Source of the DNA: an uncultured Alphaproteobacteria bacterium | GTDB lineage: Bacteria > Pseudomonadota > Alphaproteobacteria > Caulobacterales > Aquidulcibacteraceae | Direction of reading: 5' to 3' | DNA length: 64,000 nucleotides | NCBI GenBank assembly: GCA_902826245.1 | Contig: CADEEA010000007.1 | Location: 4,285 to 68,284, forward strand | Shown: one piece after another, positions 1-64,000 of the stretch | Layout of the letters: every line of letters starts with the position of its first letter | Position numbering within the stretch: the stretch's first letter is position 1 | The notes under the pieces: model-generated | Told to the model about the DNA's origin: nothing | Seen by the model: the letters and a program-made list of their open reading frames with translations, nothing else | Databases searched by the model: none | Program-made: the position numbers and the translations under genes

Positions 1-1283
1 GCCTCGGCTTGCACATCGTTCAGCTTGAAACGCGCGATCAGCTTGGCCTTCGGATCGTCCTCGTTGCGGATGATGCGGATCACTTCATCGAGATTGAGGA
101 AAACGATCAACAGCCCTGCCAGCACGTCGAGACGCTGGGCAATCTTCTCGAGCCGGTGCGCGGTCCGCCGCCCAAGCACGTCGCGGCGATGATCGAGGAA
201 CGCGCGCAGCACCTCCTTCAAACTCATCACCCGCGGCGCGCCGTCGGCGTCAAGCACGTTCATGTTGAGCGATATGCGCACTTCGAGTTGAGTGAGCTTG
301 AACAGGCTCTCCATCAGCATCTCGGGCTCGACCGTGCGTGATTTTGGCTCGATCACCAGGCGGATGTCTTCCGCGCTTTCATCGTTGAAATCGCCCAGCA
401 GCGGCGCTTTCTTCGATTCCAGAATTTCGCCCATGTGCTCGAGCAATTTGGTCTTCTGCACCAGATGCGGGATTTCGGTGACGACGATGCGCCACATGCC
501 GCGGCCCAGATCTTCGGTGTGCCAGCGCGCGCGCACGCGGAAGCCGCCGCGGCCGGTTTCGTAGGCTTCGCGGATATTTTCCGGCGGCTCGACGACAATG
601 CCGCCGGTGGGAAAGTCCGGACCGGGTATAATTTTTAGCAAATCGTCGGTAGTCGCTTTGGAATTATCGATCAGGAACACGCAGGCGTCGATCAACTCGG
701 CCACGTTATGCGGGGGAATGTTGGTGGCCATGCCGACGGCGATGCCTGACGAGCCGTTGGCCAGCAAATTGGGAAACGCCGCCGGCAGCACGACCGGCTC
801 TTCCTTGGTGCCGTCATAGGAGGGACGGAAATCGACCGCGTCCTCGTCGATACCTTCCAGCAGCGCTTCGGCCGCCTTGGTCATGCGGCTCTCGGTGTAA
901 CGCATGGCCGCGGGGTTATCGCCGTCGATATTGCCGAAATTGCCTTGCCCGTCGATCAGCGGATAGCGCGCGTTGAAATCCTGCGCGAGCCGCACCAATG
1001 CGTCGTAGATCGACTGGTCGCCGTGCGGGTGAAAATCGCCCATCACGTCGCCGACCACCTTCGCCGATTTTCGGAACGCGGCGTCGGCACTGAGATTGAG
1101 CCGGCGCATGGCGTACAAGACGCGCCGGTGCACGGGCTTTAGCCCATCGCGCACATCGGGCAATGCGCGGCTAGTGATGGTGGAGAGCGCGTACGCAAGG
1201 TAGCGTTTGGACAGCGCCTCCCCGATCGGCTCATCCACAATGCGCCCGCCGTGATCGGGGGGGTGAGTAATGTCGTCGGCCAT
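1..1283 (-). CDS. parC: DNA topoisomerase IV subunit A, 5' portion (runs off the window start; absent from the ORF track)
   Basis: Manual translation from ATG at 1283: [54 protein letters not shown]...[19 protein letters not shown]...AAMRYTE. The YLAYALSTI and [12 protein letters not shown] motifs are ParC-type. Confidence 0.93.
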
Positions 1284-1306
1284 GTTCTATCGCCCAAAAT
1301 ATCCAT

Positions 1307-1448
1307 CGTCATTCCGGTCGCGCCCCCGGGTCCGGCCAAAGGCCGGCCCGAGGATGAACTCCGCGCGATCCGGAGCCCGGGGATCGTCGAGCGCGGTGCT
1401 TGCGGCCCCTCGGTTCTGGGTTCCGCCTTCAGCGGCCCCGGAATGACG
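1307..1448. repeat. REP/MITE-like palindromic element
   Basis: Terminal inverted repeat CGTCATTCCGG (1307-1317) / CCGGAATGACG (1438-1448), plus internal hairpin GGGTCCGGCC-AAA-GGCCGGCCC. Intergenic between recO and parC. Confidence 0.7.
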
Positions 1449-1463
1449 GGGGTGCTTGTAGCT

Positions 1464-1606
1464 AGAGTCGCCCCGCAATGCCCAAAGGTTCGATCAGTTT
1501 GTACCGACCCCAAATGGACCTTGTAAAATAGTGAACGCCCCCAAGCCGTCCCAAAATTCTTCCGCATCCATCAGAGTCGCCCCGCAAAACCCAAGCGTTC
1601 GATCAG
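1464..1606. repeat. Imperfect direct repeat of the recO 3' end
   Basis: 1464-1497 and 1573-1606 match at 30 of 34 positions. Both copies end in an in-frame stop on the minus strand. Confidence 0.85.
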
Positions 1607-2299
1607 CCTTCGCCGCGCTTCCGGCATGCCTTCGCCCTTATGGTCGAACAGCCGGCGCTCCAGAAAATAGCCGGCCAGCGCGAATGCGTCCGCTACGTCG
1701 CCCGATTTCAGTTCCGCTTCCGCATCAACCAGAAACGGCGGCAACCTGAGGAGCACATCCGCGTGCGGCGCGCCGGCTTCAGCCGTGGCGGCGCGGCCGG
1801 TGCGCGGGGACACCCATGCCAAGCCCTCGTTCTCCCCGGTCACCGCGCAGCGTGACAGGTCGAGCCCGTAGCCCAACGCGGCCAGCAATCCCAGCTCAAA
1901 TCGCGCATAGAGAGCGGGCCAAATATCACGATGTGGCATCGCCTCGATCAGCACCATCAGGGCATCATAGAGTTGGGGATAGGCTTGCCGCTCGGGCGCG
2001 ACACCGCGAATGAGCGACACCGCGGAGGAAAGACCGGCCAGAGCCGCGGGATCGTCCAACAGGCGCGTCGCATGCGGCTCGGCCAATTCCAGCGGGTAAA
2101 AAAACCCCAATTGATCGGACAGCCGCGCCTTCCAGGTCGCATGCACAAGATTGCCCGCCTGCAGCGAAGGTGCGGCCCGCCGGCCGCCATGCACCACCCC
2201 GCCAAAGCGCCCATGCTCGCGCGAGAACACTTCCGCCACCAGCTTGCCCTCGCCAAAATGGCGCGCGCCGAGCACGATGGCGTGGTCAGTCCAGTGCAT
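1571..2299 (-). CDS. recO: DNA repair protein RecO
   Basis: MHWTDHAIVLGARHFGE N-terminus, CAVTG motif, position downstream of era. Confidence 0.95.
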   Translation of the reverse strand: MHWTDHAIVLGARHFGEGKLVAEVFSREHGRFGGVVHGGRRAAPSLQAGNLVHATWKARLSDQLGFFYPLELAEPHATRLLDDPAALAGLSSAVSLIRGVAPERQAYPQLYDALMVLIEAMPHRDIWPALYARFELGLLAALGYGLDLSRCAVTGENEGLAWVSPRTGRAATAEAGAPHADVLLRLPPFLVDAEAELKSGDVADAFALAGYFLERRLFDHKGEGMPEARRRLIERLGFAGRL

Positions 2300-2628
2300 C
2301 AGCGCACTTCAATGACGGCGCGACCGTTCTTTAGCGCCGACTCAACGCGCGACCACGATTTGTCGAGCCAAGCCAACAATTCAGGTGCGGTGGAATTGCC
2401 GATGCGTAGCCAAACGACTTGCGGACCGCTCGCAGCCGCCCCTCGCCGATCGGCGAAATCAGCGTCCTTGGTGATTATTGTGGCGCCTCGATCAAGCGCA
2501 GCACGCCAGATGTCGCCGTCCGGTGCGTCGCGCAACCCTATTTCGCGCACGTGTTCCGCGTCGTAACCGCGGGCCCTCAACCAACTCAGCAAAGCCGGTG
2601 GCAATTGCTGGTCGACTAGGAACTTCAT
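2299..2628 (-). CDS. DUF5615-family PIN-like toxin
   Basis: MKFLVDQQLP...D.DIW...IITKDADF signature; overlaps the upstream DUF433 gene. Confidence 0.85.
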   Translation of the reverse strand: MKFLVDQQLPPALLSWLRARGYDAEHVREIGLRDAPDGDIWRAALDRGATIITKDADFADRRGAAASGPQVVWLRIGNSTAPELLAWLDKSWSRVESALKNGRAVIEVR

Positions 2629-2852
2629 TCCGCTGCAATGATCACTGGGTGATTGAGTTGCACCGCGGCATAGGCGAGCGAGGCCCTGATGTCCTCTTCT
2701 TCGAGATCTGGGTAATCCGCGAGGATCTGCGCTTGAGTCGCCCCGCCTGCCAGCATCTCGAGAACGTCGGTCACGCGTATGCGCATCCTGCGAATGCAGG
2801 GGCGGCCGCCCATCTTGCCGGGCTCAATGGTGATGCGATCCAGGAGGCTCAT
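2625..2852 (-). CDS. DUF433-family antitoxin
   Basis: RITIEPGKMGGRPCIRRMRIRVTDVLEMLAGG...ILADYPDLEEEDIRASLAYAA is the DUF433 pattern. Confidence 0.9.
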   Translation of the reverse strand: MSLLDRITIEPGKMGGRPCIRRMRIRVTDVLEMLAGGATQAQILADYPDLEEEDIRASLAYAAVQLNHPVIIAAE

Positions 2853-2875
2853 GGGGGGGGTACTACACCTTCGGA

Positions 2876-2914
2876 GCGCCGGCTTCCAGCCTTATGCCGG
2901 CTGGGAGCTGGCGC
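2876..2914. repeat. GC-rich hairpin (REP-like or terminator) between era and the TA pair
   Basis: GCGCCGGCTTCCAGCC (2876-2891) pairs with GGCTGGGAGCTGGCGC (2899-2914) with wobble pairs. Confidence 0.55.
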
Positions 2915-2921
2915 GCAGGCG

Positions 2922-3848
2922 TTACGCATCCCAATCCAGCCCCAGACGCGCATACAACGCGCGCTCCTCGGTCCAGTTCTCGCGCAGTTTCACGTGCAGA
3001 AACAGATGCACGCGGCGGCCGAAGGCTCCTTCCATTTCCTTGCGCGCGAGCTCGCCTATGGTTTTGATCGACTGCCCGCCGGCGCCAATGGCGATCTTGC
3101 GTTGGCTTTCCCGGGCGACAAAAATGGTCTGGTCGATTTTCACCGAACCGTCCTTGCGCTCTTCCCAGGCTTCAGTCTCGACGATCAGTTCGTACGGCAA
3201 TTCGTCATGCAGGCGCAGGAAGGCCTTCTCGCGCGTGATTTCGGCGGCCAGCACGCGCGCGGGCGCATCCATGATCTGGTCTTCGGGAAAGAGCCACGGA
3301 CCAGCCGGCGCGCGCTCGGCCAACGTGCGCGCGAGATCGTCAACGCCATCGCCCTTCCTGGCGGAGATCATGAACACGTCAGTGTAGCGGCCCTGCTCCA
3401 CCAGCTTGCTGGTCATCGCCAGCAGCGCTGGCCGCGCAACCGCATCCACCTTGTTGAGCACTAGGATCGAGGCGATCTCGCGTTGGTCGAGCGCTTTGGT
3501 GATGCTCTCAGAATCCTCCACCGAATGCCGCTCCGCTCCGGTCGCCTGGTTTTCGTGCGCCGCCGCATCCACCACGTGCACGATCGCGTCCACGCCCTCG
3601 ATCGCGCTCCAGGCGGCCGCCACCATGGCGCGGTCGAGCCGCCGCTTCGGGGCGAACACGCCAGGCGTGTCGATCAGCACCAACTGCACCTCATCGCGCA
3701 TTGCAATCCCGCGCACGAGATTTCGCGTGGTCTGCACTTTCTGCGTCACCGCCGCCACTTTGGCGCCGACCAACGCGTTGACCAAGGTCGACTTGCCGGC
3801 ATTCGGCGCACCAATCACGGCCACTACGGCGCAACGTTGCTCAGACAT
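2922..3848 (-). CDS. era: GTPase Era
   Basis: GAPNAGKST, DTPG and NKVD motifs; C-terminal KH domain. Confidence 0.97.
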   Translation of the reverse strand: MSEQRCAVVAVIGAPNAGKSTLVNALVGAKVAAVTQKVQTTRNLVRGIAMRDEVQLVLIDTPGVFAPKRRLDRAMVAAAWSAIEGVDAIVHVVDAAAHENQATGAERHSVEDSESITKALDQREIASILVLNKVDAVARPALLAMTSKLVEQGRYTDVFMISARKGDGVDDLARTLAERAPAGPWLFPEDQIMDAPARVLAAEITREKAFLRLHDELPYELIVETEAWEERKDGSVKIDQTIFVARESQRKIAIGAGGQSIKTIGELARKEMEGAFGRRVHLFLHVKLRENWTEERALYARLGLDWDA

Positions 3849-4539
3849 CGACGCCTCGCGCCTTCAGGAACGCAGTCGCCGCCGCGCGCTGGGCCTCACG
3901 CTTGGAGCCGCCCTCGCCGCGCGACGCGGGAAACCCGTCCACCTGCGCTTCGATCACAAACACCGGCGCATGCTCGGGGCCGGTCTGTTCGATCAACGAA
4001 TAGGAGAGCCCCCGGCGCTTTGACGCCGTCCATTCCTGCAGCACCGTCTTGGCGTCGCGCGGACTGGCGTCGGCTTGCGCGAATTCTTCCGCCCAGAAAC
4101 GCGAAACGAACGCGTGCGCAGCGACGTAGCCTCCATCCAGATAGAGCGCTGCGATCACGGCCTCGCAGAGATCGGCGAGGATCGCCTCCTTATTGCGCCC
4201 ACCCTGCGCCACCTCGGACGCGGACAAATAGGCGAATTCGCCGAGACCGGCACGCCGCGCTGCGCGCGCGCAAGCGTGACGATTGACCAGCGCATTGAGA
4301 CGCGGCGCCAGTTCGCCCTCTTCCTCATCGGCGTGCGCTGCGTACAGGTGTTCGGCGATGATTAGGCCAAGCACGCGATCGCCCACGAATTCCAGGCGCT
4401 CGTAGGAGCGCTTCCTCTTGTCGCCATCAGTGGTGCTGCCGTGAGTCAGCGCCTCGCGCAACAAAGCTGGATCCTTGAATCGATGCGCCAGGACGACCTC
4501 CAGCGCCGCGAGGGACTCGTCGCGCTTTGGCCCGCTCAT
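3841..4539 (-). CDS. rnc: Ribonuclease III
   Basis: ERLEFVGDRVLGL signature and C-terminal dsRBD. Confidence 0.97.
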   Translation of the reverse strand: MSGPKRDESLAALEVVLAHRFKDPALLREALTHGSTTDGDKRKRSYERLEFVGDRVLGLIIAEHLYAAHADEEEGELAPRLNALVNRHACARAARRAGLGEFAYLSASEVAQGGRNKEAILADLCEAVIAALYLDGGYVAAHAFVSRFWAEEFAQADASPRDAKTVLQEWTASKRRGLSYSLIEQTGPEHAPVFVIEAQVDGFPASRGEGGSKREAQRAAATAFLKARGVDV

Positions 4540-4549
4540 CGCTGGCGCC

Positions 4550-5320
4550 TCATTCCACGCTCTTCATGAAGCGGTCGCCGCGAAAACCGGTGAATAGGGT
4601 CCAGGGCGCGAAGAGGTTTGTGGTGTTGTCGAAGGACACCGCCACGATTTGCGCCGGACCGACCATGTTTTCCAACGGAACAAAACCGACTTCGCTGGTG
4701 CGGCTGTCGGCGGAATTGTCCCGATCATCGCCCATCATAAAGTAGTGGCCCTCCGGCACCAGAAATTCACGGGTGTTGTCCAACCCGCTTCGGCCTTCGT
4801 CGCATGTGAAGTGCTGCACGCCATTAGGAAGCGTCTCGCGGTACAACGTAGCCTCAACAATTCCTCGCTCGGCGTTTGGGCAGTCGGGGGTGACACGCAC
4901 ACGCTCGCGCTGCACCGCCTGCCCGTTGATGTGCAACACGCCGTCGATCATCTTGATGCGGTCGCCCGGCATGCCGATCACGCGCTTGATGTAATCGGTA
5001 CCGAGATGTGGCGGCGGCCGAAACACGACCACGTCGCCTCGCTCTGGCGGGCTGGCGAACAGGCGCCCATGCGGAAACAGCGCCTCAATCGGACCAAGCG
5101 ACAGCGAATAGCGGCTATAGCCGTGGGACCATTTGGTCACGACGATATAATCGCCTACTTGCAAGGTGGGCTGCATCGAGCCGGACGGAATACGAAACGG
5201 CTGCGCGACAGCAAAGCGCAGCACCATCGCCAACGCCAACGCTTGCAATACAATTCGCACCAATTCCCATATTTCGCCCATTATCGACCTGGGCGTTGAC
5301 GTTGCAGCTGAAGTGGTCAT
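4550..5320 (-). CDS. lepB: Signal peptidase I
   Basis: IPSGSMQPTL, YIKRVIGMPGD and GDDRDNSADSR motifs. Start chosen at MTTSA (5320). Confidence 0.95.
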   Translation of the reverse strand: MTTSAATSTPRSIMGEIWELVRIVLQALALAMVLRFAVAQPFRIPSGSMQPTLQVGDYIVVTKWSHGYSRYSLSLGPIEALFPHGRLFASPPERGDVVVFRPPPHLGTDYIKRVIGMPGDRIKMIDGVLHINGQAVQRERVRVTPDCPNAERGIVEATLYRETLPNGVQHFTCDEGRSGLDNTREFLVPEGHYFMMGDDRDNSADSRTSEVGFVPLENMVGPAQIVAVSFDNTTNLFAPWTLFTGFRGDRFMKSVE

Positions 5321-5382
5321 TCGTTCTCGTTTCGGAGTGCTGGACTTCTTGATGGCGGAATATTTTAGACTGAATACGCCCC

Positions 5383-5799
5383 TCAAGGCGCCTGCATCGG
5401 GCTCAACTCTGCCGAAATAATGACAAAGGCAACAGCCAGGGGGTAGTCGTCGGTCAGGCTCAGATGCACAGACGGCTCGCGGCCTGCCGGGGTCAGCTGC
5501 GCCAATCGCGCCGCCGCGCCCCCGGTGAGGCGAAGCGTGGGCTGCCCGCTTGGCATGTTCGCCACCCCCATGTCACGCCAGAACACCCCTTTTTTCAGCC
5601 CCGTGCCCAGCGCTTTGGAGCAGGCTTCCTTGGCGGCGAAACGTTTTGCGTAGGAGGCGGCCCGCTGGCCTGGGCGGCGCTCCGCACGAGCACGCTCGGT
5701 CTCGGTAAAAATTCGCATGGTGAAGCGGTCGCCGAAGCGCTCAAGCGAACGCTCGATGCGGCGAATGTCGATCGTGTCGGTGCCGACCCCCAGAATCAT
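5383..5799 (-). CDS. acpS: Holo-ACP synthase
   Basis: MILGVGTD...[15 protein letters not shown]; start at 5799. Confidence 0.96.
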
Positions 5800-5812
5800 C
5801 AACGCGCCTCGA

Positions 5813-6562
5813 TCATACGCGAGCCTCGTCCATGAGCCGTCGCATGCGCGCGACGGCAACCTCCAACCCTGTAAAGACAGCCTCACCGATCAGGAAGTGG
5901 CCGATGTTGAGTTCCGCCACCTCCGGGATTGCCGCGATCGGCGCCACTGTCACGAAATCGATCCCATGGCCGGCATGGACTTCGAGACCGAGCCGCCCGG
6001 CCTGCGCTGCGCCGTCGCGCAACGCTTGCAACGCCGCGCGAGCGGCTTCTACACGGCCCTCGCGCACCGCGTCGCAATAGGCGCCGACATGGAACTCCGC
6101 CACTTGCGCGCCCGCATGCACCGACGCTTCGATCTGCGCAGCGTCAGCCGCGATGAACAGAGACACGCGCGATCCAGCGTCGCGCAGTTTCGCGACGAAC
6201 GGCGTGATCCAATTGTGGCCGCCGACAACGTCTAACCCGCCCTCGGTGGTGCGTTCCTCGCGCCGCTCGGGCACCAGGCACACGGCGTGCGGACGATGCT
6301 TCAGTGCGATATCGAGCATCTCGGAAGTGACCGCCATTTCGAGGTTCAACGGCCGCCCGCGCTCCCGCAACATCGATGCAAGCGCCTCAATATCGGCGTC
6401 AGAGATATGGCGGCGGTCTTCGCGCAGATGGGCGGTGATGCCGTCGGCGCCGGCTTCGAGCGCAATGATGGCGGCGCGCGCGGGATCGGGATGAGTCCCG
6501 CCGCGCGCGTTGCGAATGGTGGCGACATGATCGATGTTGACGCCGAGGCGGAGGCGATTCAT
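5813..6562 (-). CDS. pdxJ: Pyridoxine 5'-phosphate synthase
   Basis: [25 protein letters not shown] and ELNIGH motifs. Confidence 0.97.
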
Positions 6563-7140
6563 CCAAGCCCCCGGCTTCCCGGCTTCACCGCCGGCAGCGC
6601 GGCAAGTTCAGGCGGCAACCGGTCCGCTGGATATGCCGGCGCCTCCACCGACGCGAGCGACACGAGTTGCGCGCCGATATCGGCCTTGCCCCCGGAGCGA
6701 TCGATCAGACACGCCGCACCGACCAGCGTCCCCGGATGCCCACGGATCGCATCGAGACATTCGCGCGAAGACAGGCCGGTGGTGACGACATCCTCCACCA
6801 TCAGCACACGCTCGCCGGCCTTGATCTCGAACCCACGGCGCAACTGAAACTTGCCGGCCTCGCGCTCGACAAACATCGCGCGCGCGCCGAGATGGCGGGC
6901 GGTTTCGTAACCGGGAATAATCGCGCCCACTGCCGGCGACACGACGACGTCGATCTCACCGAACGCGGCGCGCGCTTTCTCCGCCAGCGCCTTGCACAAT
7001 CGTTCCGTCCGCGCCGGGTCCATGAACACGGCGTTCTTCTGGAAAAACACCGGCGAGTGCAGGCCGGAGGAAAGCACGAAATGCCCCTCCAGCAGCGCCC
7101 CGGCGGCGCGGAACTCATCGAGGACTTGTGCCTGATTCAT
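6559..7140 (-). CDS. pyrE: Orotate phosphoribosyltransferase
   Basis: [14 protein letters not shown] and the PRPP motif [10 protein letters not shown]. Confidence 0.95.
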
Positions 7141-7185
7141 GGCCGGGTTCTAGCGGCAAAGACACGGTTGGTCTAATGTGGCCCG

Positions 7186-7754
7186 ATGAACGCGCCGGCT
7201 CGCCTCACTATGAGCTTCGACCGCTACATCGAATGGGAGAAAACCCAGGAACACAAGCACGAGCTTGTGGACGGGGCGATCACCCCATGGCGGGCGGGAC
7301 TTGGGCCCATGGATTGATCGGCGCCAACGTCGCAGCCGCCCTAAACCTCCGTCTTCGGGGCAAGCCATGCCGCGCCATCGGCTCGGACTTCAAAGTGCGC
7401 ATCCCCGCCGGCAATGTGCGCTACCCCGACGTAACCGTCGATTGCGGCAAGCCCAAGCCGGGCGATCTCTGGGCCGCAGAACCGCGCGTCATCATCGAAA
7501 TACTCTCGCCCTCCACCGAATGGTTCGACCAGACCCAGAAGCTGGAGGAATGCCAGTCCATCCCGAGCGTCGCGCACGTCGCGTTCCTGTTGCAGAACCG
7601 CGCCTTTGGCCGGGTATGGACCCCTGCTGGCGGTGGGTGGGCGAGGGTTGACGCGAGCGGGATGGAGGGGGCGCTTGCGTTTGCCTCGATCGATGCAGAA
7701 TTGCCGCTGGCCGAAGTTTACGACGGCGTGGAATTTGCGGCGACGGAGGGGTGA
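7186..7754 (+). pseudogene. Uma2-family (DUF820) endonuclease gene with a one-base frameshift
   Basis: The frame from ATG 7186 gives MNAPARLTMSFDRYIEWEKTQEHKHELVDGAIT and stops at 7317. The continuation MAGGTWAH...YPDVTVDC...IIEILSPST starts at 7287 in another frame. Confidence 0.8.
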
Positions 7755-7826
7755 GAACCGCCGCGCCAACGCTCACCGCCCTCGGCATGATATCTGCCTG
7801 TCGGACCTTGCATTTGGCGTCTAACC

Positions 7827-10064
7827 CTACCCCTTAACCCGCTCCACATCCTTCACCGCTTTACTCGTCCGCAACGCAGCTAAGATGTTCGTCAGGTGCC
7901 TCGCATCGGCGACTTCGATGTCGAAGATCATGTCGAAGAAATCCACCGTGCGTTTGGCCAAGCGCAGATTGAGAATATCGCCCTCGTTCTCGGCAATCAT
8001 ACCGCAGAGTTCGGCAAGTACGCCGCGCTTGTTCTCGACCACGACGACGATACGTCCGACCGCGAGCGTCCGGTTCAGCGCCGTCGGCGTCCAGGCGAGA
8101 TCGATCCACTCGCCCTCGCCTTCCAGGGCGCCTAATTGCTCGCAGTCGATAGTATGGATCACCACGCCTTGCCCTGGCGTTTGCACGCCGATAATACGGT
8201 CGCCCGGTATCGGCGTACAACATTCGGCGAAGTGCAGCCCGACTCCCGCGGTGAGATTGCTGCCCTTGACGTAAAGCTTCGCCTTCTCCCGCTCCATGGG
8301 GCGACGGCCTTCATCCTTGCGGACCTTTTCCTCCAACCCAGGAAACGCCGCGACCACCACGGCGCTCGCTTTGAGCGCGCCGTCGCCGACAGCGATGAAT
8401 AATTCCTCTTCCTCCTGCTTGCCCAACCGCGCGGCAGCCGTCTTCAACGCGGTGTCGGCAAGTTCGTGGCCATAACGATGCAGCGCGTGCGCCACCAATT
8501 CGCGGCCGATGCGCGCGAAATCCTCGCGCTGGGCCTGGCGCTGCAGACGCCGCTGCGCTGAGCGCGCGCGCCCGGTCTTGGTCAGCGCTTCGTAGCCAGG
8601 GAGCGGCGCCACCTTGTCGCCGGTGATGATGTCGATCACGTCGCCATTGCGTAGCGCCGTGCGCAATGGGCGCTCGACCCCGTTGATCTTGGCGCCGGTG
8701 CAGCGATCGCCGATATCGGAGTGCACGGCGTAGGCGAAGTCGAGCGGCGTGGCGCCGTGCGGCAGCGGGATCAGCGCGCCCTTGGGCGTAAACGCAAACA
8801 CATGATCCTGATACATTTCGAGCTTGGCGTGCTCCATGAATTCTTCAGGATCGGCGCCGTGTTCGGCGATTTCGAGCAGCGAGCGCGTCACTTCGCGCGC
8901 GTCAAGGCCGGCGGAGGCCGCCAACTCCTCGTCATAGCCATAGGCTTCGTTCTTGTAGCGCCAGTGCGCGGCGACGCCGACTTCTGCGATCTGCTCCATA
9001 GCGTCGGTGCGGATCTGGATTTCCACGCGCACATTACCGGGACCGATCACGGTGGTGTGGATAGACCGATAACCGTTCGGCTTCGGATTGGAGATGTGGT
9101 CCTCCAACTGATCCGGCACGCACCGCCATGTCTGGTGGATGAGCCCAAGTGCGCGATAGCAATCGTCCGGCGTGTTGACGACGACCCGGAAGGCGTACAC
9201 GTCCGCGAGATCGGAAAACTCCACGCTCTTGCGCTGCAATTTGCGCCAGATTGAGTATGGCTGCTTTTCACGCCCATAGACGCGCGCATCGACGCCGGCG
9301 AATTCGAACACCTCCATGATCGTCTGCACGATGATGGCGACGTTGGCGCCCTTCTCGATGCGTAATTGCTCGAGCCGCGCATTGATGGCGGATTCGGCGT
9401 CCGGGAAGGCCTCGTGGAAAGCGAGACTCTCCAGTTCACGCGCCATCCGCTCCATGCCAATGCGGCGCGCCAGCGGCCCGTATATCTCCAGCGTCTCCAA
9501 AGCGATGCGCCGGCGTTTCCCGGGCTCCGGCAGGTGCGAGAGCGTGCGCATATTGTGCAGGCGGTCGGCAAGCTTCACCAGCAGCACACGAACGTCGCGC
9601 GACATGGCGAGAATGAATTTCTGCAGGTTCTGCGCTTGCTTGTTTTCTTCCGACAGCACTTCGAGTTTGGATAATTTGGTGACGCCTTCGACCAAGTCGG
9701 TCACTTCGTCGCCGAACTTTTCGCGGAGCTCCTCAGGCGTGGCGTCGGTGTCCTCGAGGGTGTCGTGCAGTAGGCCCGCGATAATGGTGGTGGTGTCGAG
9801 TTTGTACTCAGTGAGCAGCCCCGCCACCTCGATGGGATGCGCGAAATACGGGTCGCCGGAATGGCGCACCTGGCTGCCATGCTTCAGCGTGGTGAACACG
9901 TAGGCGCGATTGATCAGCTGGTCGTCGATCGAGGGGTCGTAGGCGCGCATGCGATCGACCAGTTCGAACTGGCGTAGATAGGGCGCACGCGTGAGCGCGT
10001 CACCCGCGCCAGCCTGATTTTGACCGGCAGGGCCTTTGCCAAGGACGACGTCGCCGTCGTCCAT
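7827..10064 (-). CDS. spoT: Bifunctional (p)ppGpp synthetase/hydrolase
   Basis: HD domain (LLHDTLED), synthetase (GYRSIHT), TGS and ACT domains. Confidence 0.97.
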   Translation of the reverse strand: MDDGDVVLGKGPAGQNQAGAGDALTRAPYLRQFELVDRMRAYDPSIDDQLINRAYVFTTLKHGSQVRHSGDPYFAHPIEVAGLLTEYKLDTTTIIAGLLHDTLEDTDATPEELREKFGDEVTDLVEGVTKLSKLEVLSEENKQAQNLQKFILAMSRDVRVLLVKLADRLHNMRTLSHLPEPGKRRRIALETLEIYGPLARRIGMERMARELESLAFHEAFPDAESAINARLEQLRIEKGANVAIIVQTIMEVFEFAGVDARVYGREKQPYSIWRKLQRKSVEFSDLADVYAFRVVVNTPDDCYRALGLIHQTWRCVPDQLEDHISNPKPNGYRSIHTTVIGPGNVRVEIQIRTDAMEQIAEVGVAAHWRYKNEAYGYDEELAASAGLDAREVTRSLLEIAEHGADPEEFMEHAKLEMYQDHVFAFTPKGALIPLPHGATPLDFAYAVHSDIGDRCTGAKINGVERPLRTALRNGDVIDIITGDKVAPLPGYEALTKTGRARSAQRRLQRQAQREDFARIGRELVAHALHRYGHELADTALKTAAARLGKQEEEELFIAVGDGALKASAVVVAAFPGLEEKVRKDEGRRPMEREKAKLYVKGSNLTAGVGLHFAECCTPIPGDRIIGVQTPGQGVVIHTIDCEQLGALEGEGEWIDLAWTPTALNRTLAVGRIVVVVENKRGVLAELCGMIAENEGDILNLRLAKRTVDFFDMIFDIEVADARHLTNILAALRTSKAVKDVERVKG

Positions 10065-10068
10065 CGGC

Positions 10069-10419
10069 CTAGTACCGTTCGTCGCGCTGAGCTTCGGCCT
10101 CTTGCTGCAGAGCGCGCAGCACGTCCTCTTCGCTGGTTTCCACCGGCGCTGCGAGCGCCTTGCGGTCCTGCTCGTCCTCGGCCTGGGCCGCTGGCTGCAC
10201 GTCCTGGTAGAGCGTGACGAAGCTGTCCCTCAAATCGGCAGGGGTCACCGCCGCATCGGCGATTTCGCGCAGCGCCACCACCGGATCTTTGTCCCGGTCA
10301 CGATCCACCAATGGCTCGGCGCCTGAAGAAATGTTGCGGGCGCGATGGGCCGCGAGCAGCACCAGCGAGAACCGGTTGGGTATCTTATCGACGCAATCTT
10401 CTACGGTTACGCGAGCCAA
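10069..10419 (-). CDS. rpoZ: RNA polymerase omega subunit (TTG start)
   Basis: [27 protein letters not shown]; TTG at 10419 preceded by an AGAAGGA SD-like sequence. Confidence 0.95.
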
Positions 10420-10526
10420 GGCGTGTCCTTCTCGAGGCTGGTGGGGCGGGACGAACAAACAGCCTAAAGCGGCTCGCGCCATTTCGCAATGCGCGAAGGA
10501 CTGCCGCACCTGCGAAATATGCCGCC

Positions 10527-11033
10527 TCAGCCGAGCTTGGCGACCACCCAAGGTCGGGTTTCCGGGGGCAAAATAGCCAGCATCTCCGCGGGAGTCTGTC
10601 CCAAAACTGGGTGAACCCAATCGGCAGCGACCTCCGCGAGCGGCAGCAGCACAAAGGACCGCTCGTGCATGCGCGGGTGAGGGAGCGTAATGTCGCCAAA
10701 CCCGCCCACCGCCCCCTCCATCGCCAAGAGGTCCAAATCCAGCGTCCGCGGCCCCCAGCGCTCGCCTCGCTCCCGCCCGAACGCGGCCTCTATCGCGAGC
10801 AATTGCTGAAACAGAGTCTCCGGCGCTCGCCCACCGGCGTCCACTGCTACTACCGCATTGAAATAGTTCGGCTGTCGGCTGCCGGACGGCCAAGCCTCGC
10901 TCTCCCAGACAGAAGAGCAGGCTGAGACCGGAAGGCCGCCCTTGGCGAGCGCCGCGACTGCCTGCATCAGAAGCTCCGCTCCGCCATTGCCTTGGAAGGG
11001 CAGATTGGTTCCCAAGGCGATCAGCGCGAGCAT
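10527..11033 (-). CDS. folK: 2-amino-4-hydroxy-6-hydroxymethyldihydropteridine diphosphokinase
   Basis: [24 protein letters not shown] and [13 protein letters not shown] motifs. Confidence 0.96.
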
Positions 11034-11096
11034 ATTTGTTTGACCCCATGGCGTCGGCCGCGATTTGGCTGGCCGACCACATTACGATGAGGAAGC

Positions 11097-11735
11097 GTGA
11101 GCACGCCAGAAGCCCCCAGAAACTGCGCCTTGTGTCCACGACTCGTGGACTACCGGCGCGCTAACGCGCGCGCAGAACCGGATTGGTTCAACGGCCCCGC
11201 GCCCTCTTTCGGCGATCCTCAAGCTCGTCTGGTCATTGTCGGCCTCGCGCCGGGTCGCACCGGGGCCAATCGCACCGGGCGACCTTTCACCGGCGATTAT
11301 GCCGGGGATCTTCTCTACGGCACTCTAAAAAAGCTTGGCCTTGCCGCTGGCGAGTACCGCGCCGACCCCGCGGACGGCTTCACGCTCAAGGACGCCATGA
11401 TTACCAATGCCGTTCGCTGCGCCCCACCGGAGAACAAACCTACGCCCGCAGAAATCACCCAGTGCCGGCCCTACCTTGTCGCGCGCCTGGCGGCGCTGCC
11501 GCGATTGCGCGCGATCCTGGCGCTGGGCTCTATCGCGCACGAGAGCGTGCTGCGGGCCTATGATCTGAAACCATCGCACGCGAAATTCGCGCACGGTGCG
11601 GAAGTGGAACTCACGCCGGGGCGCACCTTGGTCTCAAGCTATCATTGCTCGCGCTACAACACGCAGACACGTCGGCTGACGACTGAAATGTTCGAAACCG
11701 TGATGGCGCGCGCTAAGGAAATCGCAGGTATCTAA
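11097..11735 (+). CDS. udg: Uracil-DNA glycosylase, Fe-S type (family 5-like)
   Basis: CxxC N-terminus, [19 protein letters not shown] and HCSRYN motifs. Confidence 0.88.
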
Positions 11736-12571
11736 GACGCACCCACCCCGTAGCGCCTGAAGGTCCGCGAGATGTTTGGCGCCGCCGCTTCGCCGGCTTC
11801 GAGATTTGCTTTCGCTTCCGCGCTTCTGCCGAGCCCGACTTGCGCCAGCCCGCGCCCGTAGACATAGCGCCCGCTCCCCGGCGCCAACGCGAGCGCCGAC
11901 TCATAATCGGCGAGCGCGTAGGCGAACTCGCCCCGCTTGAGATGCACAAGCGCGCGACTATCGAGCGTATTGGCGTCGTCCGGACGGGCGCGCAGCGATC
12001 GGTCGCAATCCTCGAGCGCCTGGTCCAACTCCTCCCCGGCGACCGCCCGCAGCCAGCAGCGCTCGTTCAGGAAACTGGGATTGTCGGGCGCGACTGCTAG
12101 CCCTTCCTCTACCTGATCAAGTCGGTCATAATAAGCGTCCTCGCGCCAGATCATGGCGCGTTCACGTTCGCGCAGCGCATCGCTCCAATCAGGTGCGAGC
12201 GCCAAGGCAGCGTCAAAATCGGCGATCGCTTCGTCAAAGGCGTCGCGACTGAGGTGAAGGACGCCGCGTGCAAGAAAGGCCTGAGCGTCGGCGCCGCCTA
12301 GCCGCAACGCACGGCCGAAATCGGCGAGAGCGCGCGCGTCCTGCATCTGGTTTCCCCGCAGCACGCCGCGATTGACATAAGCCGCCGCGCGCTCCCCGGC
12401 GAGCCGATCCATATCTGCGATGACCGCGTTGCACGCCTCCTCCTTGGATGCCGCGTCGCCTTCAACCACATCGCACAGGAACCAGTCCCGGTCCGTGTTG
12501 CGCGCGGATTGAGCGGTTGGTCCGCAGGCCGCCGCTATGACGCAAAACACGAAGAAAAAAGCGCGCCTCAT
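11732..12571 (-). CDS. Tetratricopeptide-repeat protein, probable lipoprotein
   Basis: Multiple TPR helices (AYVNRG...[20 protein letters not shown]). The N-terminus [16 protein letters not shown] looks like a lipobox. ATGA overlap with smpB. Confidence 0.8.
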
Positions 12572-13041
12572 CCCTTGTCCCGCATCAGCCGCCCTTGTTG
12601 CCGTTTCCATTCACGGTCTTTGGTCGCCTCGCGTTTATCGGGCGCCTTCTTGCCTTTCGCCAGCGCGATCTGGAGCTTCGCGATCCCGCGGTCGTTGAAA
12701 TAGAGTTTCAGGGGCGCGAGCGTGCGGCCTTCGCGGTTGACCGCGCTCGCCAGCTTCTTCAGCTCGCGCTGGCGCACCAACAGCTTTCGCGGCCGCGTCG
12801 GTTCGTGGTTGAACTGCCCCGCGGGAGGATAGACCGGGATCGTCGCATTGATCAGCCAGAGTTCGCCTTTCTCGGCGCTGGCGTAGCTTTCGGCGATATT
12901 GGCCCGGCCGGCGCGGAGCGATTTCACCTCCGTACCCAGCAATTGAATGCCGGCCTCGAGCGTGTCCTCGACATAATAATCGAAGCGCGCGCGGCGGTTT
13001 TCCGCGATCAGCTTACGGTCGGGTTCAGGTTTCTTGGCCAT
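12568..13041 (-). CDS. smpB: SsrA-binding protein
   Basis: [21 protein letters not shown] and GKKAPDKR motifs. Confidence 0.97.
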
Positions 13042-13042
13042 C

Positions 13043-13912
13043 TCAGAGTAGGCCCGCTTCCGTCATCGCCGCACGCACGACCGCTTTGGCGGCGTCCGTG
13101 CACGAAAGCAGAGGCAACCTCACTTCCTCGCCGCCTTTGCCAAGCAGTGAGCACGCATATTTGGTCGGCGCCGGCGAAGGCTCGACGAACAGCGCTTTGT
13201 GCAACGCCGCCAATTTCGCATCGAGGACGCGCGCCCTTTCGAAATCGCCTTTCAACGTCGCCTCTTGCACCTGTGCGCAAAGTTTCGGCGCCACGTTCGC
13301 GGTGACAGAGATGCATCCGCGCCCGCCATAGGCGTTGAAGCCCAGCGCGCTGGGATCGTCGCCTGAGAGCAAAACGAATTTATCACCGCACAATGCACGG
13401 TGACGCGCGACCCGCGTCAGGTCCCCGGTTGCATCCTTTACACCCACAAGGTTTGGCAGCGCCGCGATACGGCCTAGGGTCTCGACGCTGATATCGACGA
13501 TGGTGCGCCCCGGCACGTTGTAGGCGACGACCGGGATTCCCACCGCGCCGACGGCCCTGAAATGCGCCAGCATGCCCTCCTGGCTCGGCTTGTTGTAATA
13601 GGGCGCAACCACGAGGATCGCGTCGGCGCCGGCTTGTTTGCAGGCTTTGGCGAGTTCGACTGCGTGAGCCGTGCTGTTGGAGCCGGCCCCGGCAATTACC
13701 GGCACACGCCCCGCCGCCGCCTCGACGCAGAGCGTGACAACGCGGACATGTTCTTCAAAGCTTAGCGTCGCGCTCTCACCAGTGGTTCCGCACGGCACGA
13801 GAGCGTGCGAACCCTCGCTTATCTGCCACGCAACAAAATTCTGGAACGCCTTTTCGTCGATTCGGCCGTCCCGGAACGGGGTGATCAAAGCCGGGATAGA
13901 ACCCTGGAACAT
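13043..13912 (-). CDS. dapA: 4-hydroxy-tetrahydrodipicolinate synthase
   Basis: GTTGES, YYNKP, YNVPGRT and GVKDATG motifs. Confidence 0.96.
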
Positions 13913-14026
13913 GGTGGTTTTCGCCTGCTACAGCCTCGGGGGCTGGTGTTGGCGCGATTCCTGCCACAGTGTCGGGGCAGATCAAAGCGCGCCGACCGAT
14001 CGGCTTGCGAAAGGCGGAACTGTCCA

Positions 14027-16075
14027 ATGTTGGGAACCTCGCTGGTCCGGATCGCGACAATGGCGCTGGCGGCGGCTGGGCTGCTGGCGGCGTCCGATGC
14101 CGGCCAAGGTGCGGCGTCAAGCCCGCAAGCGGCGACTGCGATCTCGTATACCCCGCCCCCGACCGTGGCGGCGAGTGAACGGATGCGCCTGCGCGACGGC
14201 TTCGCCGCCGCCGATAACGGCGATTGGGCGGGATTGGCGCAATTGCGCGACGGCGCCAACGACCCATTGGTGCGAGAGGTGCTGCAATGGCGCTGGGCGA
14301 TCGCCAACGACGCACCGCTTTATTTCACCGATCTCGCGCAGGCGCTTAACGAATTGCAGGGCTGGCCGGGGCGTGCGGGCATGCGCGCCCGCGCCGAACA
14401 GGCGATTTTCGACTCCCGCCTCTCGGCCTCCGATCGAGTCGATTTCCTGCGCCGGGACGGCGGGCCCGCGACTGGCGATGGGCGCATCGCACTCGCCATC
14501 GCGCTGAAGGATTTGGGCCGACGTTCCGAGGCTGAGGAGATCGCACGCGCCAGTTGGCGCGAAGATGCGCTCAACACGACGGCTGAGGCGCGCGCACTTG
14601 ATGAATTCTCGTTCTCGCAGGAGGATCACGCCGCGCGCGTGGGCGCGTTGCTGTGGCGCGACCAGCGCAGCGCAGCGCAGCGGCTCTATCCTCGCCTCTC
14701 GCCAGCCGACCGCGCCTTGGCGCAAGCGCGCATCGGCCTGCAGACCCGCCAACGTCGCGGGTTGCAAGCTCTCGTGGATTCAGTCCCAGCCTCGCGCCGC
14801 GACGATCCGGGCCTTGTCTATGACCGCGCCCAGTATCGCCGCCGCAGCGGCAGACCCGAAGAAGCGATGCCGATCGCCGCTGAGATCGACGCACGCCAGG
14901 CGCCGATGATGGCGCGCGACGACATCTTCCGCGAACGGCGCCTGTATGTGCCGCGCGCCATGCGCGCTGGGCAACATCGCCTCGCCTACAATCTGGTTTC
15001 CAACCACGGACTCACATCTGGGGAGTCTTTCGCTGACGCCGAATGGCTCTCTGGTTGGCTGCAATTGCGGTTCCTCGGCAATCCCCAACGCGCCGCCGAA
15101 CATTTCTCGCATCTGAGCGAAAACGTCTCCGCACCCGTAAGCCGCGCACGTGCGCTTTATTGGCGCGCCGAAGCCGCCCGCGCCTTGGACCAGAACGCGG
15201 AGAGCGAGCGGTTACTGAACGAAGCTGCGCGCTACAATTTCACCTATTATGGCCAGCTCGCCGCCACACGCGGCGAGCGCACGGCGATGCTGTCGCTGCC
15301 GGAGACGGCGCAGGTCAGCGACGAGGCGCGCACGCGCTTCGAGAACCGCGAACTGGTGCGGGCGCTGCGGCTGATTTCCGATTTCGGCGATCAGCGCGAT
15401 TTCGAATCCATCGCGTTCTACCTCGACGACACGCTCGACGATCCGATGGAGATCGAATTGCTGTCGCAGATGGCGCGGGAGCAATCCTATCCGCGCACGG
15501 CGTTGCGCAGCGCCAAGGCTGGCTTGTTCCGAAACGTCGTCGCCGCCAACGCCGCCTACCCCTTGCTCGACTTACCGAACGTCGTGCAAGCGCGCGGGCG
15601 TCCTGAGCCGGCCATGGTCCTAGCCATCATCCGCCAGGAAAGCGAGTTTGATGCCGGCGCGGTATCGCACGCCAACGCTCACGGCTTGATGCAGCTCATT
15701 CCCTCCACCGCGCGCGCGCAGGCGCAGCGCGAAGGCATGTCCTACCAGCGCGGCGCCCTGACCAGCGACCCGCAATACAATGTCACGCTTGGCGCCGCCC
15801 ACCTCGGCGATCTGATCGACGATTTTGGCGGCTCCTACGTACTTGCAGCCGCGGCCTATAATGCCGGCTCCCACAATGCGCGGGAATGGATCGCCGATTA
15901 TGGCGACCCACGTTCGGGCGCGACCGATGTCGTAGATTGGGTAGAACTGATCCCGTTCTCGGAGACGCGCAATTACGTCCAGCGCGTGTTGGAGAACGCG
16001 CAGGTCTACCGCCACCGCCTGGCGGGAACACCGACGCCGATTACGCTGGAAGCGGATTTGCGTCGGGGCCGTTAA
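14027..16075 (+). CDS. Soluble lytic murein transglycosylase (Slt70-like)
   Basis: Signal peptide, superhelical N-terminal region, catalytic IRQES..., GLMQL, AAYNAG and ETRNYV motifs. Confidence 0.92.
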   Translation: MLGTSLVRIATMALAAAGLLAASDAGQGAASSPQAATAISYTPPPTVAASERMRLRDGFAAADNGDWAGLAQLRDGANDPLVREVLQWRWAIANDAPLYFTDLAQALNELQGWPGRAGMRARAEQAIFDSRLSASDRVDFLRRDGGPATGDGRIALAIALKDLGRRSEAEEIARASWREDALNTTAEARALDEFSFSQEDHAARVGALLWRDQRSAAQRLYPRLSPADRALAQARIGLQTRQRRGLQALVDSVPASRRDDPGLVYDRAQYRRRSGRPEEAMPIAAEIDARQAPMMARDDIFRERRLYVPRAMRAGQHRLAYNLVSNHGLTSGESFADAEWLSGWLQLRFLGNPQRAAEHFSHLSENVSAPVSRARALYWRAEAARALDQNAESERLLNEAARYNFTYYGQLAATRGERTAMLSLPETAQVSDEARTRFENRELVRALRLISDFGDQRDFESIAFYLDDTLDDPMEIELLSQMAREQSYPRTALRSAKAGLFRNVVAANAAYPLLDLPNVVQARGRPEPAMVLAIIRQESEFDAGAVSHANAHGLMQLIPSTARAQAQREGMSYQRGALTSDPQYNVTLGAAHLGDLIDDFGGSYVLAAAAYNAGSHNAREWIADYGDPRSGATDVVDWVELIPFSETRNYVQRVLENAQVYRHRLAGTPTPITLEADLRRGR

Positions 16076-16177
16076 GCCAATGTGGACCGCCGGCGCCCGC
16101 GCCGGCCTCGTTGCCTCAATCCAATGTGCAGCACGTCAGCGGGCGCCGCCTGCCGGCGAGGGCGCCGCGGTCCATAT

Positions 16178-17125
16178 TCACACACCCAGCGCCCGCGCGA
16201 ACGTCTCGGCATCCACGTTCCCCCCGCTGGCGATCAACGCCACGCTCTTGCCGCGCGCCTCTACCCGTCCGCTCAACAACGCCGCGAGCGTGGCCGCGCC
16301 CGAAGGCTCCAGCACGATCTTCAAATTGAGGAACGCGAACTTCATCGCCCGCAGCACTTCGTCGTCTGAAACGGCGACCGCCTGATCGAACCGCTCCCGC
16401 GCAATGGCGAACGGTATCTCGCCCATCTGCTCGGTCAGCAGCCCGTCGCAAATGGAGCGCACGCCTGGCTCGTTACGCGCGATGGCGCCAGCTGCGAGGC
16501 TGCGGGCGATATCGTCATGCCCCCGCGGTTCAACCGCAACGATGCGTGCGCCCGGCAGCGCCAACGCAATGCCGCTTGCGAGCCCGCCACCGCTTGCGGG
16601 AACAAACACAATGTCAGGCGCGATCTCCACGCCGATTTCGAGGCCGCACGTGCCTTGCCCGGCGATCACGTTTGGATCGTCGAACGGTTTGATCAGCGCG
16701 CCGCCGCGTTCAGTTGATAGTCGCGCGCCGATTTCTTCCCGGCTTTCCCCTTCGCGGTCGTATGTGATCACCTCCGCGCCCATGGCGCGAGTGCGATCGA
16801 GTTTAATCTTGGGTGCATCCGCAGGCATGACGATAGTTGCGCCTATGCCGAAATGCCTCGCCGCGGTCGCTACCGCGATGGCGTGGTTGCCAGATGAGAA
16901 CGCAATTACACCCCGCGCGCGCAGCTCTGGCGCAAGCGCTGCTATGGCGTTGGTCGCGCCGCGCATCTTGAATGCGCCGCCGCGCTGCAGGCACTCAGCT
17001 TTCACGAACACGCGCGCGCCGGTCGCTTCGTCGAGCGTGTCGCTGCACAACAGCGGCGTTCTCACGGCAATGCCGGCAATGCGCGCGGCGGCGAGCTTGA
17101 CGTCTTCGATGGTGGGAATGTGCAT
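16178..17125 (-). CDS. PLP-dependent threonine/serine dehydratase family protein
   Basis: GAFKMRG, SSGNHA, GGGLASG and LEPSGA motifs. Confidence 0.9.
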   Translation of the reverse strand: MHIPTIEDVKLAAARIAGIAVRTPLLCSDTLDEATGARVFVKAECLQRGGAFKMRGATNAIAALAPELRARGVIAFSSGNHAIAVATAARHFGIGATIVMPADAPKIKLDRTRAMGAEVITYDREGESREEIGARLSTERGGALIKPFDDPNVIAGQGTCGLEIGVEIAPDIVFVPASGGGLASGIALALPGARIVAVEPRGHDDIARSLAAGAIARNEPGVRSICDGLLTEQMGEIPFAIARERFDQAVAVSDDEVLRAMKFAFLNLKIVLEPSGAATLAALLSGRVEARGKSVALIASGGNVDAETFARALGV

Positions 17126-19539
17126 TATGAGCCTCGTGGTTTGGCGCGCCGGGTGGGCGGCGCGCTTAGCGGGTCTTCCGGCCAGGGGTGTTTTGGATAG
17201 CGCCCGCGCAAATCCTTGCGCACGGCCGCGTACGATCCACGCCAGAACCCAGGCAAGTCTTTGGTTGTCTGAACCGGCCGTTGCGCCGGCGAAAGCAGAA
17301 ACAACGTAAGCGGCGCCCGCCCGCCCGCGATGCTCGGATGCCGGTCCAGGCCGAACATCTCCTGCAACCGCACAGCCAAAGCGGGGCCGCCTTCGGCTGT
17401 GTAATCGATCTGCAAAGCTGACCCGGCAGGGGTCTCAAATCGTGCGGGCGCCTCCTGATCCAAGCGGCGACGTCGATCATAGGGCAGTGAATCCAACAAG
17501 ACGCCAGCGACGTCGACACTCCGCAGACTCTGCACACTCGTCAAAGCTGGCGCCAGCCACAGGTCAATGCTCCCTAGCAGACTCTCGTCGCTCCAGTCGG
17601 GCCAAGTCTCGCCCTCGATCCCACGCAGCAACGCGATGCGGGCGCACAATTGGCGCGCACCTTCGCTCCAATCCAGAAGCCCCAGCCCATCCGTCCTAAT
17701 CGCGTCTAACAGCACCTGTTGCAGATCAATACCGCGGAGGCTTTCCAATGGCCCTTCAGAAAGCACCACCCGCCCGTATGCGCGTGTGCGTCGGCCGCGC
17801 GGCGCGCCAGTGTCCGGATCGATGGTCACCGAATTTCTCGTCTCGATCTTGTCAGCGAACATCGTCTCGATTTGCTCAACCGTGATCGGCGCAGCCAGCA
17901 GAATTTGCGCACGCCCCGCCGCACCGGCGATATCGGCGATGACAAGGAAGGGTTCGCGCGCCAGCGCCGAGGCTTCATCAATCGCAGCCGCACGACCGTT
18001 CGCCATCGTGTAGAGCGCGCCGCGCGCCTTGGCGACGCGGTCAGGGTAGGCGAGCGCCAACACAGCGCCGGCTCTATTCTCGTCGATGTCGCCGCCTTTC
18101 GCCAAACGCCGCGCCAAATTGCGCGCGGCGTCGGCGCGCTGCCCGCGCTCGCTGGAAAAGCGCCGCAGCCGCTCGCGCAGATCGGGACTGCGCCCGCCCA
18201 ATCCCTGCTCAGTGAGCAACACAGCGATGCGCGCAGCGAGCGGCGCGTCCGCATGGGCCGCCAAGACCATGTGCGCGAGACGGGGTGGTAGCGGCATGGA
18301 AGCGACCGCCGCGCCGTGATTTGTCAGCCGGCTCGAAGCATCCAGCGCACCCAGACGCTGCAACAGCGCGACAGCCTCGTTCCAGGCCGGTCTCGGCGGC
18401 GGGTCGAGCCAAGCTAGCGAACCGGGATCGCTCACGCCCCAAGCGGCGAGATCAAGCGCAAGGCCCGCGAGATCGGAATCGAATATTTCCGGACGGTCGA
18501 ATTCCGGCAGCGCGCGCGTCTCGCCTTCGCCCCACAAGCGCCAACACACGCCCGGCGACAGCCGGCCGGCGCGGCCGGCGCGCTGGGTGACGGAGGCTTT
18601 GCTCGCGCGCACGGTTTCCAGACGCGACAGACCCAGAGCCGGTTCGTACCGCGGCCGTCGCGCCAGGCCGGAATCAACGACTATGCTCACGCCATCAATT
18701 GTCAGGCTGGTTTCTGCGATGGAGGTGGCGAGCACCACTTTGCGCCGTCCCGCAGGAGCGGCGGCGATGGCGGCGTCCTGGTCGGCGGGGCTCATGGCGC
18801 CATAGAGCGGGCGGATGTCTACCGACGGGTCGATCAGCGTCGCACGCAGGGCCTCTGCGGCCCGCTCAATTTCACGCACCCCCGGCAGGAACACCAGCGC
18901 GCTGCCGGGATCGCCCGCAAGCGCGACGCGCACGGCGCTGGCGACCTGCTCCTCCAGCTGCGCTCGCGGATCGCGCTCGCGGTAGACCATGCGTATTGGA
19001 AACAGCCGCCCTTCGCTCACGATCACAGGCGCTTCCCCCAAAAGAGTCGCAACCCGAGCCGCATCGAGCGTCGCCGACATGACCACGATTTTGAGCTCCG
19101 GCCGCAAGCCGCTCTGCGCATCCCGCGCCAACGCCAGGCCGAGATCGCCCTCGAGGCTGCGTTCGTGGAATTCGTCGAACAGCACCGCGCACACGCCAGG
19201 CAGTTCCGGATTGTCGAGGATCATACGCGTAAACACACCCTCAGTGACCACCTCGATGCGGGTGTTGGGCCCAATTCTGGAATCGAGCCGCACGCGATAA
19301 CCGATGGTCTCCCCAACCCGCTCGCCGCGCTCGGCGGCCATCCGGGCCGCGGCGGCGCGCGCAGCGATGCGTCGGGGCGACAGTAGCACGATCTTGCCTG
19401 CCCGGGCCCACGGCTCGCCGAGCAGCGCGGGAGGGACACGCGTGGTCTTGCCCGCACCCGGCGGGGCGACAAGCACCGCCTCCGAGCGCTGCATAAGCGC
19501 TTCGCGCAATTGGGGCAAAACGACCTCGACCGGAAGCAT
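17125..19539 (-). CDS. hrpB: ATP-dependent helicase HrpB
   Basis: APPGAGKTT, DEFHERS, MSAT and QRAGRAGR motifs; C-terminal YPKHPWPEDP. Confidence 0.95.
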   Translation of the reverse strand: MLPVEVVLPQLREALMQRSEAVLVAPPGAGKTTRVPPALLGEPWARAGKIVLLSPRRIAARAAAARMAAERGERVGETIGYRVRLDSRIGPNTRIEVVTEGVFTRMILDNPELPGVCAVLFDEFHERSLEGDLGLALARDAQSGLRPELKIVVMSATLDAARVATLLGEAPVIVSEGRLFPIRMVYRERDPRAQLEEQVASAVRVALAGDPGSALVFLPGVREIERAAEALRATLIDPSVDIRPLYGAMSPADQDAAIAAAPAGRRKVVLATSIAETSLTIDGVSIVVDSGLARRPRYEPALGLSRLETVRASKASVTQRAGRAGRLSPGVCWRLWGEGETRALPEFDRPEIFDSDLAGLALDLAAWGVSDPGSLAWLDPPPRPAWNEAVALLQRLGALDASSRLTNHGAAVASMPLPPRLAHMVLAAHADAPLAARIAVLLTEQGLGGRSPDLRERLRRFSSERGQRADAARNLARRLAKGGDIDENRAGAVLALAYPDRVAKARGALYTMANGRAAAIDEASALAREPFLVIADIAGAAGRAQILLAAPITVEQIETMFADKIETRNSVTIDPDTGAPRGRRTRAYGRVVLSEGPLESLRGIDLQQVLLDAIRTDGLGLLDWSEGARQLCARIALLRGIEGETWPDWSDESLLGSIDLWLAPALTSVQSLRSVDVAGVLLDSLPYDRRRRLDQEAPARFETPAGSALQIDYTAEGGPALAVRLQEMFGLDRHPSIAGGRAPLTLFLLSPAQRPVQTTKDLPGFWRGSYAAVRKDLRGRYPKHPWPEDPLSAPPTRRAKPRGS

Positions 19540-19645
19540 GAGCCACGACCTAGCCGCTCGTCGCGTCGCTGTCTTGCGGCATTGGCCACATTGGCGCGGC
19601 TGGGTCGGAAGGGTATAGCCAGCATTGAACCGTAGGGAGCAGGTC

Positions 19646-20197
19646 ATGCACGCAAAGGGTAAAACCATCGCCGCCATAGGACTGAGCCTCGCCCTGGCGC
19701 TCGGCGCTTGCTCGACTGGGCGCACCGCCGACACTCGCCGGGGCGTAGGCGGCGCAGCCTCAATCCCGTTTCGCGATGTCGGCCTGATCCGCCCAGAAAT
19801 CCCGCTGCTGCTGCGCAATCTGCAATATCCGTACTCCACCGCCACGCTGACCAATTGCGCAGCTGTCGCGCAGGAGATTGCCCAGTTTGACGCGGTGCTG
19901 GGCCCTGAAAGCTACCAGCAGGGGCCCAATCGCAACGCCTGGGACCGCTCCGGCGATTTCGTCGAGGACCAGACCATCGAGGCCGCCGAGAGTACGGCTC
20001 AGGACCTGATCCCGTTCCGCTCCTGGGTGCGGCGGCTCTCGGGCGCCAGCCGCGCTGAGCGCGATGCCCTGCGCGCGGTCGCCAACGGACAACAGCGGCG
20101 GACTTTCCTGCGCGGCTACGGCGCATCGCTCGGATGCCCCAACATGATCCCAGCCCCGCCGGCGCCGCAACCGCCGCCTCAGCAACCCCGCCGTTAG
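19646..20197 (+). CDS. Hypothetical lipoprotein
   Basis: Lipobox LGAC after a hydrophobic signal; two more cysteines; Pro-rich C-terminus. Confidence 0.75.
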
Positions 20198-21294
20198 CGG
20201 CAAAAACGCGCGCGAAATGCGTCGAGTTCTCCGGCGGAAATCGCCGCGCGCAGCCGCGCCATCAGCGCATGGTAATAAGCGAGATTGTGCCACGAAAGCA
20301 GCACCTGGCCCAGAATCTCGCCGGACTTGAACAGATGGTGCAGATAAGCCTTCGAATACGCAGCGCTTGCCGGGCATTCGAGGCTTTCATCCAGCGGAGA
20401 GATGTCCTCCGCGAAGCGGGCGTTCGTGATGTTGAGCGGCCCTTCGTCGGTCCAGGCCTGGCCGTGGCGACCCGATCGCGTCGGCAGCACACAATCGAAC
20501 ATGTCGATCCCACGCGCCACGGCCTCGACGATATCGATTGGCTTGCCAACGCCCATCAAATAACGCGGACGATCAGTCGGCAGCAGCGGCGTAACGACAT
20601 CGAGCGCACCCAGCATCGCCTCATGCCCTTCGCCGACCGCTAGTCCCCCCACGGCATAACCGTCGAAGCCATCGCTCACCAAAGCTTGCGCCGACTGCCG
20701 CCGCAGCTCCGGATCGATGCCGCCTTGCACGATGGCGAACAGATTTTGCCGTTCGCGGGTCCCGAATGCGCGCTTGCTGCGCTCGGCCCAGGTCAGCGAC
20801 AATTCCATCGCCTTCTGCACGGTTTCGCGCGGCGCCGGCAGCGCCGGACACTCGTCCAGCTGCATAACGATGTCGGCGCCGATCATATCGGCTTGCAGCG
20901 CCACGGAGCGCTCCGGCGTCAATCTGTGCTCGCTGCCGTCAATATGGCTTCTGAAAGTCACCCCGTCCGGGTCCAGCTTTCTCAGCTGCGATAGCGACAT
21001 GACTTGATACCCGCCGGAATCGGTCAGGATCGGGCCATCCCAGCGCATGAAATGGTGCAGGCCGCCCAGTTTTTGCAAACGCTCCCCGCCAGGGCGCAGC
21101 ATCAAATGATAGGTGTTGCCCAGGATGATGTGGGCGCCAGCGGCGGCGATCTGCTCCACGGTGAGCGCCTTCACCGTGCCAGCGGTGCCCACCGGCATAA
21201 AGGCGGGTGTGGCGACATCCCCGCGCGGCGTCCGCAGCACGCCCACGCGCGCCGCGCCATCCCTGGCGCTGATTTCGAAAGCGAAGGCGTTCAT
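20194..21294 (-). CDS. tgt: tRNA-guanine transglycosylase
   Basis: [18 protein letters not shown] and [10 protein letters not shown] motifs. Confidence 0.96.
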
Positions 21295-21408
21295 ACCGCC
21301 GATCAAGCGCATCGGGAGCCGGCGCACAACCCGCGAACAGGCGCATATGCTTCACCCGCGGCGGATTCAAAGATATCCAGGGCCCCGGCTCGATTCGAGG
21401 GGACCGCA

Positions 21409-21996
21409 ATGTCGGCAGCGACCCGCAAGCGCGTGGCGGCCCTGGTCTCAGGCCGCGGCAGTAATTTGCAGGCGCTGCTGGCCGCCAAGCAGGACAGTTA
21501 CGAAATTGCGCTCGTCATCTCCAATCGCCCGGATGCGGGCGGTCTTGAGATAGCGCGCGGCGCAGGCGTTGAAGCGCTGATCGTCGACCACAAAGATTAT
21601 GGCAAGGATCGCGAGGCTTTCGAACGCACGATGGACGCAGCGCTGCGCGAGCGAAATATCGAGATCGTCGCGCTAGCCGGTTTCATGCGCGTGCTGACGC
21701 CGTTCTTCGTAAGCGCCTGGGCGGGGCGGCTCCTCAACATCCACCCGTCGCTGCTGCCAAAATATCCGGGCGTCGACACCCACGCTCGCGTATTGGCGGC
21801 AAACGAATCCATGCACGGCTGCACCGTGCATCTGGTTGTGGATAAGGTAGACGCAGGCGAAATCCTCGGCCAAGCGCGGCTGGCGATCCTTCCCGGCGAC
21901 ACACCAGAAACCCTCGCCGCGCGCGTGCTGGAATTGGAGCACGCGCTTTACCCACCATGTTTGGCGCGGCTGGCCTTAGCCCTCAGCCCTCGCTGA
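21409..21996 (+). CDS. purN: Phosphoribosylglycinamide formyltransferase
   Basis: SGRGSNLQAL, LAGFMRVL, NIHPSLLP and HGCTVH motifs. Confidence 0.96.
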   Translation: MSAATRKRVAALVSGRGSNLQALLAAKQDSYEIALVISNRPDAGGLEIARGAGVEALIVDHKDYGKDREAFERTMDAALRERNIEIVALAGFMRVLTPFFVSAWAGRLLNIHPSLLPKYPGVDTHARVLAANESMHGCTVHLVVDKVDAGEILGQARLAILPGDTPETLAARVLELEHALYPPCLARLALALSPR

Positions 21997-22278
21997 CAAC
22001 GCGCCCCAACGCGCAGCGATGGTCGCGACAGCAGTACTGAGCGCGACCAGATCGTCGCCATAACCCAGGCCTGGAATGAAATCGCCCACCACGTCCGTTG
22101 GCAAGATCAGGTAACCCAGGGCTGCCACACAAATGCCCTTCACCCAGACCGGCGTTGCGGGGTCACGAAGCAGCGTGTGCAGCTCACAGGCCGCAATCCA
22201 CACGTCTTTCAATCCAGCAAGCGCGCCAAGTTTTGACTTGAATGCGGCCTCTGAATACGCGCGGGAAAATCCTGGCAT
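21976..22278 (-). CDS. YkvA/DUF1232-family protein
   Basis: ALGYLILPTDVVGDFIPGLGYGDDL motif. Confidence 0.85.
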   Translation of the reverse strand: MPGFSRAYSEAAFKSKLGALAGLKDVWIAACELHTLLRDPATPVWVKGICVAALGYLILPTDVVGDFIPGLGYGDDLVALSTAVATIAARWGALSARAEG

Positions 22279-22375
22279 CGACTCTGCTCCGGTCTTTGGC
22301 GGCAATCTAGTCCCAAAACGGCGAGACGCACCGGTTCGTCGCAGCTATAGGGAGGAATAGAGGAGCCCACTAAAC

Positions 22376-23185
22376 ATGGCGGACCGCGACTACGTGCTTG
22401 GCACTCACGACGACGAAATCTACCGGCTAGGCCTGCAGCACCGGGTCTGGCGGCCACGCGTGCTTGATGCATGGTCGCGCGCGCGCATCGGCGAGGGAGC
22501 GACAGTCATCGATTTTGGCGCTGGGCCAGGGTTCGCCACAATGGACCTGGCTGAGATCGTCGGCCCACAGGGCAAAGTCATCGCACTCGAACGCTCGCGG
22601 CGCTTTCTCGACGTGTTGGCGGCGCAGGCCGCTGCGCGCGGCCTCTCCAATATTCAAGCTAATGAGCTCGATCTCGCTACCGACGCGCTGCCCGCAGCCA
22701 ACGCCGACGCAGCCTGGGTGCGCTGGGTGTTTGCGTTTCTGCCCGATCCCAAACCGGCGTTACGAAAACTGGTCGACGCGCTCAAGCCCGGCGGCGTGCT
22801 CGTGATCTACGAATATTTCCACTACCGTTCGCTCGGCCTGACGCCGGCATCCGAGAGTTTCGATCGCTTCGTCGACGAAGTGGTGGCGAATTGGAAGGGC
22901 TCAGGCGGCGACCCCGATGTCGGACGCTTCATTCCAAACTGGCTCTGCGAGATGGGCCTCACACTTGAAAGCACGCGCCCGCACATCGATCTCCTGTCCC
23001 CGCGCGACCCTATGTGGCGCTGGCCGGAAAGCTTCTTCCATCTCCACATCGACCGCCTGCTCGAACTCGGCCGCATCGATACGGAAGCCGCGGCCGCCAT
23101 GCGCGAGCAATTCGCGCGCGACGCCGCCCAACCCGGTGCGCTGATGGCGACGCCGCTGGTGATGGAGATCGTGGCGCGGAAATAG
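22376..23185 (+). CDS. Class I SAM-dependent methyltransferase
   Basis: VIDFGAGPGF motif I and LKPGG motif. Confidence 0.88.
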   Translation: MADRDYVLGTHDDEIYRLGLQHRVWRPRVLDAWSRARIGEGATVIDFGAGPGFATMDLAEIVGPQGKVIALERSRRFLDVLAAQAAARGLSNIQANELDLATDALPAANADAAWVRWVFAFLPDPKPALRKLVDALKPGGVLVIYEYFHYRSLGLTPASESFDRFVDEVVANWKGSGGDPDVGRFIPNWLCEMGLTLESTRPHIDLLSPRDPMWRWPESFFHLHIDRLLELGRIDTEAAAAMREQFARDAAQPGALMATPLVMEIVARK

Positions 23186-23191
23186 CGGCCG

Positions 23192-23222
23192 GCGTGCATC
23201 CCCGTACGACAGGGATGCACGC
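23192..23222. terminator. Hairpin between convergent genes (probable bidirectional terminator)
   Basis: 11-bp stem GCGTGCATCCC / GGGATGCACGC. Confidence 0.6.
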
Positions 23223-23232
23223 TCACGATGGT

Positions 23233-25245
23233 TCAGAACGATGCCGCCACCGAGAAGCGGATATTGCGGCCCGGGAGCGGCAGGTCGTCTTTCAGGAACG
23301 AGGCGTGCACGCGACCCAATTCATCGGTGAGATTGCGCCCGTCGAGGCGCAACGTGAATGCGCCGTCCTCGCCGTCAGGCCGGAACGCGATCCCGGCATT
23401 GAGGAAAGTGTATCCTTCTGTGCGCGTCTCGAACGCGGCCAGGCGCTCCTGCTCGCCGGTGCGAACCGCCGCGACATGGCCCCGCCAGTGCGCATTCTCC
23501 GCGTCCAGGCCGATCGTCAGAGAGGTCGGCGGAATCCGCGGCGGCCGGCCTCCGGCATCGAAGTCCGCGCGCACCAAATCATAGGCGACGTCACCCGAAA
23601 CCTGGAATCCGCCTATCTCAAACAAGGGCGCCCGCACGGAAATTTCGCCGCCCGTGAACGTCGCGTCCTGCTGCGTGAACACGAACACCGGCAGCACCGC
23701 AGCGCCCGCAGGGATCGAAGGGTCGCTCCCGTCCGGCGCAAAGCCGCTCGTCTCGGTCGCTTCATCGAGCCAGAACACATCGCCACGCTGAACCAGCGCA
23801 ACGTAATCTTCGAAATTGATGCGATAGAGGTTCGCCTCGAGACGGAAGCGTCCGGATTCGTGACGCGCCGAAATTTCGAACGAAGTCGCCGTCTCCTGAT
23901 CGAGCGTCGGGTCGCCGATTTCATAATTGGCGGTGGCCAGGTGAGGCCCATCGGCAAAAAGCTCTATCGCAGTTGGCGCGCGCTGCGTGCGCGCCAAAGT
24001 AGCCCCGACAAACCAATTCTCCGCGGGGCGGAAGAAGACGCCGGCCGACCCACTCGCATTTTCAAACTCACGAGCACCGCCGCCAACGTTGTCGATTTCA
24101 CGCCGTTCGATGCGCGCGCCGCCTTCGAGCCCCCAGGCGCCGAGATCCAGGCGTTCAACGATGAACGCACCCAAATCTTGAGTGTTGGATGGCGTAATGA
24201 ACGCCTCTTCGCCTTCCGCAGCGAAGTCGGCGTTCGTGTACTGCACCCCAAACGCGCCTCGCAGGCGTTCCCCGCGGTGATGCGCCTCCACGCGTCCTTC
24301 CCAACCGGTGACGACAAAACGCGTGCCGGCGGCGCCGTCGCCTTCAAACTCCGTGTGTTCGTAATCTGAATGCTGTGCGCCGAAATCGAGCCGATCGAAC
24401 GGCCCGAAATCCACCCTCGCATCGCCGCGCGCTTCGACGCGGGTTTGTTCGAGTTCGATATGCCCGCCGGGCTCGCTTGGGTCTCCGGGCGGCAGGCCGT
24501 ATTCATTCTCCGTGCGCTTGATCGCGAGCCCAGCGAAGCCGGGTTCGCCTACCAGCGCACCGCCGGCGGAATAGGCGCGGAAGCTGGTCCAGGAATTCAG
24601 CGCCGCCCCAATCGGGGTGTCGTAATCGTCAGTTTCGCGCGCGGCGGCGCTGGCTGTGAACGCAAACGGCCCGGCCCCGCCGGTGACAGAGCCGAAACCC
24701 TGGCGACCTTCGTCAACGTCCGAAAATGCGGCGAATCCCTCGAAGCTCAGCGCGGCCGCCGCTCGCGTCGGTATGCTCTCGTCGATGACATTCACCACCC
24801 CGCCGATAGCGTTGCCGCCATAAGCCAGAGCGGCTGCTCCGCGCAGCACTTCTATGCGATGCGCGTCGAGACCATCGGCGGTGACCGCATGGTCAGGACT
24901 GGCCGATGACGCGTCGATAGCGCCGATGCCGTTTTCCAGCACGCGCACACGGTCTTCGCCGAGCCCGCGGATAATGGGGCGGCTGGCGCCGGCGCCGAAA
25001 AACGTGGTGGTGACGCCTGGCTGTGCGTCAAGCGTGTCGCCCAAGCCGCCGTTCAGGCTCTCAACGATATCGTCGCGGCTAAGCACGGTCGCGCCCTGCA
25101 GGCTCTCGATGCGCGACCCTTCGATCGGGGCAGTGACGACGATCTCGTCTTCCTGGTTAGTTTGAGCGGTTGCAAGCGCCGGCAACATCGAGCCGACGAA
25201 AGCAGCGGCCACGAGCGCCGCGCGGTCTTTTGAATTGGTAGCCAT
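23233..25245 (-). CDS. TonB-dependent receptor (ZnuD-like metal receptor style)
   Basis: Signal peptide, TonB box EIVVTA, plug GASRPIIRG...DHAV...IEVLRG, C-terminal Phe. Confidence 0.9.
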   Translation of the reverse strand: MATNSKDRAALVAAAFVGSMLPALATAQTNQEDEIVVTAPIEGSRIESLQGATVLSRDDIVESLNGGLGDTLDAQPGVTTTFFGAGASRPIIRGLGEDRVRVLENGIGAIDASSASPDHAVTADGLDAHRIEVLRGAAALAYGGNAIGGVVNVIDESIPTRAAAALSFEGFAAFSDVDEGRQGFGSVTGGAGPFAFTASAAARETDDYDTPIGAALNSWTSFRAYSAGGALVGEPGFAGLAIKRTENEYGLPPGDPSEPGGHIELEQTRVEARGDARVDFGPFDRLDFGAQHSDYEHTEFEGDGAAGTRFVVTGWEGRVEAHHRGERLRGAFGVQYTNADFAAEGEEAFITPSNTQDLGAFIVERLDLGAWGLEGGARIERREIDNVGGGAREFENASGSAGVFFRPAENWFVGATLARTQRAPTAIELFADGPHLATANYEIGDPTLDQETATSFEISARHESGRFRLEANLYRINFEDYVALVQRGDVFWLDEATETSGFAPDGSDPSIPAGAAVLPVFVFTQQDATFTGGEISVRAPLFEIGGFQVSGDVAYDLVRADFDAGGRPPRIPPTSLTIGLDAENAHWRGHVAAVRTGEQERLAAFETRTEGYTFLNAGIAFRPDGEDGAFTLRLDGRNLTDELGRVHASFLKDDLPLPGRNIRFSVAASF

Positions 25246-25336
25246 CGAAAATCTTCCTCGTCTATTCGTTCACAGCTGGATCGGCGCACGCACGGGCGGC
25301 CGGCGCCGCTGACGCGGCGCATGATTTCAGTGAGCT

Positions 25337-25717
25337 TCAGACGAGGGAGGGAGGCGCGCGGCTTCGCCAGTGGTGCGACCAGCGCAGACTTGGGGCAGGG
25401 GCGTCGGCCGGCGACGCAATCTGGGTCCCGCTTAATGTTGGCGGCCGAAGCGCAGCACCTGTGGCAAGTCCAAAGCCCCGGGCGGAGGCTGCGACCTGGC
25501 AGATCTGGCATACGCCCTGTTCGAGTGCGTCCGAGCCGTCGGGTTGCGCCGCCGAAGCGAACCCGGCCAAAGCCGAAGGCGCGCCTGATGTCCACACATC
25601 GACGTGGGTCTGAACAAACAAGCCGTTGAGCAGAAGCGCGGCAACGGCCAAAAGCGCCGTCAACCGACGTGCGGTCTCGCGAGACGCCCGCGACAAAGTG
25701 CTGGTGAGCAACTTCAC
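25337..25717 (-). CDS. DUF2946-like leader protein with CxxC and C-terminal RAPP motif
   Basis: Hydrophobic N-terminal segment, CQIC (25499-25510) and RAPP (25349-25360) three residues before the stop. Directly upstream of the TonB receptor on the same strand. Confidence 0.8.
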   Translation of the reverse strand: MKLLTSTLSRASRETARRLTALLAVAALLLNGLFVQTHVDVWTSGAPSALAGFASAAQPDGSDALEQGVCQICQVAASARGFGLATGAALRPPTLSGTQIASPADAPAPSLRWSHHWRSRAPPSLV

Positions 25718-25740
25718 CCGCCGCTTCTACAACGGGCGGG

Positions 25741-25755
25741 TGTTATTGTATAGCG
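25741..25755. promoter_or_regulatory. Possible Zur-like box
   Basis: TGTTATTGTATAGCG compared with the palindrome TGTTATNNNATAACA (2 mismatches), just upstream of the DUF2946-receptor unit. Confidence 0.35.
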
Positions 25756-25811
25756 TTGTAGCGACGAACCGTCTGAAATCGCAGGCGGAACACCTGCCCT
25801 GGGGCTCCCGC

Positions 25812-26234
25812 TTAGCCCACAATCTCTTGATCGGCGAAAAAGAACTCGATTTCGCGCGCGGCGTTCTCAAGCGAGTCCGAACCGTGCACGGAATTGGCCT
25901 CGATCGATTCCGCGAATTGCTTGCGGATGGTGCCCTCAGCAGCATTGGCGGGATTGGTCGCCCCCATCACGTCGCGATATTTCGTCACCGCGCCTTCGGC
26001 CTCCAACACCTGCACCACGACTGGGCCGGAGATCATGAAAGTCACCAGGTCGCGGAAGAAGGGCCGCTCCTTGTGCACCGCATAGAAACCTTCAGCCTGC
26101 CCCTCTGAAAGCCATATGCGCTTCTGAGCGACGATCCGCAGACCCGCGCTTTCTATGACCGCGTTGATGGCGCCGGTCAGATTGCGCGCCGTCGCGTCCG
26201 GCTTGATGATTGAGAGTGTGCGTTCGGCGGGCAT
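25812..26234 (-). CDS. ndk: Nucleoside diphosphate kinase
   Basis: [11 protein letters not shown] and NSVHGSDS motifs. Confidence 0.97.
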
Positions 26235-26303
26235 GGGGGCTCCAGCGGGTCGGGGCAGATGGAGTGGGGTCTATAGCGGTCGAGCACGCGACCGCCAAGT
26301 GCG

Positions 26304-26612
26304 TCAGAAGCACCCGATTGCCGCGATGCGGCCGCTACTGTCCAACACGACATTGAGCCGTTGCGGCTCGAACTCGAGGGTCAACGCCCTGACATGAGTT
26401 TGCACCTGCGCATCCTGGAAATGACTTGCCTGGCGCACTGTCGCAAATTCTTCGCCAACGAGGTGCTGCAACCCGCTTGCGCCACAGGCGTCGCCGCCAA
26501 GGACAATCTTGGGGTTGGCGGACATACTGCCGCCCGGCGCCATGGCGTTCGTGCATCCGACCAACGCCAGAAGCCCGATCGTCGCTATTCTAAGACCAAT
26601 TCCTGTCACCAT
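26304..26612 (-). CDS. Peptidase inhibitor I78-family lipoprotein (copy 3)
   Basis: Lipobox LVGC; DACGASGLQHLVG...TLEFEPQRLNV...IGCF. Confidence 0.8.
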   Translation of the reverse strand: MVTGIGLRIATIGLLALVGCTNAMAPGGSMSANPKIVLGGDACGASGLQHLVGEEFATVRQASHFQDAQVQTHVRALTLEFEPQRLNVVLDSSGRIAAIGCF

Positions 26613-26649
26613 GAGACGCCGCTCGTTGCATGGGGTTCAGAGAATGACT

Positions 26650-26985
26650 CTAAAAACACTGAAGCGACCCAATCATGCCGTCGCTGCCTACTATGACGTT
26701 GAGCCGATTGGGGGAGAAATCCTGAGTCACCATCATGTCGGGGGTGATGACGCGCGCGCCCGCAGGCAGCCGCGCACGCTCGATCTCCGCCGCCGGTCGC
26801 CCGACCAGCGTGCGAAATGCGCTCGCGCCGCACGTGTCGCGCCGTGTCGCCTCCGCCGCGCTCTGTGGCGCGGTCGCGACCTCCCGCTGATAATCGCGTC
26901 CGATCCGGTCGAGATCGCGATAGGTCTGAGGCGTCTGCGTACATGCGACGGCCATGAACAACGCGGCGATGGGAAGTGCTTTCAT
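26650..26985 (-). CDS. Peptidase inhibitor I78-family lipoprotein (copy 2)
   Basis: Lipobox AVAC; DTCGASAFRTLVG...VTQDFSPNRLNV...LQCF. Confidence 0.85.
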   Translation of the reverse strand: MKALPIAALFMAVACTQTPQTYRDLDRIGRDYQREVATAPQSAAEATRRDTCGASAFRTLVGRPAAEIERARLPAGARVITPDMMVTQDFSPNRLNVIVGSDGMIGSLQCF

Positions 26986-27257
26986 CAGTAACACCCAAAT
27001 CCAGTGATATTCCCATTGGCGTCAACCAGGACGTTGAGCCGATCAGGGCGGAAATCCTCGGTCACTATGACGCCGGGCCCGATCACACGCGTGCCGGCTG
27101 GGAAAGTAGCCGCCGCAATACTGACGCCGACCATCCCGCCCATCGCGTGCGCGCCGCAAGCGTCCGCGGCATCCGCCTCCGCGCGCGTGCCCGGCGATGC
27201 CGCAGGCTGCGGCGCGCATGCCGAGGCCAACAAAGCAAGCGCCGCCAACAGCCTCAT
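26985..27257 (-). CDS. Peptidase inhibitor I78-family lipoprotein (copy 1)
   Basis: Lipobox ASAC; DACGA...VTEDFRPDRLNVLVD...FGCY. ATGA overlap with holC. Confidence 0.85.
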   Translation of the reverse strand: MRLLAALALLASACAPQPAASPGTRAEADAADACGAHAMGGMVGVSIAAATFPAGTRVIGPGVIVTEDFRPDRLNVLVDANGNITGFGCY

Positions 27258-27715
27258 GCTTGCTTCTCCCACTTTCCCGAGGCGCCTTCGCGCCAGTAGA
27301 CCGTGAGTAACTCCGCTTCCTTGGCGGCTTTCCAGCGAGAACGCGCCAAATCCAAGGCAGCCTCGTCGCGTCCATCGAACACCACGCAAGCGCGCTCGAA
27401 AGCGGCAATGTCGCCCGGTTCGGCGCCGTCGATCAGAAACAGAACCTGCGCCGCGTTGGGATTACCCGGCGCTGCTGTTAGCCATACGGGCTGTCGCGCG
27501 GGATCGCCCTCTTGCGAATGCGGCAAGAAACTGTCCTCGCGAAATGTCCACAACGCCATATCAAGCGCATCCAGGCGCTCGGCGTTGCCGCCACGCACCA
27601 GCGCCCGCCATCCGCGTTGCAGACATTTTTCCAAAAGCGGCGGCAGGGCGCGCTCGAGCTCGCTGCGTTCAAGGTGGTAGAACCAGAGTTCGGGCATTGC
27701 CGCCTTCGCCGTCAT
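27254..27715 (-). CDS. holC: DNA polymerase III chi subunit
   Basis: ELWFYHL, LWTFREDSFLPH and ARSRWK motifs; follows pepA. Confidence 0.93.
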   Translation of the reverse strand: MTAKAAMPELWFYHLERSELERALPPLLEKCLQRGWRALVRGGNAERLDALDMALWTFREDSFLPHSQEGDPARQPVWLTAAPGNPNAAQVLFLIDGAEPGDIAAFERACVVFDGRDEAALDLARSRWKAAKEAELLTVYWREGASGKWEKQA

Positions 27716-29205
27716 TCCTCGAACTTGTTCGCCACCAAACGGTTCAACAGCCGCACGCCGTAGCCGGTGGCCCAGGATGGCGAGAGCGGGTCTTCGTAGG
27801 GGCCTGGTTTCCAGGCGGTGCCGGCGATGTCGATGTGGGCCCAGTGGACGCCGTCCTTGATGAAGCGCTTGATAAACTGGGCGCCAACGATCGAGCCTGC
27901 CGCTGGTTTGCCGGAGATGTTCTTCATGTCGGCGGTGGGACTGTCGATCATCTTGTCGTAGCCGGCGCCGAGCGGCATCCGCCACACCGCCTCGCCTTCA
28001 GCGTTTGCAGCAATCGTGATCGCGTGGGCGAGGTCATCGTCGTTGCAATAAAGCCCCGCGTGCTCGTGCCCCAGCGCGACAATCACGGCGCCTGTCAGCG
28101 TGGCTAAATCGATAACAGCGGTTGGGTTGAACTTGTCCTGCGCGTACCAAACTGCGTCGGCCAGAATGAGCCGCCCCTCCGCGTCGGTGTTCAACACTTC
28201 GATGGTCTGGCCGGACATGGTGGTGACAATGTCGCCCGGGCGCTGCGCATTAGCGCCCGGCATGTTCTCCACCAGCGCCACGACGCCCACGACATTCGCC
28301 TTCGCCTTGCGCAGCGCGATCGCTTTCATGGCGCCGGCGACAGCGGCTGCCCCGCCCATGTCGCCCTTCATCTCCTCCATGCCCGCCGCTGGCTTGATCG
28401 AGATCCCGCCGGTGTCGAAGGTGACGCCCTTGCCCACGAGCGCCAGTGGGCGCGTCCCCTTGGTGCGCGCGCCGTTCCACGACATGGCCACCAGCCGCGC
28501 CGGATTGGCGCTGCCTTGGGCGACGCCAAGCAGGGCGCCCATGCCGAGTTTTTCCATCGTCGCCGGCTCGATAATGTCGACCTCAACGCCCAGTGTTTCG
28601 AGATCGCGCAGGCGCTCGGCAAAGCTCGCGGGGTAAAGGACGTTCGAGGGCTCGTTGACCAGATCGCGGGCAAAGAACACGCCTTCAGCGAGCGCTGCGT
28701 CCTTGTCGGCGCGCGCCCGCGCCGGCGCCGGCGCCTCCATGACAATTTCCACCGACTTGAGCGAGGGCGTCTGGTCGGGCTTCAATTTGGTGCGGTAGGC
28801 GTCGAAGCGATACGAGGCCAACCGCGCCCCCAAAGCGGCATGAGCGCCGGCTTCCGCCTTGGATACGCCAGGAAGTGCGTCCGGCTGAAGCACCAGTTTC
28901 TCCGCTCCCGATGTGAGGACACGGCGTATGGCGTGGCCAGCCCATCGCTCCACCGCCATCCCGTCAGCGGTTTCAGCCTTGCCGACGCCGATTACGAGCA
29001 CGCGCGCATAATCCACACCCTCAGGCGCCAATAGGTCCAGCACCGAGCCAGCGCCGCCGGTGAAGCGGGCAGCGCCCATGGCCTTGCTCAACCGCCCGCC
29101 GCCGGCGGCGTCCACAGACTGGGCTGAGGCCGACAATTGCCCCCCTTCGCTCGCCATCACCGCCAATACGTCGCCGCCGCCTGCGGTTACAAAACGAATG
29201 TCCAT
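27712..29205 (-). CDS. pepA: Leucyl aminopeptidase
   Basis: GKGVTFDTGG, MKGDMGGAA and NTDAEGRL motifs. Confidence 0.96.
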   Translation of the reverse strand: MDIRFVTAGGGDVLAVMASEGGQLSASAQSVDAAGGGRLSKAMGAARFTGGAGSVLDLLAPEGVDYARVLVIGVGKAETADGMAVERWAGHAIRRVLTSGAEKLVLQPDALPGVSKAEAGAHAALGARLASYRFDAYRTKLKPDQTPSLKSVEIVMEAPAPARARADKDAALAEGVFFARDLVNEPSNVLYPASFAERLRDLETLGVEVDIIEPATMEKLGMGALLGVAQGSANPARLVAMSWNGARTKGTRPLALVGKGVTFDTGGISIKPAAGMEEMKGDMGGAAAVAGAMKAIALRKAKANVVGVVALVENMPGANAQRPGDIVTTMSGQTIEVLNTDAEGRLILADAVWYAQDKFNPTAVIDLATLTGAVIVALGHEHAGLYCNDDDLAHAITIAANAEGEAVWRMPLGAGYDKMIDSPTADMKNISGKPAAGSIVGAQFIKRFIKDGVHWAHIDIAGTAWKPGPYEDPLSPSWATGYGVRLLNRLVANKFEE

Positions 29206-29370
29206 GCCATCCTCAAATTGTAGGGCCTGAGCCGCCGGCCTAACGATGCAGACCCCGGTTGAAAAGCCATCGAACGGCCCTGCGCTAACCCAGTTTCCTC
29301 CCAAAGGGAAACCAGTCTAGTAAACCGCGTTACGCCTCTCGGTCCCGCCGGCGAGCGTCAAGGGAGCGCA

Positions 29371-30513
29371 ATGGACACCATCTCGGCCTACGTTTTCCGA
29401 CAGGCGCTGGGTCCGCTCTTGGCGATCCTGGGCGCACTCGCAGCTATTGCGATCCTCACCCAAGGCCTCAATCAGCTCGATTTGATCATCACCAACCGCA
29501 ACGCTGGCCTGGCCTTCGCCTGGGTGACCCTACTGGCCTTGCCGCAACTGATCTCGCTCATTTTGCCGATGGCCGTGTTCATCGCCGTCATCTACGCGCT
29601 GAACCGGATGCAGGGCGACAGTGAGATCGCGGTGCTCTACGGCGCCGGCGTTTCACGACGCGCCATCGGCCGGCCTGTGATCCAATTGGCCACCCTGGCC
29701 GCGCTTGCTCACCTTGCGATCAATCTTGTGATCCAACCAGCCGCGCTCGAGCAACGCAGAACTGTGCTCTACGGGCTACGTAACGATGTCGCCTCAAGCA
29801 TGGTGGAGGAAGGCGCATTCACCTTTCCGACCGACGATCTCACGCTCTATGCCAGCGGCCGCGGCGGCGGCGGCGAGCTGCAGAACCTGCTCATCAACGA
29901 TGCACGCCCGCGCCTGCCGATCACCTACACGGCGCGCGCTGGCGCGATCGCTTCGATTGAAGTTGACGGCGCCCGGCGCCCGGCGATCATCATGCGCGAC
30001 GGCCAGATTCAGCGTCAAACCGACGAAGGCGCGGTCGAGGTGCTCGATTTCGACCGCTACGTGTTGCAGCTCGGCGACGGATTCGACGAACCGAGCCTAT
30101 TTTTCCTGAAGGCTTCAGACCGTACTTTGTTTGAACTGTTCTTCCCCGACCGCACTGCCCATTTCGACCAACGCAACATCGAGAAATTCCTTGCCGAAGC
30201 GCATGCAAGGCTGTCTTCGCCGCTTCTAAATCTAGCCTTGGCGGCGATTGCGCTGGCAGGCGTGCTGGTTGGCGAATTCAGCCGGCGCGGCTATGGGCGG
30301 CGCATCGCCTGGGCTGCGGTGGCGGCCCTTCTCGTCCGGCTTTTCGCGCTCGCGATCACTGCCGCCGCCGCCGACGAACCTGAGCTTAACGCGATTCAGT
30401 ATGCGCTGCCGGTTGTGGTCATCCTGGTGTGCTCGGCCCTGCTAGGCGGCAAGCGCCCACGGCGGCGACGCGCGCATGACGGCCCCTCCGCAATCGCGGG
30501 AGCGGCCCCATGA
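29371..30513 (+). CDS. lptF: LPS export ABC permease LptF
   Basis: YjgP/YjgQ topology with SEIAVLYGAGVS; first of the permease pair. Confidence 0.9.
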   Translation: MDTISAYVFRQALGPLLAILGALAAIAILTQGLNQLDLIITNRNAGLAFAWVTLLALPQLISLILPMAVFIAVIYALNRMQGDSEIAVLYGAGVSRRAIGRPVIQLATLAALAHLAINLVIQPAALEQRRTVLYGLRNDVASSMVEEGAFTFPTDDLTLYASGRGGGGELQNLLINDARPRLPITYTARAGAIASIEVDGARRPAIIMRDGQIQRQTDEGAVEVLDFDRYVLQLGDGFDEPSLFFLKASDRTLFELFFPDRTAHFDQRNIEKFLAEAHARLSSPLLNLALAAIALAGVLVGEFSRRGYGRRIAWAAVAALLVRLFALAITAAAADEPELNAIQYALPVVVILVCSALLGGKRPRRRRAHDGPSAIAGAAP

Positions 30514-31613
30514 GCTTTCTTGGGTCGCGTCTTGGTGTTTACATCATTGGGCGGATTCTCGGCGGCGTTACGATCGCGTTGGCGGGGGTGCTCGCCTCAA
30601 TCCTGTTGATCGATCTCGTCGAACAGATGCGCACCGTTGGAACGCGCGCCGACCTAACTTTGCTGGAAGCGGCGCGGCTGACCTTACTCAAGGCGCCGAT
30701 GCTGGTGGAGCAGACGCTGCCGTTTGTCGTGCTAGCCGGGACGATGATGGCTGTGATCGGGCTAAACCGTTCCTCCGAGCTTGTGGCCATGCGCGCGGCA
30801 GGCGTTTCGGCCTGGCGTTTTCTTGCTCCAGCGGCGTTGACGGGCGCCGTACTTGGGGCGCTGGCGGTAGTCGCGCTCAACCCATTGGGCGCACATCTCT
30901 ATGCGCAATTCGAGGCCGGGAAGGCGGATGCAATTTCAGGTCCGCGGGGCCAGAACGCAGGCGCCAACGGCATCTGGATTCGCGAGGGCAATCGCGATGA
31001 ACAGATTGTCATCCAAGCCGCCGGCGTCGATGCCTCCGGCGCCACCCTGCAACAGGCGACCTTCATGTTCTTCGAGCAGCGCCAGGGCGCACTCCGTTTC
31101 ACGCACCGCCTTCGCGCCAGGGTGGCCCAGCTCCTGCCCGGCCATTGGCAACTCACGGATGTGGTGGAGGCCGCCCCTGGTTCGCCACCGACAGCGCAGC
31201 CTTACCTGGCGATAGAATCGTCGCTGGATTCATCAGAACTCATCAATCGTTTCGTTAACCCAGCGACACTCTCTTTTTGGGCGCTGCCGGCTTTTGTGCA
31301 CGAAGCCAGGGCGGCCGGGTTCGCACCAACGCGTTACGAACTAAAACTCCAGACCCTGTTGGCCTATCCCCTGCTTTTGGCGGCTATGGCGAGCCTTGGC
31401 GCGGCCTTTTCGCTGCAATTGCAGCGCCTTGGCAACTTGGCCAGGTGGGGGGCGACCGGGGTGGGAATTGGGCTATTTCTGTTTTTCTACAGCCAATTGG
31501 CGGGCGCTTTCGCGATTACTCAGACAGTGCCCACCGCGGTGGCGGCCTGGAGCGCCCCCTTTGCAGGCATGTTCATTGCGCTCGCCATGATCGCCTTTAT
31601 GGAGGATGGCTGA
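30510..31613 (+). CDS. lptG: LPS export ABC permease LptG
   Basis: SELVAMRAAGVSAWRF motif; second permease. Confidence 0.9.
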   Translation: MSFLGSRLGVYIIGRILGGVTIALAGVLASILLIDLVEQMRTVGTRADLTLLEAARLTLLKAPMLVEQTLPFVVLAGTMMAVIGLNRSSELVAMRAAGVSAWRFLAPAALTGAVLGALAVVALNPLGAHLYAQFEAGKADAISGPRGQNAGANGIWIREGNRDEQIVIQAAGVDASGATLQQATFMFFEQRQGALRFTHRLRARVAQLLPGHWQLTDVVEAAPGSPPTAQPYLAIESSLDSSELINRFVNPATLSFWALPAFVHEARAAGFAPTRYELKLQTLLAYPLLLAAMASLGAAFSLQLQRLGNLARWGATGVGIGLFLFFYSQLAGAFAITQTVPTAVAAWSAPFAGMFIALAMIAFMEDG

Positions 31614-31723
31614 GCAGCGCCCGGTTCGCCCAGCGGCGGCGAGCGCTGGACGGCCCCGGTCCGAGGGGATTAGGTATTCAGGGGAGTCGCATTAGGGATG
31701 TGCGAATGAGCCGCGTGGGGGAA

Positions 31724-33934
31724 ATGGCCAACAGGCCGGCTGAGCGGACGCCGTTCGGCTGGGCCGCGGTCGCGGCGGCGCTTGCCGTTTGCGCCAGCCC
31801 CAACGCTATTGCACAAACCCCCGCGAGCGCATCCACAGCAGACCGCACCCCTGTTCTGCTCGAGGCCGACCAGATCATCGACGATCAGGCCGCCCGCACG
31901 GTGACCGCCGAAGGCGATGTACAAGTTCGCTACGATGGGAGAACCCTTCGGTCCGACAGCCTGGTCTATGATCTCAACACCGGCGCTATCCGCGCCATCG
32001 GCAATGTCCAGGTGGTGCTGCCCGACGGTTCGACAACCTACGCCGAAGAAATCGAAGCCGACGAAGCGCTCAATGTTGGCGCAGCGCGCGAGTTGCGCGC
32101 GCGGCTGGGCGAGACCGGCACATTGGCGGCGCGCGCCGCGCTCCGCCACGGCGAAGGCGAGAACGAACTTCGCAATGTCATCTACACTTCCTGCCCAGTT
32201 TGCGAGACGGGCGAGCGCCCTCCGACCTGGGCGCTGCGTGCGCGGCGCGCCATCCAAGATCACGACACCCGGACTGTCTCCTATCAAAACGCCGTCGTCG
32301 AAGTGGCTGGCGTGCCGGTCTTGTACTTCCCATATTTCGCCCACCCCGATCCGACCGTTGAACGCGCCTCGGGCCTGCTGCCCCCAGGCATCGGCCGCAA
32401 CCGTCCGCTCGGAACATTCTATGAGCAGCCCTATTATTGGGCCATCTCCCCGTCCCAGGACCTGACAACGTCGCTGCGTGTGCACGGCAACGTCAACCCA
32501 ATGGTGTCGCTGGATTATCGCAAGCGATTTTGGTCAGGCGAGTTGTCTGCCCAGACCACCTTCACCCAGGAGCGCTTGTTCAACAATGACGGCGAACTTC
32601 TAGGCGAAGAGCGATTCCGGTTCAGCGCCTTCGCACAAGGCCAGTTCAAAATCAGCGATTACTGGGATTGGGGCTTCGGCGTCGAGCACATCTACGATGA
32701 CGATTACCTGCGCCGCTACGGCGTCCGCGGGGCGGGCGAGCGCCACGGGCCATACATTGGGCAATACACGCGGCTGATTTCGCAATTGTTCGCGATCGGC
32801 CAGAACGCCGATTCCTACACCTCGGTTTCGTTTGTCGATTTCCAAGGTTTACGCGAAACCGATAGCTCCGACCTGCTGCCGGTTATTTTGCCGTTCGCTG
32901 AGACCGAGCGCGTGCTGCCGCTACTGGGCGGCCAGATGCGTTTGCAAGCGAACGCCGCCGTCCTTTCGCGCAGCGACAATCCCGCTACCCTTCCATTTGA
33001 GGGCGACGACGCGCGTTTGTCGCTGTCAGCGACTTGGCGTCGCGACACGGTGTTTGGACCGGGTATGGTGCTGTCTCCGTTCGCCCAGGCGCGAGGCGAC
33101 CTCTACGGGGTGGAAACCAGCCAGAGCGATGTCGAGAGTTTCACGCGCGGGTTGGGGCTTGCGGGCGTCGAGGTCAGCTGGCCGTTCATGCGCCCGGGCG
33201 AAAGGTTCGACCTGATCGTAGAACCGGTGGCGATGGCCGCCTATGCGAGCAACGCCACGCCCGATCCGCGCATCGTCAACGAAGATAGCCTCGCCTTCGA
33301 ACTAGACGATTCAAACCTGTTCCGCCCCAATGGCGCTCCCAATTACGATCTCTGGGAGCCAGGCTCGCGCGTCAGCCTGGGCGTTCGCGCCACCGCCCGC
33401 GCCCATAGCGGAGAAAGCGCGACTCTGTTGTTTGGTAGACGTTGGCGCGAGCAGCAGGCGCCAGGTTTCACCCAGCAGAACAATATGGACGGGCGGGCGA
33501 GCGATTGGGTCGGCGCGTTCCAAGCCGACCTTGGGCCTAAATTGGGGGCCGAAGCCCGCATCCGCCTGGATGACGAGACCCTCGAACTCAACCGCATCGA
33601 TCTCGGCGTGCGCGCCTCGGCGGGACGTTTTTCGGCTCAAGCGCGATATTTTAGCGTCGCAGACACTCTGTCGCCAGGCGACCCTGGCGAAGAAATCACC
33701 GCCCAGGCCGGAATCAATCTGGCGGGAGGGTGGCGAATGCAGCTCGGACTGACACGCGACCTCGATTCAGACATAAATCTGCGCCAGGACATCCGCGCCA
33801 TCTACGAGGATGATTGCACGTTTCTAGAGATCGCCTACACCCGCTCGGAGACTCAGCGCGGCACCATCGGTCCCGACGAGGGCCTGCAGATCAAGATCGG
33901 TCTGCGTTCGCTTGGGGTGTTCGGCGGAAGCTGA
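31724..33934 (+). CDS. lptD: LPS assembly protein LptD
   Basis: OstA-like N-terminus, YTSCPVC, beta-barrel and YEDDCT motif. Start uncertain (31706 or 31724). Confidence 0.92.
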   Translation: MANRPAERTPFGWAAVAAALAVCASPNAIAQTPASASTADRTPVLLEADQIIDDQAARTVTAEGDVQVRYDGRTLRSDSLVYDLNTGAIRAIGNVQVVLPDGSTTYAEEIEADEALNVGAARELRARLGETGTLAARAALRHGEGENELRNVIYTSCPVCETGERPPTWALRARRAIQDHDTRTVSYQNAVVEVAGVPVLYFPYFAHPDPTVERASGLLPPGIGRNRPLGTFYEQPYYWAISPSQDLTTSLRVHGNVNPMVSLDYRKRFWSGELSAQTTFTQERLFNNDGELLGEERFRFSAFAQGQFKISDYWDWGFGVEHIYDDDYLRRYGVRGAGERHGPYIGQYTRLISQLFAIGQNADSYTSVSFVDFQGLRETDSSDLLPVILPFAETERVLPLLGGQMRLQANAAVLSRSDNPATLPFEGDDARLSLSATWRRDTVFGPGMVLSPFAQARGDLYGVETSQSDVESFTRGLGLAGVEVSWPFMRPGERFDLIVEPVAMAAYASNATPDPRIVNEDSLAFELDDSNLFRPNGAPNYDLWEPGSRVSLGVRATARAHSGESATLLFGRRWREQQAPGFTQQNNMDGRASDWVGAFQADLGPKLGAEARIRLDDETLELNRIDLGVRASAGRFSAQARYFSVADTLSPGDPGEEITAQAGINLAGGWRMQLGLTRDLDSDINLRQDIRAIYEDDCTFLEIAYTRSETQRGTIGPDEGLQIKIGLRSLGVFGGS

Positions 33935-33951
33935 GGTCGGAGCCAAGACTT

Positions 33952-35187
33952 ATGAGACAAATGAAACAAGTCGCCGCGGCGGCATTGTTCGCAGGGATTG
34001 TCGGCTTGTCCGCGCCAGCTTCGGCGCAATTGGCGGAGGGTGTGGCGGCGATCGTCAACGACACCGTTATTTCGACATTCGACGTGCGCCAGCGAGCGAA
34101 CTTGCTGCTGGTGTCGGCAGGCATCCAGTCGACACCGGAGATGGAGCAACGCGCCCGCGCGCAGGCACTGCGCGATCTGGTGGACGAACACCTACAGCTG
34201 GCGGAGGCCAAACACTTCGAGATTGAAGTCTCTGACGAACAGGTCGAACGACGCATCGCCGACATCGCCCGCCAAAACCAGACGGATCTGGCGGGGCTTG
34301 CCCAGCAGCTCGCAAGCCAGGGCATTTCGATTTCAACGTTGCGCACGCAACTCCGCGCCGACATTGCCTGGCAAAGGCTGATGTCGGGAATGTATGGCAG
34401 CCGAGTCCGCGTTTCAGAGGTGGAGGTCCGCGAGACGCAAGAGCGCATCGCCGCCAGCGCCACGCAGACCCAGTACCAATTGTCGGAAATCTTCCTCCCC
34501 GCCGAGACTGAAGCCGAGTTCGCCGAGATGGAACAAGGCGCCATGCGGCTGCTGCAGGAGATGCAGCGCGGCGCTCCCTTTCCCCTGGTTGCGCGCCAGT
34601 TCTCGCGGTCCGCGTCGGCGGCCGCAGGCGGCGACATCGGCTGGATTTCGGCGCCGGAATTGGCGCCGGAACTACAGCCCGTGGCCGACCAATTGCAGCA
34701 AGGCCAGGTTTCATTGCCAATCCGCACGCCGAATGGCGTCTACCTCCTCGCGATGCGCGAACGGCGCGCTGGCGCGCCCGCGGGCGCGACCTCGCTGGTG
34801 CGTTTGCGCCAGATCACCGCGCCTGCTGGACGTGAAAACGCGCTAGCACGGGTGCAGCGACGGATTGCCGGCTGCGACGACCTTGAGGATGCAGTGTCGA
34901 GTGTGCCCGACGCGAGCGTCATCGACCTCGGACAAGCAGCGGAAGCTGACCTCTCGCCGGTTGTCGTTGAGCGTATTGCCGGCGTCGCTGTGGGCTCGGC
35001 GTCGCGTGTTCAGGTCGACGGCGACCTCGCCTCCAGCTTTGTCGTCTGCTCGCGCGAAGCCGGCGGTTCGGCGGTGCCTGATCGCCAGGAGATCGAAGGT
35101 CGCCTGCGTGAGCAGGAACTGACCATGCTGTCGGAGCGCTATCTGCGCAATCTGCGGCGCGAGGCCACGATCATCACGCGTCAATGA
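33952..35187 (+). CDS. surA: Peptidylprolyl isomerase/chaperone SurA
   Basis: AAIVNDTVIS N-terminus and parvulin domain (FSRSASAAAGGDIGW); lptD-surA-pdxA-rsmA synteny. Confidence 0.9.
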   Translation: MRQMKQVAAAALFAGIVGLSAPASAQLAEGVAAIVNDTVISTFDVRQRANLLLVSAGIQSTPEMEQRARAQALRDLVDEHLQLAEAKHFEIEVSDEQVERRIADIARQNQTDLAGLAQQLASQGISISTLRTQLRADIAWQRLMSGMYGSRVRVSEVEVRETQERIAASATQTQYQLSEIFLPAETEAEFAEMEQGAMRLLQEMQRGAPFPLVARQFSRSASAAAGGDIGWISAPELAPELQPVADQLQQGQVSLPIRTPNGVYLLAMRERRAGAPAGATSLVRLRQITAPAGRENALARVQRRIAGCDDLEDAVSSVPDASVIDLGQAAEADLSPVVVERIAGVAVGSASRVQVDGDLASSFVVCSREAGGSAVPDRQEIEGRLREQELTMLSERYLRNLRREATIITRQ

Positions 35188-35188
35188 G

Positions 35189-36196
35189 ATGAAGCCGCTC
35201 GCGGTTTCGATGGGCGATCCCAGCGGGATCGGACTCGAACTGGCGGCGCGCTTGTGGGCGGAACGCAAGGCGCCGCGGTTTTTTCTGGTAGGCGACCCTG
35301 GCGCATTCGAGCGCGCGAGCGCGCGGCTTGGCCTGCCGCGGCCCCAAATCCATGTCGCTTCCGACCCTACCTCGCTTTGCGAAGCCAAGCCTGACGCGCT
35401 GCCGTTTCTGGACGTGCCGCTCGCCCACGAAGAGACGCCTGGCGTTCCCAATCCTGCCAACGCGCCTGCCATTGTTTGCGCCATCGAGCGTGGGGTCGCC
35501 GCCGTGCGCTTAGGCGCCGCGTCGGCACTGGTGACCCTTCCCATCGCGAAGAGTGTGCTGCAGGAGGCCGGTTTTGTCTTTCCAGGCCACACCGAATATG
35601 TCGCCCACCTCACCGCGGGCGACACCTATGACGGCGCACGCGGGCCAGTGATGATGCTGGCAGGACCCCAGCTGAGAGTGGCCCTCGCAACCATCCACAC
35701 ACCGCTGGCCGAGGTTTCACCTCAAATCACGAGCGCCCGCATCACCCAGATCGGGCGCGTTGTGGGCGAAGCACTGCGGCGTGATTTCGGCGTCGCAAAG
35801 CCGCGCATCGCCCTATGCGGACTGAACCCGCACGCGGGAGAAAACGGCCGCATCGGCCACGAGGAACGGGAAATAATCAACCCAGCAGCCGCGATTCTGC
35901 GCAACGAAGGTTGGGACATCACCGACGCGCGCTCCGCCGACTCGCTCTTCCATGAGGGCGCGCGCGCTGGCTACGACGCAGCAATTGCGCTATACCATGA
36001 CCAGGGCCTGATCCCGATCAAGACGCTGCACTTCTGGGACGCGGTCAACGTCACGCTCGGACTGCCCATCGTGCGCACTTCGCCAGATCACGGCGTCGGC
36101 TTCGACATCGCCGGCAAGGGCGTGGCGCGCGCCGATAGTCTCCGTGCGGCGCTCAATTTGGCTACATCGATGGCGAAGCGCCGCGCCTCAGCATGA
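35189..36196 (+). CDS. pdxA: 4-hydroxythreonine-4-phosphate dehydrogenase
   Basis: GDPSGIG, GLNPHAGE, YHDQGLIP and RTSPDHG motifs. Confidence 0.97.
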   Translation: MKPLAVSMGDPSGIGLELAARLWAERKAPRFFLVGDPGAFERASARLGLPRPQIHVASDPTSLCEAKPDALPFLDVPLAHEETPGVPNPANAPAIVCAIERGVAAVRLGAASALVTLPIAKSVLQEAGFVFPGHTEYVAHLTAGDTYDGARGPVMMLAGPQLRVALATIHTPLAEVSPQITSARITQIGRVVGEALRRDFGVAKPRIALCGLNPHAGENGRIGHEEREIINPAAAILRNEGWDITDARSADSLFHEGARAGYDAAIALYHDQGLIPIKTLHFWDAVNVTLGLPIVRTSPDHGVGFDIAGKGVARADSLRAALNLATSMAKRRASA

Positions 36197-37056
36197 ATTC
36201 CGACGATCTGCCGTCACTCCGCAGTGCGCTCGAAGCGCACGGCCTGTGGGCCAACAAGGCGCTCGGCCAACATTTCCTGCTCGACATGAACATCACGCGC
36301 CGCATCGCACGCGCCGCCGGCAACATCGCTGGCAGACCAGTGATCGAGGTCGGCCCCGGTCCTGGCGGGTTGACGCGCGCACTACTCGAAGCCGGCGCCG
36401 CCCCCTTGATCGCTATCGAGAAGGACGCGCGCTTTCTGCCTCTGCTAGAGCCGCTGGCGGAGTGGAGCGGGGGACGCCTGCACATTGTGCACGGCGACGC
36501 GTTGAATTACGCGCCGCCCTACGCCGCGAGCGCCGCCGACGAAACGCCGGTCCAGATCGTCTCGAACCTCCCGTACAACATCGGCACGCCGCTGCTGGTG
36601 CAATGGCTCAAGGCTGGACCTTGGCGTGGTGATATGACGCTCATGTTCCAGAAGGAGGTAGCGCAGCGCATCGTCGCCAAGCCGGGAACGAAGGCGTACG
36701 GACGCCTCGCGGTGCTAGCCCAGGCGCGCTGCGAGTGTCGCCTCGAGTTCACGATCCCCGCGCGCGCATTCACGCCGCCGCCGAAAATCGCGTCGGCAGT
36801 CGTGCGCCTTACCAATCTCGCCGGGCCCTACCCCCACCTCGATGCACTCGAACGCGTTACTGCGGCAGCCTTCGGGCAGCGCCGCAAGATGCTCCGCAGC
36901 GCGCTGCGCGCACTGACGCCGGGGGCCGAGGATTTGCTCCGCACAGCGGGCTTATCGGCTACCGCGCGCGCGGAAAAGATCGATGGAGCAGGGTTTTGCG
37001 CGCTCGCTGACGCGTGGCGCGCGATTTGCCCAACAGAATCGACGACCAAGCCATAA
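36193..37056 (+). CDS. rsmA: 16S rRNA dimethyladenosine transferase
   Basis: LGQHFL, IEVGPGPGGLT, SNLPYNI and MFQKEVA motifs. Confidence 0.97.
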   Translation: MNSDDLPSLRSALEAHGLWANKALGQHFLLDMNITRRIARAAGNIAGRPVIEVGPGPGGLTRALLEAGAAPLIAIEKDARFLPLLEPLAEWSGGRLHIVHGDALNYAPPYAASAADETPVQIVSNLPYNIGTPLLVQWLKAGPWRGDMTLMFQKEVAQRIVAKPGTKAYGRLAVLAQARCECRLEFTIPARAFTPPPKIASAVVRLTNLAGPYPHLDALERVTAAAFGQRRKMLRSALRALTPGAEDLLRTAGLSATARAEKIDGAGFCALADAWRAICPTESTTKP

Positions 37057-37220
37057 CGCATGCGTCCGTTGATTTCGCGCGTTGACGGCGGATCGTGTTT
37101 TTCCGCTTGACTGCGAGTAGCCGCGACTGTGCGCTTCTTTGTCTCTGTCCGTGGCGATCACGCACTTGCCTGGGGCCGATCGATACAGGCGCGAATATCT
37201 CAGCACAGTGCGGTCGCGTC

Positions 37221-38030
37221 TCACGGGGCGCGGTTCGCGGCGTCTTCTATTTGCACGCGGTAGCCTGAGCGCACGTGCGGGAAATAATCCCAAATCGCCA
37301 GATGCTGAGTGCAGCGATTGTCCCAGAACGCCACCGAATGCGGCTCCCAGCGGAAGCGCATGGCGAAATACGGATCTTCGCAATGCTGGTAGAGGAACTC
37401 CAGCAAGTGCCGGCTCTCTCTCGGAGAGACTTCATTGATGTGGCTGGTAAAGCCTCGATTGACAAAAATCACCTTGCGGCCAGTCACCGGGTGAACGCGG
37501 ATAACCGGATGCACAGATTTGGGATACTTGCCTTCCGGATCGAAACGGCCAAACGCAAGGATGCCGTCATGGGTGGCCGTCAAACCCTCGAGATAAGTCT
37601 TCATCCGGTCAGAGAGCGCATCATAGGCCGCGTACATGCTGGCGAAAATCGTGTCGCCGCCTTGTGGCGGCAGCGTGTGCAGATAGAGGATGCTGCCCAT
37701 TGGCGGCACTGCGGCGCACGACATATCCGTGTGCCATTCCTCGCCGGAGACATGCTTTGAGTTTTCGTCGGCGTGCAATTTGCGCACGTCGGGATAGTCC
37801 GGCATGCCTTTCAAAGCATGGCGCTGCAGCTTGCCGAAATATTGCCCCACCCGAGACAATGAACCGGGGTCGAGCCTCTGATCCCGGAAGAAGATCACTT
37901 GGTGATCGGCCAACGCTTGGTGCAGATCGTCGACAGCTGCATTGCTCAAAGGCTGGGTCAGATCGACACCGGAAATGACCGCCCCGATCCGCGGTGTGAT
38001 GGGGGAGGCCTTGATTGTGGCGTAGCTCAT
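37221..38030 (-). CDS. TauD/TfdA-family Fe(II)/2-oxoglutarate dioxygenase
   Basis: WHTD facial-triad motif, GGDTIFA and WDNRCTQH. Confidence 0.92.
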   Translation of the reverse strand: MSYATIKASPITPRIGAVISGVDLTQPLSNAAVDDLHQALADHQVIFFRDQRLDPGSLSRVGQYFGKLQRHALKGMPDYPDVRKLHADENSKHVSGEEWHTDMSCAAVPPMGSILYLHTLPPQGGDTIFASMYAAYDALSDRMKTYLEGLTATHDGILAFGRFDPEGKYPKSVHPVIRVHPVTGRKVIFVNRGFTSHINEVSPRESRHLLEFLYQHCEDPYFAMRFRWEPHSVAFWDNRCTQHLAIWDYFPHVRSGYRVQIEDAANRAP

Positions 38031-38083
38031 GGGCGCCTCTGCATGCGTGGAATTTTGACGGCTCGATGACTATAAGTTGCCGC

Positions 38084-38100
38084 AGATTGTCTGGCAATCT
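38084..38100. promoter_or_regulatory. Operator copy 1 of the TTGTCWGACAA motif
   Basis: AGATTGTCTGGCAATCT palindrome between the divergent TauD and quinone oxidoreductase genes. Confidence 0.65.
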
Positions 38101-38127
38101 AGCGAAGCTGGGCACGTGGAGCAGGAA

Positions 38128-39135
38128 ATGGCCGAATCGATGAGGGCAATACGCTTGGACGAAACCGGGCCGCCGGCGAATTTGCGCTGCATCGAGACCG
38201 ATCGCCCGGTCTTGGCGCCAGATGGTGTGCTGATCCGCGTCGCTTATGCCGGTATCATTTATGCCGACGCCGAGGCGCGGCGCGGCACTTATTACCGGAA
38301 AACCACCCTGCCCTGGTTTCCAGGTCGCGAAGCAGCCGGGATTGTTGCTGCTATTGGATCGGCCGTGACCGGGTTCAAGCCGGGCGATCGGGTGGCGGCC
38401 CTGGTCATGGGCGGAGGCTGCTACGCCGAATACGTGCAGGCGCGCACCGCCCCGCACCAGCTTCCCAGCGGCAGCGAAGGCGCGCCCTCTGACATCATTG
38501 CGTTGCCTGATGGGGTGAGCTTCACGCGGGCCTTGGTCTATCTCGTGAACTTCCGACTGGCGCACATTTTGTTTCATGCCTGGGCACGCACGCCGCCTCA
38601 TGCGCGCATCATGGTGCATGGAGCGGCGGGCGGCATGGGCGCCATGCTCCTGCAACTGGCGGCGCAACAGGGCTGCGAAACCATCGCGATGGTGCGCAAC
38701 GAGATGGAAGCGGACTTCTGCCGCCGCCTCGGCGCCGCACACGCGATTGACGCAAGCCAACACGATTATGTCGCGGCGATCGAGGCATTGGGCGGAGGCG
38801 TGCACTTCAGCTTCAACGGCGTCGGCGGCGACACCATTAATCGCGATCCGCTTCTGCTCGCGCCTTTCGGTGAGCTGATCTGCTACGGTTATGTCGCTGG
38901 CAAACAGCCGATCGACTTCTTCGCCCTCGACCGCACGCTGAGCATAAAGTCGTTCAACGCCGACAATTTCCTGAAGACGCCCCATTTCGCTGCCGCTACT
39001 GCTGCCATGCGTGAACAATTTCACCGTGCCGCGCTTCTCGACGCGGGCCGGATATTTCCGCTGCCGCAAGCTGCGGAGGCTCACGAGGCCTTAGAATCTG
39101 GTGACTTTCTTGGGAAGATCGTGCTTCAACCGTGA
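38128..39135 (+). CDS. NADPH:quinone oxidoreductase-like MDR protein (no Zn ligands)
   Basis: PGREAAG and VHGAAGGMG motifs; GKIVL C-terminus. Confidence 0.88.
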   Translation: MAESMRAIRLDETGPPANLRCIETDRPVLAPDGVLIRVAYAGIIYADAEARRGTYYRKTTLPWFPGREAAGIVAAIGSAVTGFKPGDRVAALVMGGGCYAEYVQARTAPHQLPSGSEGAPSDIIALPDGVSFTRALVYLVNFRLAHILFHAWARTPPHARIMVHGAAGGMGAMLLQLAAQQGCETIAMVRNEMEADFCRRLGAAHAIDASQHDYVAAIEALGGGVHFSFNGVGGDTINRDPLLLAPFGELICYGYVAGKQPIDFFALDRTLSIKSFNADNFLKTPHFAAATAAMREQFHRAALLDAGRIFPLPQAAEAHEALESGDFLGKIVLQP

Positions 39136-39175
39136 CCGCCGCGGACTTGACGCCGCCGGCCGCGAGCGCGATGAT

Positions 39176-39186
39176 TTGTCTGACAA
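39176..39186. promoter_or_regulatory. Operator copy 2 (perfect TTGTCTGACAA)
   Basis: Lies 13 bp upstream of the small HTH-like gene at 39200. Confidence 0.7.
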
Positions 39187-39199
39187 TCTTAGGTGCCAC

Positions 39200-39478
39200 A
39201 TGTCCGATCTTCATGCCCGCTTGGCGCGGCAATCTCTGCGCCGACCACTCACACCCGACGAAGCGGGACTCGCTTTGGCGCTTGAGCAGATCTTTGCTGG
39301 CGGCCAGCACGACTTTGCAGGTGTCGCCAAAGCACTCGCTGACAGGGACGTGAAGCGCCCGTCCGGTGAAACAAGCGCTTGGACGCCGGAATCACTTGAA
39401 CAAGAGCTAAGACGCATCAACGCCGACTTGGATAAGGCCTACGAGACGCTCGACCTGATGCTAGCAGCAGGAGCGTGA
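39200..39478 (+). CDS. Recombinase-like helix-turn-helix domain small protein
   Basis: R.LT..E..LA.ALE.IF..G.HD...V...L...RPSG...WT pattern, recognised from Rieske-oxygenase-associated clusters; GTGA overlap with the SDR gene. Confidence 0.7.
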   Translation: MSDLHARLARQSLRRPLTPDEAGLALALEQIFAGGQHDFAGVAKALADRDVKRPSGETSAWTPESLEQELRRINADLDKAYETLDLMLAAGA

Positions 39479-40221
39479 TGCTCAAGGGGCGCACAATAGT
39501 TATCACCGGCGCCGCGCGCGGCGTAGGTTTGGCCGCCGCCAAAGCGTGCGCTCGCCATGGTGCGCGACTCGTCCTGGCTGACCTACTCATCGACCTCGGC
39601 AAGGCCGAAACCCAAAGCCTAGTCGAAGGCGGCGCCGAGGCCCGGTTCGTATCCATCGATTTAGACGCCCCCTCTTCGATTGAAGCGTTTGCGGCTGATA
39701 TCAAAGCGCACGAAGGTGGCGTCGACGGCTTAGTGAACAACGCCGCCATCGCTACCAATGTCGGCGGCGCGGGCTTTGAGGACATCGACCCAGCGCTCTG
39801 GGACAAGGTTATGCGCGTCAATGTACGCGGCACGTGGCTTGTCACACGCGCCCTTTCTCCGCTGTTCGGCAAGGACGCCCGCATCGTCAACATGGCGTCC
39901 GACACCGCGCTATGGGGACCGCAACGGCTCCTGGCCTATGTAGCGAGCAAAGGGGCGGTGATTTCCATGACCCGTTCACTGGCGCGCGAATTGGGGCCGC
40001 GCGGCATTGGCATTGTGGCGCTCGCGCCCGGGCTGATGCGCAACGAAGCCACCGAATACGTACCCGCCGAGCGCCACGCCCAAAACGAAAAGGGCCGCGC
40101 TGTACCCGGGCCGCAATTTCCCGAGGACATCGTCGACATAATCGCCTTTCTGCTGACGCCCGCAGCGCTGCCGCTAACCGGGCAAGTCATTCCCGTCGAC
40201 GCTGGCTTTGTGTTTGTTTAG
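39475..40221 (+). CDS. Short-chain dehydrogenase/reductase
   Basis: TGAARGVG, NNAA and YVASKG motifs. Confidence 0.93.
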   Translation: MMLKGRTIVITGAARGVGLAAAKACARHGARLVLADLLIDLGKAETQSLVEGGAEARFVSIDLDAPSSIEAFAADIKAHEGGVDGLVNNAAIATNVGGAGFEDIDPALWDKVMRVNVRGTWLVTRALSPLFGKDARIVNMASDTALWGPQRLLAYVASKGAVISMTRSLARELGPRGIGIVALAPGLMRNEATEYVPAERHAQNEKGRAVPGPQFPEDIVDIIAFLLTPAALPLTGQVIPVDAGFVFV

Positions 40222-40232
40222 CGAGGCGCTGC

Positions 40233-41420
40233 ATGAGCTTACGCTGCCCCATCCCATTTTCGGACCTAGCCCCCATCAATGGGGCCCCCGCACCAACGCG
40301 CTTCTTGCCGCCTGCTGCGTACAATTCGGAGGAATTTCACGCCTTTGAACTCGCTTCGGTGTGGCGCAAGGAATGGATAGCGGTGGGCCGCTGTGAGGAA
40401 ATCGCCGCGCCTGGAGATTATTTCACTGTCAGCATCGGCGAGGACCCGCTCATCGTCATCCGCGGCGACGACCAGGCGATCCACGCCATGTCAGCGGTTT
40501 GCCGCCACCGCGGCATGCTGGTCGCTGACGGCGCAGGCCATTGCAAGGGCCGGTTCGTATGCCCCTATCACAATTGGACCTATGACCGCCGCGGTAACCT
40601 CGTCGGCGCGCCTGGCATGCATGATGCACCAGGCTTTAGGCGTGAAGAAAATGGACTCCCGGCGGTTCGAACCGAGATCTGGGAAGGCGTCATCTTCGTC
40701 AACTTCGATGCGGCCGCGCCGCCCTTGGCGCCGCGGCTGGCGTCACTAGCGCCGATTGTGCGCGATTGGCGGCTGGCGGAGTTGCAAAACGAAAGCGTGG
40801 TCGATCCAACTGCGAAAATGCACTTCGATTACGATTGGAATTGGAAGATCTACGCCGAAGGGCAGAGTGAGTGCTACCATTGCGATAAGCTGCACGGCGA
40901 TACGCCCAGCATGCATGGCATCGATTTCGCCAGCATGAACATGCTAGTGAACGAACCTGACAACGGCGCCTTCGCATTCAGCCTGCGCACTAAGGCGATC
41001 GATCACACGCTAAACCACCTCGGCAAAGCGGTGCTTCCGCCGGTGCCGACTCTTTCGGAAGAACAGCGCTGGCTTTCCTATTCCATCGTCATCGCACCCA
41101 ACATCTTCATGCAATTGATGTCGGACTGCGTGATCCTGCTTTGTTGGTTCCCCAAGCGCGCGCAATCCATGCGGATGAAGCGGTTCCGCATGTACCCACA
41201 ATCAACACTGCACCTACCAGATTTTCTAGCACAGCGCGCGCCCGAAAGAGTGGCGGCACGTTATTTCGTGTCGCAGGACGATGTCGCTTTCGAGAGCGTG
41301 CAACAGGGCTTGCGCTCACATTTCGCGCCGCGCGGCCCTATCGCCTCGGGAGAGCCGATCTTGAGCGGATTCAATCGTTGGCTAATTGATCGTTACCGCG
41401 CCATGGAGCGGCAAGCCTAA
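40233..41420 (+). CDS. Rieske oxygenase alpha subunit (choline-monooxygenase-like group)
   Basis: CRHRG...CPYHNW Rieske motif; ECYHCDKLH and QDDVAFE mononuclear Fe ligands. Confidence 0.9.
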   Translation: MSLRCPIPFSDLAPINGAPAPTRFLPPAAYNSEEFHAFELASVWRKEWIAVGRCEEIAAPGDYFTVSIGEDPLIVIRGDDQAIHAMSAVCRHRGMLVADGAGHCKGRFVCPYHNWTYDRRGNLVGAPGMHDAPGFRREENGLPAVRTEIWEGVIFVNFDAAAPPLAPRLASLAPIVRDWRLAELQNESVVDPTAKMHFDYDWNWKIYAEGQSECYHCDKLHGDTPSMHGIDFASMNMLVNEPDNGAFAFSLRTKAIDHTLNHLGKAVLPPVPTLSEEQRWLSYSIVIAPNIFMQLMSDCVILLCWFPKRAQSMRMKRFRMYPQSTLHLPDFLAQRAPERVAARYFVSQDDVAFESVQQGLRSHFAPRGPIASGEPILSGFNRWLIDRYRAMERQA

Positions 41421-41421
41421 A

Positions 41422-43014
41422 TCAATTGGCCCGCGGCGCCCAAATCCAATCGTAGCGGTCGTTGAAGCGGCGGCGCGGCGGCGCCGAACGCCAATTGGCG
41501 GCGTCGTTGACATCGCCCGAGCCGTCATAGCGCGCTACATTAGGATAGGCGTAAAGCGGACGCGTGCGCACGACCGCACCGTTCTCGCTTTGCGTGGCGA
41601 TGATTCCATCCGGCTCAGCGCCCCCTTCGACCCATCGCACCAAGTGCGGCAAGAAGTCGAACGTATTGGGGGCGTTGCCACCTCGACAATGATACATGCC
41701 CGGCACCATGAACACCCGGAACCAGTTGCGCACGCTATCGAGACCGCCCTGACTTTCGGTGATATTCGCATAATAGTCGAGCGTGGCGAGCGGGGATACG
41801 CCGGGATCGGCCCAGCCATGATAGATAATGAGCTTGCCGCCTCGGCGCTCAAACCCGCTTAGGTCCGGCGTGCCCCGCGGGGGCACCGGATCAAACATCG
41901 CCGCCGACGCTTCGGTCGCCGCGACATCGGTATCGAAATTGAAATCGCGATAATTGTAATCGGGACGAGGTTCGCTGAACGCCAGGAAGCGCAGCCAAGC
42001 TTCGGCAATCGAGCGTCGCCCTGCTCCATCCCACTGCAGTTCCGCTCCAAAGGGTGAGCCACCAATCGAAAGCGCTTGGCCGCGGCTATTGCGCGCGCCG
42101 GCATAAAGACGCCGTGCGGCCTCAACTTGCGCCGGTGACAAACAGGAATCGCGGGCCTGCCCGCGGGGGCAGGCGATCGTGCGCGGGTCGAAACGGCAAT
42201 AGCGCGGATCATCGACAATGCCGTCGCGGACTCCATCCAGTTGATCGCATGCGCGCATTACTGCGGTGGCGATCGTTCGCAACGCCGCTGGCGAAAACAC
42301 GGGTTGATTGTCTGCCGTCAACAGACTTTGCGCGTCCCAATTGTTAGCCAGCGGGCCCTGGCGTCCGGGAAATGCGGGGTCCCCGGCAATAATGCCGTCA
42401 AAATCCTCAGGGAAGAACTGTGCTTCACTCAGCCCCTCGCGCCCGCCCGTGGAGCAGCCGCGGAAATAGGAATAGGCCGCCTGCGCGCCGTAATAGCGCT
42501 CAATGATCGCTTTTGCCGCTAGCGCGACGACGTGCGTAGAGCGCCGGCCGAAATCGCGGCGAAGGGCCGGCTCGCTCGCCCACAGCGCATCTCGCCAGAA
42601 ATGGCCGACATGTCCCATATTGTGCGCCGCCACCGCAAAGCCGCGCGCCTGCGCGTCAGCACAGCCTTCTATGGGAACGTTGCCGCACAGTCCCCCGCAT
42701 CCGGTCTGGAAATAGCGGCCGTTCCATCGCGTCGGCAGACGCAACTCGAACTGAATCTGCGGCTGCACGACGCCGATTACGGCGCAATAGCCGTCTGCGG
42801 CGCCGCGCGCTGGCGTTGTCCGAGCCGAGATGATCGCTGTCGGCGCATCGGCAAGCCCGGAAAAGCTCTGCTGCTCAAGCGCCGCGCACTCAATTGCGCC
42901 GGCAAGGTTCGCGTCTGTTGCGGCCCGCGTTTGCGCCATTGCAGGTGCAAGTGGCCAGCCAAAAGCCGCACTGAAAGCAGCACAGATCAAAGCTCTGCCG
43001 AGCGCCCGCAGCAT
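41422..43014 (-). CDS. Secreted tannase/feruloyl esterase-family hydrolase
   Basis: Signal peptide, GCSTGGREG, HGWAD and PGMYHC (CS-D-HC motif). Confidence 0.92.
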   Translation of the reverse strand: MLRALGRALICAAFSAAFGWPLAPAMAQTRAATDANLAGAIECAALEQQSFSGLADAPTAIISARTTPARGAADGYCAVIGVVQPQIQFELRLPTRWNGRYFQTGCGGLCGNVPIEGCADAQARGFAVAAHNMGHVGHFWRDALWASEPALRRDFGRRSTHVVALAAKAIIERYYGAQAAYSYFRGCSTGGREGLSEAQFFPEDFDGIIAGDPAFPGRQGPLANNWDAQSLLTADNQPVFSPAALRTIATAVMRACDQLDGVRDGIVDDPRYCRFDPRTIACPRGQARDSCLSPAQVEAARRLYAGARNSRGQALSIGGSPFGAELQWDGAGRRSIAEAWLRFLAFSEPRPDYNYRDFNFDTDVAATEASAAMFDPVPPRGTPDLSGFERRGGKLIIYHGWADPGVSPLATLDYYANITESQGGLDSVRNWFRVFMVPGMYHCRGGNAPNTFDFLPHLVRWVEGGAEPDGIIATQSENGAVVRTRPLYAYPNVARYDGSGDVNDAANWRSAPPRRRFNDRYDWIWAPRAN

Positions 43015-43027
43015 ACCTAACTCCTCG

Positions 43028-43059
43028 AAAAAATCCGGCGACCCAGCAGGGCCGCCGGA
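43028..43059 (-). terminator. Intrinsic terminator between the TonB receptor and esterase genes
   Basis: On the minus strand: TCCGGCGGCCC-TGCT-GGGTCGCCGGA followed by TTTTTT. Confidence 0.75.
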
Positions 43060-43067
43060 GCCTATTC

Positions 43068-45392
43068 CTAGAACTCGCTGGATAAGCGCACGCCTATGGT
43101 TCGTGGCCGTGGGGAGTAGACTCTCTGCCCATCTGGCGAGACATCAATCGCGTACTGGGCCTCTTCGTTTGTGACATTATTCACAAACAGACGCACGTCC
43201 CAATTCCCCTGCCGAAGGCCGCCAGCAATATCAACCACAACATAGGAATCCAATTCCACAAAATTGGGATCCGCTGAATTAAACGTCGTGTTCGATGAGC
43301 CACGATAGGACGCCGTCTCCTGCAAATAACCCTCAAGTGAACCGCTCAGATCAAACTCGTATTCCACGCGCTGCGATGCCGCCCATTCCGAGACGCGCGG
43401 AACGCGGTCGCCTTTGAGACCGGGCACGCCAGCCGACACCGGCAAATCCTCACTTAGGCTGGAGTCCGTGTATACCAAGCCGCCACTCAGCGTTAACCCT
43501 TCGACGGGATGCGTAGTGATCTGGAGTTCTGCGCCGTTCACATTGGTTTTGCCGGCGTTGATCGTGAAATCGAAGGCGCCGGACGCGTCAGTGGCGTTAA
43601 GCTGCTGGTCGGCCCAATCGATCCGATAGATCGAGACATCGATGAACGTGTTGCGGTTGAACAGATAAGATTTAGCCCCCAGTTCGTAAGACCACAAGCT
43701 GTCGGGGTCGTAGCTCGCCGGGATGGTGACCCCTGCGGAACCCGCCAGCAGTGTGGAATTATTCACTCCGCCCACGCGGAAACCCGAGGCGGCCCGTGCA
43801 TATAAGCTTAGATCGTCGCTCGGCTCCCAAAGCAGCGACCAATTATAGCTCACCTGCGATTCAGATCCGGTCGTCGTTCCTCGCGAATAAGGAACGGTGA
43901 CATCACCGAATGCGTAGCCGCATAAATTCGGCGGCCCGAAACCGCGATAGACATAGAAGGTTGAGCAGATCGGATCCTGAGCGAAGACGTCCTGCTGGGT
44001 AATGCCGGAATCTGTAATATCGGCGCTGTAGTAGCGCACGCCGATCGTGCCCGTGACCTGCTCGGTAAATTCGTAGTCTCCTTGCGCATAGAGCGCGTAT
44101 TGGTCGATATTGCGGAAATCCACCGTTGAAAACTCGACATTGGGTATCAAACCCGGCGTTGCGTGGCACGCAGCATAGGAAGTGCACGCCAACCTACCCG
44201 TCACGTCATCGGCAACCAGCGCATTGGTTTCCACACGAGTCTCGCTGTTCTCCTTGTAGTATCCTGCGACCAACTGGAAGGGTCCGTCGAAATCGGACGC
44301 GTAGCGAATTTCCGCCGTGCTGTTTTCGAAATCCTGGAAATTGCTCAGTGAGGTCAGGAAGGGCACGCCGAAGCTATTCGCGGTCGGCGTGGTGTCTTCG
44401 GGGCGATAATTACTCTGGGTGGTGTCAGAAATTGCTATCGTGAGTGTACCCGAGCCGAAGTCCGTCACACTTGTAAGTGAAAGGAGATCGTATTCGTCAG
44501 CGTAGGGCTCCACGGTTGGCGAAAGGCTGTTGTACGGGCCTGCTGCAAGGTGCCAATTTTGAGAACCGTCAACTGTGATTTCCTGATGGAGTGCGGCTGC
44601 CGTGAGGGTCCATGACTCCGTCGGGCGGAACGCCAACATAGCGCGAACGCCCTGTACACTCGCGTCGTTTACGTCATCGTACCGTGTAGTACCTGCTAGA
44701 CCCGCGTGTTGGTCAATGAAGCCACCGCCCTCCTCGACCCAGCCCACCGCACGAAAGGCAAGGCGATCACCAAGCGCGGCATTGATCATGCCATCGGCCA
44801 TGTAGAGTTCGTTGCCGCTGTCGATGGTGGCCCCGGACACGTTGATTCTGCCTTCGAAACCCTCGAAGTTCGGTTGTGCCGTGATGACGCGCAGGGTGCC
44901 GCTCATGGAGCCCGAACCGAAGAGAGTGCCCTGCGGCCCACGCAGTACTTCGACCCGCGCGAGATCGTGCAGCCGTATGCCAGGCTTGCCGTCGCCGCCG
45001 CCCTCGGTGCCCGATCCACCGGTCAAAGGTACTTCGTCGATGTACATCCCTACGGTAGAGCCAATGTCGGATTGAACGCCGCGGATAATGAATTGATTGA
45101 AGGCCGCACCGTAATTTTGAGCCGCGAACGTGGAGTCGATCTTGGTGATGTCCTGAAGCGAGGTGACAGCCAAATTTTCAAGTTGCTCGCCAGAAAATGA
45201 AGAAACCGCAAGCGGAATATCTACCAACGCCTGCTCACGCCGGGTCGCCGTAACGACAATTTCGTCGTCAGCGCCCGCCCCCGTTTGCGCCTGCGCCACG
45301 CCGACGCCACCAGAAAGCGCCAACATTCCTGCAGCTGCGCTGCCCGTAAGCACGCTTAGCCGCAACTGCTTCGACCATTTAGATTTCGTCAT
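43068..45392 (-). CDS. TonB-dependent receptor
   Basis: Signal peptide, DEIVVTATRR TonB box, RVEVLRGPQGTLFG plug motif, C-terminal Phe. Confidence 0.94.
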   Translation of the reverse strand: MTKSKWSKQLRLSVLTGSAAAGMLALSGGVGVAQAQTGAGADDEIVVTATRREQALVDIPLAVSSFSGEQLENLAVTSLQDITKIDSTFAAQNYGAAFNQFIIRGVQSDIGSTVGMYIDEVPLTGGSGTEGGGDGKPGIRLHDLARVEVLRGPQGTLFGSGSMSGTLRVITAQPNFEGFEGRINVSGATIDSGNELYMADGMINAALGDRLAFRAVGWVEEGGGFIDQHAGLAGTTRYDDVNDASVQGVRAMLAFRPTESWTLTAAALHQEITVDGSQNWHLAAGPYNSLSPTVEPYADEYDLLSLTSVTDFGSGTLTIAISDTTQSNYRPEDTTPTANSFGVPFLTSLSNFQDFENSTAEIRYASDFDGPFQLVAGYYKENSETRVETNALVADDVTGRLACTSYAACHATPGLIPNVEFSTVDFRNIDQYALYAQGDYEFTEQVTGTIGVRYYSADITDSGITQQDVFAQDPICSTFYVYRGFGPPNLCGYAFGDVTVPYSRGTTTGSESQVSYNWSLLWEPSDDLSLYARAASGFRVGGVNNSTLLAGSAGVTIPASYDPDSLWSYELGAKSYLFNRNTFIDVSIYRIDWADQQLNATDASGAFDFTINAGKTNVNGAELQITTHPVEGLTLSGGLVYTDSSLSEDLPVSAGVPGLKGDRVPRVSEWAASQRVEYEFDLSGSLEGYLQETASYRGSSNTTFNSADPNFVELDSYVVVDIAGGLRQGNWDVRLFVNNVTNEEAQYAIDVSPDGQRVYSPRPRTIGVRLSSEF

Positions 45393-45499
45393 TTGCGCTA
45401 ACTCCCCCGCAACTGAATTGCTTGGCTCTTTTTGCTTTGCGCGCCGACGCCGACGCCCAAACAAAGGATGCATAATGTACGGTGATGCAGTCAAGAAAA

Positions 45500-45510
45500 C
45501 TGTCTGACGA
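45500..45510. promoter_or_regulatory. Operator copy 3 (CTGTCTGACGA)
   Basis: Degenerate motif copy in the TonB receptor upstream region. Confidence 0.5.
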
Positions 45511-45695
45511 TCCTCTGACCGACCGGCCTCGCGCCTTACTCAACCGGGGCAGGCGGCACATGATATTTACAGCGGATTTAGATACACCCAAGCAAATTTT
45601 ATGCTGTCATTAAGTCACAATAAGGTGTTTTACACCCCACATTGGCCATTTTTCCCATAATCACACCTCAGTGCGAGTCTTTGGGTTTTCCAATA

Positions 45696-45706
45696 TCGTC
45701 TGACAA
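45696..45706. promoter_or_regulatory. Operator copy 4 (TCGTCTGACAA)
   Basis: One mismatch to the consensus; in the AT-rich region upstream of the TonB receptor. Confidence 0.55.
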
Positions 45707-45761
45707 AAATGCAACATGTACCTGAGATTTGTGCAGCCGCCGCTGCGGCGGCGTCAAAAGC

Positions 45762-46988
45762 TCAACCGGTAGGGCGTTTCGGTGCAAACCGCGTAGCTAT
45801 GGCAGCAATCAAACAAAGGATCGCGGCGGCTATAATCGGACCACGAAATCCCAAACTGTCAGCGCAGCCGCCAACGATGAGCGCACCGGCCGCAGGTCCG
45901 GCGCGCACCGTTATCGACCAGAGGCTCGCAACTCGCGCTTGGTAGGCAGGGTGGGCCTCTGTTTGGACCAAGATAAGTGCACCGTTGGCGGTTGAGGAAA
46001 TGAAATAGCCGAGGATCGCCGCCAGGCCGATCGCAAGCTCAGTCCAAGGCGCGAGAACGAGGGCCATAAGACTGAGCGCGCTCCCAAAGACGCCGCGCAA
46101 AACGACCGGCTGAGCCAACACGCCTTGGCGCGTCAAACCCACAGCGCCAACCAAGGCGCCGGCGCCAATAGCAGAGACCATTGCCGACAAAAGCACCGGC
46201 CCGCCATTCCATAAGCGATCCACCAATCCCGGCATCAACTCGTAAGCCGGGCGCACAAACAGACACGTGAACGCGAATAGAAGCAGCACACCGCCGATAC
46301 TGCGATGTGAGAAAGCGTAAGCGGCGCCGTCGATCAATCCCTGCACCCATGTGACCTGCGTTGTGGCTTGGGCGGTCATCGGCTCCTGGAGCTGCAACAG
46401 CCAAATGAACGGCAGCCCCATGAGTGCGGCGGCGATTAGACCGGCGCCGGGGCCCAAGGCTAGAAGCGCTGCGCCGCCAAGCGCCGGCCCGACAAAGCGC
46501 GCGATATTGAAGCAAATCGCTGAGATTGCGATCGAAGCCGCAAAGACATCAGGCTGCGCAATACGCCGTATGATTCCCAAACGCGCCGCATCCGAGAGCG
46601 TGGCGGCCGCACCCGCTATCAGCGCGAAGAAAAGCAATAGCCAAGCTTGGCCTGCACCCACTGCGACCGCGATCCCAGCGGCTACGCCACTCAAAACGAA
46701 CGCCGCTTGGCACATGGTGATAAGCCGCGCCTGATCAACGCGATCACCCAGAACTCCACCAATAGGCCCCAGTAGTAGCGCTGGCGCAAAATCGCACGAC
46801 GCCAGAAGGCCGACCCAGAGAGCCGAGTGTGTCGCATCCCAGATCAGCCAGCCAAGAATTAGCCTCTGCATCCAGGCGCCGACAAAGGCCAGAAGATTGG
46901 TCGCGGCGAAGTCCCGATAGCCGCTATCCGCCAGCGCCTTACGGAGTGGATCGAACGATGCAGCGAAGTTTCTAAGCGCTCCGAGCAC
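45762..46988 (-). CDS. MFS transporter (DHA3/MFS_3-like)
   Basis: About 12 hydrophobic segments; GGVLGDRVDQ motif A and FNIARFVGPALGG. Confidence 0.88.
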   Translation of the reverse strand: MLGALRNFAASFDPLRKALADSGYRDFAATNLLAFVGAWMQRLILGWLIWDATHSALWVGLLASCDFAPALLLGPIGGVLGDRVDQARLITMCQAAFVLSGVAAGIAVAVGAGQAWLLLFFALIAGAAATLSDAARLGIIRRIAQPDVFAASIAISAICFNIARFVGPALGGAALLALGPGAGLIAAALMGLPFIWLLQLQEPMTAQATTQVTWVQGLIDGAAYAFSHRSIGGVLLLFAFTCLFVRPAYELMPGLVDRLWNGGPVLLSAMVSAIGAGALVGAVGLTRQGVLAQPVVLRGVFGSALSLMALVLAPWTELAIGLAAILGYFISSTANGALILVQTEAHPAYQARVASLWSITVRAGPAAGALIVGGCADSLGFRGPIIAAAILCLIAAIATRFAPKRPTG

Positions 46989-46991
46989 GCG

Positions 46992-48260
46992 TCATGCACG
47001 CTTGGGACGCGGGGCCGCGTTATGCGGATAAGGACGCAATGTAAGCACAAGTGCGAGCGCGGCAAGGCAGATGGGCGCGCCCAACGCCAAGATCGCATGA
47101 TAGGAGCCGGTGGCGTCATACACGGCGCCGAACGTAACTGGGCCAAGCGCCATCCCCACCATAACGACGCCGAACATAACGCCGAAGATGCTGGCGAAAC
47201 GCCGCACTCCAAAATAGCGGCTAATCAAAAAGGCAAGCAGATCGACCTCAGCGCCGAGTGTGCCACCCAGCAATACAGCTGACGCGTAGAACGCCCACAA
47301 CGGCAAATCCGCTGCCAGCAAGGCAACGCCTGCCGCCGACAATAGAATGAAGATCGCCGCAATCCGGCGCGCGTCAAAACGATCGACAAGGGTCCCGATT
47401 AAAACGCGCCCTCCGAACGAAGCGAGGCCAAACAGAGATGCGATCGCCGCCGCAGCGCCGACCTCCACGCCCCGGCCCGTTAACATCGGTACAAGGTGCG
47501 GGATGAGCCCGTTCAGAACAAAGGACAGCGAAACAAAGATGGCGAGGATCACCCAGAACGCTGCGATCTTGGCCGCGGCGCCGACATCGACGCCCTCTTC
47601 CTGCTGCGCCGCCTCTCCTTGCCTCTTGCCGCCATCAACGGCCAAGCCAAGCTCGGCCGGCTTGTCGCGCAACACCAACGCGATCAGTGGCAGCGTCCCC
47701 AAGAGCATGATGCCGCCAAGGCCGAAATAGCCCGCTTCCCACCCATACTTCGCAACCAAGTGTTGGGTGAGTACTGGCACATAGGCAAATCCTAGTCCGG
47801 TTCCACTGCCGGCAATGCCGATGGCGAGGCCGCGCGATTTGTCGAACCACGACGCCAGCAGGCGCACATAGGCGATGCTGTTGGAGCCGATGGCGATCGT
47901 GCCCATGCCAACATAAAGCGCTATGAACACCCATAATTGCTTAGCGATCAGTGGCACGCCGATCAGGCACAAGCCAAAGATCGCAACAGAGGGCATGAGC
48001 ACAGCCTTTGGCCCGAAGCGATCGACCAGTCGGCCGGCGATGGTCATACACACCGCCGTGCACAACATCATCGCCGTGACGGCGCTGCTGATGGCGGTGA
48101 CGCTCCACCCGAATTCCTCATGCAACGGCCCGATGAAGATACCAATCGAGGCGAGACCGAACGCAGCGGGGCCCGTCGAAATACCGAAAAGGCACACCGC
48201 AACCATAGCCCAACCTGGATAGATCCCCAGGCGCGGCGCAGTTTCAACACTCTGTGTCAT
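46992..48260 (-). CDS. MFS transporter (OFA/monocarboxylate-like)
   Basis: GRLVDRFGPK and GTLVDRFDAR motif A; WFDKSRGLAIG. Confidence 0.9.
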   Translation of the reverse strand: MTQSVETAPRLGIYPGWAMVAVCLFGISTGPAAFGLASIGIFIGPLHEEFGWSVTAISSAVTAMMLCTAVCMTIAGRLVDRFGPKAVLMPSVAIFGLCLIGVPLIAKQLWVFIALYVGMGTIAIGSNSIAYVRLLASWFDKSRGLAIGIAGSGTGLGFAYVPVLTQHLVAKYGWEAGYFGLGGIMLLGTLPLIALVLRDKPAELGLAVDGGKRQGEAAQQEEGVDVGAAAKIAAFWVILAIFVSLSFVLNGLIPHLVPMLTGRGVEVGAAAAIASLFGLASFGGRVLIGTLVDRFDARRIAAIFILLSAAGVALLAADLPLWAFYASAVLLGGTLGAEVDLLAFLISRYFGVRRFASIFGVMFGVVMVGMALGPVTFGAVYDATGSYHAILALGAPICLAALALVLTLRPYPHNAAPRPKRA

Positions 48261-48381
48261 GCTTATCCGCCCCGCTCTGGACTCTCTTGGCTACCACAGC
48301 GCATTCTTCCGGTTTAAGCGAGCGCAGCACCAAGCGCGCCGGAGCCAAGGCGACTTGACCACTTCCCTAAGATAGTTTTGA

Positions 48382-48392
48382 TTGTCAGACAA
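48382..48392. promoter_or_regulatory. Operator copy 5 (perfect TTGTCAGACAA)
   Basis: Between the divergent MFS and Rieske genes; flanks extend the symmetry (TTGAT...ATCAA). Confidence 0.72.
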
Positions 48393-48431
48393 TATCAACA
48401 TCGCGGCTTTGGCCGTGCGGCCGGCAGAACC

Positions 48432-49478
48432 ATGGCGCAGGATCAAAAGGACCGCATCGACGAGCACTTGAGCAGGGGCCTTAAGGGTCTTTGGTATGTC
48501 GTTGCTAAATCTTCTGACTTGAAGACTAGCAAAGTGCTGGCGGTGCGGGCGCTCGGCCGCGAACTCGCGCTGTGGCGTGACAGCAGGGGCAAGATCGGTT
48601 GCGTAGAAGACTTCTGCCCGCACCGCGGCGCGAGATTGTCAGCTGGACGCGTAACGGACGGTCACATCGCCTGCAACTATCACGGCGTTCAGCTCGATGC
48701 GAATGGCGTGGTCGCCAAGGTGCCTGCCCTGCCGAATTGCATTCTGGAAGGCCGAAAAGCGATCGATGCCTTCAGCGTATTTGAGGCGCATGACGCGATC
48801 TTCGCCTACTTCCCGAGTGCGGATCGCCCGAGGGCTGATCCTCCAACCCTGCCATTCGAACTAACCGGCGGAGACTACTCATCCTTCCTCACAACATCGG
48901 TTTGGCGTTGCAATTATCGCTACGCACTCGAAAACGTCGCCGACCCGATGCACGGCCCCTATCTGCATGGCGATACGTTCACGCTCTCAGGCGGCGCGAA
49001 GCAGGACGAAGTGGAGCTGACAACCGTCGATGATGGGTTCACAGTCGCGCGGGTCGCCCAGCAAGGCGAGAATTTCGACTGGGCCCACGTCGTTACCGAG
49101 GCGGGCCTGTTCTACATGCGGGTCAACATCCCCTATCCACCTGCAGGCGGACCAGGGGGAATTATGCGCGTGGTCACGTGCGTTACCCCGATCGATGAAA
49201 ACTCGTGCCGAATCTTCTTCTGGCGAACCCGCAAAGTGAGCGGGCTCGCGCGCGAAGTATGGCGCTTCATGTTCCGAGCCGCGTTCGAGGAGCGCCATTG
49301 GTACGTCTTGGAGCAAGACCGGAATATGTTGGAGAGCTTGGCGCCCAACGCTCGCGACCGTGAAATGCTTTATCAGCACGATATAGGCGTAACTCGCCTG
49401 CGCCAAATGATGCGGCGTATGGCCAAAACGCAAATCGAAGCGGAGAGCCGCGACGCTCCGCGAACCGCCGCAGAATAG
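48432..49478 (+). CDS. Rieske oxygenase alpha subunit (VanA/TsaM-like, alpha-only type)
   Basis: CPHRG...CNYHG Rieske motif; ENVADPMHGPYLH and EQD ligands. Confidence 0.92.
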   Translation: MAQDQKDRIDEHLSRGLKGLWYVVAKSSDLKTSKVLAVRALGRELALWRDSRGKIGCVEDFCPHRGARLSAGRVTDGHIACNYHGVQLDANGVVAKVPALPNCILEGRKAIDAFSVFEAHDAIFAYFPSADRPRADPPTLPFELTGGDYSSFLTTSVWRCNYRYALENVADPMHGPYLHGDTFTLSGGAKQDEVELTTVDDGFTVARVAQQGENFDWAHVVTEAGLFYMRVNIPYPPAGGPGGIMRVVTCVTPIDENSCRIFFWRTRKVSGLAREVWRFMFRAAFEERHWYVLEQDRNMLESLAPNARDREMLYQHDIGVTRLRQMMRRMAKTQIEAESRDAPRTAAE

Positions 49479-49513
49479 CTCACGTCAGCTCATCGCAGAA
49501 CAGGACCTCGCAG

Positions 49514-50740
49514 ATGACCAACGCAGCCTTACCCGCGACGAAGGAGGCCGCGAATTGGCCGCTGGTGCTTTGCGCTATGTTGGGCGTGGCTGTCTGCTGT
49601 ACGCCAATCGCGATCTTGAGCCTCAGCGTGTTTTTTATCCCCCTGGGGGACGCGCTGGGATGGGGTCGCGGCGAGATCGCCGCAGCGCTTTCCATTCTGG
49701 CGCTTTCCATGGGGGTGGCGACCCCATTCGCGGGACGACTCATTGACAGGCTTGGCGTCAAGCCTGTCCTGGTTACATCCTTGTTGCTCTATGCGGGGTT
49801 CATGGCGGCTACGCCATATTTGATATCTCGCTTCGGGCTCTTGGGGTTCTACGGCGCCTATGTCGTCATCGGCATTGTCGGCGCCGGATCGAACACGGTC
49901 GCCTACACGCATGTACTCTCCGGCTGGTTCGACAAGGCGCGCGGCCTCGCGCTGGGCTTTGCGGTGAGCGGCATCGCCGTCGGCGCGGTGGTGGCGCCGG
50001 CGCTCGCGGCCTACTTGATTGAGGCCTATTCCTGGCAAGTCGGGTTTTACGGGCTGGCGGCGCTGCCGGTCCTTGTCGGCGCGCCAATTGCGTTGTTCGC
50101 CATCAGCGAGGCGCCGACGATCACCGCCGCGCATGAGAAGAAGGCTGAGGCGCCAGGCATGGATGCGGCCACCGCTTACAAAACCCGCGAATTCTTAGTG
50201 TTGTTCACGGTGTTCCTGATCGTGGCCACCTGCTTGCACGGCGTGCAAATTCACTTGCCCTCCTTGCTGGAGGATCGCGGCCTCACCACGCAAGCTGCGG
50301 TTGGCGCCTTCAGCCTACTGTTTGCGGTGACGGCGGTGACGCGCATAGCGGCGGGATTCTTGTTCGACCGCATGTTCGCGCCCATCATTGGCGGCGTCTT
50401 ATTTGTTCTTGGCGGCATCGGCATCGCCATGATGATGCCGACCTGGGCAGCGCTCTATTATTTGATCGCGGCGGCGCTGATCGGCATCGCAACTGGGGCT
50501 GAAACCGACCTTCTGGCCTATCTCACCGGGCGCTATTTTGGCTTGAAGGCGTTTGGCCAAGTTTATGGCGGCCTGTTCCTCGCCTTCATGATTGGCAGCG
50601 CCGTCGGCCCTTATGCGCTGGGCTTCGGCTTCGACGCCACCGGCAATTACGACCTCACGCTCACAGCGTGCGCAGTGGGCATGCTTATCGCGTGTGGTCT
50701 GCTTGTGACGCTGCCGCGTTATCCTAAGTTGGAGGCCTAG
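49514..50740 (+). CDS. MFS transporter (OFA/monocarboxylate-like), paralog of 46992-48260
   Basis: GRLIDRLGVK, WFDKARGLALG and AETDLLAYLTGRYFG. Confidence 0.9.
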   Translation: MTNAALPATKEAANWPLVLCAMLGVAVCCTPIAILSLSVFFIPLGDALGWGRGEIAAALSILALSMGVATPFAGRLIDRLGVKPVLVTSLLLYAGFMAATPYLISRFGLLGFYGAYVVIGIVGAGSNTVAYTHVLSGWFDKARGLALGFAVSGIAVGAVVAPALAAYLIEAYSWQVGFYGLAALPVLVGAPIALFAISEAPTITAAHEKKAEAPGMDAATAYKTREFLVLFTVFLIVATCLHGVQIHLPSLLEDRGLTTQAAVGAFSLLFAVTAVTRIAAGFLFDRMFAPIIGGVLFVLGGIGIAMMMPTWAALYYLIAAALIGIATGAETDLLAYLTGRYFGLKAFGQVYGGLFLAFMIGSAVGPYALGFGFDATGNYDLTLTACAVGMLIACGLLVTLPRYPKLEA

Positions 50741-51600
50741 CCGCCGCGGAACCAATCGGTGATTTCACTGCCGGTGGCGAACCAAACGTCCTTGTGCGCG
50801 GCGATATGAGCCAGCGCTTTATCGAGGTGTAAGGCTCGGAATGGGTGCCCGATGAGAAACGGGTGCAGGGCGATCGACATCAAGCGAGGCGTCCTCTCAC
50901 CTTCCGCGTATAATTGGTCAAACTGATCCACAATAATGTCATGGAAAGCCTTGCCCGTCCGCCCTTGGTGCAAGAACACCGGGATGTCGCCGACTTCAAG
51001 CGTGTAGGGCAAGGACAAGATCGAGCCCGCGCGCGTGCTCATCTCGTAAGGCAATTCGTCATTGGCCCAGTCCATTACATAGTCGACGCCTGCCTCTTTC
51101 AGGAGGTCCAGCGTGTTGTTGGTTTCGGTAAGCGCCGGCCCCAGCCAACCGCGCGGGCGCTTGCCACTCGCCTGCGCAATTCGATCAAGAACGCCAGCAA
51201 TAATTGGTTGTTCGGCCTCCGGCGGCATACCGGTGAACAGCATGGAATTGGTCGGCCCATGCGCAACCCATTCCCAGCCGAGCTTGTTGCCCTCTTCAAC
51301 TATGCGCGGGTACTCGTCGCAAACCTCGGAGTTAAGCGCGGCCGTGGCCTTCAGCCCGTGCTTGGCCAAAATCTCCATCACCCGCCACACACCCACCCGC
51401 GCGCCATAATCGCGCCAGGCATGGTTCAGGACGTCTGGGCTTAAGCCCGCCGTCATCGGCGTCATCGACATCGCTGGCTTGCCCCACTGGAAATGCTCGA
51501 TGTTAGGCGTGATCCACACGCCGACACGGGCGTCATTCGGCAATTTGCGAGTCGGCCGATCGACAATCGGCGAATAGTTGAATCGATTATGCCCGGTCAT
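50737..51600 (-). CDS. Polysaccharide deacetylase-family amidohydrolase (PuuE-like)
   Basis: WRDYGARVG, PRGWLGPAL, DWANDELPY and IALHPFLIG motifs. Start could also be 51615. Confidence 0.88.
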   Translation of the reverse strand: MTGHNRFNYSPIVDRPTRKLPNDARVGVWITPNIEHFQWGKPAMSMTPMTAGLSPDVLNHAWRDYGARVGVWRVMEILAKHGLKATAALNSEVCDEYPRIVEEGNKLGWEWVAHGPTNSMLFTGMPPEAEQPIIAGVLDRIAQASGKRPRGWLGPALTETNNTLDLLKEAGVDYVMDWANDELPYEMSTRAGSILSLPYTLEVGDIPVFLHQGRTGKAFHDIIVDQFDQLYAEGERTPRLMSIALHPFLIGHPFRALHLDKALAHIAAHKDVWFATGSEITDWFRGG

Positions 51601-51618
51601 GTGTGCGCTCTCCAAACC

Positions 51619-51855
51619 TTAAGCACTGGATTTTTTGATCGGCGGGAACACCTGCCCGCCTTCCCCATCAAACAGATTGATCACCCGATAGGGGCAGCTC
51701 CGCGCCGCGCGCAGCAACACATCATCCGAGGAGGCGCCGCTGTCGCCGAGCACAACCTTGCCATCCTCGCCAAGCGAGAACGTCTGCGGCGCCAGTTGCA
51801 CACACTTGCCGTGCGCCTGACACTTTTCGCGGTTGACCCGTACTTCGAACCCCAT
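51619..51855 (-). CDS. Ferredoxin, CxxHxxC...CP ([3Fe-4S]-type)
   Basis: CQAHGKC...SCPYRVI. Confidence 0.88.
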   Translation of the reverse strand: MGFEVRVNREKCQAHGKCVQLAPQTFSLGEDGKVVLGDSGASSDDVLLRAARSCPYRVINLFDGEGGQVFPPIKKSSA

Positions 51856-51864
51856 TGTGGCCTT

Positions 51865-52332
51865 TCAGATGATGAATTGCAGCAGCGGCAACTCGCGCTC
51901 GCTGTTGATCAAGAATACTGTCTTGCGGGCGATGCGAAAATCCTCGCCGGCGCGGCGCAACGCGTGCACGCTGCGGCCGATCCATAGCTGCTGCTCTGCG
52001 GTCCGCGCCACGCCAAGGATAAAGTTCGAGCCCACTTCGCACTTGTCCTCGCGATGGCTCAGAATCTCGATGTTTGACACCACGCGTCGCATGGCCCCGC
52101 GCGCGCCCTCGACAGCAAGCACCGAGCCGGATTTCAGGCGCGCGACCCTCTGTTCGATGCGCGGGTAGTCGTCATTGACGATAGATACTTTTCCTGGCTC
52201 CCCGCCGGCGCCGATCGGAACCTGGTAGACTCCGTCCTTGTCCCAAAGCGCGAGCCAGCCGGAATAATCCATCTCGTCCATCAACCGCGCCTCGCGGAAG
52301 AGGAACGCCTCGACTGCGGCCTGCTCGCTCAC
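51865..52332 (-). CDS. Aromatic ring-hydroxylating dioxygenase beta subunit
   Basis: FLFREARLMD...WLALW, RRVVSNIEI and FRIARKTVFLIN. Confidence 0.92.
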   Translation of the reverse strand: MSEQAAVEAFLFREARLMDEMDYSGWLALWDKDGVYQVPIGAGGEPGKVSIVNDDYPRIEQRVARLKSGSVLAVEGARGAMRRVVSNIEILSHREDKCEVGSNFILGVARTAEQQLWIGRSVHALRRAGEDFRIARKTVFLINSERELPLLQFII

Positions 52333-53576
52333 TCCCCGTCCTCCATGAGCGAAACATAATGCCGCCAGAAGCCACGCAAGTGCGTCTCATCGCGTGTCAT
52401 GCCGGAACGGCCTCCATCCGGCATTGAACGCTCGCGGTGCATGCCGCGGCCAATATAGAGCCGATCATCACCGCGCGCCTGCATGCCGACTTGGTTGCGC
52501 TCCATGATCTCGACATCGTCTGGCGACACAAAGCCAGCCGAGCCGAACATGAATTCGTGATCCGAGAGGCGCGCTTCGTTAATCTCGGCGGGCGCGCCCT
52601 TGAGCATGACCGGGAAATAATAGGAATGCGTTCGATCCACGCTCACCGGCTGCACAACGCGCAAATGTGTGATCACGTACATCAGGTTCGGGAATACATA
52701 GAGCAGCGGCGCCATTGTGCTCAACATGGCCGCCGCCTTGGCCTCGCCATGGCGCGCTTTCAGCTTGGCGATGTATTCGAGACGCGCCGCACTAGGTTGG
52801 CGTTTGGGCGGGTCCATGGGCGCGCCGCGATAATCTTCCACCATGTGCCCACCCGGCAGAGAACGGATCACATCAGGCACTTCGTCCGTCGCAAGCGCGG
52901 TAACGTCAAAACCGGTGCGCTTGGCGTAAAGGTCGAAAGCGACCCCGTGTATGAAGGGGCCATGATAGTCGCCCTCCATCGAGTTCTCCGGCATGTATTT
53001 CCAATTGCCGCGATAGACGACCTTCTGCTCGCCGGCGTCGACCGCAATTTCGCCCTCAGGCGAGAGATCCATGAACAGGTCGAGAAATTCTGTGACGCCG
53101 CCCAAATGCTCGGCCAAGCTCTGCCCTTCTGCAGCGACGCTGGCGAACACTAAGCCGCGATAGCTGTCCTGGCGCGGCAACGGTGTGAGGCCGAAGCGCT
53201 CCTTCTCGAGATCGTAATCATAGCCATCGTCAAAAGTCGGCGCGACAAGCTCACCGGTATTGGCATAGGTCCAGCCGTGGTAGGGACAGACAATGCTCTT
53301 CGCCACACCGCGCTCGGCGAAACACACCAAATTGGCGCGATGACGACAGCGATTGTAGAACACGCGTACCTTGTCATCGTTGCCGCGCACCATAATCACT
53401 GGCTGCAAGCCGATTTGTCTCCGCACGAAGTCGCCCGGCTTTGGCACTTCGCTTTCGTGGCCAACATATACCCACACCCTGTACCAGATGCGCTCCAGCT
53501 CGCGCTGAAACAGCCCCGGGTCGCGGTAGACGCTGCCGCGGACAACGGCGTCCTGGGCTAATGGAGCATCAGTCAT
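52329..53576 (-). CDS. Aromatic ring-hydroxylating dioxygenase alpha subunit
   Basis: NRCRHRA...CPYHGW, EGDYHGPFIH and DDVE motifs. Confidence 0.93.
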   Translation of the reverse strand: MTDAPLAQDAVVRGSVYRDPGLFQRELERIWYRVWVYVGHESEVPKPGDFVRRQIGLQPVIMVRGNDDKVRVFYNRCRHRANLVCFAERGVAKSIVCPYHGWTYANTGELVAPTFDDGYDYDLEKERFGLTPLPRQDSYRGLVFASVAAEGQSLAEHLGGVTEFLDLFMDLSPEGEIAVDAGEQKVVYRGNWKYMPENSMEGDYHGPFIHGVAFDLYAKRTGFDVTALATDEVPDVIRSLPGGHMVEDYRGAPMDPPKRQPSAARLEYIAKLKARHGEAKAAAMLSTMAPLLYVFPNLMYVITHLRVVQPVSVDRTHSYYFPVMLKGAPAEINEARLSDHEFMFGSAGFVSPDDVEIMERNQVGMQARGDDRLYIGRGMHRERSMPDGGRSGMTRDETHLRGFWRHYVSLMEDGE

Positions 53577-53579
53577 CGG

Positions 53580-54668
53580 TCAGTACGGCTCATAATCGCG
53601 AAGGTTGGGTATGACGTGTTCGCCGAAGAGGCGGATTGAACGCATCAACGCCTCCTCGGGCATGTCGCCGAAATTGAACTCGCCAAAAAACGTATTGAAA
53701 CTTCCCTCCTTGGCCCAAGCCCGCAACTTGTTCGCGACGGTGTCAGGCGCGCCGATCAACACGAGGTCCTTTTCGATCAGGTAATCAGGGTCGAGCATAT
53801 TGAGGATGATCTCGCCCGCGCCTGGATCGTTGCGGCTTTCGAAATATGCGGCGGTTTCCTTTTGCTTCTTGCGGATTTCCTCCCAGTCGTCGCCGGTCGA
53901 AAAGAACCCTTTATAAGCGTTGCCGGCGTCGGCCTTTGCGCGCGAGAGCGCGATCTCATCGGTCTCATCAACGTAGACTACCGTTGAGTAGGCGATGTTC
54001 GGAACACCAGCGTGGCCGTGCTGCTTCCAACCAGAAAGATAAGGCCCGTAGCGAGCATGAGCTTCTTTGCGCGGAAACAGCAGAAAATAGCCCGAGTGCA
54101 TGCCAAGCTCGGCACACAATTCTAGCGTCGGTGGATCACGGGTTTCCATCCACACGGGTGGACATGGTTTCTGGACTGGCCAAACGGATAGCTCTAGGTC
54201 CTTGACCTTGATCAGCGCGCCCTCCCAACTAGCCGGCGAACCTTGTTGGAACGCCGACTTCATGAAACGGGCGAACTCCTGAGTAATTTCGCGGCGTTCG
54301 GCAAAATTCGCGCCGAAATGTTTGAAATAGCTGTCCTGGATGCCTGGTACCAAGCCTACTTCTATGCGCCCGTTGGTGAGCTGATCGGTGAGCGCTATCT
54401 CCTCCAGCAAGCGGATCGGGTTATGCAAGGGCACAACATGGCCCATGGCCCCCACACGAATCCGCTTCGTCCGCGCCGCTGCCGCTACCGCGAACAGATT
54501 CGGCGACGACATCCAACTCTCGCCCGGCGTGAAATGGTGCTCGACGCTGAACGCATAGTCGAAGCCAACCTCATCGCAGAGCGCGATCTCACGCCACAAT
54601 TGCTCGTAGCGTTGGTGGGGCGTCATGCCGGCCTTGCCCCAGACATGGGCAAAATGGGCAAACCTCAT
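53580..54668 (-). CDS. Luciferase-like (LLM) flavin-dependent monooxygenase
   Basis: VEHHF, RIRVGAM, PIRLLEEIALTDQLTNGRIEVG; GGAGG SD before ATG 54668. Confidence 0.92.
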   Translation of the reverse strand: MRFAHFAHVWGKAGMTPHQRYEQLWREIALCDEVGFDYAFSVEHHFTPGESWMSSPNLFAVAAAARTKRIRVGAMGHVVPLHNPIRLLEEIALTDQLTNGRIEVGLVPGIQDSYFKHFGANFAERREITQEFARFMKSAFQQGSPASWEGALIKVKDLELSVWPVQKPCPPVWMETRDPPTLELCAELGMHSGYFLLFPRKEAHARYGPYLSGWKQHGHAGVPNIAYSTVVYVDETDEIALSRAKADAGNAYKGFFSTGDDWEEIRKKQKETAAYFESRNDPGAGEIILNMLDPDYLIEKDLVLIGAPDTVANKLRAWAKEGSFNTFFGEFNFGDMPEEALMRSIRLFGEHVIPNLRDYEPY

Positions 54669-54729
54669 CGCCTCCTCCAGACATGGCTGATGCGCCAAAC
54701 ACTAATCGCTCGAACACGAAACACAAGGA

Positions 54730-54740
54730 TTGTCTGACAT
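54730..54740. promoter_or_regulatory. Operator copy 6 (TTGTCTGACAT)
   Basis: In the 84-bp gap upstream of the LLM-alpha-beta-ferredoxin-deacetylase genes. Confidence 0.65.
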
Positions 54741-54752
54741 TTGCGGGTGAGA

Positions 54753-55604
54753 TCAAGCCCGCAAGAACGCTGCCGCCATTTCGTTGAAACGCTCGGCATG
54801 TTCGATGTGCGAGCAATGGCCCGAGCGCGCAAAAACCTCGAACCTGCCGTCGCTTAGCATGAGCCGCCCATTGTCTATCGCGCCATCTGGCTCAGCCAGT
54901 AATTTGTCGTTCTGGCCAGTGATAAGCAGCAGCGGCGTTACACAAGCGCTGTAATCAGGTTGCGGTGGCGCGCTACCCGGCCGCCCTGGCATCCGGAACC
55001 GCGCGGCTTCCACTGCTTCCCAATGGCCCGGCATCAAGGCGCTCGCCTGACGACGCGCGACATAGGCCTCATCATTGGGCCAGGAATCGCTGTGGAAGCT
55101 GGCGGCCACGATGGCGCGCATGGCCTCAAGCGTTCCGTCATAAGCATTGTGGAAGGCGCGCCCTGGCCCGGGCGTGCCGATCGAGGATGGGCTTACCAGC
55201 ACCATTTTGCGGATTGGCAAGGCGCGCCGATAATCGACGCCGCGCTCGGAAGTCCACTGCAACAGGAACGAGGCCGCACACGAATTGCCTATGAAATCGG
55301 CCTCCGCGACGGCCAGAGTCTCAAGGAAACGCTGCAATTGCCGCAATCGCGGCGCCAGCGGGCTGCGACCAAAATCGTATATCTTGTCGCTGCCGCCATA
55401 GCCCAGCCAATCGGGGGCGAGGATGTGGAAATGCTGGCTCAGCGCCCGGATATTGTATTCCCAGCTAATCTCGGCGCAGGCGCCAAACTCGCAAGAGTGC
55501 AGCAGAACGAGCTTTGGGCTCTGGCTGTCGCCGGCCTCGAGGTAGTGCGTGGTGACTCCATCAATGACGATGGCCTTGCTTGCCGCACCAGACGGGGTGT
55601 TCAT
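54753..55604 (-). CDS. Alpha/beta hydrolase (MhpC/BphD-like fold)
   Basis: APDWLGYG, nucleophile elbow GNSCA and SGHCSHIE catalytic His. Confidence 0.85.
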   Translation of the reverse strand: MNTPSGAASKAIVIDGVTTHYLEAGDSQSPKLVLLHSCEFGACAEISWEYNIRALSQHFHILAPDWLGYGGSDKIYDFGRSPLAPRLRQLQRFLETLAVAEADFIGNSCAASFLLQWTSERGVDYRRALPIRKMVLVSPSSIGTPGPGRAFHNAYDGTLEAMRAIVAASFHSDSWPNDEAYVARRQASALMPGHWEAVEAARFRMPGRPGSAPPQPDYSACVTPLLLITGQNDKLLAEPDGAIDNGRLMLSDGRFEVFARSGHCSHIEHAERFNEMAAAFLRA

Positions 55605-55616
55605 AGGCAGGTTCCC

Positions 55617-56981
55617 TCAAGGCGCCGCATTTTGGCGATCCATCAGCCAGCGCCCGATTGCCAGCATCTCGGCGTCGCGATGCTCAAATCCCATAAATTG
55701 CACGCCAAGCGGTAGGCCATCCACCGCCAACAAGGGCAGATTCATGCTCGGCGCGCCGATGGCGGAGGATGCATCATTGTACCAGGGCGTACCCAATTGC
55801 GGCTGGCCGACTTGCCCCGGGCCAACATGCGCCAGCGTGATAAAACCATCAACGGCGCCAGCCAACCCGCGATGCTGCGCGCGCAGATCTTCACGGCGCT
55901 CCATGGCTTGCTTATACCGCTCAGACGAAATCGCAATCGCGCGATCGATATGGCCATGCATGATGGCGCTGAATTTATCAGGGTGGGCGTCGCGAAGACC
56001 GCGCAGCGGCCAGACCATTTCCCGGAATAGATCAAAGAACCAGTCGAGCACAGCTGCGGTCGCGGCCTCATAAGCCGCGAATTCCGGCACAGCGTTTGGT
56101 TCGACAATCTCCACGCCCGCTGCGGAAAGTTCACTCACCCAGTCTTCGAAACAGGCTTGCGAAGCGGCGTCCGTCTTCTCCCAGCCGATCGTGTATTGCC
56201 GCGCCAGCCGCAGCGGCTTTCTCGCGGCCGGCAGCGGGCCTTCGCCGGCAAATGGCTCGCAGCCAGGGTCGCCGCCAACGCTGGCGGCTATGTGGCAGGC
56301 CGCGTCCCAGATATCTTCCAGCGTCGCGCCAATCAGCACGAGGTGATTGAGGCTTGGCGTTGGATCGACGCCGCCATGACGGTTGAGCGCCCCGAACGTC
56401 GGCTTCAATGCGGGCACGCCACAAATCGAAGCGGGACGAATGCCAGAGCCACGCACTTGGCTCCCCGTCGCCAGCGGCAGCATGCCGGCAGCCACCGCAG
56501 CCGCCGAACCCGAAGACGATCCCCCCGGCGTTCGCGTCAAATCCCACGGATTCCACGTCGGCGCCGGCAGCGCCATCGTCCATTCCGTAGTCGTGGTTTT
56601 GCCGACCACAACGCCGCCGCCCTGACGTAATGCGTCAACATGGGCTGCATCGATCTGCGCGGGCGGCGCATCATCGAAGACTGGGCTGTTCAACCGCGTC
56701 GGCCAGCCCGCAACATCGAAGCAATCCTTGACCGCGAACGGCATGCCATCGATGCGCGACAGCGGGCGTTGCTCGCGCCAGCGCTGGCCTGCCTCATCGG
56801 CGCCGCGCCGCGCGGCCTCCAAATCAGACACCACAAACGCCTTGACCGCTGGCTCCAGCGCCTCAAGCCGCTCCAAACATCCTTCTAGAAACTGCCGCGG
56901 ACTATTGTTACCCGATACAAACGTTTCGCGCGCGGCGGCGAAACTCGCGAACCGGGCCGTACGAGGGTCATAAACGCTCAT
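55617..56981 (-). CDS. Amidase-signature family enzyme
   Basis: AVKD Lys, PGGSSSGSAAAVA and GSQVRGS; ATGA overlap with the GntR gene. Confidence 0.9.
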   Translation of the reverse strand: MSVYDPRTARFASFAAARETFVSGNNSPRQFLEGCLERLEALEPAVKAFVVSDLEAARRGADEAGQRWREQRPLSRIDGMPFAVKDCFDVAGWPTRLNSPVFDDAPPAQIDAAHVDALRQGGGVVVGKTTTTEWTMALPAPTWNPWDLTRTPGGSSSGSAAAVAAGMLPLATGSQVRGSGIRPASICGVPALKPTFGALNRHGGVDPTPSLNHLVLIGATLEDIWDAACHIAASVGGDPGCEPFAGEGPLPAARKPLRLARQYTIGWEKTDAASQACFEDWVSELSAAGVEIVEPNAVPEFAAYEAATAAVLDWFFDLFREMVWPLRGLRDAHPDKFSAIMHGHIDRAIAISSERYKQAMERREDLRAQHRGLAGAVDGFITLAHVGPGQVGQPQLGTPWYNDASSAIGAPSMNLPLLAVDGLPLGVQFMGFEHRDAEMLAIGRWLMDRQNAAP

Positions 56982-57694
56982 ACGCGAGCACCCGCATGAA
57001 AACAGAGCGCCGGATGCAGCATTTGCGTTACCGCAATCGCGCGGCCCGCAGCGCAATCGGTCCACCACAGCGACAAGAGCGGCGCCCCTGGCGGCGCTTT
57101 CAGCAGCATCGCAAAACGCGGTTCCGCAGATATCGCCTCAACCCAACCATCCCTCATCGCCACGGGGGTCGCCGTCCAATCTGAAAGCGAGGAGGCAAAG
57201 CGCCGCCCGCTGGCAAGGGCATCAAGCGCCCCTGTAAATTGCGGATGCAGGTAGCGCTTCACCCCCCAACGCGGCGCATCGTTGGACACCTTGATGAAGA
57301 ATGGAATCGGGGCGTGGCTGCGCACTCCAAGCAATTCCGAAACCTGAGGCGGAGCTGGGGCGCAACCGGTGCGGACCAGACGCTGCGCTCGATCGGCGAG
57401 CGCAGAAGCCTCCCCCCAGGAACGCACTTTGCGAGCCGCCGGACGGCCCGCCCGTGCATCGCCGCGCACAAATGTTCCGCGCCCAACCTGGCGATCAATG
57501 AGGCCGTCCCTCTCCAAGGACTCCAGCGCCTGACGCACAGTGGCGCGACTTACTCCGTAGCGCAGGCGTAGTGTTTCCTCAGTCGGCACTTGATCCCCTG
57601 CCCTCAGCTCGCCATCGGCGATCTGCTCGCGCAAGATGGCCTCCATCTGTCGATAGAGACGCAAATCGCCCTGGCGGAGGGCCGCGCGCGGCAT
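56978..57694 (-). CDS. GntR-family regulator (HutC/UTRA-like C-terminus)
   Basis: PTEETLRLRYGVSRATVRQAL...GRGTFV wHTH; divergent C-terminal domain. Confidence 0.88.
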   Translation of the reverse strand: MPRAALRQGDLRLYRQMEAILREQIADGELRAGDQVPTEETLRLRYGVSRATVRQALESLERDGLIDRQVGRGTFVRGDARAGRPAARKVRSWGEASALADRAQRLVRTGCAPAPPQVSELLGVRSHAPIPFFIKVSNDAPRWGVKRYLHPQFTGALDALASGRRFASSLSDWTATPVAMRDGWVEAISAEPRFAMLLKAPPGAPLLSLWWTDCAAGRAIAVTQMLHPALCFHAGARV

Positions 57695-57703
57695 AGCTGC
57701 TCC

Positions 57704-57732
57704 TTTACATTATGTACGGTTGACCGTACAAT
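57704..57732 (+). promoter_or_regulatory. Sigma70-like promoter with an embedded 18-bp palindromic operator
   Basis: TTTACA (57704-09), a 17-nt spacer, then TACAAT (57727-32). TGTACGGT-TG-ACCGTACA at 57713-57730. Confidence 0.75.
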
Positions 57733-57761
57733 TAAACCCTCCAATCCGCAAGAGGCAGACG

Positions 57762-59471
57762 ATGTCAGGCGCCGATCCCGCCAGTACGATTTATGGCAGC
57801 GATGTCGCCGCCGACCTGCTGCGCGCCTTCGGCGTCCGCTACCTCGCCATCAACCCCGGCGCCAGTTTCCGCGGCCTGCATGACAGCATTGTCAATCGGC
57901 TCGGCAACGCTGAGCCCAAGCTGGTGCTCACTTTGCATGAAGCCCAAGCCGTGGCGATCGCGCACGGATACGCGAAGGTCACCGGCGAGCCGATGGGTGT
58001 GGTGTTGCATGCCAATGTAGGCCTAATGAACGCGGTGATGGCGATTTACAACGCGTTCACTGATCGCGTGCCGATGCTGATTCTCGGCGCCACCGGCGCG
58101 GTGGATGCGGCACGCCGCCGCCCATGGATCGAATGGATTCACACAAGCCGCGATCAGGCGGCGCTGATCCGCCCATTCGTCAAATGGGATGACCAACCCG
58201 CCTCCGTCCCTGCCATGGTGGAATCCTTGTTGCGGGCCTGGAGCTTAACGCGCGCGTCGCCGCAAGCGCCGACCTATGTGTGCCTCGATGTCCCGCTGCA
58301 GGAAGATCCCTGCGCACACCCAGGAACGCCGAACGTCGCGAGGTTTGCGCCTCAAAGCGCCGCGGCAATCGCCGAAGCCGATCTCGTGCAAGCAGCGACG
58401 CTGCTGAAAGCGGCGCGCCGTCCGCTTCTGCTCGTTGGTCGTCACCAGCGAACGCAGGCGGCCTGGGATGCGCGCGTGCGTTTGGCCGAAGCACTCGGTG
58501 CGGCAGTCATATGCGACCAGAAAGTCGGCGTTGGATTTCCGAGCGATCATCCCTTGTTTGTCGCGGCGCCAGCGCAATATCCGGACAAACGCGCAGCTGG
58601 CGTCGTGAACGAGGCTGACCTTGTGTTGAGCCTCGATTGGCCGGACCTGAAAGGATTGCTTGCACTCCGGGCGGACAAAGGCGCCGGCCTGCCGACTGTC
58701 ATCGCTTCACCTGACGAGCGGCTGCACAATGGCTGGTCGCTCGATCATTTTCCCTTTCCGGAAGCGGATTTGCGCCTGCCTGTGGCCGCTGACGCTTTTG
58801 TGACGGCGATCTTGCTGCATCTGGGAACCGCGCGCGCAAGTGAATGGTCGATCCCGCCGAAGCCCGTTCACACGCTCCCAAGTAGCGGCCCAATCACGAT
58901 CCCAGCGCTCGTGGCCGCCTTCGATAAAGCCCGCGGCACGCGCAAGGTATGCATCACACGCCTCACCTTCGGCGCGCCCGATTCAATGGTCCGCTTCACC
59001 GGCCCACTTGATTGCATTGGCATGGACGGTGGCGGCGGCATTGGCTCAACGCCGGGAATTACGGTGGGCGCGGCCTTAGCGCTGAAGGGCTCAGGCCGTT
59101 TGCCGGTCGCCATTCTCGGCGACGGCGACCTGCTGATGGGCAGTCAGGCATTATGGACCGCGGCGGCGAAGAAATTGCCCTGCCTGTTTGTCGTCAACAA
59201 CAATTCCTCGTTCTATAATGACGTCGAACACCAGGAGACTGTCGCCAAACGGCGCGGCACGCCCGTTGAGAACAAGACAGTCGGCATGGCGATCACCGAC
59301 CCGCCGGTGAACATCACAGAACTTGCACACGCCCACGGCTGCGACGTTTTCGGCCCCGTTGCTCGCGTCGAGGATCTCGACGCTGTGTTGGAGCAAGCAT
59401 TCCGCGCGGCCGAATCTGGAGCAGCCGTACTGGTGGACGTCGTGACCTTGCCACCGGCGGCGCGTACCTGA
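57762..59471 (+). CDS. Thiamine-diphosphate-binding enzyme (benzoylformate decarboxylase/ALS superfamily)
   Basis: NPGASFRGLHDS, LHEAQAV and GDGDLLMG...NN ThDP motif. Confidence 0.9.
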   Translation: MSGADPASTIYGSDVAADLLRAFGVRYLAINPGASFRGLHDSIVNRLGNAEPKLVLTLHEAQAVAIAHGYAKVTGEPMGVVLHANVGLMNAVMAIYNAFTDRVPMLILGATGAVDAARRRPWIEWIHTSRDQAALIRPFVKWDDQPASVPAMVESLLRAWSLTRASPQAPTYVCLDVPLQEDPCAHPGTPNVARFAPQSAAAIAEADLVQAATLLKAARRPLLLVGRHQRTQAAWDARVRLAEALGAAVICDQKVGVGFPSDHPLFVAAPAQYPDKRAAGVVNEADLVLSLDWPDLKGLLALRADKGAGLPTVIASPDERLHNGWSLDHFPFPEADLRLPVAADAFVTAILLHLGTARASEWSIPPKPVHTLPSSGPITIPALVAAFDKARGTRKVCITRLTFGAPDSMVRFTGPLDCIGMDGGGGIGSTPGITVGAALALKGSGRLPVAILGDGDLLMGSQALWTAAAKKLPCLFVVNNNSSFYNDVEHQETVAKRRGTPVENKTVGMAITDPPVNITELAHAHGCDVFGPVARVEDLDAVLEQAFRAAESGAAVLVDVVTLPPAART

Positions 59472-59473
59472 CG

Positions 59474-60829
59474 CTACCGCTCAGCGCGCAACGCGCCTTC
59501 CAATGCTTGAGCAATAGCGAGGAGTTCGCGATCATGCCCCCCTAACGCCGCCACCATCAGCCCCACCGGCGCCTCTCCACCCCTATGGACCGGCAACGAG
59601 ATGGAACACCCATCGATCATATTGATGACACTCGGATTGCGCAGCGCCAAGAGATTGATGCGCCCATAATCGTCATCGCCGGCAACATCTGTGAGGCGAG
59701 GTGGGGTAATGGGCGTGGTTGGCGCCAGCATCGCGTCATAACCGGCCAAAGCGTCCGTGACATCAGCGATAAGTTGCCGACGCTGAGATAGCAATTCAAT
59801 ATAGTCAACGGCGCTTTGGCTCGCCCCTCGTTTGATCCGCACGGCAACACGTGGATCGTAATCAGGCTCGTGCTCGGCCAACATATGGCGATGCCAGGCA
59901 TAACTCTCCGCTGAAGCGAAGCCGCCTTTGCTGTTGATGGCGGCGAGGCGCTCAATCGGCGCGAGCACAATGCTCTCCACTTTAGCGCCAGCCGCCTCAA
60001 GCAAGCCCACCGCACGCTCGTGAGCATCGGCAACCTCAGGCACAACGCCATCGTGAAACACGTTGAGCACTGACGCGAGGCGCAGACCACGCAGATCCTT
60101 GCGCGCGATGTCTGGATCGGCCTCGCCAGCAAGGATAGCATCTAAGGTTGCGACGCAGTCTACGCTGCGAGCGATCGGACCAACAGAATCAAGCGTAGTT
60201 GAAAGTGGCACGGCCCCCTCGCGCGGGACGCGCTTGGAGGTCGGCTTGAAGCCTACCAGACCGCACCACGCCGCCGGAATCCGGCATGAACCGCCCGTAT
60301 CGGTGCCGAGGGAGCCATGCGCCATCTCGTCAGCGACAGCCGCCGCGCCGCCCGATGTCGAACCGCCGGCCAAATGTCGTTCATCCCGGCGCCAAGGGCT
60401 GAGCGGCGTGCCGTAATGAGGATTCAAGCCCAACCCGGAGAACGCGAACTCGGTCATGTTGCTGCGGCCGATCAGGACAAACCCGGCCTTGCGCAAACGT
60501 GCAACCGCCGGCGCGTCGTGCAGAACCGGGCCGTTGTCGAGCACGCGTGAGCCAGCGCGCGTGACTTGGCCAGCAATATCGAACAGGTCCTTGATCGCAA
60601 TGGGGATGCCGGCAAACGGTGACGGCGCCCGATTTTCGGCACGCAATGCATCGGTCGCGTCAGCTGCGGCGCGCGCACCATCCTTGTCCACCGAGACAAA
60701 GGCGACACCGCCCTGCCCGCCGGGATCATCGATCTTCCCAAGGCACGCTTCCAGCAAGGCGCGCGCGCTGGTCTTGCCTGATGCAAGGTCGGCCGCCAGA
60801 GCAGCTAAAGTTGGGGTCTTCGAAGTCAC
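59474..60829 (-). CDS. Amidase-signature family enzyme
   Basis: IAIKDLFD, GGSTSGGA and GTDTGGSCRIPA; GTG start overlapping the cupin stop. Confidence 0.93.
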   Translation of the reverse strand: MTSKTPTLAALAADLASGKTSARALLEACLGKIDDPGGQGGVAFVSVDKDGARAAADATDALRAENRAPSPFAGIPIAIKDLFDIAGQVTRAGSRVLDNGPVLHDAPAVARLRKAGFVLIGRSNMTEFAFSGLGLNPHYGTPLSPWRRDERHLAGGSTSGGAAAVADEMAHGSLGTDTGGSCRIPAAWCGLVGFKPTSKRVPREGAVPLSTTLDSVGPIARSVDCVATLDAILAGEADPDIARKDLRGLRLASVLNVFHDGVVPEVADAHERAVGLLEAAGAKVESIVLAPIERLAAINSKGGFASAESYAWHRHMLAEHEPDYDPRVAVRIKRGASQSAVDYIELLSQRRQLIADVTDALAGYDAMLAPTTPITPPRLTDVAGDDDYGRINLLALRNPSVINMIDGCSISLPVHRGGEAPVGLMVAALGGHDRELLAIAQALEGALRAER

Positions 60830-61245
60830 GCCGGGTCGTAGTAATGAATTTCAAGCAACAGCGCGCCGCCAACGGACTTGAACGGCCCATGATAAACACC
60901 GGGCGGACGCACTGCATAAGTTGCGCCCTTGAAGTTCTCGCCGCCTTCGCCGTTGGCGTCATTGCCGACAGTGAGGTCGCCTGAGATCAAGAACACCTCT
61001 TCCCAATATTCATGCACGAACGGTTTCGTCGTCATGAATCCAGGCTCCATGCGCAGGAGGCGCGTGCGGCTGCCGCGCCTGTTCACCTCATCGAGGCTGC
61101 CTGACAAAACTTTCTCCGCCGCGAGCGCATCCGGCGCGTAACCGTCGGGCAGCCGCCAGCCGGATGGAAAGCCATTGCGCACGGTCCACCCTGGCGCTCC
61201 CAGATCAATGGAGCGAAACTCGTCGTGGATTTTGTTCACGGCCAT
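60826..61245 (-). CDS. Cupin-domain protein
   Basis: HEYWEEVFLISGDL and RPPGVYHGPF motifs. Confidence 0.85.
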   Translation of the reverse strand: MAVNKIHDEFRSIDLGAPGWTVRNGFPSGWRLPDGYAPDALAAEKVLSGSLDEVNRRGSRTRLLRMEPGFMTTKPFVHEYWEEVFLISGDLTVGNDANGEGGENFKGATYAVRPPGVYHGPFKSVGGALLLEIHYYDPA

Positions 61246-61256
61246 GGCGGCCTCCT

Positions 61257-62186
61257 TCAGGTCCAAAGATCGCGGTACCGTTCGGCGACGATGTCGCCGT
61301 AGCCGGGGTCGCCGGCGAGTATGCCAACGTCCCGCGAAAACGCCTTCATGCCTTCGACAAAGTCGATACCAATACGCAAATCATAGTATGGCACATCGCG
61401 GCGAATAAGTTCGCTGATCAATCCCGCTTCGCGCGGAGGGAAACGCTTATTTCCCACTTGCTTGGCTAAGGACGGATCATTTCGCAGGGCCACGTGCGCG
61501 CGGCGAATGGCGCGCACCGCGGCAGCAGCGGTCTCCGGTTCGCGCGCAATCAACTCATCGGTCGCGGCGATGGCGGCCATTGTGTAATTGAACGCAGCAC
61601 TCGGCCCGTCGCCGCGACGTACATCGAGCACCACAGCGCCGGCCCCTTCGCTAACAGCCACTTCCGCGCCCATGCCGTTCGCCCAGAAGCCGTCAATTTT
61701 GCCCTCGGCCAACGCGCGAGCTGCGGTCACGCCGAAATTGACGACTTGCCCGGGCTCTGGCTTGGCGCCGGGCACGGGTGCGATCTGCACGCCGTCGCGC
61801 TCGACATCGATGCCGCTCTCCAACAACAGGCGCCGCAACCCCATCTCCACCCACGGCGCCGCGCCTATGCGTTTGCCTTTGACGATCGAAAGATCGCCGC
61901 GCTTGGGCCCGAGATCGGCGCGCATCACCAAGAACCAGTACATGCCCTGGCCCTGCGCGCAGAGCAGCTTTACCCCGCGCCACTCGGGAAATGCCGACAC
62001 CGCCGAATGAGCAGAGCCAGCCACGAAATCGACCGCGCCGTCGCGCATGGCGCGATAGGCGGCATCGACCGGGAAAATCAGTTCAAGCGAAACATCAAGC
62101 CCTTCCTCGGCAAAACAACCGAGATCGACGGCAGCGACGGCCGGAAAATATGAATTCGAGATCAGGTCTGGAACCGCGATCTTCAC
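61257..62186 (-). CDS. NMT1/THI5-like binding-protein-fold protein lacking a signal peptide
   Basis: G.F.EEGLDV.L, DLSIVKGKRIG and type II PBP pattern. GTG start 8 nt after the DUF2848 stop. Confidence 0.8.
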   Translation of the reverse strand: MKIAVPDLISNSYFPAVAAVDLGCFAEEGLDVSLELIFPVDAAYRAMRDGAVDFVAGSAHSAVSAFPEWRGVKLLCAQGQGMYWFLVMRADLGPKRGDLSIVKGKRIGAAPWVEMGLRRLLLESGIDVERDGVQIAPVPGAKPEPGQVVNFGVTAARALAEGKIDGFWANGMGAEVAVSEGAGAVVLDVRRGDGPSAAFNYTMAAIAATDELIAREPETAAAAVRAIRRAHVALRNDPSLAKQVGNKRFPPREAGLISELIRRDVPYYDLRIGIDFVEGMKAFSRDVGILAGDPGYGDIVAERYRDLWT

Positions 62187-62194
62187 AAACTCAC

Positions 62195-62872
62195 CTATCC
62201 GAGAATTGGCAGCTCAACCACGTCATAGCCATGCTTAATGGCGCGGCCGAGCACCGGGTCGGCAAGTTCGAAGGAAAAGCGTGGCGAGGGGCGAATGCCG
62301 CCGATCGCCGCCAGCGTACCGCAGAACATCAGCGTTCCGTCCTGCAGCCCCCCCGTCCGGAAGCGCTCCATCAGATCTTCTGGCGCGCGCATCGCCGTTA
62401 CCGGCCCGTCCTGATAAAGCGCGTCGCCGGCGGCCCAAGAGCGCAAACGAAGCTGGTCCCAGTGCGCGCTCACTTCTTCCCAAGGCCACAACTCACCCGC
62501 GACCGGCTTTTCGCACATCTGTTTCGAGACGGTGACATTGTAGGTCTCAACTTTGCGGTCTGTGTGGTCGGAGCCGACGCCGACAAATAGGCGCCCTTGA
62601 TGGCGCACAAGCACGAACTCCACTTCGCCGCTGGATTCACCGCCTGCGGCTTCGATGGCGCCTGCCGTGGTGAGCCTGCTTGCGGCGACGCGATAGAAGA
62701 TCGGAGTCGATTTCGGCCGCGCCACGCCGAGTTCTTCCAACTCGCGAATGTGCTTTTCCAAAGCCGCCTGGTCGCGCCCCGTCCAACCGGCGATGACCGC
62801 GTCGTTAATCGCGATAGTTTCCGGCCGTGGACCGCTGCGCTCCTGGATTGTGAAGCTCAAACTCACGCTCAT
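62195..62872 (-). CDS. DUF2848-family protein (FAH-like)
   Basis: IAGWTGRD...HIRELEELGV, SSGEVE and GSDHTDR motifs. Confidence 0.9.
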   Translation of the reverse strand: MSVSLSFTIQERSGPRPETIAINDAVIAGWTGRDQAALEKHIRELEELGVARPKSTPIFYRVAASRLTTAGAIEAAGGESSGEVEFVLVRHQGRLFVGVGSDHTDRKVETYNVTVSKQMCEKPVAGELWPWEEVSAHWDQLRLRSWAAGDALYQDGPVTAMRAPEDLMERFRTGGLQDGTLMFCGTLAAIGGIRPSPRFSFELADPVLGRAIKHGYDVVELPILG

Positions 62873-62882
62873 CGCGACCCTC

Positions 62883-63701
62883 TCATGCGGCGGCGTCGAG
62901 GCGCATGACGCCCATGCCAGTCGCCCAACCGTGCACTGCCTCGTAGGCAAGCACTTCGCCCTTGAAGTTACCCAACGCTCCAGCCAGCGCGATCCAAGTA
63001 AGCAACTCTATCGTGCCTGCCCCGGCCTTGCCGAGCTGAGCAACAGAATATGATTTTAGAACCGCGCCGTCGCCGCGGACCATTTGATCCAGAAAACGGC
63101 GATCGAACTCGCTATCGATGTGGCCATGACCGCGCTCGCCTGGATCGTGCGACATGCCGCCGGTGGCGATAAGGCCTATGCGCTTGCCAGAGGCGCGCGC
63201 GACATCGCCAATGATCTGGCCAAACGCGTGGCAACGCGCTGGCGAGGGCTGCGGCGGCGCCAACGTGTTGAAAAACACCGGCACAACAGGAATTCGAAAA
63301 TCCGGCGTCAAGAATGAAAGCGGCACCATGGTGCCGTGATCAAGCAGCAACTCATGAGAAAATGACGGCTCAATGCCGGCGCCGTAGGCGGTGTCGATGA
63401 TTGTTTGCGCCAGAGCGGGATCACCCGGGATCGCCGTCTTCTCCATCTTCATCCACGGTTCGATTGGCCCGTGCGCGGCCTCCCCGCGCCCAACACAAAA
63501 CGCGCTCACATGGTCAAAGAAGAAATTGGCCCAATGCTCGCAAGTCAGCAGCACCAGCACGTCCGGACGCGCAGTTTCGAGCGCCCCCTTTAGCTGATTG
63601 ACGCCAACAGCCAGCGCGTCACGCTGACCAGGCGTGGCCCGCTCACTCCACGCGACCCAGCCCGGCGCGTGCCCAAGGGCTGCTGCGAACGCGATACTCA
63701 T
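62883..63701 (-). CDS. Class III extradiol ring-cleavage dioxygenase, catalytic (LigB/CarBb-like) subunit
   Basis: GHAP, RPDVLVLLTCEH, LDHG, GGMSH and E..W residues at the LigB metal and catalytic positions. Confidence 0.9.
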   Translation of the reverse strand: MSIAFAAALGHAPGWVAWSERATPGQRDALAVGVNQLKGALETARPDVLVLLTCEHWANFFFDHVSAFCVGRGEAAHGPIEPWMKMEKTAIPGDPALAQTIIDTAYGAGIEPSFSHELLLDHGTMVPLSFLTPDFRIPVVPVFFNTLAPPQPSPARCHAFGQIIGDVARASGKRIGLIATGGMSHDPGERGHGHIDSEFDRRFLDQMVRGDGAVLKSYSVAQLGKAGAGTIELLTWIALAGALGNFKGEVLAYEAVHGWATGMGVMRLDAAA

Positions 63702-63955
63702 GGCCCCTCCTGACGGATCGCGGTGAGATAATCCGGCTCGGCAACACCGTGGATGATCGAGAACGGCCGCAGCAACAAGCCATGTACGCCCATGCGGTAA
63801 AGGGCCCCGTAGTCGCGCGCGGCGAGCGCCTTGCCCTCGGTGTCCTCCAGCTTCCACTCAGCGCACAGCGCATCGGGCGTCGCCACGAAGCGCTCGCGTA
63901 CGGCGGCGTTACGATTGATCTCCCGGATCAACTTTTGCAGCTGGTAGACGCTCAT
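63698..63955 (-). CDS. Class III extradiol dioxygenase small (LigA/CarBa-like) subunit
   Basis: 85 aa, Y...KLI..., E..AL...D..ALY..GVH.LL pattern; ATGA overlap with the large subunit. Confidence 0.85.
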   Translation of the reverse strand: MSVYQLQKLIREINRNAAVRERFVATPDALCAEWKLEDTEGKALAARDYGALYRMGVHGLLLRPFSIIHGVAEPDYLTAIRQEGP

Positions 63956-64000
63956 GGCGCCTCCGCGAACACATCGTCGACCCAATGCAAAGCGGCCACC
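63952..64000 (-). CDS. 3' end of an upstream gene (VAALHWVDDVFAEAP*), function unknown
   Basis: Open frame to the window edge; its TGA overlaps the ATG of the small dioxygenase subunit. Confidence 0.5.
   Translation of the reverse strand, partial: VAALHWVDDVFAEAP

Follow-up and report, generated by a model that had tools for sequence, protein, structure and literature searches.

Does the small open reading frame (ORF) in front of a TonB-dependent receptor gene act as a metal-sensing leader that controls receptor synthesis, and if so, which metal does it read? We addressed this question in a 64,000-nucleotide stretch of DNA (the window), in which an original prediction had placed a CruR-like leader protein upstream of a TonB receptor. 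Our analysis suggests, with a probability of roughly 75%, that the locus controls an outer-membrane zinc-type receptor in two layers; its host would be a Terricaulis-like member of the Caulobacterales. To the earlier reading we added a Zur-type operator, a zinc-type receptor, zinc-uptake operons in relatives and pairing of the receptor Shine-Dalgarno (SD) sequence.

The leader ORF lies on the minus strand (25337..25717), runs from a GTG start to a TGA stop and encodes 126 aa, making it a candidate arrest peptide of the CruR/DUF2946 class. Its basic N-terminus is followed by a membrane helix or export signal (residues 10–34, 25616..25690, minus strand), predicted by AlphaFold2 with a pLDDT of about 95. 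At the outer end of this helix stands a QTHVD motif (residues 36–40, 25598..25612, minus strand), whose H38 is invariant in the alignments. The CQIC codons (C70 and C73, 25499..25510, minus strand), the presumed metal-binding motif, are 46 residues away from the RAPP codons CGC GCG CCU CCC (residues 120–123, 25349..25360, minus strand), the presumed arrest site. A conserved SHHWRS directly precedes RAPP, and SLV and the stop codon follow it, giving a tail of three residues. The 126-aa ORF with its N-terminal hydrophobic segment and CQIC had been described correctly in the original prediction, which also had the RAPP codons exactly in place. The remainder of the leader was predicted to be disordered, with a short helix at CxxC. 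The AlphaFold2 model, built with 120 sequences, contained no folded metal site and was confident for the membrane helix alone, and it thus provides no structural argument for either Zn or Cu.

A search of all stop-to-stop ORFs of at least 50 aa in the 3.2-Mb genome found a C-terminal R[AG]PP with a CxxC 40–50 residues upstream in 2 of 38,403, and the second of these, with 66 aa, was not leader-like. Since the motif pair is this rare, the leader ORF is not a product of chance. Enrichment of His in the linker was set aside as evidence, as it was modest (5%) and the helix-to-CxxC linker of the window contains no His at all.

The leader family counts 740 database representatives at E≤1e-10. Homologues from 20 genomes of the genus, with 27–44% identity, all kept CxxC and R[AG]PP at a spacing of 44–46 residues, and 18 of them kept the 3-residue tail. 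Residues H38, C70, C73, W117, S119, R120, P122 and P123 were invariant among these 20 homologues. In an alignment of 120 sequences C73, W117, R120, P122 and P123 were invariant and C70 was conserved in at least 90%. Among the 150 best database representatives, 149 carried both CxxC and R[AG]PP, spaced by 43–47 residues with a mode of 45; the 3-residue tail was present in 119 and the motif Q[TPAS]H[VITLF][HDE] in 136. The hallmarks published for CruR are an export signal, a CxxC, a distance of about 45 residues from there to RAPP, and a three-residue tail behind RAPP (PMC9426467). The window leader displays every one of them, with a spacing of 46 compared to 45 in the reference (PMC9426467).

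The predicted assignment to the DUF2946/CruR class stood on these hallmarks and on the genus homologues, 15 of 20 of which matched Pfam DUF2946 at E≤0.01 (best 1.2e-6). The window leader itself scored 19.4 bits against a cut-off of 23.7 (PF11162, E=0.0019, profile positions 43–117). As judged by its sequence, the leader is a divergent DUF2946/CruR subfamily member rather than a non-member. A TonB receptor lies downstream of the leader in about 15 of 19 genus loci, and OMP-ZnuA-ABC3 genes in the others. We also looked at canonical DUF2946 genes of the same order, which have an extra Cys and an HCPLC motif and are without a Zur-type box; a TonB receptor follows 4 of 5 of them, and a gene that by eye resembles PepSY_TM follows two.

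The leader could simply be an ordinary copper-sensing CruR, in which Cu acts as in Bordetella, the receptor imports copper and Rho-dependent termination provides the read-out; the Zur-like box and the likeness to ZnuD would then be coincidental. In favor of this explanation, CxxC is a motif classically associated with Cu(I), the leader has the same geometry as CruR, and copper-related TonB receptors are often preceded by DUF2946 genes. The receptor gene (23233..25245, minus strand) argues against this explanation. It encodes 670 aa with Pfam Plug and barrel domains, in agreement with the predicted downstream TonB receptor, and is ZnuD-like. Its closest solved structure in the PDB is ZnuD (4rdr, 1e-44), with no other strong match, and its best NCBIfam match is ZnuD as well (NF038289), at 266.9 bits, far below the cut-off of 950; on sequence, it is a relative of ZnuD and not its ortholog. 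The high-affinity zinc site of ZnuD consists of Asp99/His100/Glu340/His499 (PMC4557270). In the alignment with ZnuD all four ligands are kept in the receptor, as D118/H119 (24889-24894), E299 (24349-24351) and H435 (23941-23943, all on the minus strand), which also counts against a copper importer. The His/Asp-rich loop 3 (ZnuD residues 257–317, about 60) has no counterpart in the receptor alignment, where only HSDYEHTEFEGD is left.

Membership of the receptor in the copper-type CrtA/OprC class was not found, with a TIGR01778 score of 22.4 bits against a cut-off of 472 and a length of 670 aa against 707–911 aa in the CrtA cluster. No PepSY_TM, PCuAC or Sco gene is present at the locus, another point against copper, and the next gene is a convergent methyltransferase. 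Related loci were collected with the receptor as query. In relatives, the same leader subfamily heads OMP (porin)-ZnuA-ABC3 operons, and such sister leaders at the head of ZnuA operons again speak against an ordinary copper CruR. In the window’s own genome, which is 94% complete, tblastn found no ZnuA/ABC-3 homologue.

A predicted Zur-type operator was detected at 25739..25757, with a core palindrome at 25742-25754 that reads GCTATACAATAAC on the minus strand and GTTATTGTATAGC on the plus strand. The core is of the type GTTAT-N3-ATAAC, to which GTTATTGTATAGC has one mismatch, and it is shared with the C. crescentus Zur sites validated by EMSA (PMC4176598). The operator and a -10-like TACAAT overlap, and about 25 nt separate the end of the operator from the start of the leader downstream; a sigma-70 scan found no canonical promoter. 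Against a position weight matrix (PWM) derived from 80 boxes that precede orthologous receptors (consensus AATGTTATAATATAACATT), the operator scored 20.3, which is the third best site in the 3.2-Mb genome. Only 9 genome sites lie within two mismatches of GTTATAnTATAAC, and the same genome encodes a Zur-like regulator. The other top PWM matches lie next to a small membrane protein that could not be annotated and to a TPR protein or a toxin-antitoxin pair, so that an independent Zur regulon is not definable in this metagenome-assembled genome.

A Zur-type box was found upstream in 22 of 25 leader-bearing loci and in 46 of 50 loci of leaderless orthologous receptors, the latter occurring across the Caulobacterales. 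That the operator is shared with leaderless orthologues throughout the order is difficult to reconcile with a copper system in which the box is incidental. The box is most plausibly a Zur-type operator at the promoter of the receptor operon. The original prediction of a ‘ZnuD-like receptor’ is thus borne out at the sequence level by the four ligands, the operator and the leader-headed ZnuA/ABC-3 operons of relatives, and the same features lend weight to its suggestion that a different metal may be involved.

The spacer between the leader stop and the receptor measures 91 nt rather than the 92 nt first given. Spacers are 68–91 nt long across loci and form stable GC hairpins, which differs from the long unstructured 162 nt of cruR and provides a further argument against the copper explanation. 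The small hairpin predicted at 25303..25320 (minus strand) was found there as P2, a 7-bp GC stem with a GUCA loop (GCGCCGC-GUCA-GCGGCGC). However, the main regulatory RNA element appears from the sequence to be a helix between the leader end and the receptor SD, not this hairpin. The SD GAGG (25256-25259, 10 nt before the ATG) belongs to the strand UAGACGAGG (25256..25264, minus strand), and the minimum free energy (MFE) fold pairs this strand with CCUCGUCUG (25338..25346, minus strand), the anti-SD strand, which comprises the end of the Ser codon, the Leu and Val codons and the first two bases of the stop codon. The energy of the window duplex is -16.0 kcal/mol.

This pairing recurs in the related loci. 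The SD was paired in the MFE fold of all 30 loci, and the partner was the leader’s last codons in 27 of them. Cognate duplexes had a mean energy of -14.7 kcal/mol, compared to -8.6 ± 3.2 for shuffled tails and -12.4 for non-cognate pairs, and some pairing is expected from composition alone, as Pro codons are intrinsically anti-SD-like. The fold z-score of the window was only -1.76. Compensatory changes in the helix were observed across clades, with CCUCGUC/GACGAGG in the window, UUCCUCA/UGAGGAA in L002, GCCUCUGAGCA/UGCUUAGAGGU in L096 and UCUCC/GGAGA in L117. Its ungapped register alignment was inconsistent, with bulges at the stop codon, and was excluded from formal counting. In leaders with 5-residue tails the anti-SD strand keeps a constant distance from RAPP and not from the stop codon. 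The window's anti-SD strand falls within the footprint of a stalled ribosome, at +10 to +16 nt relative to the P-site codon. Blocking this footprint cost a mean of 9.3 kcal/mol and lowered the probability that the SD is paired from 0.96 to 0.69 (from 1.00 to 0.50 in the window), meaning that in this thermodynamic model the SD stays partly paired even with the footprint blocked.

The spacer helices contained 9 doubly changed pairs compared to 3.6 ± 1.1 in shuffles, a count reached by 0 of 500 shuffles, and compensatory changes were found in the hairpin equivalent to P2 in relatives. From a seed of 8 spacers, the covariance model R1, built from the main clade, retrieved 26 true spacers; those of the window’s own clade (L001, L002 and L021) were not recovered, and the P2/P3 covariation therefore holds for relatives only. 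A consensus structure obtained with MAFFT and RNAalifold was poor. A closing helix GAAAUC/GAUUUU, which appeared when the spacer was folded by itself, was rejected: it is not conserved in L002 or L021, and the anti-SD:SD helix replaces it once the leader 3′ end is included in the fold. Rfam gave no match in 25100-25900, hence no known riboswitch is present there. In the last third of the leader, base composition revealed a C>G bubble with a C/G ratio of 1.4–1.9, a predicted rut-like element (25300..25440, minus strand). The C/G ratio exceeded 1.1 over the final 100 nt of the leader in 32 of 32 loci (median 1.48). In cruR, the mapped rut site is a similar bubble (PMC9426467), and this likeness in all 32 loci is in favor of a copper CruR.

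With the leader placed between the Zur-type operator and the receptor, and its last codons pairing with the SD, receptor synthesis is probably checked twice. Most likely, a sensor of the CruR type was recruited to a zinc regulon, with a translational read-out as in SecM/CutF. In the first layer, suggested by the operator sequence and its conservation, the Zur-type palindrome on the -10-like element would permit transcription only at low cytoplasmic zinc. In the second layer, to which the anatomy of the leader and the comparative evidence point, the transcript would first encode the 126-aa exported leader of the CruR/CutF (DUF2946) class. The ribosome would arrest at RAPP, the two Pro codons occupying its P and A sites; for B. 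pertussis CruR, the arrest position at RAPP has been established by toeprinting (PMC12992588). The leader’s last codons and the stop would form one strand, the anti-SD, of a 9-bp helix in which the receptor SD is otherwise locked. The arrested ribosome would keep this strand in its mRNA channel, leaving the SD free for translation of the receptor.

During arrest, CxxC would be located 49–52 residues from the peptidyl-transferase center, shortly beyond the exit tunnel or translocon. A metal bound to CxxC, perhaps also by the invariant His that follows the membrane helix, may then pull the chain out of arrest, as Cu does in CruR. The ribosome would terminate and leave, the anti-SD:SD helix would re-form, and receptor synthesis would stop. 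In addition, the C-rich leader end may allow transcription termination by Rho. In B. pertussis the CruR read-out is Rho-dependent and the signal peptide is dispensable; the C>G bubble of the window fits such a Rho-dependent alternative.

As for the metal, the zinc-uptake context favors Zn, which would provide a periplasmic feedback complementing the cytoplasmic Zur, and family precedent favors Cu, in which case a promiscuous importer would be switched off. Our tentative reading, held at somewhat less than even odds, is that the leader is a natural zinc-sensing nascent peptide, in which CxxC and the invariant His/Asp by the membrane helix would sense Zn2+ in the periplasm or close to the translocon. 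Compaction driven by the metal would free the chain from the RAPP arrest, and the anti-SD:SD helix would re-close. Outer-membrane zinc uptake would then be under two sensors in two compartments, cytoplasmic Zur for transcription and the exported nascent chain for translation, and with 740 representatives at the above threshold this would be a widespread layer of zinc homeostasis. An ordinary copper-sensing CruR is in our view unlikely, given the zinc-type features of the receptor, the operator and the related operons described above.

A CutF-type polarity, where metal binding or a failed CxxC disulfide would prolong the arrest and the receptor would be induced by metal or thiol stress, is improbable. 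The predicted read-out at the window locus is of the CutF/SecM type, and Cu enhances stalling in R. capsulatus CutF, an alphaproteobacterial DUF2946 protein with an SD-shielding stem-loop; however, substrate induction of a receptor that is derepressed only in zinc shortage would amount to positive feedback with little homeostatic sense, and the leader carries CxxC and RAPP as in CruR, not CxxxC and PPP, and is without the extra Cys for the disulfides proposed in CutF. It is highly improbable that the small protein is a working membrane-anchored partner in periplasmic metal handling, with RAPP and the mRNA helix merely serving translational coupling, for although the membrane helix with its adjacent invariant His and the gene order are conserved, the protein shows low identity (27–39%) and predicted disorder outside the motifs, keeps an exact CxxC-to-RAPP spacing and a 3-codon tail that a mature protein would not need, and has counterparts in CruR and CutF that are degraded fast and undetectable.

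Metal-sensing arrest peptides, namely CruR and CutF, have been demonstrated for copper only. In the literature searched we found neither a description of a stalling leader paired with zinc uptake nor a publication combining arrest peptide, Zur, zinc and TonB-dependent transport, and zinc is nowhere mentioned in two large bioinformatic surveys. The locus and its many relatives appear to represent a distinct subfamily wired into the zinc-uptake regulon, that is, into ZnuD-like receptors and ZnuA/ABC-3 operons. They also offer a testable mRNA design, in which the conserved 3-codon tail after RAPP would put the anti-SD strand inside the stalled ribosome; whichever metal is sensed, this design would explain the conservation of tail length across the CruR family and link the CruR and CutF mechanisms. 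If the metal is zinc, the leader would be the first natural Zn-responsive nascent chain and would explain how outer-membrane zinc import is adjusted faster than Zur allows. If it is copper, the leader would provide cross-metal protection of a zinc importer.

Among known systems, the closest is CruR (Bp2923) of the B. pertussis cruR-crtA(bfrG)-bp2921 operon (PMC9426467). Both are small exported proteins with CxxC, about 45 residues, RAPP and a 3-residue tail; both are encoded by the first gene ahead of a TonB-dependent receptor and have a C>G bubble at the ORF 3′ end; and the expected logic is the same, with arrest turning the importer on and metal turning it off. In contrast to CruR, the window leader scores below the Pfam cut-off and is without the semiconserved third Cys, and its subfamily has an invariant His in Q[TP]H[VI][HD], with a conserved HxW[RQ]S ahead of RAPP. 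In place of CrtA, the locus encodes a ZnuD-like receptor that has zinc ligands; it lacks a PepSY_TM gene, has a Zur-type operator at its upstream end, and contains a structured spacer of 91 nt compared to 162 nt. Moreover, the leader’s last codons pair with the receptor SD, and a translational read-out is therefore expected rather than, or beside, a Rho-dependent one.

In this last respect the locus resembles cutFOG of R. capsulatus (PMC9973294, bioRxiv 10.1101/2025.02.05.636593) and, by extension, SecM-secA, with an exported leader that ends in a Pro-rich arrest sequence. CutF is likewise alphaproteobacterial and has a metal motif, a short spacer and an mRNA helix that masks the following gene's SD until a stalled ribosome opens the helix. 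CutF itself has CxxxC and PPP and serves a detoxifying multicopper oxidase switched on by Cu, whereas the window combines CxxC and RAPP with an uptake receptor as cargo and an anti-SD made of the leader’s last codons and stop. The operator core GTTAT-N3-ATAAC lies on the promoter as in the Zur-regulated ZnuK/ZnuL/ZnuM of C. crescentus (PMC4176598), of the same order Caulobacterales, and the receptor shares the ZnuD/haem-receptor type and the D-H, E and H zinc ligands with ZnuD of N. meningitidis (PMC4557270), from which it differs in having no His/Asp-rich loop 3. Unlike the receptor of the window, none of these receptors is accompanied by a leader ORF.

We found the leader and the TonB receptor ORFs as described in the original prediction. 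The leader (25337..25717, minus strand) has a GTG start, 126 aa and a TGA stop. It carries CQIC at residues 70-73 (nt 25499-25510, minus strand) and the arrest motif RAPP at residues 120-123 (nt 25349-25360, minus strand), with SLV as the last three residues before TGA. A C-terminal R[AG]PP with CxxC 40-50 residues upstream occurs in 2 of the 38,403 ORFs (stop-to-stop, ≥50 aa) of the whole 3.2-Mb genome, and the second of these is a 66-aa ORF that is not leader-like. Every published hallmark of CruR, the copper-sensing leader of Bordetella pertussis, is present, i.e. an export signal, CxxC, a RAPP motif that leaves three residues to the C-terminus, and the interval between the two motifs, which measures 45 residues in CruR (conserved ±1-2; PMC9426467) and 46 in our leader. 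In the AlphaFold2 prediction (120 sequences), only residues 10-34 at the N-terminus (pLDDT ~95) and a short stretch at CxxC are helical, and the remainder is disordered, as has also been reported for CruR. Assignment to DUF2946 held only in part, as the Pfam HMM matched the leader (E=0.0019) but at 19.4 bits remained under the 23.7-bit cut-off.

The hallmarks are conserved across the family at the level of sequence. Within the genus (Terricaulis-like Caulobacterales), twenty homologues show only 27-44% identity; all 20 keep CxxC and R[AG]PP at a spacing of 44-46, residues H38, C70, C73, W117, S119, R120, P122 and P123 are invariant, and 15 match DUF2946 at E≤0.01. A profile built from these homologues matched 1,675 cluster representatives at E≤0.001, of which 740 reach E≤1e-10. 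Both motifs were found in 149 of the best 150 representatives (spacing 43-47, mode 45) and a three-residue tail after R[AG]PP in 119; recurrent extra motifs in this set are Q[TP]H[VI][HD] past the membrane helix and [SAT]HxW[RQ][SG] ahead of R[AG]PP. With all hallmarks found and both motifs kept in homologues, the proposed likeness to CruR stands. Separately, at four loci (L081, L083, L088 and L093) the receptor shares 39-42% identity with that of the window and is preceded by a leader-like ORF without CxxC, whose C-terminus doubles the arrest motif (RAPPPRAPP or RAPPPRGPP). Such ORFs may form a branch of the family without Cys, found in Hyphomonas- and Hellea-like genomes.

A palindrome, GCTATACAATAAC on the coding strand and GTTATTGTATAGC on the plus strand, is located at 25742-25754, roughly 25 nt ahead of the leader ORF. 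Leader-bearing and leaderless loci were collected with the receptor as query. Zur-type boxes similar to this one were found ahead of 22 of 25 leaders. In 46 of 50 loci where an orthologous receptor (38-73% identity; Hyphomonas, Phenylobacterium, Brevundimonas and others) has no leader, they lie immediately ahead of the receptor gene, often as two copies 18 nt apart; the four without a box are on truncated contigs. The position weight matrix (PWM) of the boxes has the consensus AATGTTATAATATAACATT. The window's box scores 20.3, the third best in its own genome, where only nine sites lie within two mismatches of the core. The same core is present in the Zur sites of C. crescentus znuK, znuL, znuM and zrpW, validated by EMSA and reporter assays (PMC4176598), and the znuL core is identical to some Phenylobacterium boxes. 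The genome encodes a Fur-family protein with Zur as best NCBIfam match (120 bits, under the 167-bit cut-off), and a separate Fur. We infer that Zur binds the predicted operator.

The top-scoring box of the genome lies outside the window (contig C1, 34461-34479; GGCGTTATGTTGTAACATT; PWM score 23.2) and overlaps the start of a gene for a 119-aa, His- and Cys-rich membrane protein (HAHVTH...CC). The protein has no Pfam match; its gene is adjoined by a hybrid histidine kinase and may be a further zinc-regulated one. Leaderless mRNAs are common in Caulobacterales. In L006, L008, L012 and other related loci, the TATAAT-like half of the box ends merely 6-15 nt ahead of the predicted leader start, which suggests very short or no 5′ UTRs (leaderless mRNAs). 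The complete Terricaulis-like genome CP096134.1 (L027, L038) contains two paralogous receptors, one leaderless with two tandem Zur-type boxes, the other with a CxxC/RAPP leader and no box detected within 900 nt; this looks like a division of labour between two control modes. In the window, ndk (25812-26234, minus strand) is located upstream of the leader-receptor unit. The interval between ndk and the operator (25758-25811) holds a short stem, GCAGG...CCUGC, followed by GAUUUCA. This may be a weak terminator for ndk, and the unit is therefore probably transcribed from a promoter of its own. It ends with the receptor, behind which lies a convergent methyltransferase gene.

The sole strong solved relative of the 670-aa receptor (23233..25245, minus strand) is Neisseria ZnuD (4rdr, 1e-44). 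ZnuD is also its best NCBIfam model, yet with 267 bits against a cut-off of 950; the copper-receptor model TIGR01778 reached only 22 bits. The 4rdr chain was brought to the published numbering by an offset of 14, set by locating the cluster 241-HSHEYDD. With this offset, the high-affinity zinc ligands Asp99, His100, Glu340 and His499 of ZnuD (PMC4557270) align with D118, H119, E299 and H435 of the window's receptor. Both the best match and the four ligand equivalents agree with the suggested ZnuD-like identity; the His/Asp-rich loop 3 of ZnuD is absent.

In several relatives, the same leader subfamily and the same box are followed not by the receptor but by an operon of an OMP (outer-membrane protein, 474-490 aa), a ZnuA-family binding protein (PF01297, 4.9e-34) and an ABC-3 permease (PF00950). 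In the window's own 94%-complete genome, tblastn detected neither a ZnuA nor an ABC-3 (ZnuB-type) homologue, nor any ZnuD-like receptor besides the window's. High-scoring canonical DUF2946 genes of the same order look different: they carry one more Cys and an HCPLC motif and end in a double Q/RGPP tail; a 670-720-aa TonB receptor is next in four of five, and a gene judged by eye to be PepSY_TM-like lies past two of these four receptors. No Zur-like box was found at these genes, where PWM scores are negative. Receptor, operator and sister operons point to zinc rather than copper as the context of the leader. For the metal sensed by the leader itself, we favour zinc with a probability of roughly 0.4-0.45; copper is a somewhat less probable candidate, and the remainder falls to other signals or none. 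In an engineered system, zinc-dependent folding of a zinc finger near the tunnel exit can reportedly release SecM arrest, and a zinc-driven pulling force is thus physically plausible. Some DUF2946 proteins have been suggested to bind Ni or Co, and His-only members were linked to HupE/UreJ genes (Ozturk et al.). At one locus, a HupE/UreJ_2 family gene (L117:2462-3676) is located immediately upstream of a leader-OMP-ZnuA-ABC3 operon.

The small hairpin predicted in the spacer was confirmed as a perfect GCGCCGC-GUCA-GCGGCGC (25303-25320), but the length of 92 nt was not, since the leader stop and the receptor ATG are 91 nt apart. With start codons placed by the Shine-Dalgarno sequence (SD), the spacer measures 68-91 nt in all receptor-linked loci, with conservation of both its GC hairpins and of a closing helix. 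Eight spacers served as the seed for a covariance model, which recovered 26 true spacers; 90.4% of cells pair in its alignment and 18-53% in slid controls. Both-side changes occurred at nine pairs, compared to 3.6 ± 1.1 in shuffles (0 of 500 reached the observed value), in an alignment that was fitted to the model and from a model that did not recover the window's own clade.

The decisive helix emerges once the 3′ end of the leader joins the folded sequence. In the window, the minimum-free-energy (MFE) fold joins the anti-SD strand CCUCGUCUG (25338-25346; last part of codon 123, codons 124-125 and the UG that opens the stop codon) to UAGACGAGG (25256-25264), where the SD GAGG lies. At all 30 non-redundant loci the MFE fold has the SD paired, with the leader's last codons as partner at 27. 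The cognate duplex averages -14.7 kcal/mol at these loci, versus -8.6 ± 3.2 for shuffled tails and -12.4 for non-cognate combinations. Clades differ in a compensatory manner (CCUCGUC/GACGAGG in the window, UUCCUCA/UGAGGAA in L002, ACUC/GAGU in L004, GCCUCUGAGCA/UGCUUAGAGGU in L096), and OMP-ZnuA operons have the same design in other sequences (CCAUCUGA.../...UCAGAUGG in L101, UCUCC/GGAGA in L117). In leaders with a five-residue tail, the anti-SD keeps its distance to RAPP and not to the stop codon. In arrested CruR, toeprinting showed the P and A sites to be occupied by the two Pro codons (PMC12992588). Assuming this arrest position, the anti-SD lies 10-16 nt downstream of the first P-site base and would sit within the mRNA channel of the arrested ribosome, which would explain the family-wide conservation of the three-codon tail and imply a SecM/CutF-type read-out. 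Barring the footprint of the stalled ribosome from pairing costs 9.3 kcal/mol on average and brings the probability that the SD is paired down from 0.96 to 0.69 on average, and from 1.00 to 0.50 in the window.

In the control that we propose, the ribosome would arrest at RAPP of the window's leader, opening the SD so that the receptor is translated, and metal at CxxC would relieve the arrest. This polarity is that of CruR, and for an importer no other would make sense in terms of homeostasis. A C>G bubble (C/G 1.4-1.9) is located at 25300-25440, and the last 100 nt of the leader have a median C/G of 1.48 at 32 loci. The bubble resembles the rut region mapped in cruR, so that Rho-dependent polarity may act alongside the translational effect or in its place.

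Two bioinformatic surveys of DUF2946/RAPP-type leaders, Ozturk et al. among them, make no mention of zinc, and a literature search combining arrest peptide, zinc, Zur and TonB-dependent returned no match. In the literature searched, we found no description of a leader of this kind wired into the zinc regulon, of Zur and a leader stacked as two controls, or of an anti-SD formed by a leader's last codons. The CruR/CutF class of leader is itself already known: CruR-type leaders ahead of TonB receptors are reported as widespread, alphaproteobacteria included, and RAPP uORFs upstream of TonB receptors have been catalogued (PMC12992588).

Follow-up and report, generated by a model that had tools for sequence, protein, structure and literature searches.

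The structurally solved enzymes nearest to the ring-attacking proteins of this locus belong to the phenylpropionate route, in which HcaE/HcaF and MhpB act on carbocyclic compounds of a carboxyalkyl-catechol route and not on aminophenol or pyridine substrates. The mandelamide/mandelate route offers a counterpart for a triad of amidase, benzoylformate-decarboxylase-like (BFDC-like) ThDP enzyme and aldehyde dehydrogenase. Cyclic imides or lactams are opened in fungal nicotinate degradation by an arrangement of a PuuE-like protein with an amidase (PMC9304392). The region described here lies in the window, the whole 64,000-nucleotide stretch that was analysed; it probably makes up the greater part of a regulon of ~39 kb and ~40 genes that was acquired horizontally and degrades one kind of N-containing aromatic carboxylic acid. 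Since no catabolic enzyme of the island reaches an NCBIfam equivalog cut-off, catalytic roles are assigned at family level only; by the same measure, the initial annotation's statement that the cluster matches no characterised pathway holds among the pathways that could be tested.

Extent and origin of the island

The island begins immediately after lptD-surA-pdxA-ksgA. Its left border at 37.2 kb is real: L091, a Logan assembly made independently, has the same junction between ksgA and the TauD gene. Of the cluster limits originally proposed (37221–64000), this left border stands and the right edge does not, as the window end truncates the cluster: the 3' end of a CMD-family gene (63952–64000, minus strand) belongs to an operon that carries on along the same contig (C7) with the remainder of CMD, an OCD/mu-crystallin gene and a DHDPS-like gene. 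An operator copy (C7:70580) and the gene for a GntR-FCD regulator come next, then two aldehyde dehydrogenases, three SDRs and an epimerase-family gene, reaching C7:77706. The block thus extends 9.4 kb past the window edge to the contig end and then onto a second contig (C47), where a second RHO alpha/beta pair is preceded by the same operator; the source genome is a draft in 104 contigs with 93.6% completeness, and for the right border C7 was joined to C47 by homology with locus L034.

In three congeners, the genes downstream of ksgA are orthologues of the source genome's own C8:56275–65141, without the island. DUF2848 is absent from 40 relatives (24 genomes of the same genus and 16 of the same order), and a LigB orthologue was found in none of 400 genomes sampled across the phylum. 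The GC content of the island is 60.9%, compared with 64.1% for the remainder of the contig. On such sequence comparisons the island is accessory, slightly lower in GC and apparently acquired horizontally. Its first description as a catabolic island is supported, since it is rich in genes for uptake, oxygenation, ring cleavage and amide hydrolysis.

Gene content of the island

Pfam searches recovered every gene family named in the initial annotation in its assigned place, including three Rieske large subunits, a TonB receptor with three MFS transporters, tannase-family, LLM, TauD, LigAB, PuuE-like, alpha/beta hydrolase, DUF2848 and ThDP proteins, and two amidases; a Zn-ADH/quinone oxidoreductase, an HTH_62 small protein, an SDR, a 78-aa ferredoxin, a HutC-type GntR, a cupin and a signal-less NMT1/THI5-like protein had gone unlisted. 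Identities given below refer to orthologues on a 32-kb contig from a Steroidobacteraceae MAG (G041:C93) and in related loci (L-numbers).

The first gene of the island, straight after ksgA, encodes a TauD/TfdA-family 2-oxoglutarate dioxygenase (37221–38030, minus strand; PF02668, 223 bits) that scores 256 bits with the taurine dioxygenase model, under the cut-off of 313, and has a 61% orthologue on G041:C93. It is followed by a Zn-ADH/PIG3-type quinone oxidoreductase (38128–39135, plus strand; PF08240 and PF00107; gene call in L091; 50% on G041:C93), a candidate ene- or keto-reductase; by the HTH_62 small protein (39200–39478, plus strand; PF20552); by SDR1 (39478–40221, plus strand; PF13561; 74% in G041, 71% in L089), a candidate dihydrodiol or alcohol dehydrogenase; and by a GbcA-like Rieske large subunit (40233–41420, plus strand; PF00355 and PF00848), which reaches 125 bits with the GbcA model against a cut-off of 670. 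The Rieske oxygenase of VanA_C (phthalate-family) type (48378–49478, plus strand; PF00355 and PF19112; 56% in G041, 60% in L089) probably has its true start near 48432; among PDB entries it comes closest to SxtT, a putative phthalate dioxygenase and DdmC, and the contiguous order HTH_62-Rieske(VanA_C)-SDR occurs in L034 and L089. A luciferase-like flavin monooxygenase (LLM; 53580–54698, minus strand; PF00296; 78% in L086, with only a 29% homologue in G041) heads a unit on the same strand that continues with the ring-hydroxylating dioxygenase (RHO) alpha subunit (52329–53576; PF00355 and PF00848; 77% in G041), whose top PDB relative is HcaE (8k0a, 186 bits), the beta subunit (51865–52332; PF00866; 68% in G041), the single-cluster [3Fe-4S]/[4Fe-4S] ferredoxin (51619–51855; PF13459 and PF13370) and a PuuE-like polysaccharide-deacetylase-family hydrolase (50737–51615; PF01522). 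The ferredoxin-PuuE gene order is also found in L034; within the island, no ferredoxin reductase was found that would serve the four Rieske systems. The PuuE-like protein scores 132 bits with the PuuE model against a cut-off of 425, matches PDB entries 3s6o, 1z7a, 3cl6 and 3qbu, and is a candidate cyclic amide or imide hydrolase; its G041 orthologue (64% identity) adjoins amidase 1.

Uptake genes include the TonB-dependent outer-membrane receptor (43068–45392, minus strand; plug and barrel domains; 40% homologue on G041:C93), an EntS-like MFS_3 transporter (45762–46988, minus strand; PF05977), an MFS protein of oxalate/formate-monocarboxylate type (46992–48260, minus strand; PF07690; 55–60% in L086, L088 and L090) and a further MFS transporter (49514–50740, plus strand; PF07690); the MFS_1-MFS_3 pair recurs in L086, L088 and L090. 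The tannase/feruloyl-esterase-family hydrolase (41422–43014, minus strand; PF07519, 379 bits) is predicted to be secreted, its N-terminus reading as a signal peptide that ends AMA-Q. The NMT1/THI5-like protein (61257–62186, minus strand; PF09084) has no signal peptide, and its orthologues in G041, L086, L088 and L090 are 65–72% identical.

The catalytic LigB-type subunit of the extradiol dioxygenase (62883–63701, minus strand; PF02900) keeps the metal and catalytic residues aligned to LigB His61, His195 and Glu242; its top PDB relative is MhpB (8k04), with 84 bits for MhpB vs. 24 bits for aminophenol dioxygenases. Its LigA small subunit (63698–63985, minus strand; PF07746) and DUF2848 (62195–62872, minus strand; PF11010, 272 bits) lie on either side. 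The name "DUF2848" had no mention in a corpus of ~8.4 million papers; the structure model of the protein (pLDDT 92.8) matches FAHD1, fumarylpyruvate hydrolase and HpcE in Foldseek (TM 0.6–0.67, E 1e-8), E83, E85 and D102 (an E-x-E...D set) are invariant, and the protein is modelled as a FAH-fold enzyme. A small cupin (60826–61266, minus strand; weak Cupin_7 match) accompanies DUF2848 in 39 of 80 loci, and amidase 2 (59474–60829, minus strand; PRK07056 subfamily, NF005460, 653 bits, above the cut-off of 447), which closes the long operon, adjoins DUF2848 in 38 of 80. Amidase 1, of the amidase-signature family (55617 to ~56993, minus strand; PF01425), is 75% identical in L086, 64% in L090 and 59% in G041. 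The alpha/beta hydrolase (54753–55604, minus strand; PF12697; 74% in L086) resembles meta-cleavage-product hydrolases, with weak matches to the HsaD and BphD models. The ThDP-dependent enzyme (~57762–59471, plus strand; TPP_enzyme N, M and C domains; 61–73% in G041, L086 and L090) is nearest to benzoylformate decarboxylase (top PDB relative 4q9d, 123 bits).

These affinities allow a tentative, less likely alternative in which the nitrogen is exocyclic and the substrate is of mandelamide, arylglycine or phenylpropionamide/hydroxycinnamoyl-amide type (an aryl-C2/C3 acid amide or amino acid); amidase, OCD-type dehydrogenase, ThDP decarboxylase and aldehyde dehydrogenase would then form an upper route that leads into Hca/Mhp-like ring cleavage. 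The likeness of the amidase, BFDC-like and aldehyde dehydrogenase triad to the mandelamide/mandelate route, the proximity of the RHO subunits to HcaE/HcaF and of LigB to MhpB, the distance of LigB from aminophenol dioxygenases, and the tannase/feruloyl-esterase-family enzyme all favor it; yet it explains neither why the RHO operon contains a conserved PuuE-like cyclic-amide hydrolase nor why OCD, CMD and the DHDPS-like gene share a transcript with LigAB, and the similarities are all remote (25–35% identity).

Regulation and recurrence in other genomes

An 11-bp palindrome, TTGTCWGACAA, is a predicted FadR-type operator that occurs at the promoters of eight or more transcription units and agrees with the FadR-type consensus TNGTNNNACNA (PMC11472048). 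The whole genome contains 19 sites with at most one mismatch; seven of these fall, all intergenic, within 36 kb of C7 (binomial probability 1e-9), and an eighth precedes the second RHO pair on C47. Copies are located between the TauD and Zn-ADH genes (TTGTCTGGCAA, one mismatch, 38087–38097), 19 nt upstream of the HTH_62 gene (TTGTCTGACAA, perfect, 39176–39186), upstream of the TonB receptor gene (TCGTCTGACAA, one mismatch, 45696–45706), in the divergent MFS/Rieske promoter region (TTGTCAGACAA, perfect, 48382–48392) and 37 nt upstream of the LLM gene (TTGTCTGACAT, one mismatch, 54730–54740). The GntR-FCD regulator encoded just beyond the window end is of the FadR subfamily, and its orthologues are 52–72% identical. 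The clusters in L086, L088 and L090 have three to six operator copies each, at promoters, against a background of four sites in 1.42 Mb of other DUF2848 loci; they keep the order GntR-FCD/DHDPS-OCD-CMD-LigAB-DUF2848-NMT1-cupin-amidase, and L086 and L090 additionally keep ThDP/GntR-amidase-hydrolase. G041:C93 unites 21–22 island orthologues (40–86% identity) in shuffled order, and several metagenome contigs hold the gene set too. Since operator, regulator and most island genes recur in distant genomes, the island is best read as one conserved regulon and not as the multi-substrate funnel initially proposed; the shared operator and regulator, together with the co-travel of most genes in another class, give it the look of a single pathway.

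It is unlikely, by comparison, that the island is a patchwork of independent operons through which several unrelated N-aromatics (aryl esters, pyridines, betaines) converge on a common lower pathway. The four Rieske oxygenases, which fall into three types, would suit such a patchwork, as would the several uptake systems and the variable content of related clusters; in L089, for example, DUF2848, cupin and amidase genes were not found within 10 kb. The tannase, the GbcA-like Rieske protein, MFS_a, MFS_c and SDR3 have no orthologue in related loci and therefore look like strain-specific add-ons, and the "core" differs between lineages, since the G041 contig lacks the LLM, the alpha/beta hydrolase and amidase 2. 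A second regulator, the HutC-type GntR (56978–57694, minus strand; PF00392 and a weak UTRA match; 54% in L086), is predicted to control one sub-unit of the island; the palindrome TGTACGGT-TG-ACCGTACA (57713–57730), in the 67-bp gap between its gene and the ThDP gene, is a second, local putative operator, and at least one unit would thus have extra, separate control. Against the patchwork, at least eight promoters share a single operator, which is kept across genomes, and the PuuE, amidase 1, LigAB and DUF2848 genes, scattered in the window, are immediate neighbors on the one 32-kb contig of another class. Recycling or catabolism of catecholamide siderophores, with dihydroxybenzoyl units freed by receptor, esterase and amidases and cleaved by LigAB, would account for the TonB receptor, the EntS-like MFS_3 conserved beside the cluster, the secreted esterase, both amidases and the MhpB-like dioxygenase, but is very improbable given GntR-FCD control through an operator of carbon-catabolism type with no iron regulator seen, an EntS model score of 94 bits vs. 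a cut-off of 324, and four Rieske systems, LLM, ThDP enzyme and OCD/DHDPS pair that would be left without a role.

Proposed pathway and comparison with known systems

For the single regulon, the following order of steps can be inferred. The substrate would enter through the TonB-dependent receptor and MFS carriers; Rieske oxygenases fed by the small ferredoxin would dihydroxylate a benzenoid ring, which SDR dehydrogenases would rearomatise and the two-subunit LigAB-type extradiol dioxygenase would open. DUF2848 (FAH-fold), the CMD-family decarboxylase, the alpha/beta hydrolase and the DHDPS-like class I aldolase could trim the fission product to pyruvate and an aldehyde, the latter being oxidised by succinate-semialdehyde-type and other aldehyde dehydrogenases, while the benzoylformate-decarboxylase-like ThDP enzyme may shorten a 2-oxo-acid side chain. 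Nitrogen would be released as ammonia by the PuuE-like cyclic-amide/cyclic-imide hydrolase and the two amidase-signature enzymes, and an imine or amino-acid intermediate handled by the OCD-family imino-acid dehydrogenase; the GbcA-like Rieske protein looks like a local add-on, as does the tannase-family esterase.

An N-heteroaromatic substrate is plausible. The leading guess is a compound of quinolone, oxindole or kynurenate type, either a bicyclic lactam or a heterocyclic acid, and an aryl-C2/C3 acid amide is the second guess. The operator differs from that of the dip (dipicolinate) regulon. Within the phenylpropionate route, HcaE/HcaF are nearest to the RHO subunits and MhpB to LigB. The conserved PuuE-like and amidase pair parallels HxnM/HxnN of the fungal nicotinate route, so that the nitrogen could be part of a fused ring (lactam or imide) or belong to a side-chain amide.

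Extent and gene content of the island

The first 36 kb of the window carry housekeeping genes (spoT, rpoZ, slt, hrpB, tgt, pepA, lptFG and lptD-surA-pdxA-ksgA). ORF listing and Pfam scans bore out the genes that the initial annotation had assigned to a catabolic island at 37221-64000; its placement of the island's end at the window edge did not hold, since the last operon starts outside the window. Pfam assigns to the island the oxygenases TauD, a GbcA-like Rieske protein, a VanA_C-type Rieske protein, a Rieske ring-hydroxylating dioxygenase (RHO) alpha subunit with its own beta subunit, and a luciferase-like monooxygenase (LLM); an uptake and export set of a TonB-dependent receptor, three MFS carriers and a secreted tannase-family esterase; a PuuE-like deacetylase-family protein, an alpha/beta hydrolase and two amidase-signature enzymes; and a ThDP enzyme, a DUF2848 protein and LigA/LigB. 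Also encoded, and absent from the initial list, are a Zn-ADH/quinone oxidoreductase, a small HTH_62 protein, an SDR, a HutC-type GntR regulator, a 78-aa single-cluster ferredoxin, a small cupin and a signal-less NMT1/THI5-like protein. No ferredoxin/Rieske reductase partner for the four Rieske systems was found in the island. A second TonB-dependent receptor gene (23233-25245) lies among the housekeeping genes upstream, with no copy of the island's operator nearby.

The window corresponds to C7:4285-68284 of a source genome of 3.2 Mb and 104 contigs, in which the island continues on the same contig, C7. A long minus-strand operon, starting outside the window, encodes DHDPS-like, OCD/mu-crystallin and CMD proteins, LigA, LigB, DUF2848, NMT1-like and cupin proteins, and as its last gene amidase 2; past it lie a divergent GntR-FCD gene, an SSADH-like aldehyde dehydrogenase, an SDR, a second aldehyde dehydrogenase and another SDR, and then an epimerase-family gene and an SDR gene that the contig end truncates. 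A further contig, C47, holds another RHO alpha/beta pair and an N-terminal piece of an SDR, with unrelated genes thereafter; a related cluster has the counterpart of this RHO pair ahead of its SDR4-epimerase genes, at 67% and 54% identity. From this gene run on C7 and the RHO pair and SDR piece on C47, the island is therefore read as C7:41505-77706 plus ~2.5 kb of C47. It thus covers ~39 kb with ~40 genes, and its right border spans the contig break. At the expected island end, the ORF C47:505-1023 has an SDR segment at its N-terminus fused to a C-terminal GreA/GreB domain; the two readings of this fusion are the true right junction, its SDR being truncated, and a join made in the assembly of this metagenome-assembled genome (MAG).

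In three genomes of the same genus, ksgA is followed by orthologues of C8:56275-65141 of the source genome, and the island is not there. DUF2848 was found in none of 24 same-genus and 16 same-order genomes (0/40), a LigB orthologue (E <= 1e-70) in 0/400 genomes sampled phylum-wide, and PF11010 in 0/14 control genomes; the GC content of the island is 60.9%, against 64.1% for the remaining contig. The ksgA-TauD junction is not a binning artefact, because an independent Logan assembly (L091) shows the same junction. The region is an accessory genomic island, since close relatives lack it at a conserved site of the chromosome; mobility features were not seen, neither a tRNA in the window nor an integrase or transposase gene among those scanned with Pfam.

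Operator, regulator and related clusters

The motif TTGTCWGACAA occurs five times in the window at <=1 mismatch, against 0.46 expected, and 19 times genome-wide; seven of these sites fall within C7:42371-72982, all of them intergenic and at gene starts, and the probability of 7/19 sites within 36 kb by chance is ~1e-9. They are located between the TauD and Zn-ADH genes, upstream of the HTH_62, TonB receptor and LLM genes, between the MFS and Rieske genes, in the divergent region between the DHDPS-like and gntR-FCD genes, and between an aldehyde dehydrogenase and an SDR gene. An eighth, perfect site is found on C47, 65 nt 5' of the second RHO alpha gene. The motif matches the FadR-subfamily operator consensus TNGTNNNACNA (quoted in PMC11472048), and one copy lies at the promoter region of the regulator itself (L001:4274-5464, on the stretch past the window end; gene at C7:~70687-71463), a protein with an N-terminal GntR wHTH domain (PF00392) and a C-terminal FCD domain (PF07729), and with orthologues of 52-72% identity in five related clusters. 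Domain architecture and operator together are consistent with a FadR-subfamily GntR regulon. The HutC-type GntR gene beside the ThDP gene has a palindrome of its own at 57713-57730, and the HutC/ThDP unit is therefore under an additional, local control.

The other operator matches in the genome (C8:67542 upstream of rimM, and matches on contigs C2, C4, C6, C19, C32 and C37) lie inside or beside unrelated genes and are taken as chance. At C1:124579, a copy with one mismatch, TTGTCAAACAA, overlaps the start of an ORF (C1:123522-124607, minus strand) whose N-terminus resembles 4-hydroxyphenylpyruvate dioxygenase; this copy may be fortuitous, or may link the regulon to tyrosine catabolism.

A 32-kb contig of a Steroidobacteraceae MAG (G041:C93) carries 21-22 orthologues of island genes in a different order: the Zn-ADH (50% identity), TonB receptor (40%), RHO alpha (77%) and beta (68%), TauD (61%), ThDP enzyme (61%), NMT1-like protein (65%), aldehyde dehydrogenase 2 (66%), HTH_62 (46%), VanA-type Rieske protein (56%), SDR1 (74%), DHDPS-like protein (73%), OCD (71%), CMD (56%), LigA (61%), LigB (54%), PuuE-like protein (64%), amidase 1 (59%), DUF2848 (61%), cupin (54%), SDR4 (86%) and epimerase-family protein (55%). 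The same contig encodes an MFS carrier (35-38% identical to two of the window's carriers, MFS_b and MFS_c), a ferredoxin, a second RHO pair, a GntR-FCD protein 56% identical to the island's regulator, and a second GntR-FCD protein. The genes for the PuuE-like protein, amidase 1, LigAB and DUF2848, which are 10 kb apart in the window, are direct neighbors there. LigB homologs form >120 clusters at 57-75% identity, nearly all metagenomic. Among the metagenome contexts recovered with LigB, L086, L088 and L090 retain the window's gene order in the region of the long operon; L086 and L090 have in addition the ThDP and HutC-amidase units, and L086 the LLM-RHO unit. In L089, HTH_62-Rieske(VanA_C)-SDR genes are joined to a GntR-FCD gene and DHDPS-OCD-CMD-LigAB genes, together with a Pyr_redox_2 reductase and a flavodoxin (L089:4621-6377), neither of which is encoded in the window's island; a plant-type Fer2 ferredoxin that follows the ThDP gene at L086:14215-14529 and L090:14275-14592 is likewise not present in it.

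Promoter operators were found at six distinct sites on G041:C93, and at four in L086, three in L088, six in L089 and six in L090; all other DUF2848 loci together contain four operator sites in 1.42 Mb. The shared operator, regulator and gene set across these clusters argue strongly, on comparative grounds, for one functional unit. The initial view of the region as a multi-substrate funnel is weakened by the single operator across its units and by the joint occurrence of 21-22 orthologues on one contig. The region represents a genuine and coherent catabolic regulon that is uncharacterised.

Two local rearrangements bear on individual genes. In two unrelated genomes, the HTH_62, VanA_C-type Rieske and SDR1 genes are contiguous and tightly packed (L034:664-2955 and L089:1672-3823); in the window, HTH_62-SDR1 (39200-40221) and the VanA_C Rieske gene (48378-49478) are 9 kb apart, with the GbcA-like Rieske gene in the latter's place. 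The contiguous arrangement supports a predicted functional HTH_62-Rieske-SDR triad, for which the island supplies a context. In a single case, a metagenome contig without operator (L087:8525-10819), a member of the same LigAB subfamily (61% identity) adjoins a gene of the Ldh_2 family, the family of DpkA-type pyrroline/piperideine-2-carboxylate reductases, in place of the OCD-family gene; this could be a non-orthologous replacement that points to a cyclic imino-acid intermediate.

Enzymes and proposed pathway

The initial annotation had recognized no described pathway in this gene combination, and the profile searches agree: no island enzyme exceeds an NCBIfam equivalog cut-off, the sole match above cut-off being the generic PRK07056 amidase subfamily, and the region stays uncharacterised. 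PDB sequence searches with ten island proteins returned remote relatives only, and none for DUF2848. The combination of OCD, extradiol dioxygenase, amidase and DHDPS was found in no paper by literature search.

LigB (PF02900), with its separate LigA (PF07746), is predicted to form a class III extradiol dioxygenase of the LigAB type. Aligned with SYK-6 LigB (1b4u_B), the island's LigB conserves the residues at His61, His195 and Glu242, the first Fe-ligand His being judged from the N-terminal HAPG motif only; PDB scores are 84 bits for MhpB, 77 for LigB 1b4u_B, 68 for gallate dioxygenase and 24 for the aminophenol dioxygenase AmnB. A carbazole CarBaBb or aminophenol-type cleavage was ruled out as the closest kind by the low score to AmnB versus that to MhpB. 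The nearest solved relative of RHO alpha is HcaE (186 bits), and RHO beta is nearest to HcaF models; the alpha/beta hydrolase is weakly similar to HsaD and BphD models, and the ThDP enzyme is closest to benzoylformate decarboxylase (BFDC model 164 bits vs. a cut-off of 493). The DHDPS-like protein is highly divergent in the PDB search, the OCD-family protein is similar to pyrroline/piperideine-2-carboxylate reductases and to alanine dehydrogenase, and one aldehyde dehydrogenase is SSADH-like (560 bits vs. a cut-off of 646). The LLM was rejected as core ring-opening enzyme, its best homolog in the Steroidobacteraceae MAG being 29% identical and located elsewhere. The PuuE-like protein has the PuuE allantoinase (3cl6) and HpPgdA (3qbu) as relatives in the PDB; its gene and that of amidase 1 are convergent neighbors in L034 and belong to adjacent units in the window, a gene context that makes them a candidate pair of cyclic imidase and half-amidase.

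The DUF2848 protein, named in no paper found by literature search, is modeled with a pLDDT of 92.8 as an FAH beta-sandwich fold, with Foldseek matches to FAHD1, fumarylpyruvate hydrolase and HpcE (TM 0.6-0.67, probability 1.0); by predicted fold it would belong to the FAH superfamily. Across 39 sequences, E83, E85 and D102 do not vary, which makes them candidates for the metal-binding Glu/Glu/Asp triad of FAH enzymes. When 185,579 species genomes were scanned with DUF2848 as seed, 80 loci were returned (hosts include Bradyrhizobium, Stellaceae, Xanthobacter and Burkholderia); the cupin is a partner in 39 of them, amidase 2 in 38 and the NMT1-like protein in 9, and LigAB is mostly missing. DUF2848, small cupin and PRK07056 amidase thus constitute a widespread module (L003-L082), to which an NMT1-like protein or ThDP enzyme is sometimes added; since it usually occurs without LigAB, the module exists independently outside the island. 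Its cultured carriers include Nitratireductor aestuarii CGMCC 1.15320, Xanthobacter aminoxidans and Bradyrhizobium spp. The island supplies the first functional context for DUF2848, as an FAH-fold enzyme that accompanies an amidase and a cupin, an association seen in Bradyrhizobium, Xanthobacter, Burkholderia and others.

In the proposed mechanism, the substrate would enter via the TonB receptor and MFS carriers; its benzenoid ring would undergo Rieske dihydroxylation and SDR rearomatisation, and would be opened by LigAB extradiol cleavage. The fission product would then be trimmed by the FAH-fold DUF2848, CMD, the alpha/beta hydrolase and the DHDPS-like aldolase to pyruvate and an aldehyde, the latter being oxidised by the dehydrogenases, and the ThDP enzyme may shorten a 2-oxo-acid side chain. 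The PuuE-like cyclic-amide hydrolase and two amidases would release nitrogen, the OCD-family enzyme may act on an imine or amino-acid intermediate, and the GntR-FCD protein would repress the whole set until a pathway metabolite appears. Nitrogen in a fused lactam or heterocycle is slightly ahead of a side-chain amide, because the PuuE-like gene is conserved in the RHO operon. It is possible, if doubtful, that the regulon encodes an undescribed pathway for a bicyclic nitrogen-heterocyclic acid that is natural and widespread, such as kynurenate, quinaldate or a carboxylate of 2-quinolone or oxindole. The benzo ring of such a substrate would be removed via Hca/Mhp-like chemistry, the leftover lactam or imide ring hydrolysed by the PuuE-like enzyme, and ammonia freed by the amidases; DUF2848, the signal-less NMT1-like protein, the small cupin and HTH_62 would each catalyse or assist a step without characterised precedent.

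The result is a testable regulon, defined by regulator, operator and ~40 genes, that recurs in soil and water metagenomes and is nearly missing from cultured reference genomes. The effector of the GntR-FCD protein, once found, would name the substrate, and could add a missing route of nitrogen-aromatic turnover.

Comparison with known systems

A lead to PcaR of phenazine-1-carboxylate catabolism was dropped, with nothing else in its support. The E. coli Hca/Mhp pathway for 3-phenylpropionate and cinnamate (HcaEFCD, HcaB, MhpB, MhpC, MhpD, MhpE) shares with the island a two-subunit Rieske dioxygenase with ferredoxin, an SDR, a LigB-superfamily extradiol dioxygenase, an alpha/beta hydrolase, an FAH-fold enzyme and an aldolase. 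The similarities are remote, however; the island's dioxygenase has a separate LigA, its aldolase is DHDPS-like and not MhpE-like, and two amidases, the PuuE-like hydrolase, OCD, CMD, the ThDP enzyme, LLM and TauD are found in the island only. Judged by model scores (HcaE 210 bits vs. a cut-off of 830, HcaF 60 vs. 230, MhpB models <=113 vs. 291-549), the island does not belong to the Hca/Mhp pathway at equivalog level. With the LigAB protocatechuate 4,5-cleavage pathway of Sphingobium sp. SYK-6, the island has in common the two-subunit LigA/LigB with conserved Fe ligands and catalytic His, and a lower route to pyruvate via an aldolase (in the island, a proposed one); in contrast to SYK-6, homologs of LigC, LigI, LigJ and LigK were not recognized, LigB reaches only the remote score to 1b4u_B, and amide-hydrolysing enzymes are encoded inside the LigAB operon. 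The mandelamide/mandelate pathway of Pseudomonas putida (MdlY, MdlC, MdlD) comprises an amidase, benzoylformate decarboxylase and aldehyde dehydrogenase, counterparts of which (an amidase-signature hydrolase, a benzoylformate-decarboxylase-like ThDP enzyme and an aldehyde dehydrogenase) are present in the island; unlike this pathway, the island has neither mandelate racemase nor an FMN-dependent dehydrogenase.

The closest regulatory parallel in kind is DipR of Alcaligenes faecalis JQ135, a GntR/FadR-type repressor at ~six promoters of a multi-unit dipicolinate cluster (PMC11472048); the regulatory architecture is the same, and the dip substrate is a nitrogen-aromatic dicarboxylate. The DipR operator is GWATAC (PMC11472048), in contrast to TTGTCWGACAA in the island, and the dip hosts (Alcaligenes, Bordetella, Cupriavidus and the like) differ from those of the island; by operator and hosts alone, the island is set apart from the dip regulon. 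Finally, the nicotinate (hxn) regulon of Aspergillus nidulans proceeds without oxygenolytic ring cleavage and without Rieske enzymes, unlike the island; yet the two share a PuuE/HpPgdA-related hydrolase paired with an amidase-signature enzyme, accompanied by a 2-oxoglutarate dioxygenase, an ene-reductase-type enzyme and SDRs (PMC9304392). In A. nidulans the cyclic imidase HxnM, for which PuuE allantoinase and HpPgdA are cited as relatives, has the amidase HxnN as its partner (PMC9304392), and its likeness to the island protein runs via the shared relatives 3cl6 and 3qbu; in the logic of the hxn route, a lactam or imide is opened by hydrolysis, and ammonia is then released from the half-amide (PMC9304392).

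Follow-up and report, generated by a model that had tools for sequence, protein, structure and literature searches.

Which regulator reads the short palindrome that recurs between the scattered transcription units of a gene island in an uncultured Alphaproteobacteria bacterium, and which of these units belong together? The window, meaning the whole 64,000-nucleotide stretch of DNA that was analysed, contains six copies of this palindrome, which the original prediction described as an 11-mer lying in intergenic DNA upstream of gene starts. All six are found at the positions it gave, and the placement is as described for every copy. The palindromic character also stands, but the 11-mer is too short: the full motif is a 13-bp 6-1-6 palindrome, ATTGTCWGACAAT (ATTGTC-W-GACAAT). 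It is very likely that a GntR/FCD-type regulator, encoded outside the window, binds this repeat. The copies are as follows.

38085..38099: operator copy 1, GATTGTCTGGCAATC; 11-mer TTGTCTGGCAA at 38087-38097, one mismatch, within AGATTGTCTGGCAATCT; PWM 20.9 bits; divergent gap between a TauD-like dioxygenase (37221-38030, minus strand) and a Zn-ADH (38128-39135, plus strand).
39174..39188: operator copy 2, ATTTGTCTGACAATC; 11-mer TTGTCTGACAA at 39176-39186, perfect; PWM 23.4 bits; 64-bp gap from the ADH stop to the HTH_62 start (ATG 39200), preceding HTH_62-SDR-Rieske alpha.
45498..45512: operator copy 3, the weakest, AACTGTCTGACGATC; 11-mer CTGTCTGACGA at 45500-45510, two mismatches; PWM 18.0 bits; intergenic, about 110 bp 5' of a TonB-dependent receptor start (ATG 45392, minus strand).
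45694..45708: operator copy 4, TATCGTCTGACAAAA; 11-mer TCGTCTGACAA at 45696-45706, one mismatch; PWM 19.1 bits; intergenic, about 310 bp 5' of the same receptor start and just 3' of an MFS gene stop (45762).
48380..48394: operator copy 5, the strongest, GATTGTCAGACAATA; 11-mer TTGTCAGACAA at 48382-48392, perfect; PWM 24.7 bits; divergent gap between MFS-MFS (46992-48260, minus strand) and a VanA-like Rieske oxygenase plus MFS (ATG 48432, plus strand).
54728..54742: operator copy 6, GATTGTCTGACATTT; 11-mer TTGTCTGACAT at 54730-54740, one mismatch; PWM 23.0 bits; intergenic 84-bp gap between an alpha/beta-hydrolase stop (54753) and a luciferase-like monooxygenase start (ATG 54668, minus strand).

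Measured against the 11-mer, two copies are perfect, three carry one mismatch and the 45500 copy carries two. They lie 19-130 bp 5' of probable start codons, barring the second TonB-receptor site. Copy 6 heads the unit LLM-Rieske alpha/beta-ferredoxin-deacetylase, the start codon of which was placed with a Shine-Dalgarno sequence. At up to one mismatch the window holds five copies against 0.46 expected, a count reached in none of 100 dinucleotide-preserving shuffles. A PWM scan of the whole genome places eight of the ten best matches inside a 31-kb stretch of contig C7 within the island, and copy 5 is the highest-scoring match of all. The motif is not frequent elsewhere in intergenic DNA, as 8 of the 12 genomic matches scoring at least 17 bits are in the island. 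These eight sites fall exclusively in the 4.2% of the island that is non-coding, and the score distribution is bimodal: the sites score at least 17.9 bits, and every remaining position scores at most 9.8 bits and is coding. The core part of the contig has no copy of 12 bits or more, in line with the original observation, and neither the tannase gene nor the HutC/amidase/ThDP module has a motif copy in this genome. The ninth of the ten best matches is on contig C47 and precedes by 63 bp the gene for a Rieske alpha subunit whose orthologues are found inside homologous clusters. Each relative with listed matches shows at most one at up to one mismatch, versus six in this genome.

The original prediction reported no FCD regulator in the window and proposed a search for one beyond position 64000. 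Both points are borne out: the four FCD genes of the genome (one on C7 and paralogues on C3, C31 and C51) all lie outside the window, and a GntR+FCD gene with the motif in its own promoter gap is found shortly past the window end. A HutC-type GntR gene within the window had been missed. The genes and sites needed for the argument are these.

C7:70687-71463, equivalent to window 66403-67179, 2.4 kb past the window end: GntR+FCD regulator gene (Pfam).
39200..39478, plus strand: small HTH_62 protein (Pfam PF20552, 2e-11).
56978..57694, minus strand: HutC-type GntR regulator (Pfam GntR 5e-21 and weak UTRA).
57711..57728, gap between the HutC-type GntR and ThDP-enzyme genes: perfect 18-bp palindrome TGTACGGTTGACCGTACA (read from the sequence).
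59474..64000, minus strand: distal part of a nine-gene unit, DHDPS-OCD-CMD-LigA-LigB-DUF2848-NMT1-cupin-amidase (Pfam).

The C7 regulator combines an N-terminal GntR wHTH domain (PF00392, residues 22-80, 53.6 bits against a cut-off of 27) with a C-terminal FCD domain (PF07729, residues 94-216, 67.9 bits against 24.3), the latter recovered independently in a whole-genome family search. The gene and two further motif copies lie 2.3-4.7 kb past the window end. One of these copies (C7:70578-70592) is located about 100 bp 5' of the GTG start of the regulator, which is transcribed divergently from the DHDPS gene, and would also be the operator of the nine-gene DHDPS unit, whose promoter likewise lies outside the window. 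An FCD-type operator palindrome offers one half-site to each monomer. Its form, Ny-GT-Nx-AC-Ny with odd spacing, is that of ATTGTC-W-GACAAT, in the eight sites of the island and in 55 foreign sites alike.

The AF2 model of the regulator (pLDDT 83) has a wHTH of three helices and a two-strand wing, a C-domain of six helices (88-112, 115-133, 137-152, 158-178, 184-200 and 204-227) and, modelled as disordered, a long Lys/Ala-rich C-terminal tail. Its best Foldseek matches are Atu1419 (VanR) and AlkR, with PmiR and McbR also among the top structural matches, and FadR scores an E-value of about 1e-4 and a TM of 0.44. Within the FCD subfamily the VanR group has six helices in the C-terminal domain and the FadR group seven (as quoted in PMC12042122). 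On the model, the regulator is a member of the six-helix VanR group and not of the seven-helix FadR group proper; of the FadR-subfamily repressor originally proposed, the FCD assignment (Pfam) is retained and the FadR grouping is not.

The closest precedent is AlkR, a VanR-group FCD repressor whose DNase I-footprinted operator, ATTGTCAGACAAT, is identical to the motif described here (PMC12042122). The two proteins share the wHTH and the six-helix FCD domain (TM 0.70/0.85, rmsd 2.3, Foldseek against the AF2 model), and the key DNA-contact residues AlkR R45, R49, R67 and G68, the alpha-3 arginines and the Arg-Gly of the wing, align with R57, R61, R79 and G80 of the regulator, which vary little or not at all across the family. 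The AlkR operator overlaps the AlkR promoter, and the repressor is released by a pathway metabolite. However, identity over the fold alignment is only about 24% (phmmer E 7e-10), so the C7 regulator is not an AlkR orthologue. AlkR R66 is replaced by Asn, and the Lys/Ala-rich tail is a feature of the C7 protein. The target of AlkR is alkB2 and its releasing ligand is C16/C18-acyl-CoA, whereas the targets here are Rieske, LigAB, amidase and transporter genes, with no alkB-type gene seen among the annotated genes of the island. LhgR, the GntR-family L-2-hydroxyglutarate sensor of Pseudomonas putida, protects TTGTCTGAC*AA and TA*GTCTGACAA in DNase I footprints, is autoregulated and leaves DNA on effector binding (bioRxiv 10.1101/2020.07.07.187567); it differs in having a single small target operon (lhgO), another effector and a distant sequence relationship, the operator being as given in that paper's text.

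Atu1419 of Agrobacterium fabrum (PDB 6ZA3), the regulator's best match by Foldseek E-value, is likewise a VanR-group FCD repressor. It represses an aromatic (hydroxycinnamate) catabolic cluster and has been crystallised on palindromic DNA; it shares 27% identity with the C7 regulator. Atu1419 probably forms a tetramer, and its operator sequence probably differs from the motif. Some homologues of 56-59% identity carry the name TgnR (trigonelline-degradation GntR regulator), a KEGG-style JGI label from automatic annotation. A Rieske oxygenase, a monooxygenase of the flavin type and an aldehyde dehydrogenase of the succinate-semialdehyde type are encoded in the island alongside amidases. The literature searched contained no paper with the name TgnR, and no equivalog model matched; orthology to the Acinetobacter baylyi gene would be putative.

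The association of regulator, sites and gene order is conserved across genomes. Although the regulator is not present in any of 60 relatives examined, homologues of 51-90% identity occur in syntenic clusters on contigs from metagenomes and MAGs, those of 58-90% identity on syntenic contigs that carry the motif at matching gaps. The orthologous promoter gaps of at least 20 homologous clusters hold the motif, which is the conservation that the original prediction called for. Retrieved through the regulator, these loci show the motif wherever the regulator is, the converse being weakly tested. In an alignment of the regulator promoter, 11 of 12 invariant columns fall in the operator, at a mean column identity of 40%. 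A further 17 MAG loci (267 kb) contain 41 motif matches of at least 16 bits, against none in the reversed control; a site lies 90-215 bp 5' of the regulator in 10 of the 17, and three have no site of at least 16 bits. The regulator-promoter site is also present in loci L002-L010, and the logo built from 55 non-redundant foreign sites is again ATTGTCWGACAAT.

Individual gaps are matched as well. The orthologous TauD/SDR gap carries a site in L008 and L009, sites lie 5' of HTH_62 orthologues in L015, L016, L026 and L027, and the MFS/Aldh2 and VanA gaps hold sites in L006, L008, L009, L014-L017 and L026; in L010 the TonB-receptor gene adjoining the regulator likewise has two. The gene order of the DHDPS unit and the operator in the DHDPS/regulator gap recur in L002-L012, L014-L017, L019 and L026. 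An autoregulation-type layout, with an operator at the regulator's own promoter and at adjacent catabolic-gene promoters, is thus kept across genomes.

Other proteins could in principle read these sites. The HutC-type GntR is a GntR-family protein encoded within the island, and in L009 and L012 a motif copy is found in the gap between its gene and the ThDP-enzyme gene. In the present genome, however, that gap has no FCD-motif match of 7 bits or more and contains instead the 18-bp palindrome TGTACGGTTGACCGTACA, a predicted operator that is distinct from the FCD motif and even-spaced. The Rigali subfamily consensus of 2002 reportedly has an even-spaced palindrome for HutC-type operators, and the best NCBIfam match of this protein is HutC, below the model's cut-off. 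The motif ATTGTCWGACAAT has a single central base, at odds with the even spacing and GntR+UTRA partner of a HutC operator, and many sites occur at loci that lack a HutC orthologue within 10 kb (L010, L014-L017, L019, L021, L026 and L027). With a different operator of its own and sites that persist without it, and with the exact motif already known as an FCD/VanR operator (PMC12042122), the HutC-type protein is rejected as the motif's regulator; that it binds the motif and controls the island is extremely unlikely. We attach similarly little credence to the small HTH_62 protein, suggested originally as a possible regulator, being the protein that binds the motif, or a co-regulator required for it. 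An HTH domain is present, a perfect site lies 19 bp 5' of the gene start and the protein co-occurs with the regulon in many genomes, but sites are present with no HTH_62 gene within 10 kb in L002-L009 and L011-L014. Its gene adjoins VanA-like Rieske and SDR orthologues in L010, L015, L016, L026 and L027, always 3' of the site; this constant position at the head of an HTH_62-Rieske-SDR operon points to an oxygenase-associated role, and two things point to the FCD protein: the 6-1-6 palindrome is identical to an FCD operator known from footprinting, and its autoregulatory position ahead of the FCD gene is conserved. HTH_62 belongs to the regulon, where its gene leads an operator-controlled unit, and is not the regulator.

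Occupation of the sites by one of the FCD paralogues on C3, C31 or C51, or by cross-talk among several GntR regulators, is highly improbable. The genome does encode four FCD genes, the motif class is common to the unrelated FCD regulators AlkR and LhgR, and across the whole genus the pattern is over-represented at two mismatches (about 13 versus 2 in the reversed control), being generally commoner; there are probably further GntR regulators whose operators are similar. Yet the strongest sites cluster around the C7 regulator gene and not around the paralogues, and sites, island and C7 regulator, the last absent from the 60 relatives, travel together across families and classes. There is next to no chance that the copies are compositional matches or mobile-element remnants without a regulatory role. 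The genome is GC-rich and the motif AT-rich, which makes matches likelier in AT-richer intergenic DNA, but the shuffles and the empty reversed control argue against coincidence, and the motif is kept at orthologous positions although the surrounding DNA falls to 40% column identity. The copies are not a repeat element, because their flanks beyond about 15 bp are unrelated. The conservation data effectively refute this reading.

We therefore return to the VanR-group FCD protein encoded at C7:70687-71463, which very probably acts through the ATTGTCWGACAAT operators on the island regulon. The regulator, a dimer of the GntR superfamily, would bind eight operators in the 35-kb island and one on C47, and about a dozen transcription units would form one regulon. 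This would comprise TauD; ADH; HTH_62-SDR-Rieske; the TonB-dependent receptor; MFS-MFS; VanA-like Rieske plus MFS; LLM-Rieske alpha/beta-ferredoxin-deacetylase; DHDPS-OCD-CMD-LigAB-DUF2848-NMT1-cupin-amidase; the regulator itself; Aldh1; and SDR-Aldh-SDR. Control of the oxygenase and uptake arm by one repressor, as first proposed, is thereby supported, but the proposed extent was too narrow, as the LigAB/DHDPS and aldehyde-dehydrogenase units are included too.

Three of six sigma70-like matches in 17 kb overlap or abut operators, these being consensus matches from which Alphaproteobacterial promoters may differ. Copy 1 overlaps the -35 hexamer of a 10/12 sigma70-like promoter (minus strand, 38097-38069), copy 2 directly adjoins the -10 of a promoter-like site (39147-39175), and copy 5 lies inside another (minus strand, 48398-48369); in the regulator gap a conserved CTTGACA, a predicted promoter element, adjoins the operator. 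Because operators overlap or abut predicted -35/-10 elements, promoter occlusion with effector-relieved repression is the most likely mode of action. The apo-regulator would occlude the promoters, including that of its own gene (negative autoregulation), and a pathway substrate or intermediate would bind the FCD domain and relieve repression. The proposed mechanism is a textbook one: an autoregulated, cluster-local GntR/FCD repressor with a 6-1-6 palindromic operator, whose sequence is known from footprinting of another VanR-group protein.

None of ten key island proteins attains a curated equivalog cut-off, and the solved relatives of three island enzymes compared with the PDB are remote. The case is evenly balanced as to whether the operator delineates a complete catabolic pathway, widespread but as yet uncharacterised, whose roughly 30 genes would serve an N-containing aromatic or heterocyclic substrate. 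On this reading, the pathway could include LigAB-type ring cleavage, a divergent DHDPS-like enzyme, an OCD/mu-crystallin-like enzyme, CMD and DUF2848. To the same degree it could take in a signal-less NMT1/SBP-fold protein, a cupin, amidases, the HTH_62-Rieske-SDR set, the TonB-dependent receptor and MFS transporters. If so, the substrate could be named from the effector of the regulator, and the complete gene list could be read from the regulon map.

The value of the finding lies in this map, an annotation-independent listing of which scattered island units belong together, including the C47 Rieske oxygenase. The regulator offers a direct handle on the pathway substrate through effector screening and could become a biosensor scaffold, like LhgR. 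The motif likewise maps the homologous clusters in Sphingomonadales, other Alphaproteobacteria and Steroidobacteraceae.

All six motif copies of the original prediction are at its stated coordinates in the window, two of them perfect matches to TTGTCWGACAA. With up to one mismatch the window has 5 matches against 0.46 expected, a count reached by none of 100 dinucleotide-preserving shuffles. The copies align to a conserved 13-bp unit, ATTGTC-W-GACAAT, with weak flanking GA/TC. The sites are upstream of genes, at 19–130 bp from the most plausible start codons; one exception, the second of the TonB-receptor sites, is about 310 bp away.

Motif copies in the window, by match to TTGTCWGACAA
38087, one mismatch
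39176, perfect
45500, two mismatches
45696, one mismatch
48382, perfect
54730, one mismatch

These copies lie in a stretch of catabolic genes (the island) that has a lower GC content and comes after the core genes pdxA and rRNA adenine dimethylase (RrnaAD, ksgA/rsmA-type; Pfam scans). The core part of the contig, in which no copies had been noticed, holds no match of at least 12 bits in a position weight matrix (PWM) scan.

Island genes in order (window positions)
First group: TauD-like dioxygenase, Zn-ADH, small HTH_62 protein (39200–39478, +), SDR, Rieske alpha subunit
Second group: tannase-family esterase, TonB-dependent receptor, two MFS transporters
Third group: VanA-like Rieske oxygenase, another MFS transporter, polysaccharide-deacetylase-family protein
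Fourth group: ferredoxin, Rieske beta and alpha subunits, luciferase-like monooxygenase, alpha/beta hydrolase, amidase
Fifth group: HutC-type GntR (56978–57694, −), ThDP enzyme, second amidase, cupin, NMT1-fold protein, DUF2848, LigB/LigA

The tannase-family gene (window 41422–43014) has no operator copy and is downstream of a strong intrinsic-terminator-like hairpin (43034–43059) that follows the TonB-receptor gene; lacking an operator, it may fall outside the regulon or rely on read-through.

The original prediction invoked a single FCD repressor acting from outside the window, and suggested a look beyond position 64000 for its gene. The 3.2-Mb draft genome (104 contigs) encodes four FCD proteins, none within the window, as the original prediction had stated, and a GntR+FCD gene is indeed located past the window end on the same contig, C7, which supports this reading and provides the predicted regulator. 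Its product combines a GntR winged helix-turn-helix (wHTH) with an FCD domain (Pfam), and its likely start is a GTG preceded by the Shine-Dalgarno sequence GAGGGG. Matches with up to one mismatch number 19 genome-wide and 7 on C7, with two copies just past the window end.

Features past the window end (C7 positions; the window spans C7:4285–68284)
CMD, OCD and DHDPS-like genes, all −
70580–70590: operator about 100 bp upstream of the regulator start, between the regulator gene and the DHDPS operon
70687–71463, +, divergent: regulator gene
Aldehyde dehydrogenase gene, −
72982: second extra copy, between the aldehyde dehydrogenase and SDR genes
Divergent SDR–aldehyde dehydrogenase–SDR unit

The regulator carries a Lys/Ala-rich C-terminal tail (residues 231–258, C7:71377–71460, ...PKAKRSGKTAAGAKRSAKKSAA) that is disordered in the structural model (pLDDT <50), variable among homologues and unusual for FCD regulators; it could add non-specific DNA affinity.

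Several lines from sequence and modelling tie the regulator to the class of two characterized proteins, AlkR and LhgR, despite its distant relationship to both. In Pseudomonas aeruginosa SJTD-1, AlkR represses alkB2 as a member of the VanR group of FCD regulators; its binding requires palindrome symmetry and it is released by acyl-CoA (PMC12042122). Its single DNase I-protected site has the sequence ATTGTCAGACAAT, identical to the island operator. In its own promoter the L-2-hydroxyglutarate sensor LhgR, of the GntR family, protects TTGTCTGAC*AA (bioRxiv 10.1101/2020.07.07.187567). When the DNA-binding domain alone is compared with the PDB, AlkR is the second-best match, and the AlkR contacts R45, R49, R67 and G68, which have been functionally tested in that protein, align with R57, R61, R79 and G80 of the regulator, all invariant or nearly so in the family alignment; AlkR R66, by contrast, is replaced by Asn. 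The AlphaFold2 model (pLDDT 83) has a wHTH and the six-helix C-terminal domain that is the hallmark of the VanR group, and Foldseek ranks Atu1419 (VanR), AlkR (TM 0.70/0.85), PmiR and McbR ahead of FadR. The system belongs to a well-known kind, being a probable VanR-group FCD repressor whose operator is canonical.

A palindromic PWM built from the eight C7 sites was used to scan all 104 contigs. The island sites account for eight of the ten best matches genome-wide, and island scores are bimodal: the eight sites score at least 17.9 bits and all fall in the 4.2% non-coding share, whereas all remaining positions score at most 9.8 bits and are coding. The second-best match in the genome (TATTGTCAGACAATA, C47:3281–3295) lies on another contig, 63 bp upstream of a gene for a 451-residue Rieske alpha subunit (C47:1863–3218, −). 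Orthologues of this protein (67–69% identity) are found within two of the homologous clusters described below (L015 and L017), identifying the C47 gene as a detached member of the regulon. Other high-scoring sites, at C37:5189 before an efflux outer-membrane gene, at C61:17337 before a membrane-protein operon and two on C19, are isolated, with no regulon orthologue nearby. At up to two mismatches the 13-mer is not discriminating, with 24 matches here against about 13 in genus relatives; among the relatives with listed matches, counts at up to one mismatch do separate this genome from them. Across nearly all members of the genus, ATTGTCWGACAAT at up to two mismatches is 5–10 times commoner than its reversed control, and these genomes are without the island regulator, a hint that further GntR regulators with operators of this type are frequent in the genus.

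A search of 60 genomes from this genus and order gave no orthologue of the regulator (E ≤1e-20), so the island is strain-specific and was acquired by this strain. A single regulator protein as query returned no related loci from genome contigs; an alignment-based query did. Regulator homologues at 58–90% identity occur in a large protein collection, and the contigs that encode them (L002–L010) are syntenic with the island and carry the motif in matching gaps: DHDPS/regulator, Aldh1/SDR2 or Aldh2, MFS/Aldh2, TauD/SDR-ADH, and ADH to the VanA-like Rieske gene. When the regulator promoter gap is aligned across seven genomes, mean column identity is 40% and 11 of the 12 invariant columns are inside the operator. 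The remaining column, an A, belongs to a conserved TGTCAAG nearby; read on the other strand as CTTGACA, this element is a possible −35 for the DHDPS operon.

Scanning one genome per species with a profile added 17 loci, all from metagenome-assembled genomes (MAGs). Their sources are Sphingomonadales, other Alphaproteobacteria, Steroidobacteraceae and one bin that carries a Chloroflexia label. Over 267 kb these loci contain 41 matches of at least 16 bits, against none in a reversed-sequence control, and in 10 of the 17 a site lies 90–215 bp upstream of the regulator gene. Mapping the island proteins onto all loci (tblastn) shows that sites recur before the same units, including the HTH_62–VanA–SDR operon, and the logo from 55 non-redundant foreign sites is ATTGTCWGACAAT. 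All homologous loci were retrieved via the regulator; the converse, that the motif comes with the regulator, is covered in part by the counts in relatives.

Three observations concern individual loci. HTH_62, the VanA-like Rieske oxygenase and SDR are adjacent in L010, L015, L016, L026 and L027; here the HTH_62/SDR part (39200–41420) and the VanA-like Rieske gene (48432–49478) are 9 kb apart, each with its own operator, a pattern suggestive of an oxygenase set with three functional parts, rearranged in this genome. L008 encodes a second FCD paralogue (18277–18999, 61% identity to the regulator) between isochorismatase and TauD genes, possibly the product of a regulator duplication, its specificity unchanged or shifted. 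The locus in the Chloroflexia-labelled MAG (L014) is a syntenic cluster with four sites and a 62%-identical regulator on a 276-kb contig, the result of cross-phylum transfer or else of a mistake in binning or labelling.

Other proteins could in principle bind the motif. The HutC-type GntR is encoded in the window itself, but the 67-bp gap between its gene and that of the ThDP enzyme has no FCD motif copy and instead holds a perfect, even-spaced 18-bp palindrome (TGTACGGTTGACCGTACA, window 57711–57728), probably a separate operator of the HutC-type protein; many loci, moreover, bear sites without a HutC orthologue nearby. The HutC/ThDP gap of L009 and L012 bears an FCD-type site, either in place of the palindrome or alongside it. 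The small HTH_62 protein, which the original prediction had allowed as a participant, consistently heads an operator-controlled Rieske operon, which argues against it as the motif-binding regulator. The genome does contain three further FCD paralogues that might occupy the sites, but strong sites do not group near them. Neither chance nor a repeat element can account for the motif, given the shuffle result, its conservation and the lack of relationship between the flanks.

The FCD regulator encoded past the window end would act at promoters. Between 37.9 and 55 kb there are six sigma70-like consensus matches, three of which overlap or abut an operator.

Operator-associated predicted promoters
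Toward TauD: operator at the −35 of a 10/12 promoter
Before HTH_62: operator at the −10 edge
Toward the MFS pair: operator at the −35/spacer

These overlaps, taken with the behaviour of characterized FCD regulators, suggest that the regulator represses by promoter occlusion. It would also repress its own gene, in negative autoregulation, and a metabolite of the pathway would presumably act as inducer by binding the FCD domain.

Gene content suggests that the substrate is an aromatic or heterocyclic compound with amide or amine nitrogen. None of 10 key island proteins scores above an NCBIfam equivalog cut-off, and for three of the enzymes (VanA-like Rieske, DHDPS-like and LigB) sequence searches of the PDB returned remote solved relatives alone. 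Trigonelline-like N-heterocycles, amino-catechols, catechol amides and DOPA-like compounds that cyclize after extradiol cleavage were considered, and none gained support; we found no literature on TgnR with trigonelline, DUF2848 or 7XP0. The regulon is chiefly useful because it maps, and gives access to, an uncharacterized catabolic pathway in MAGs of several lineages.
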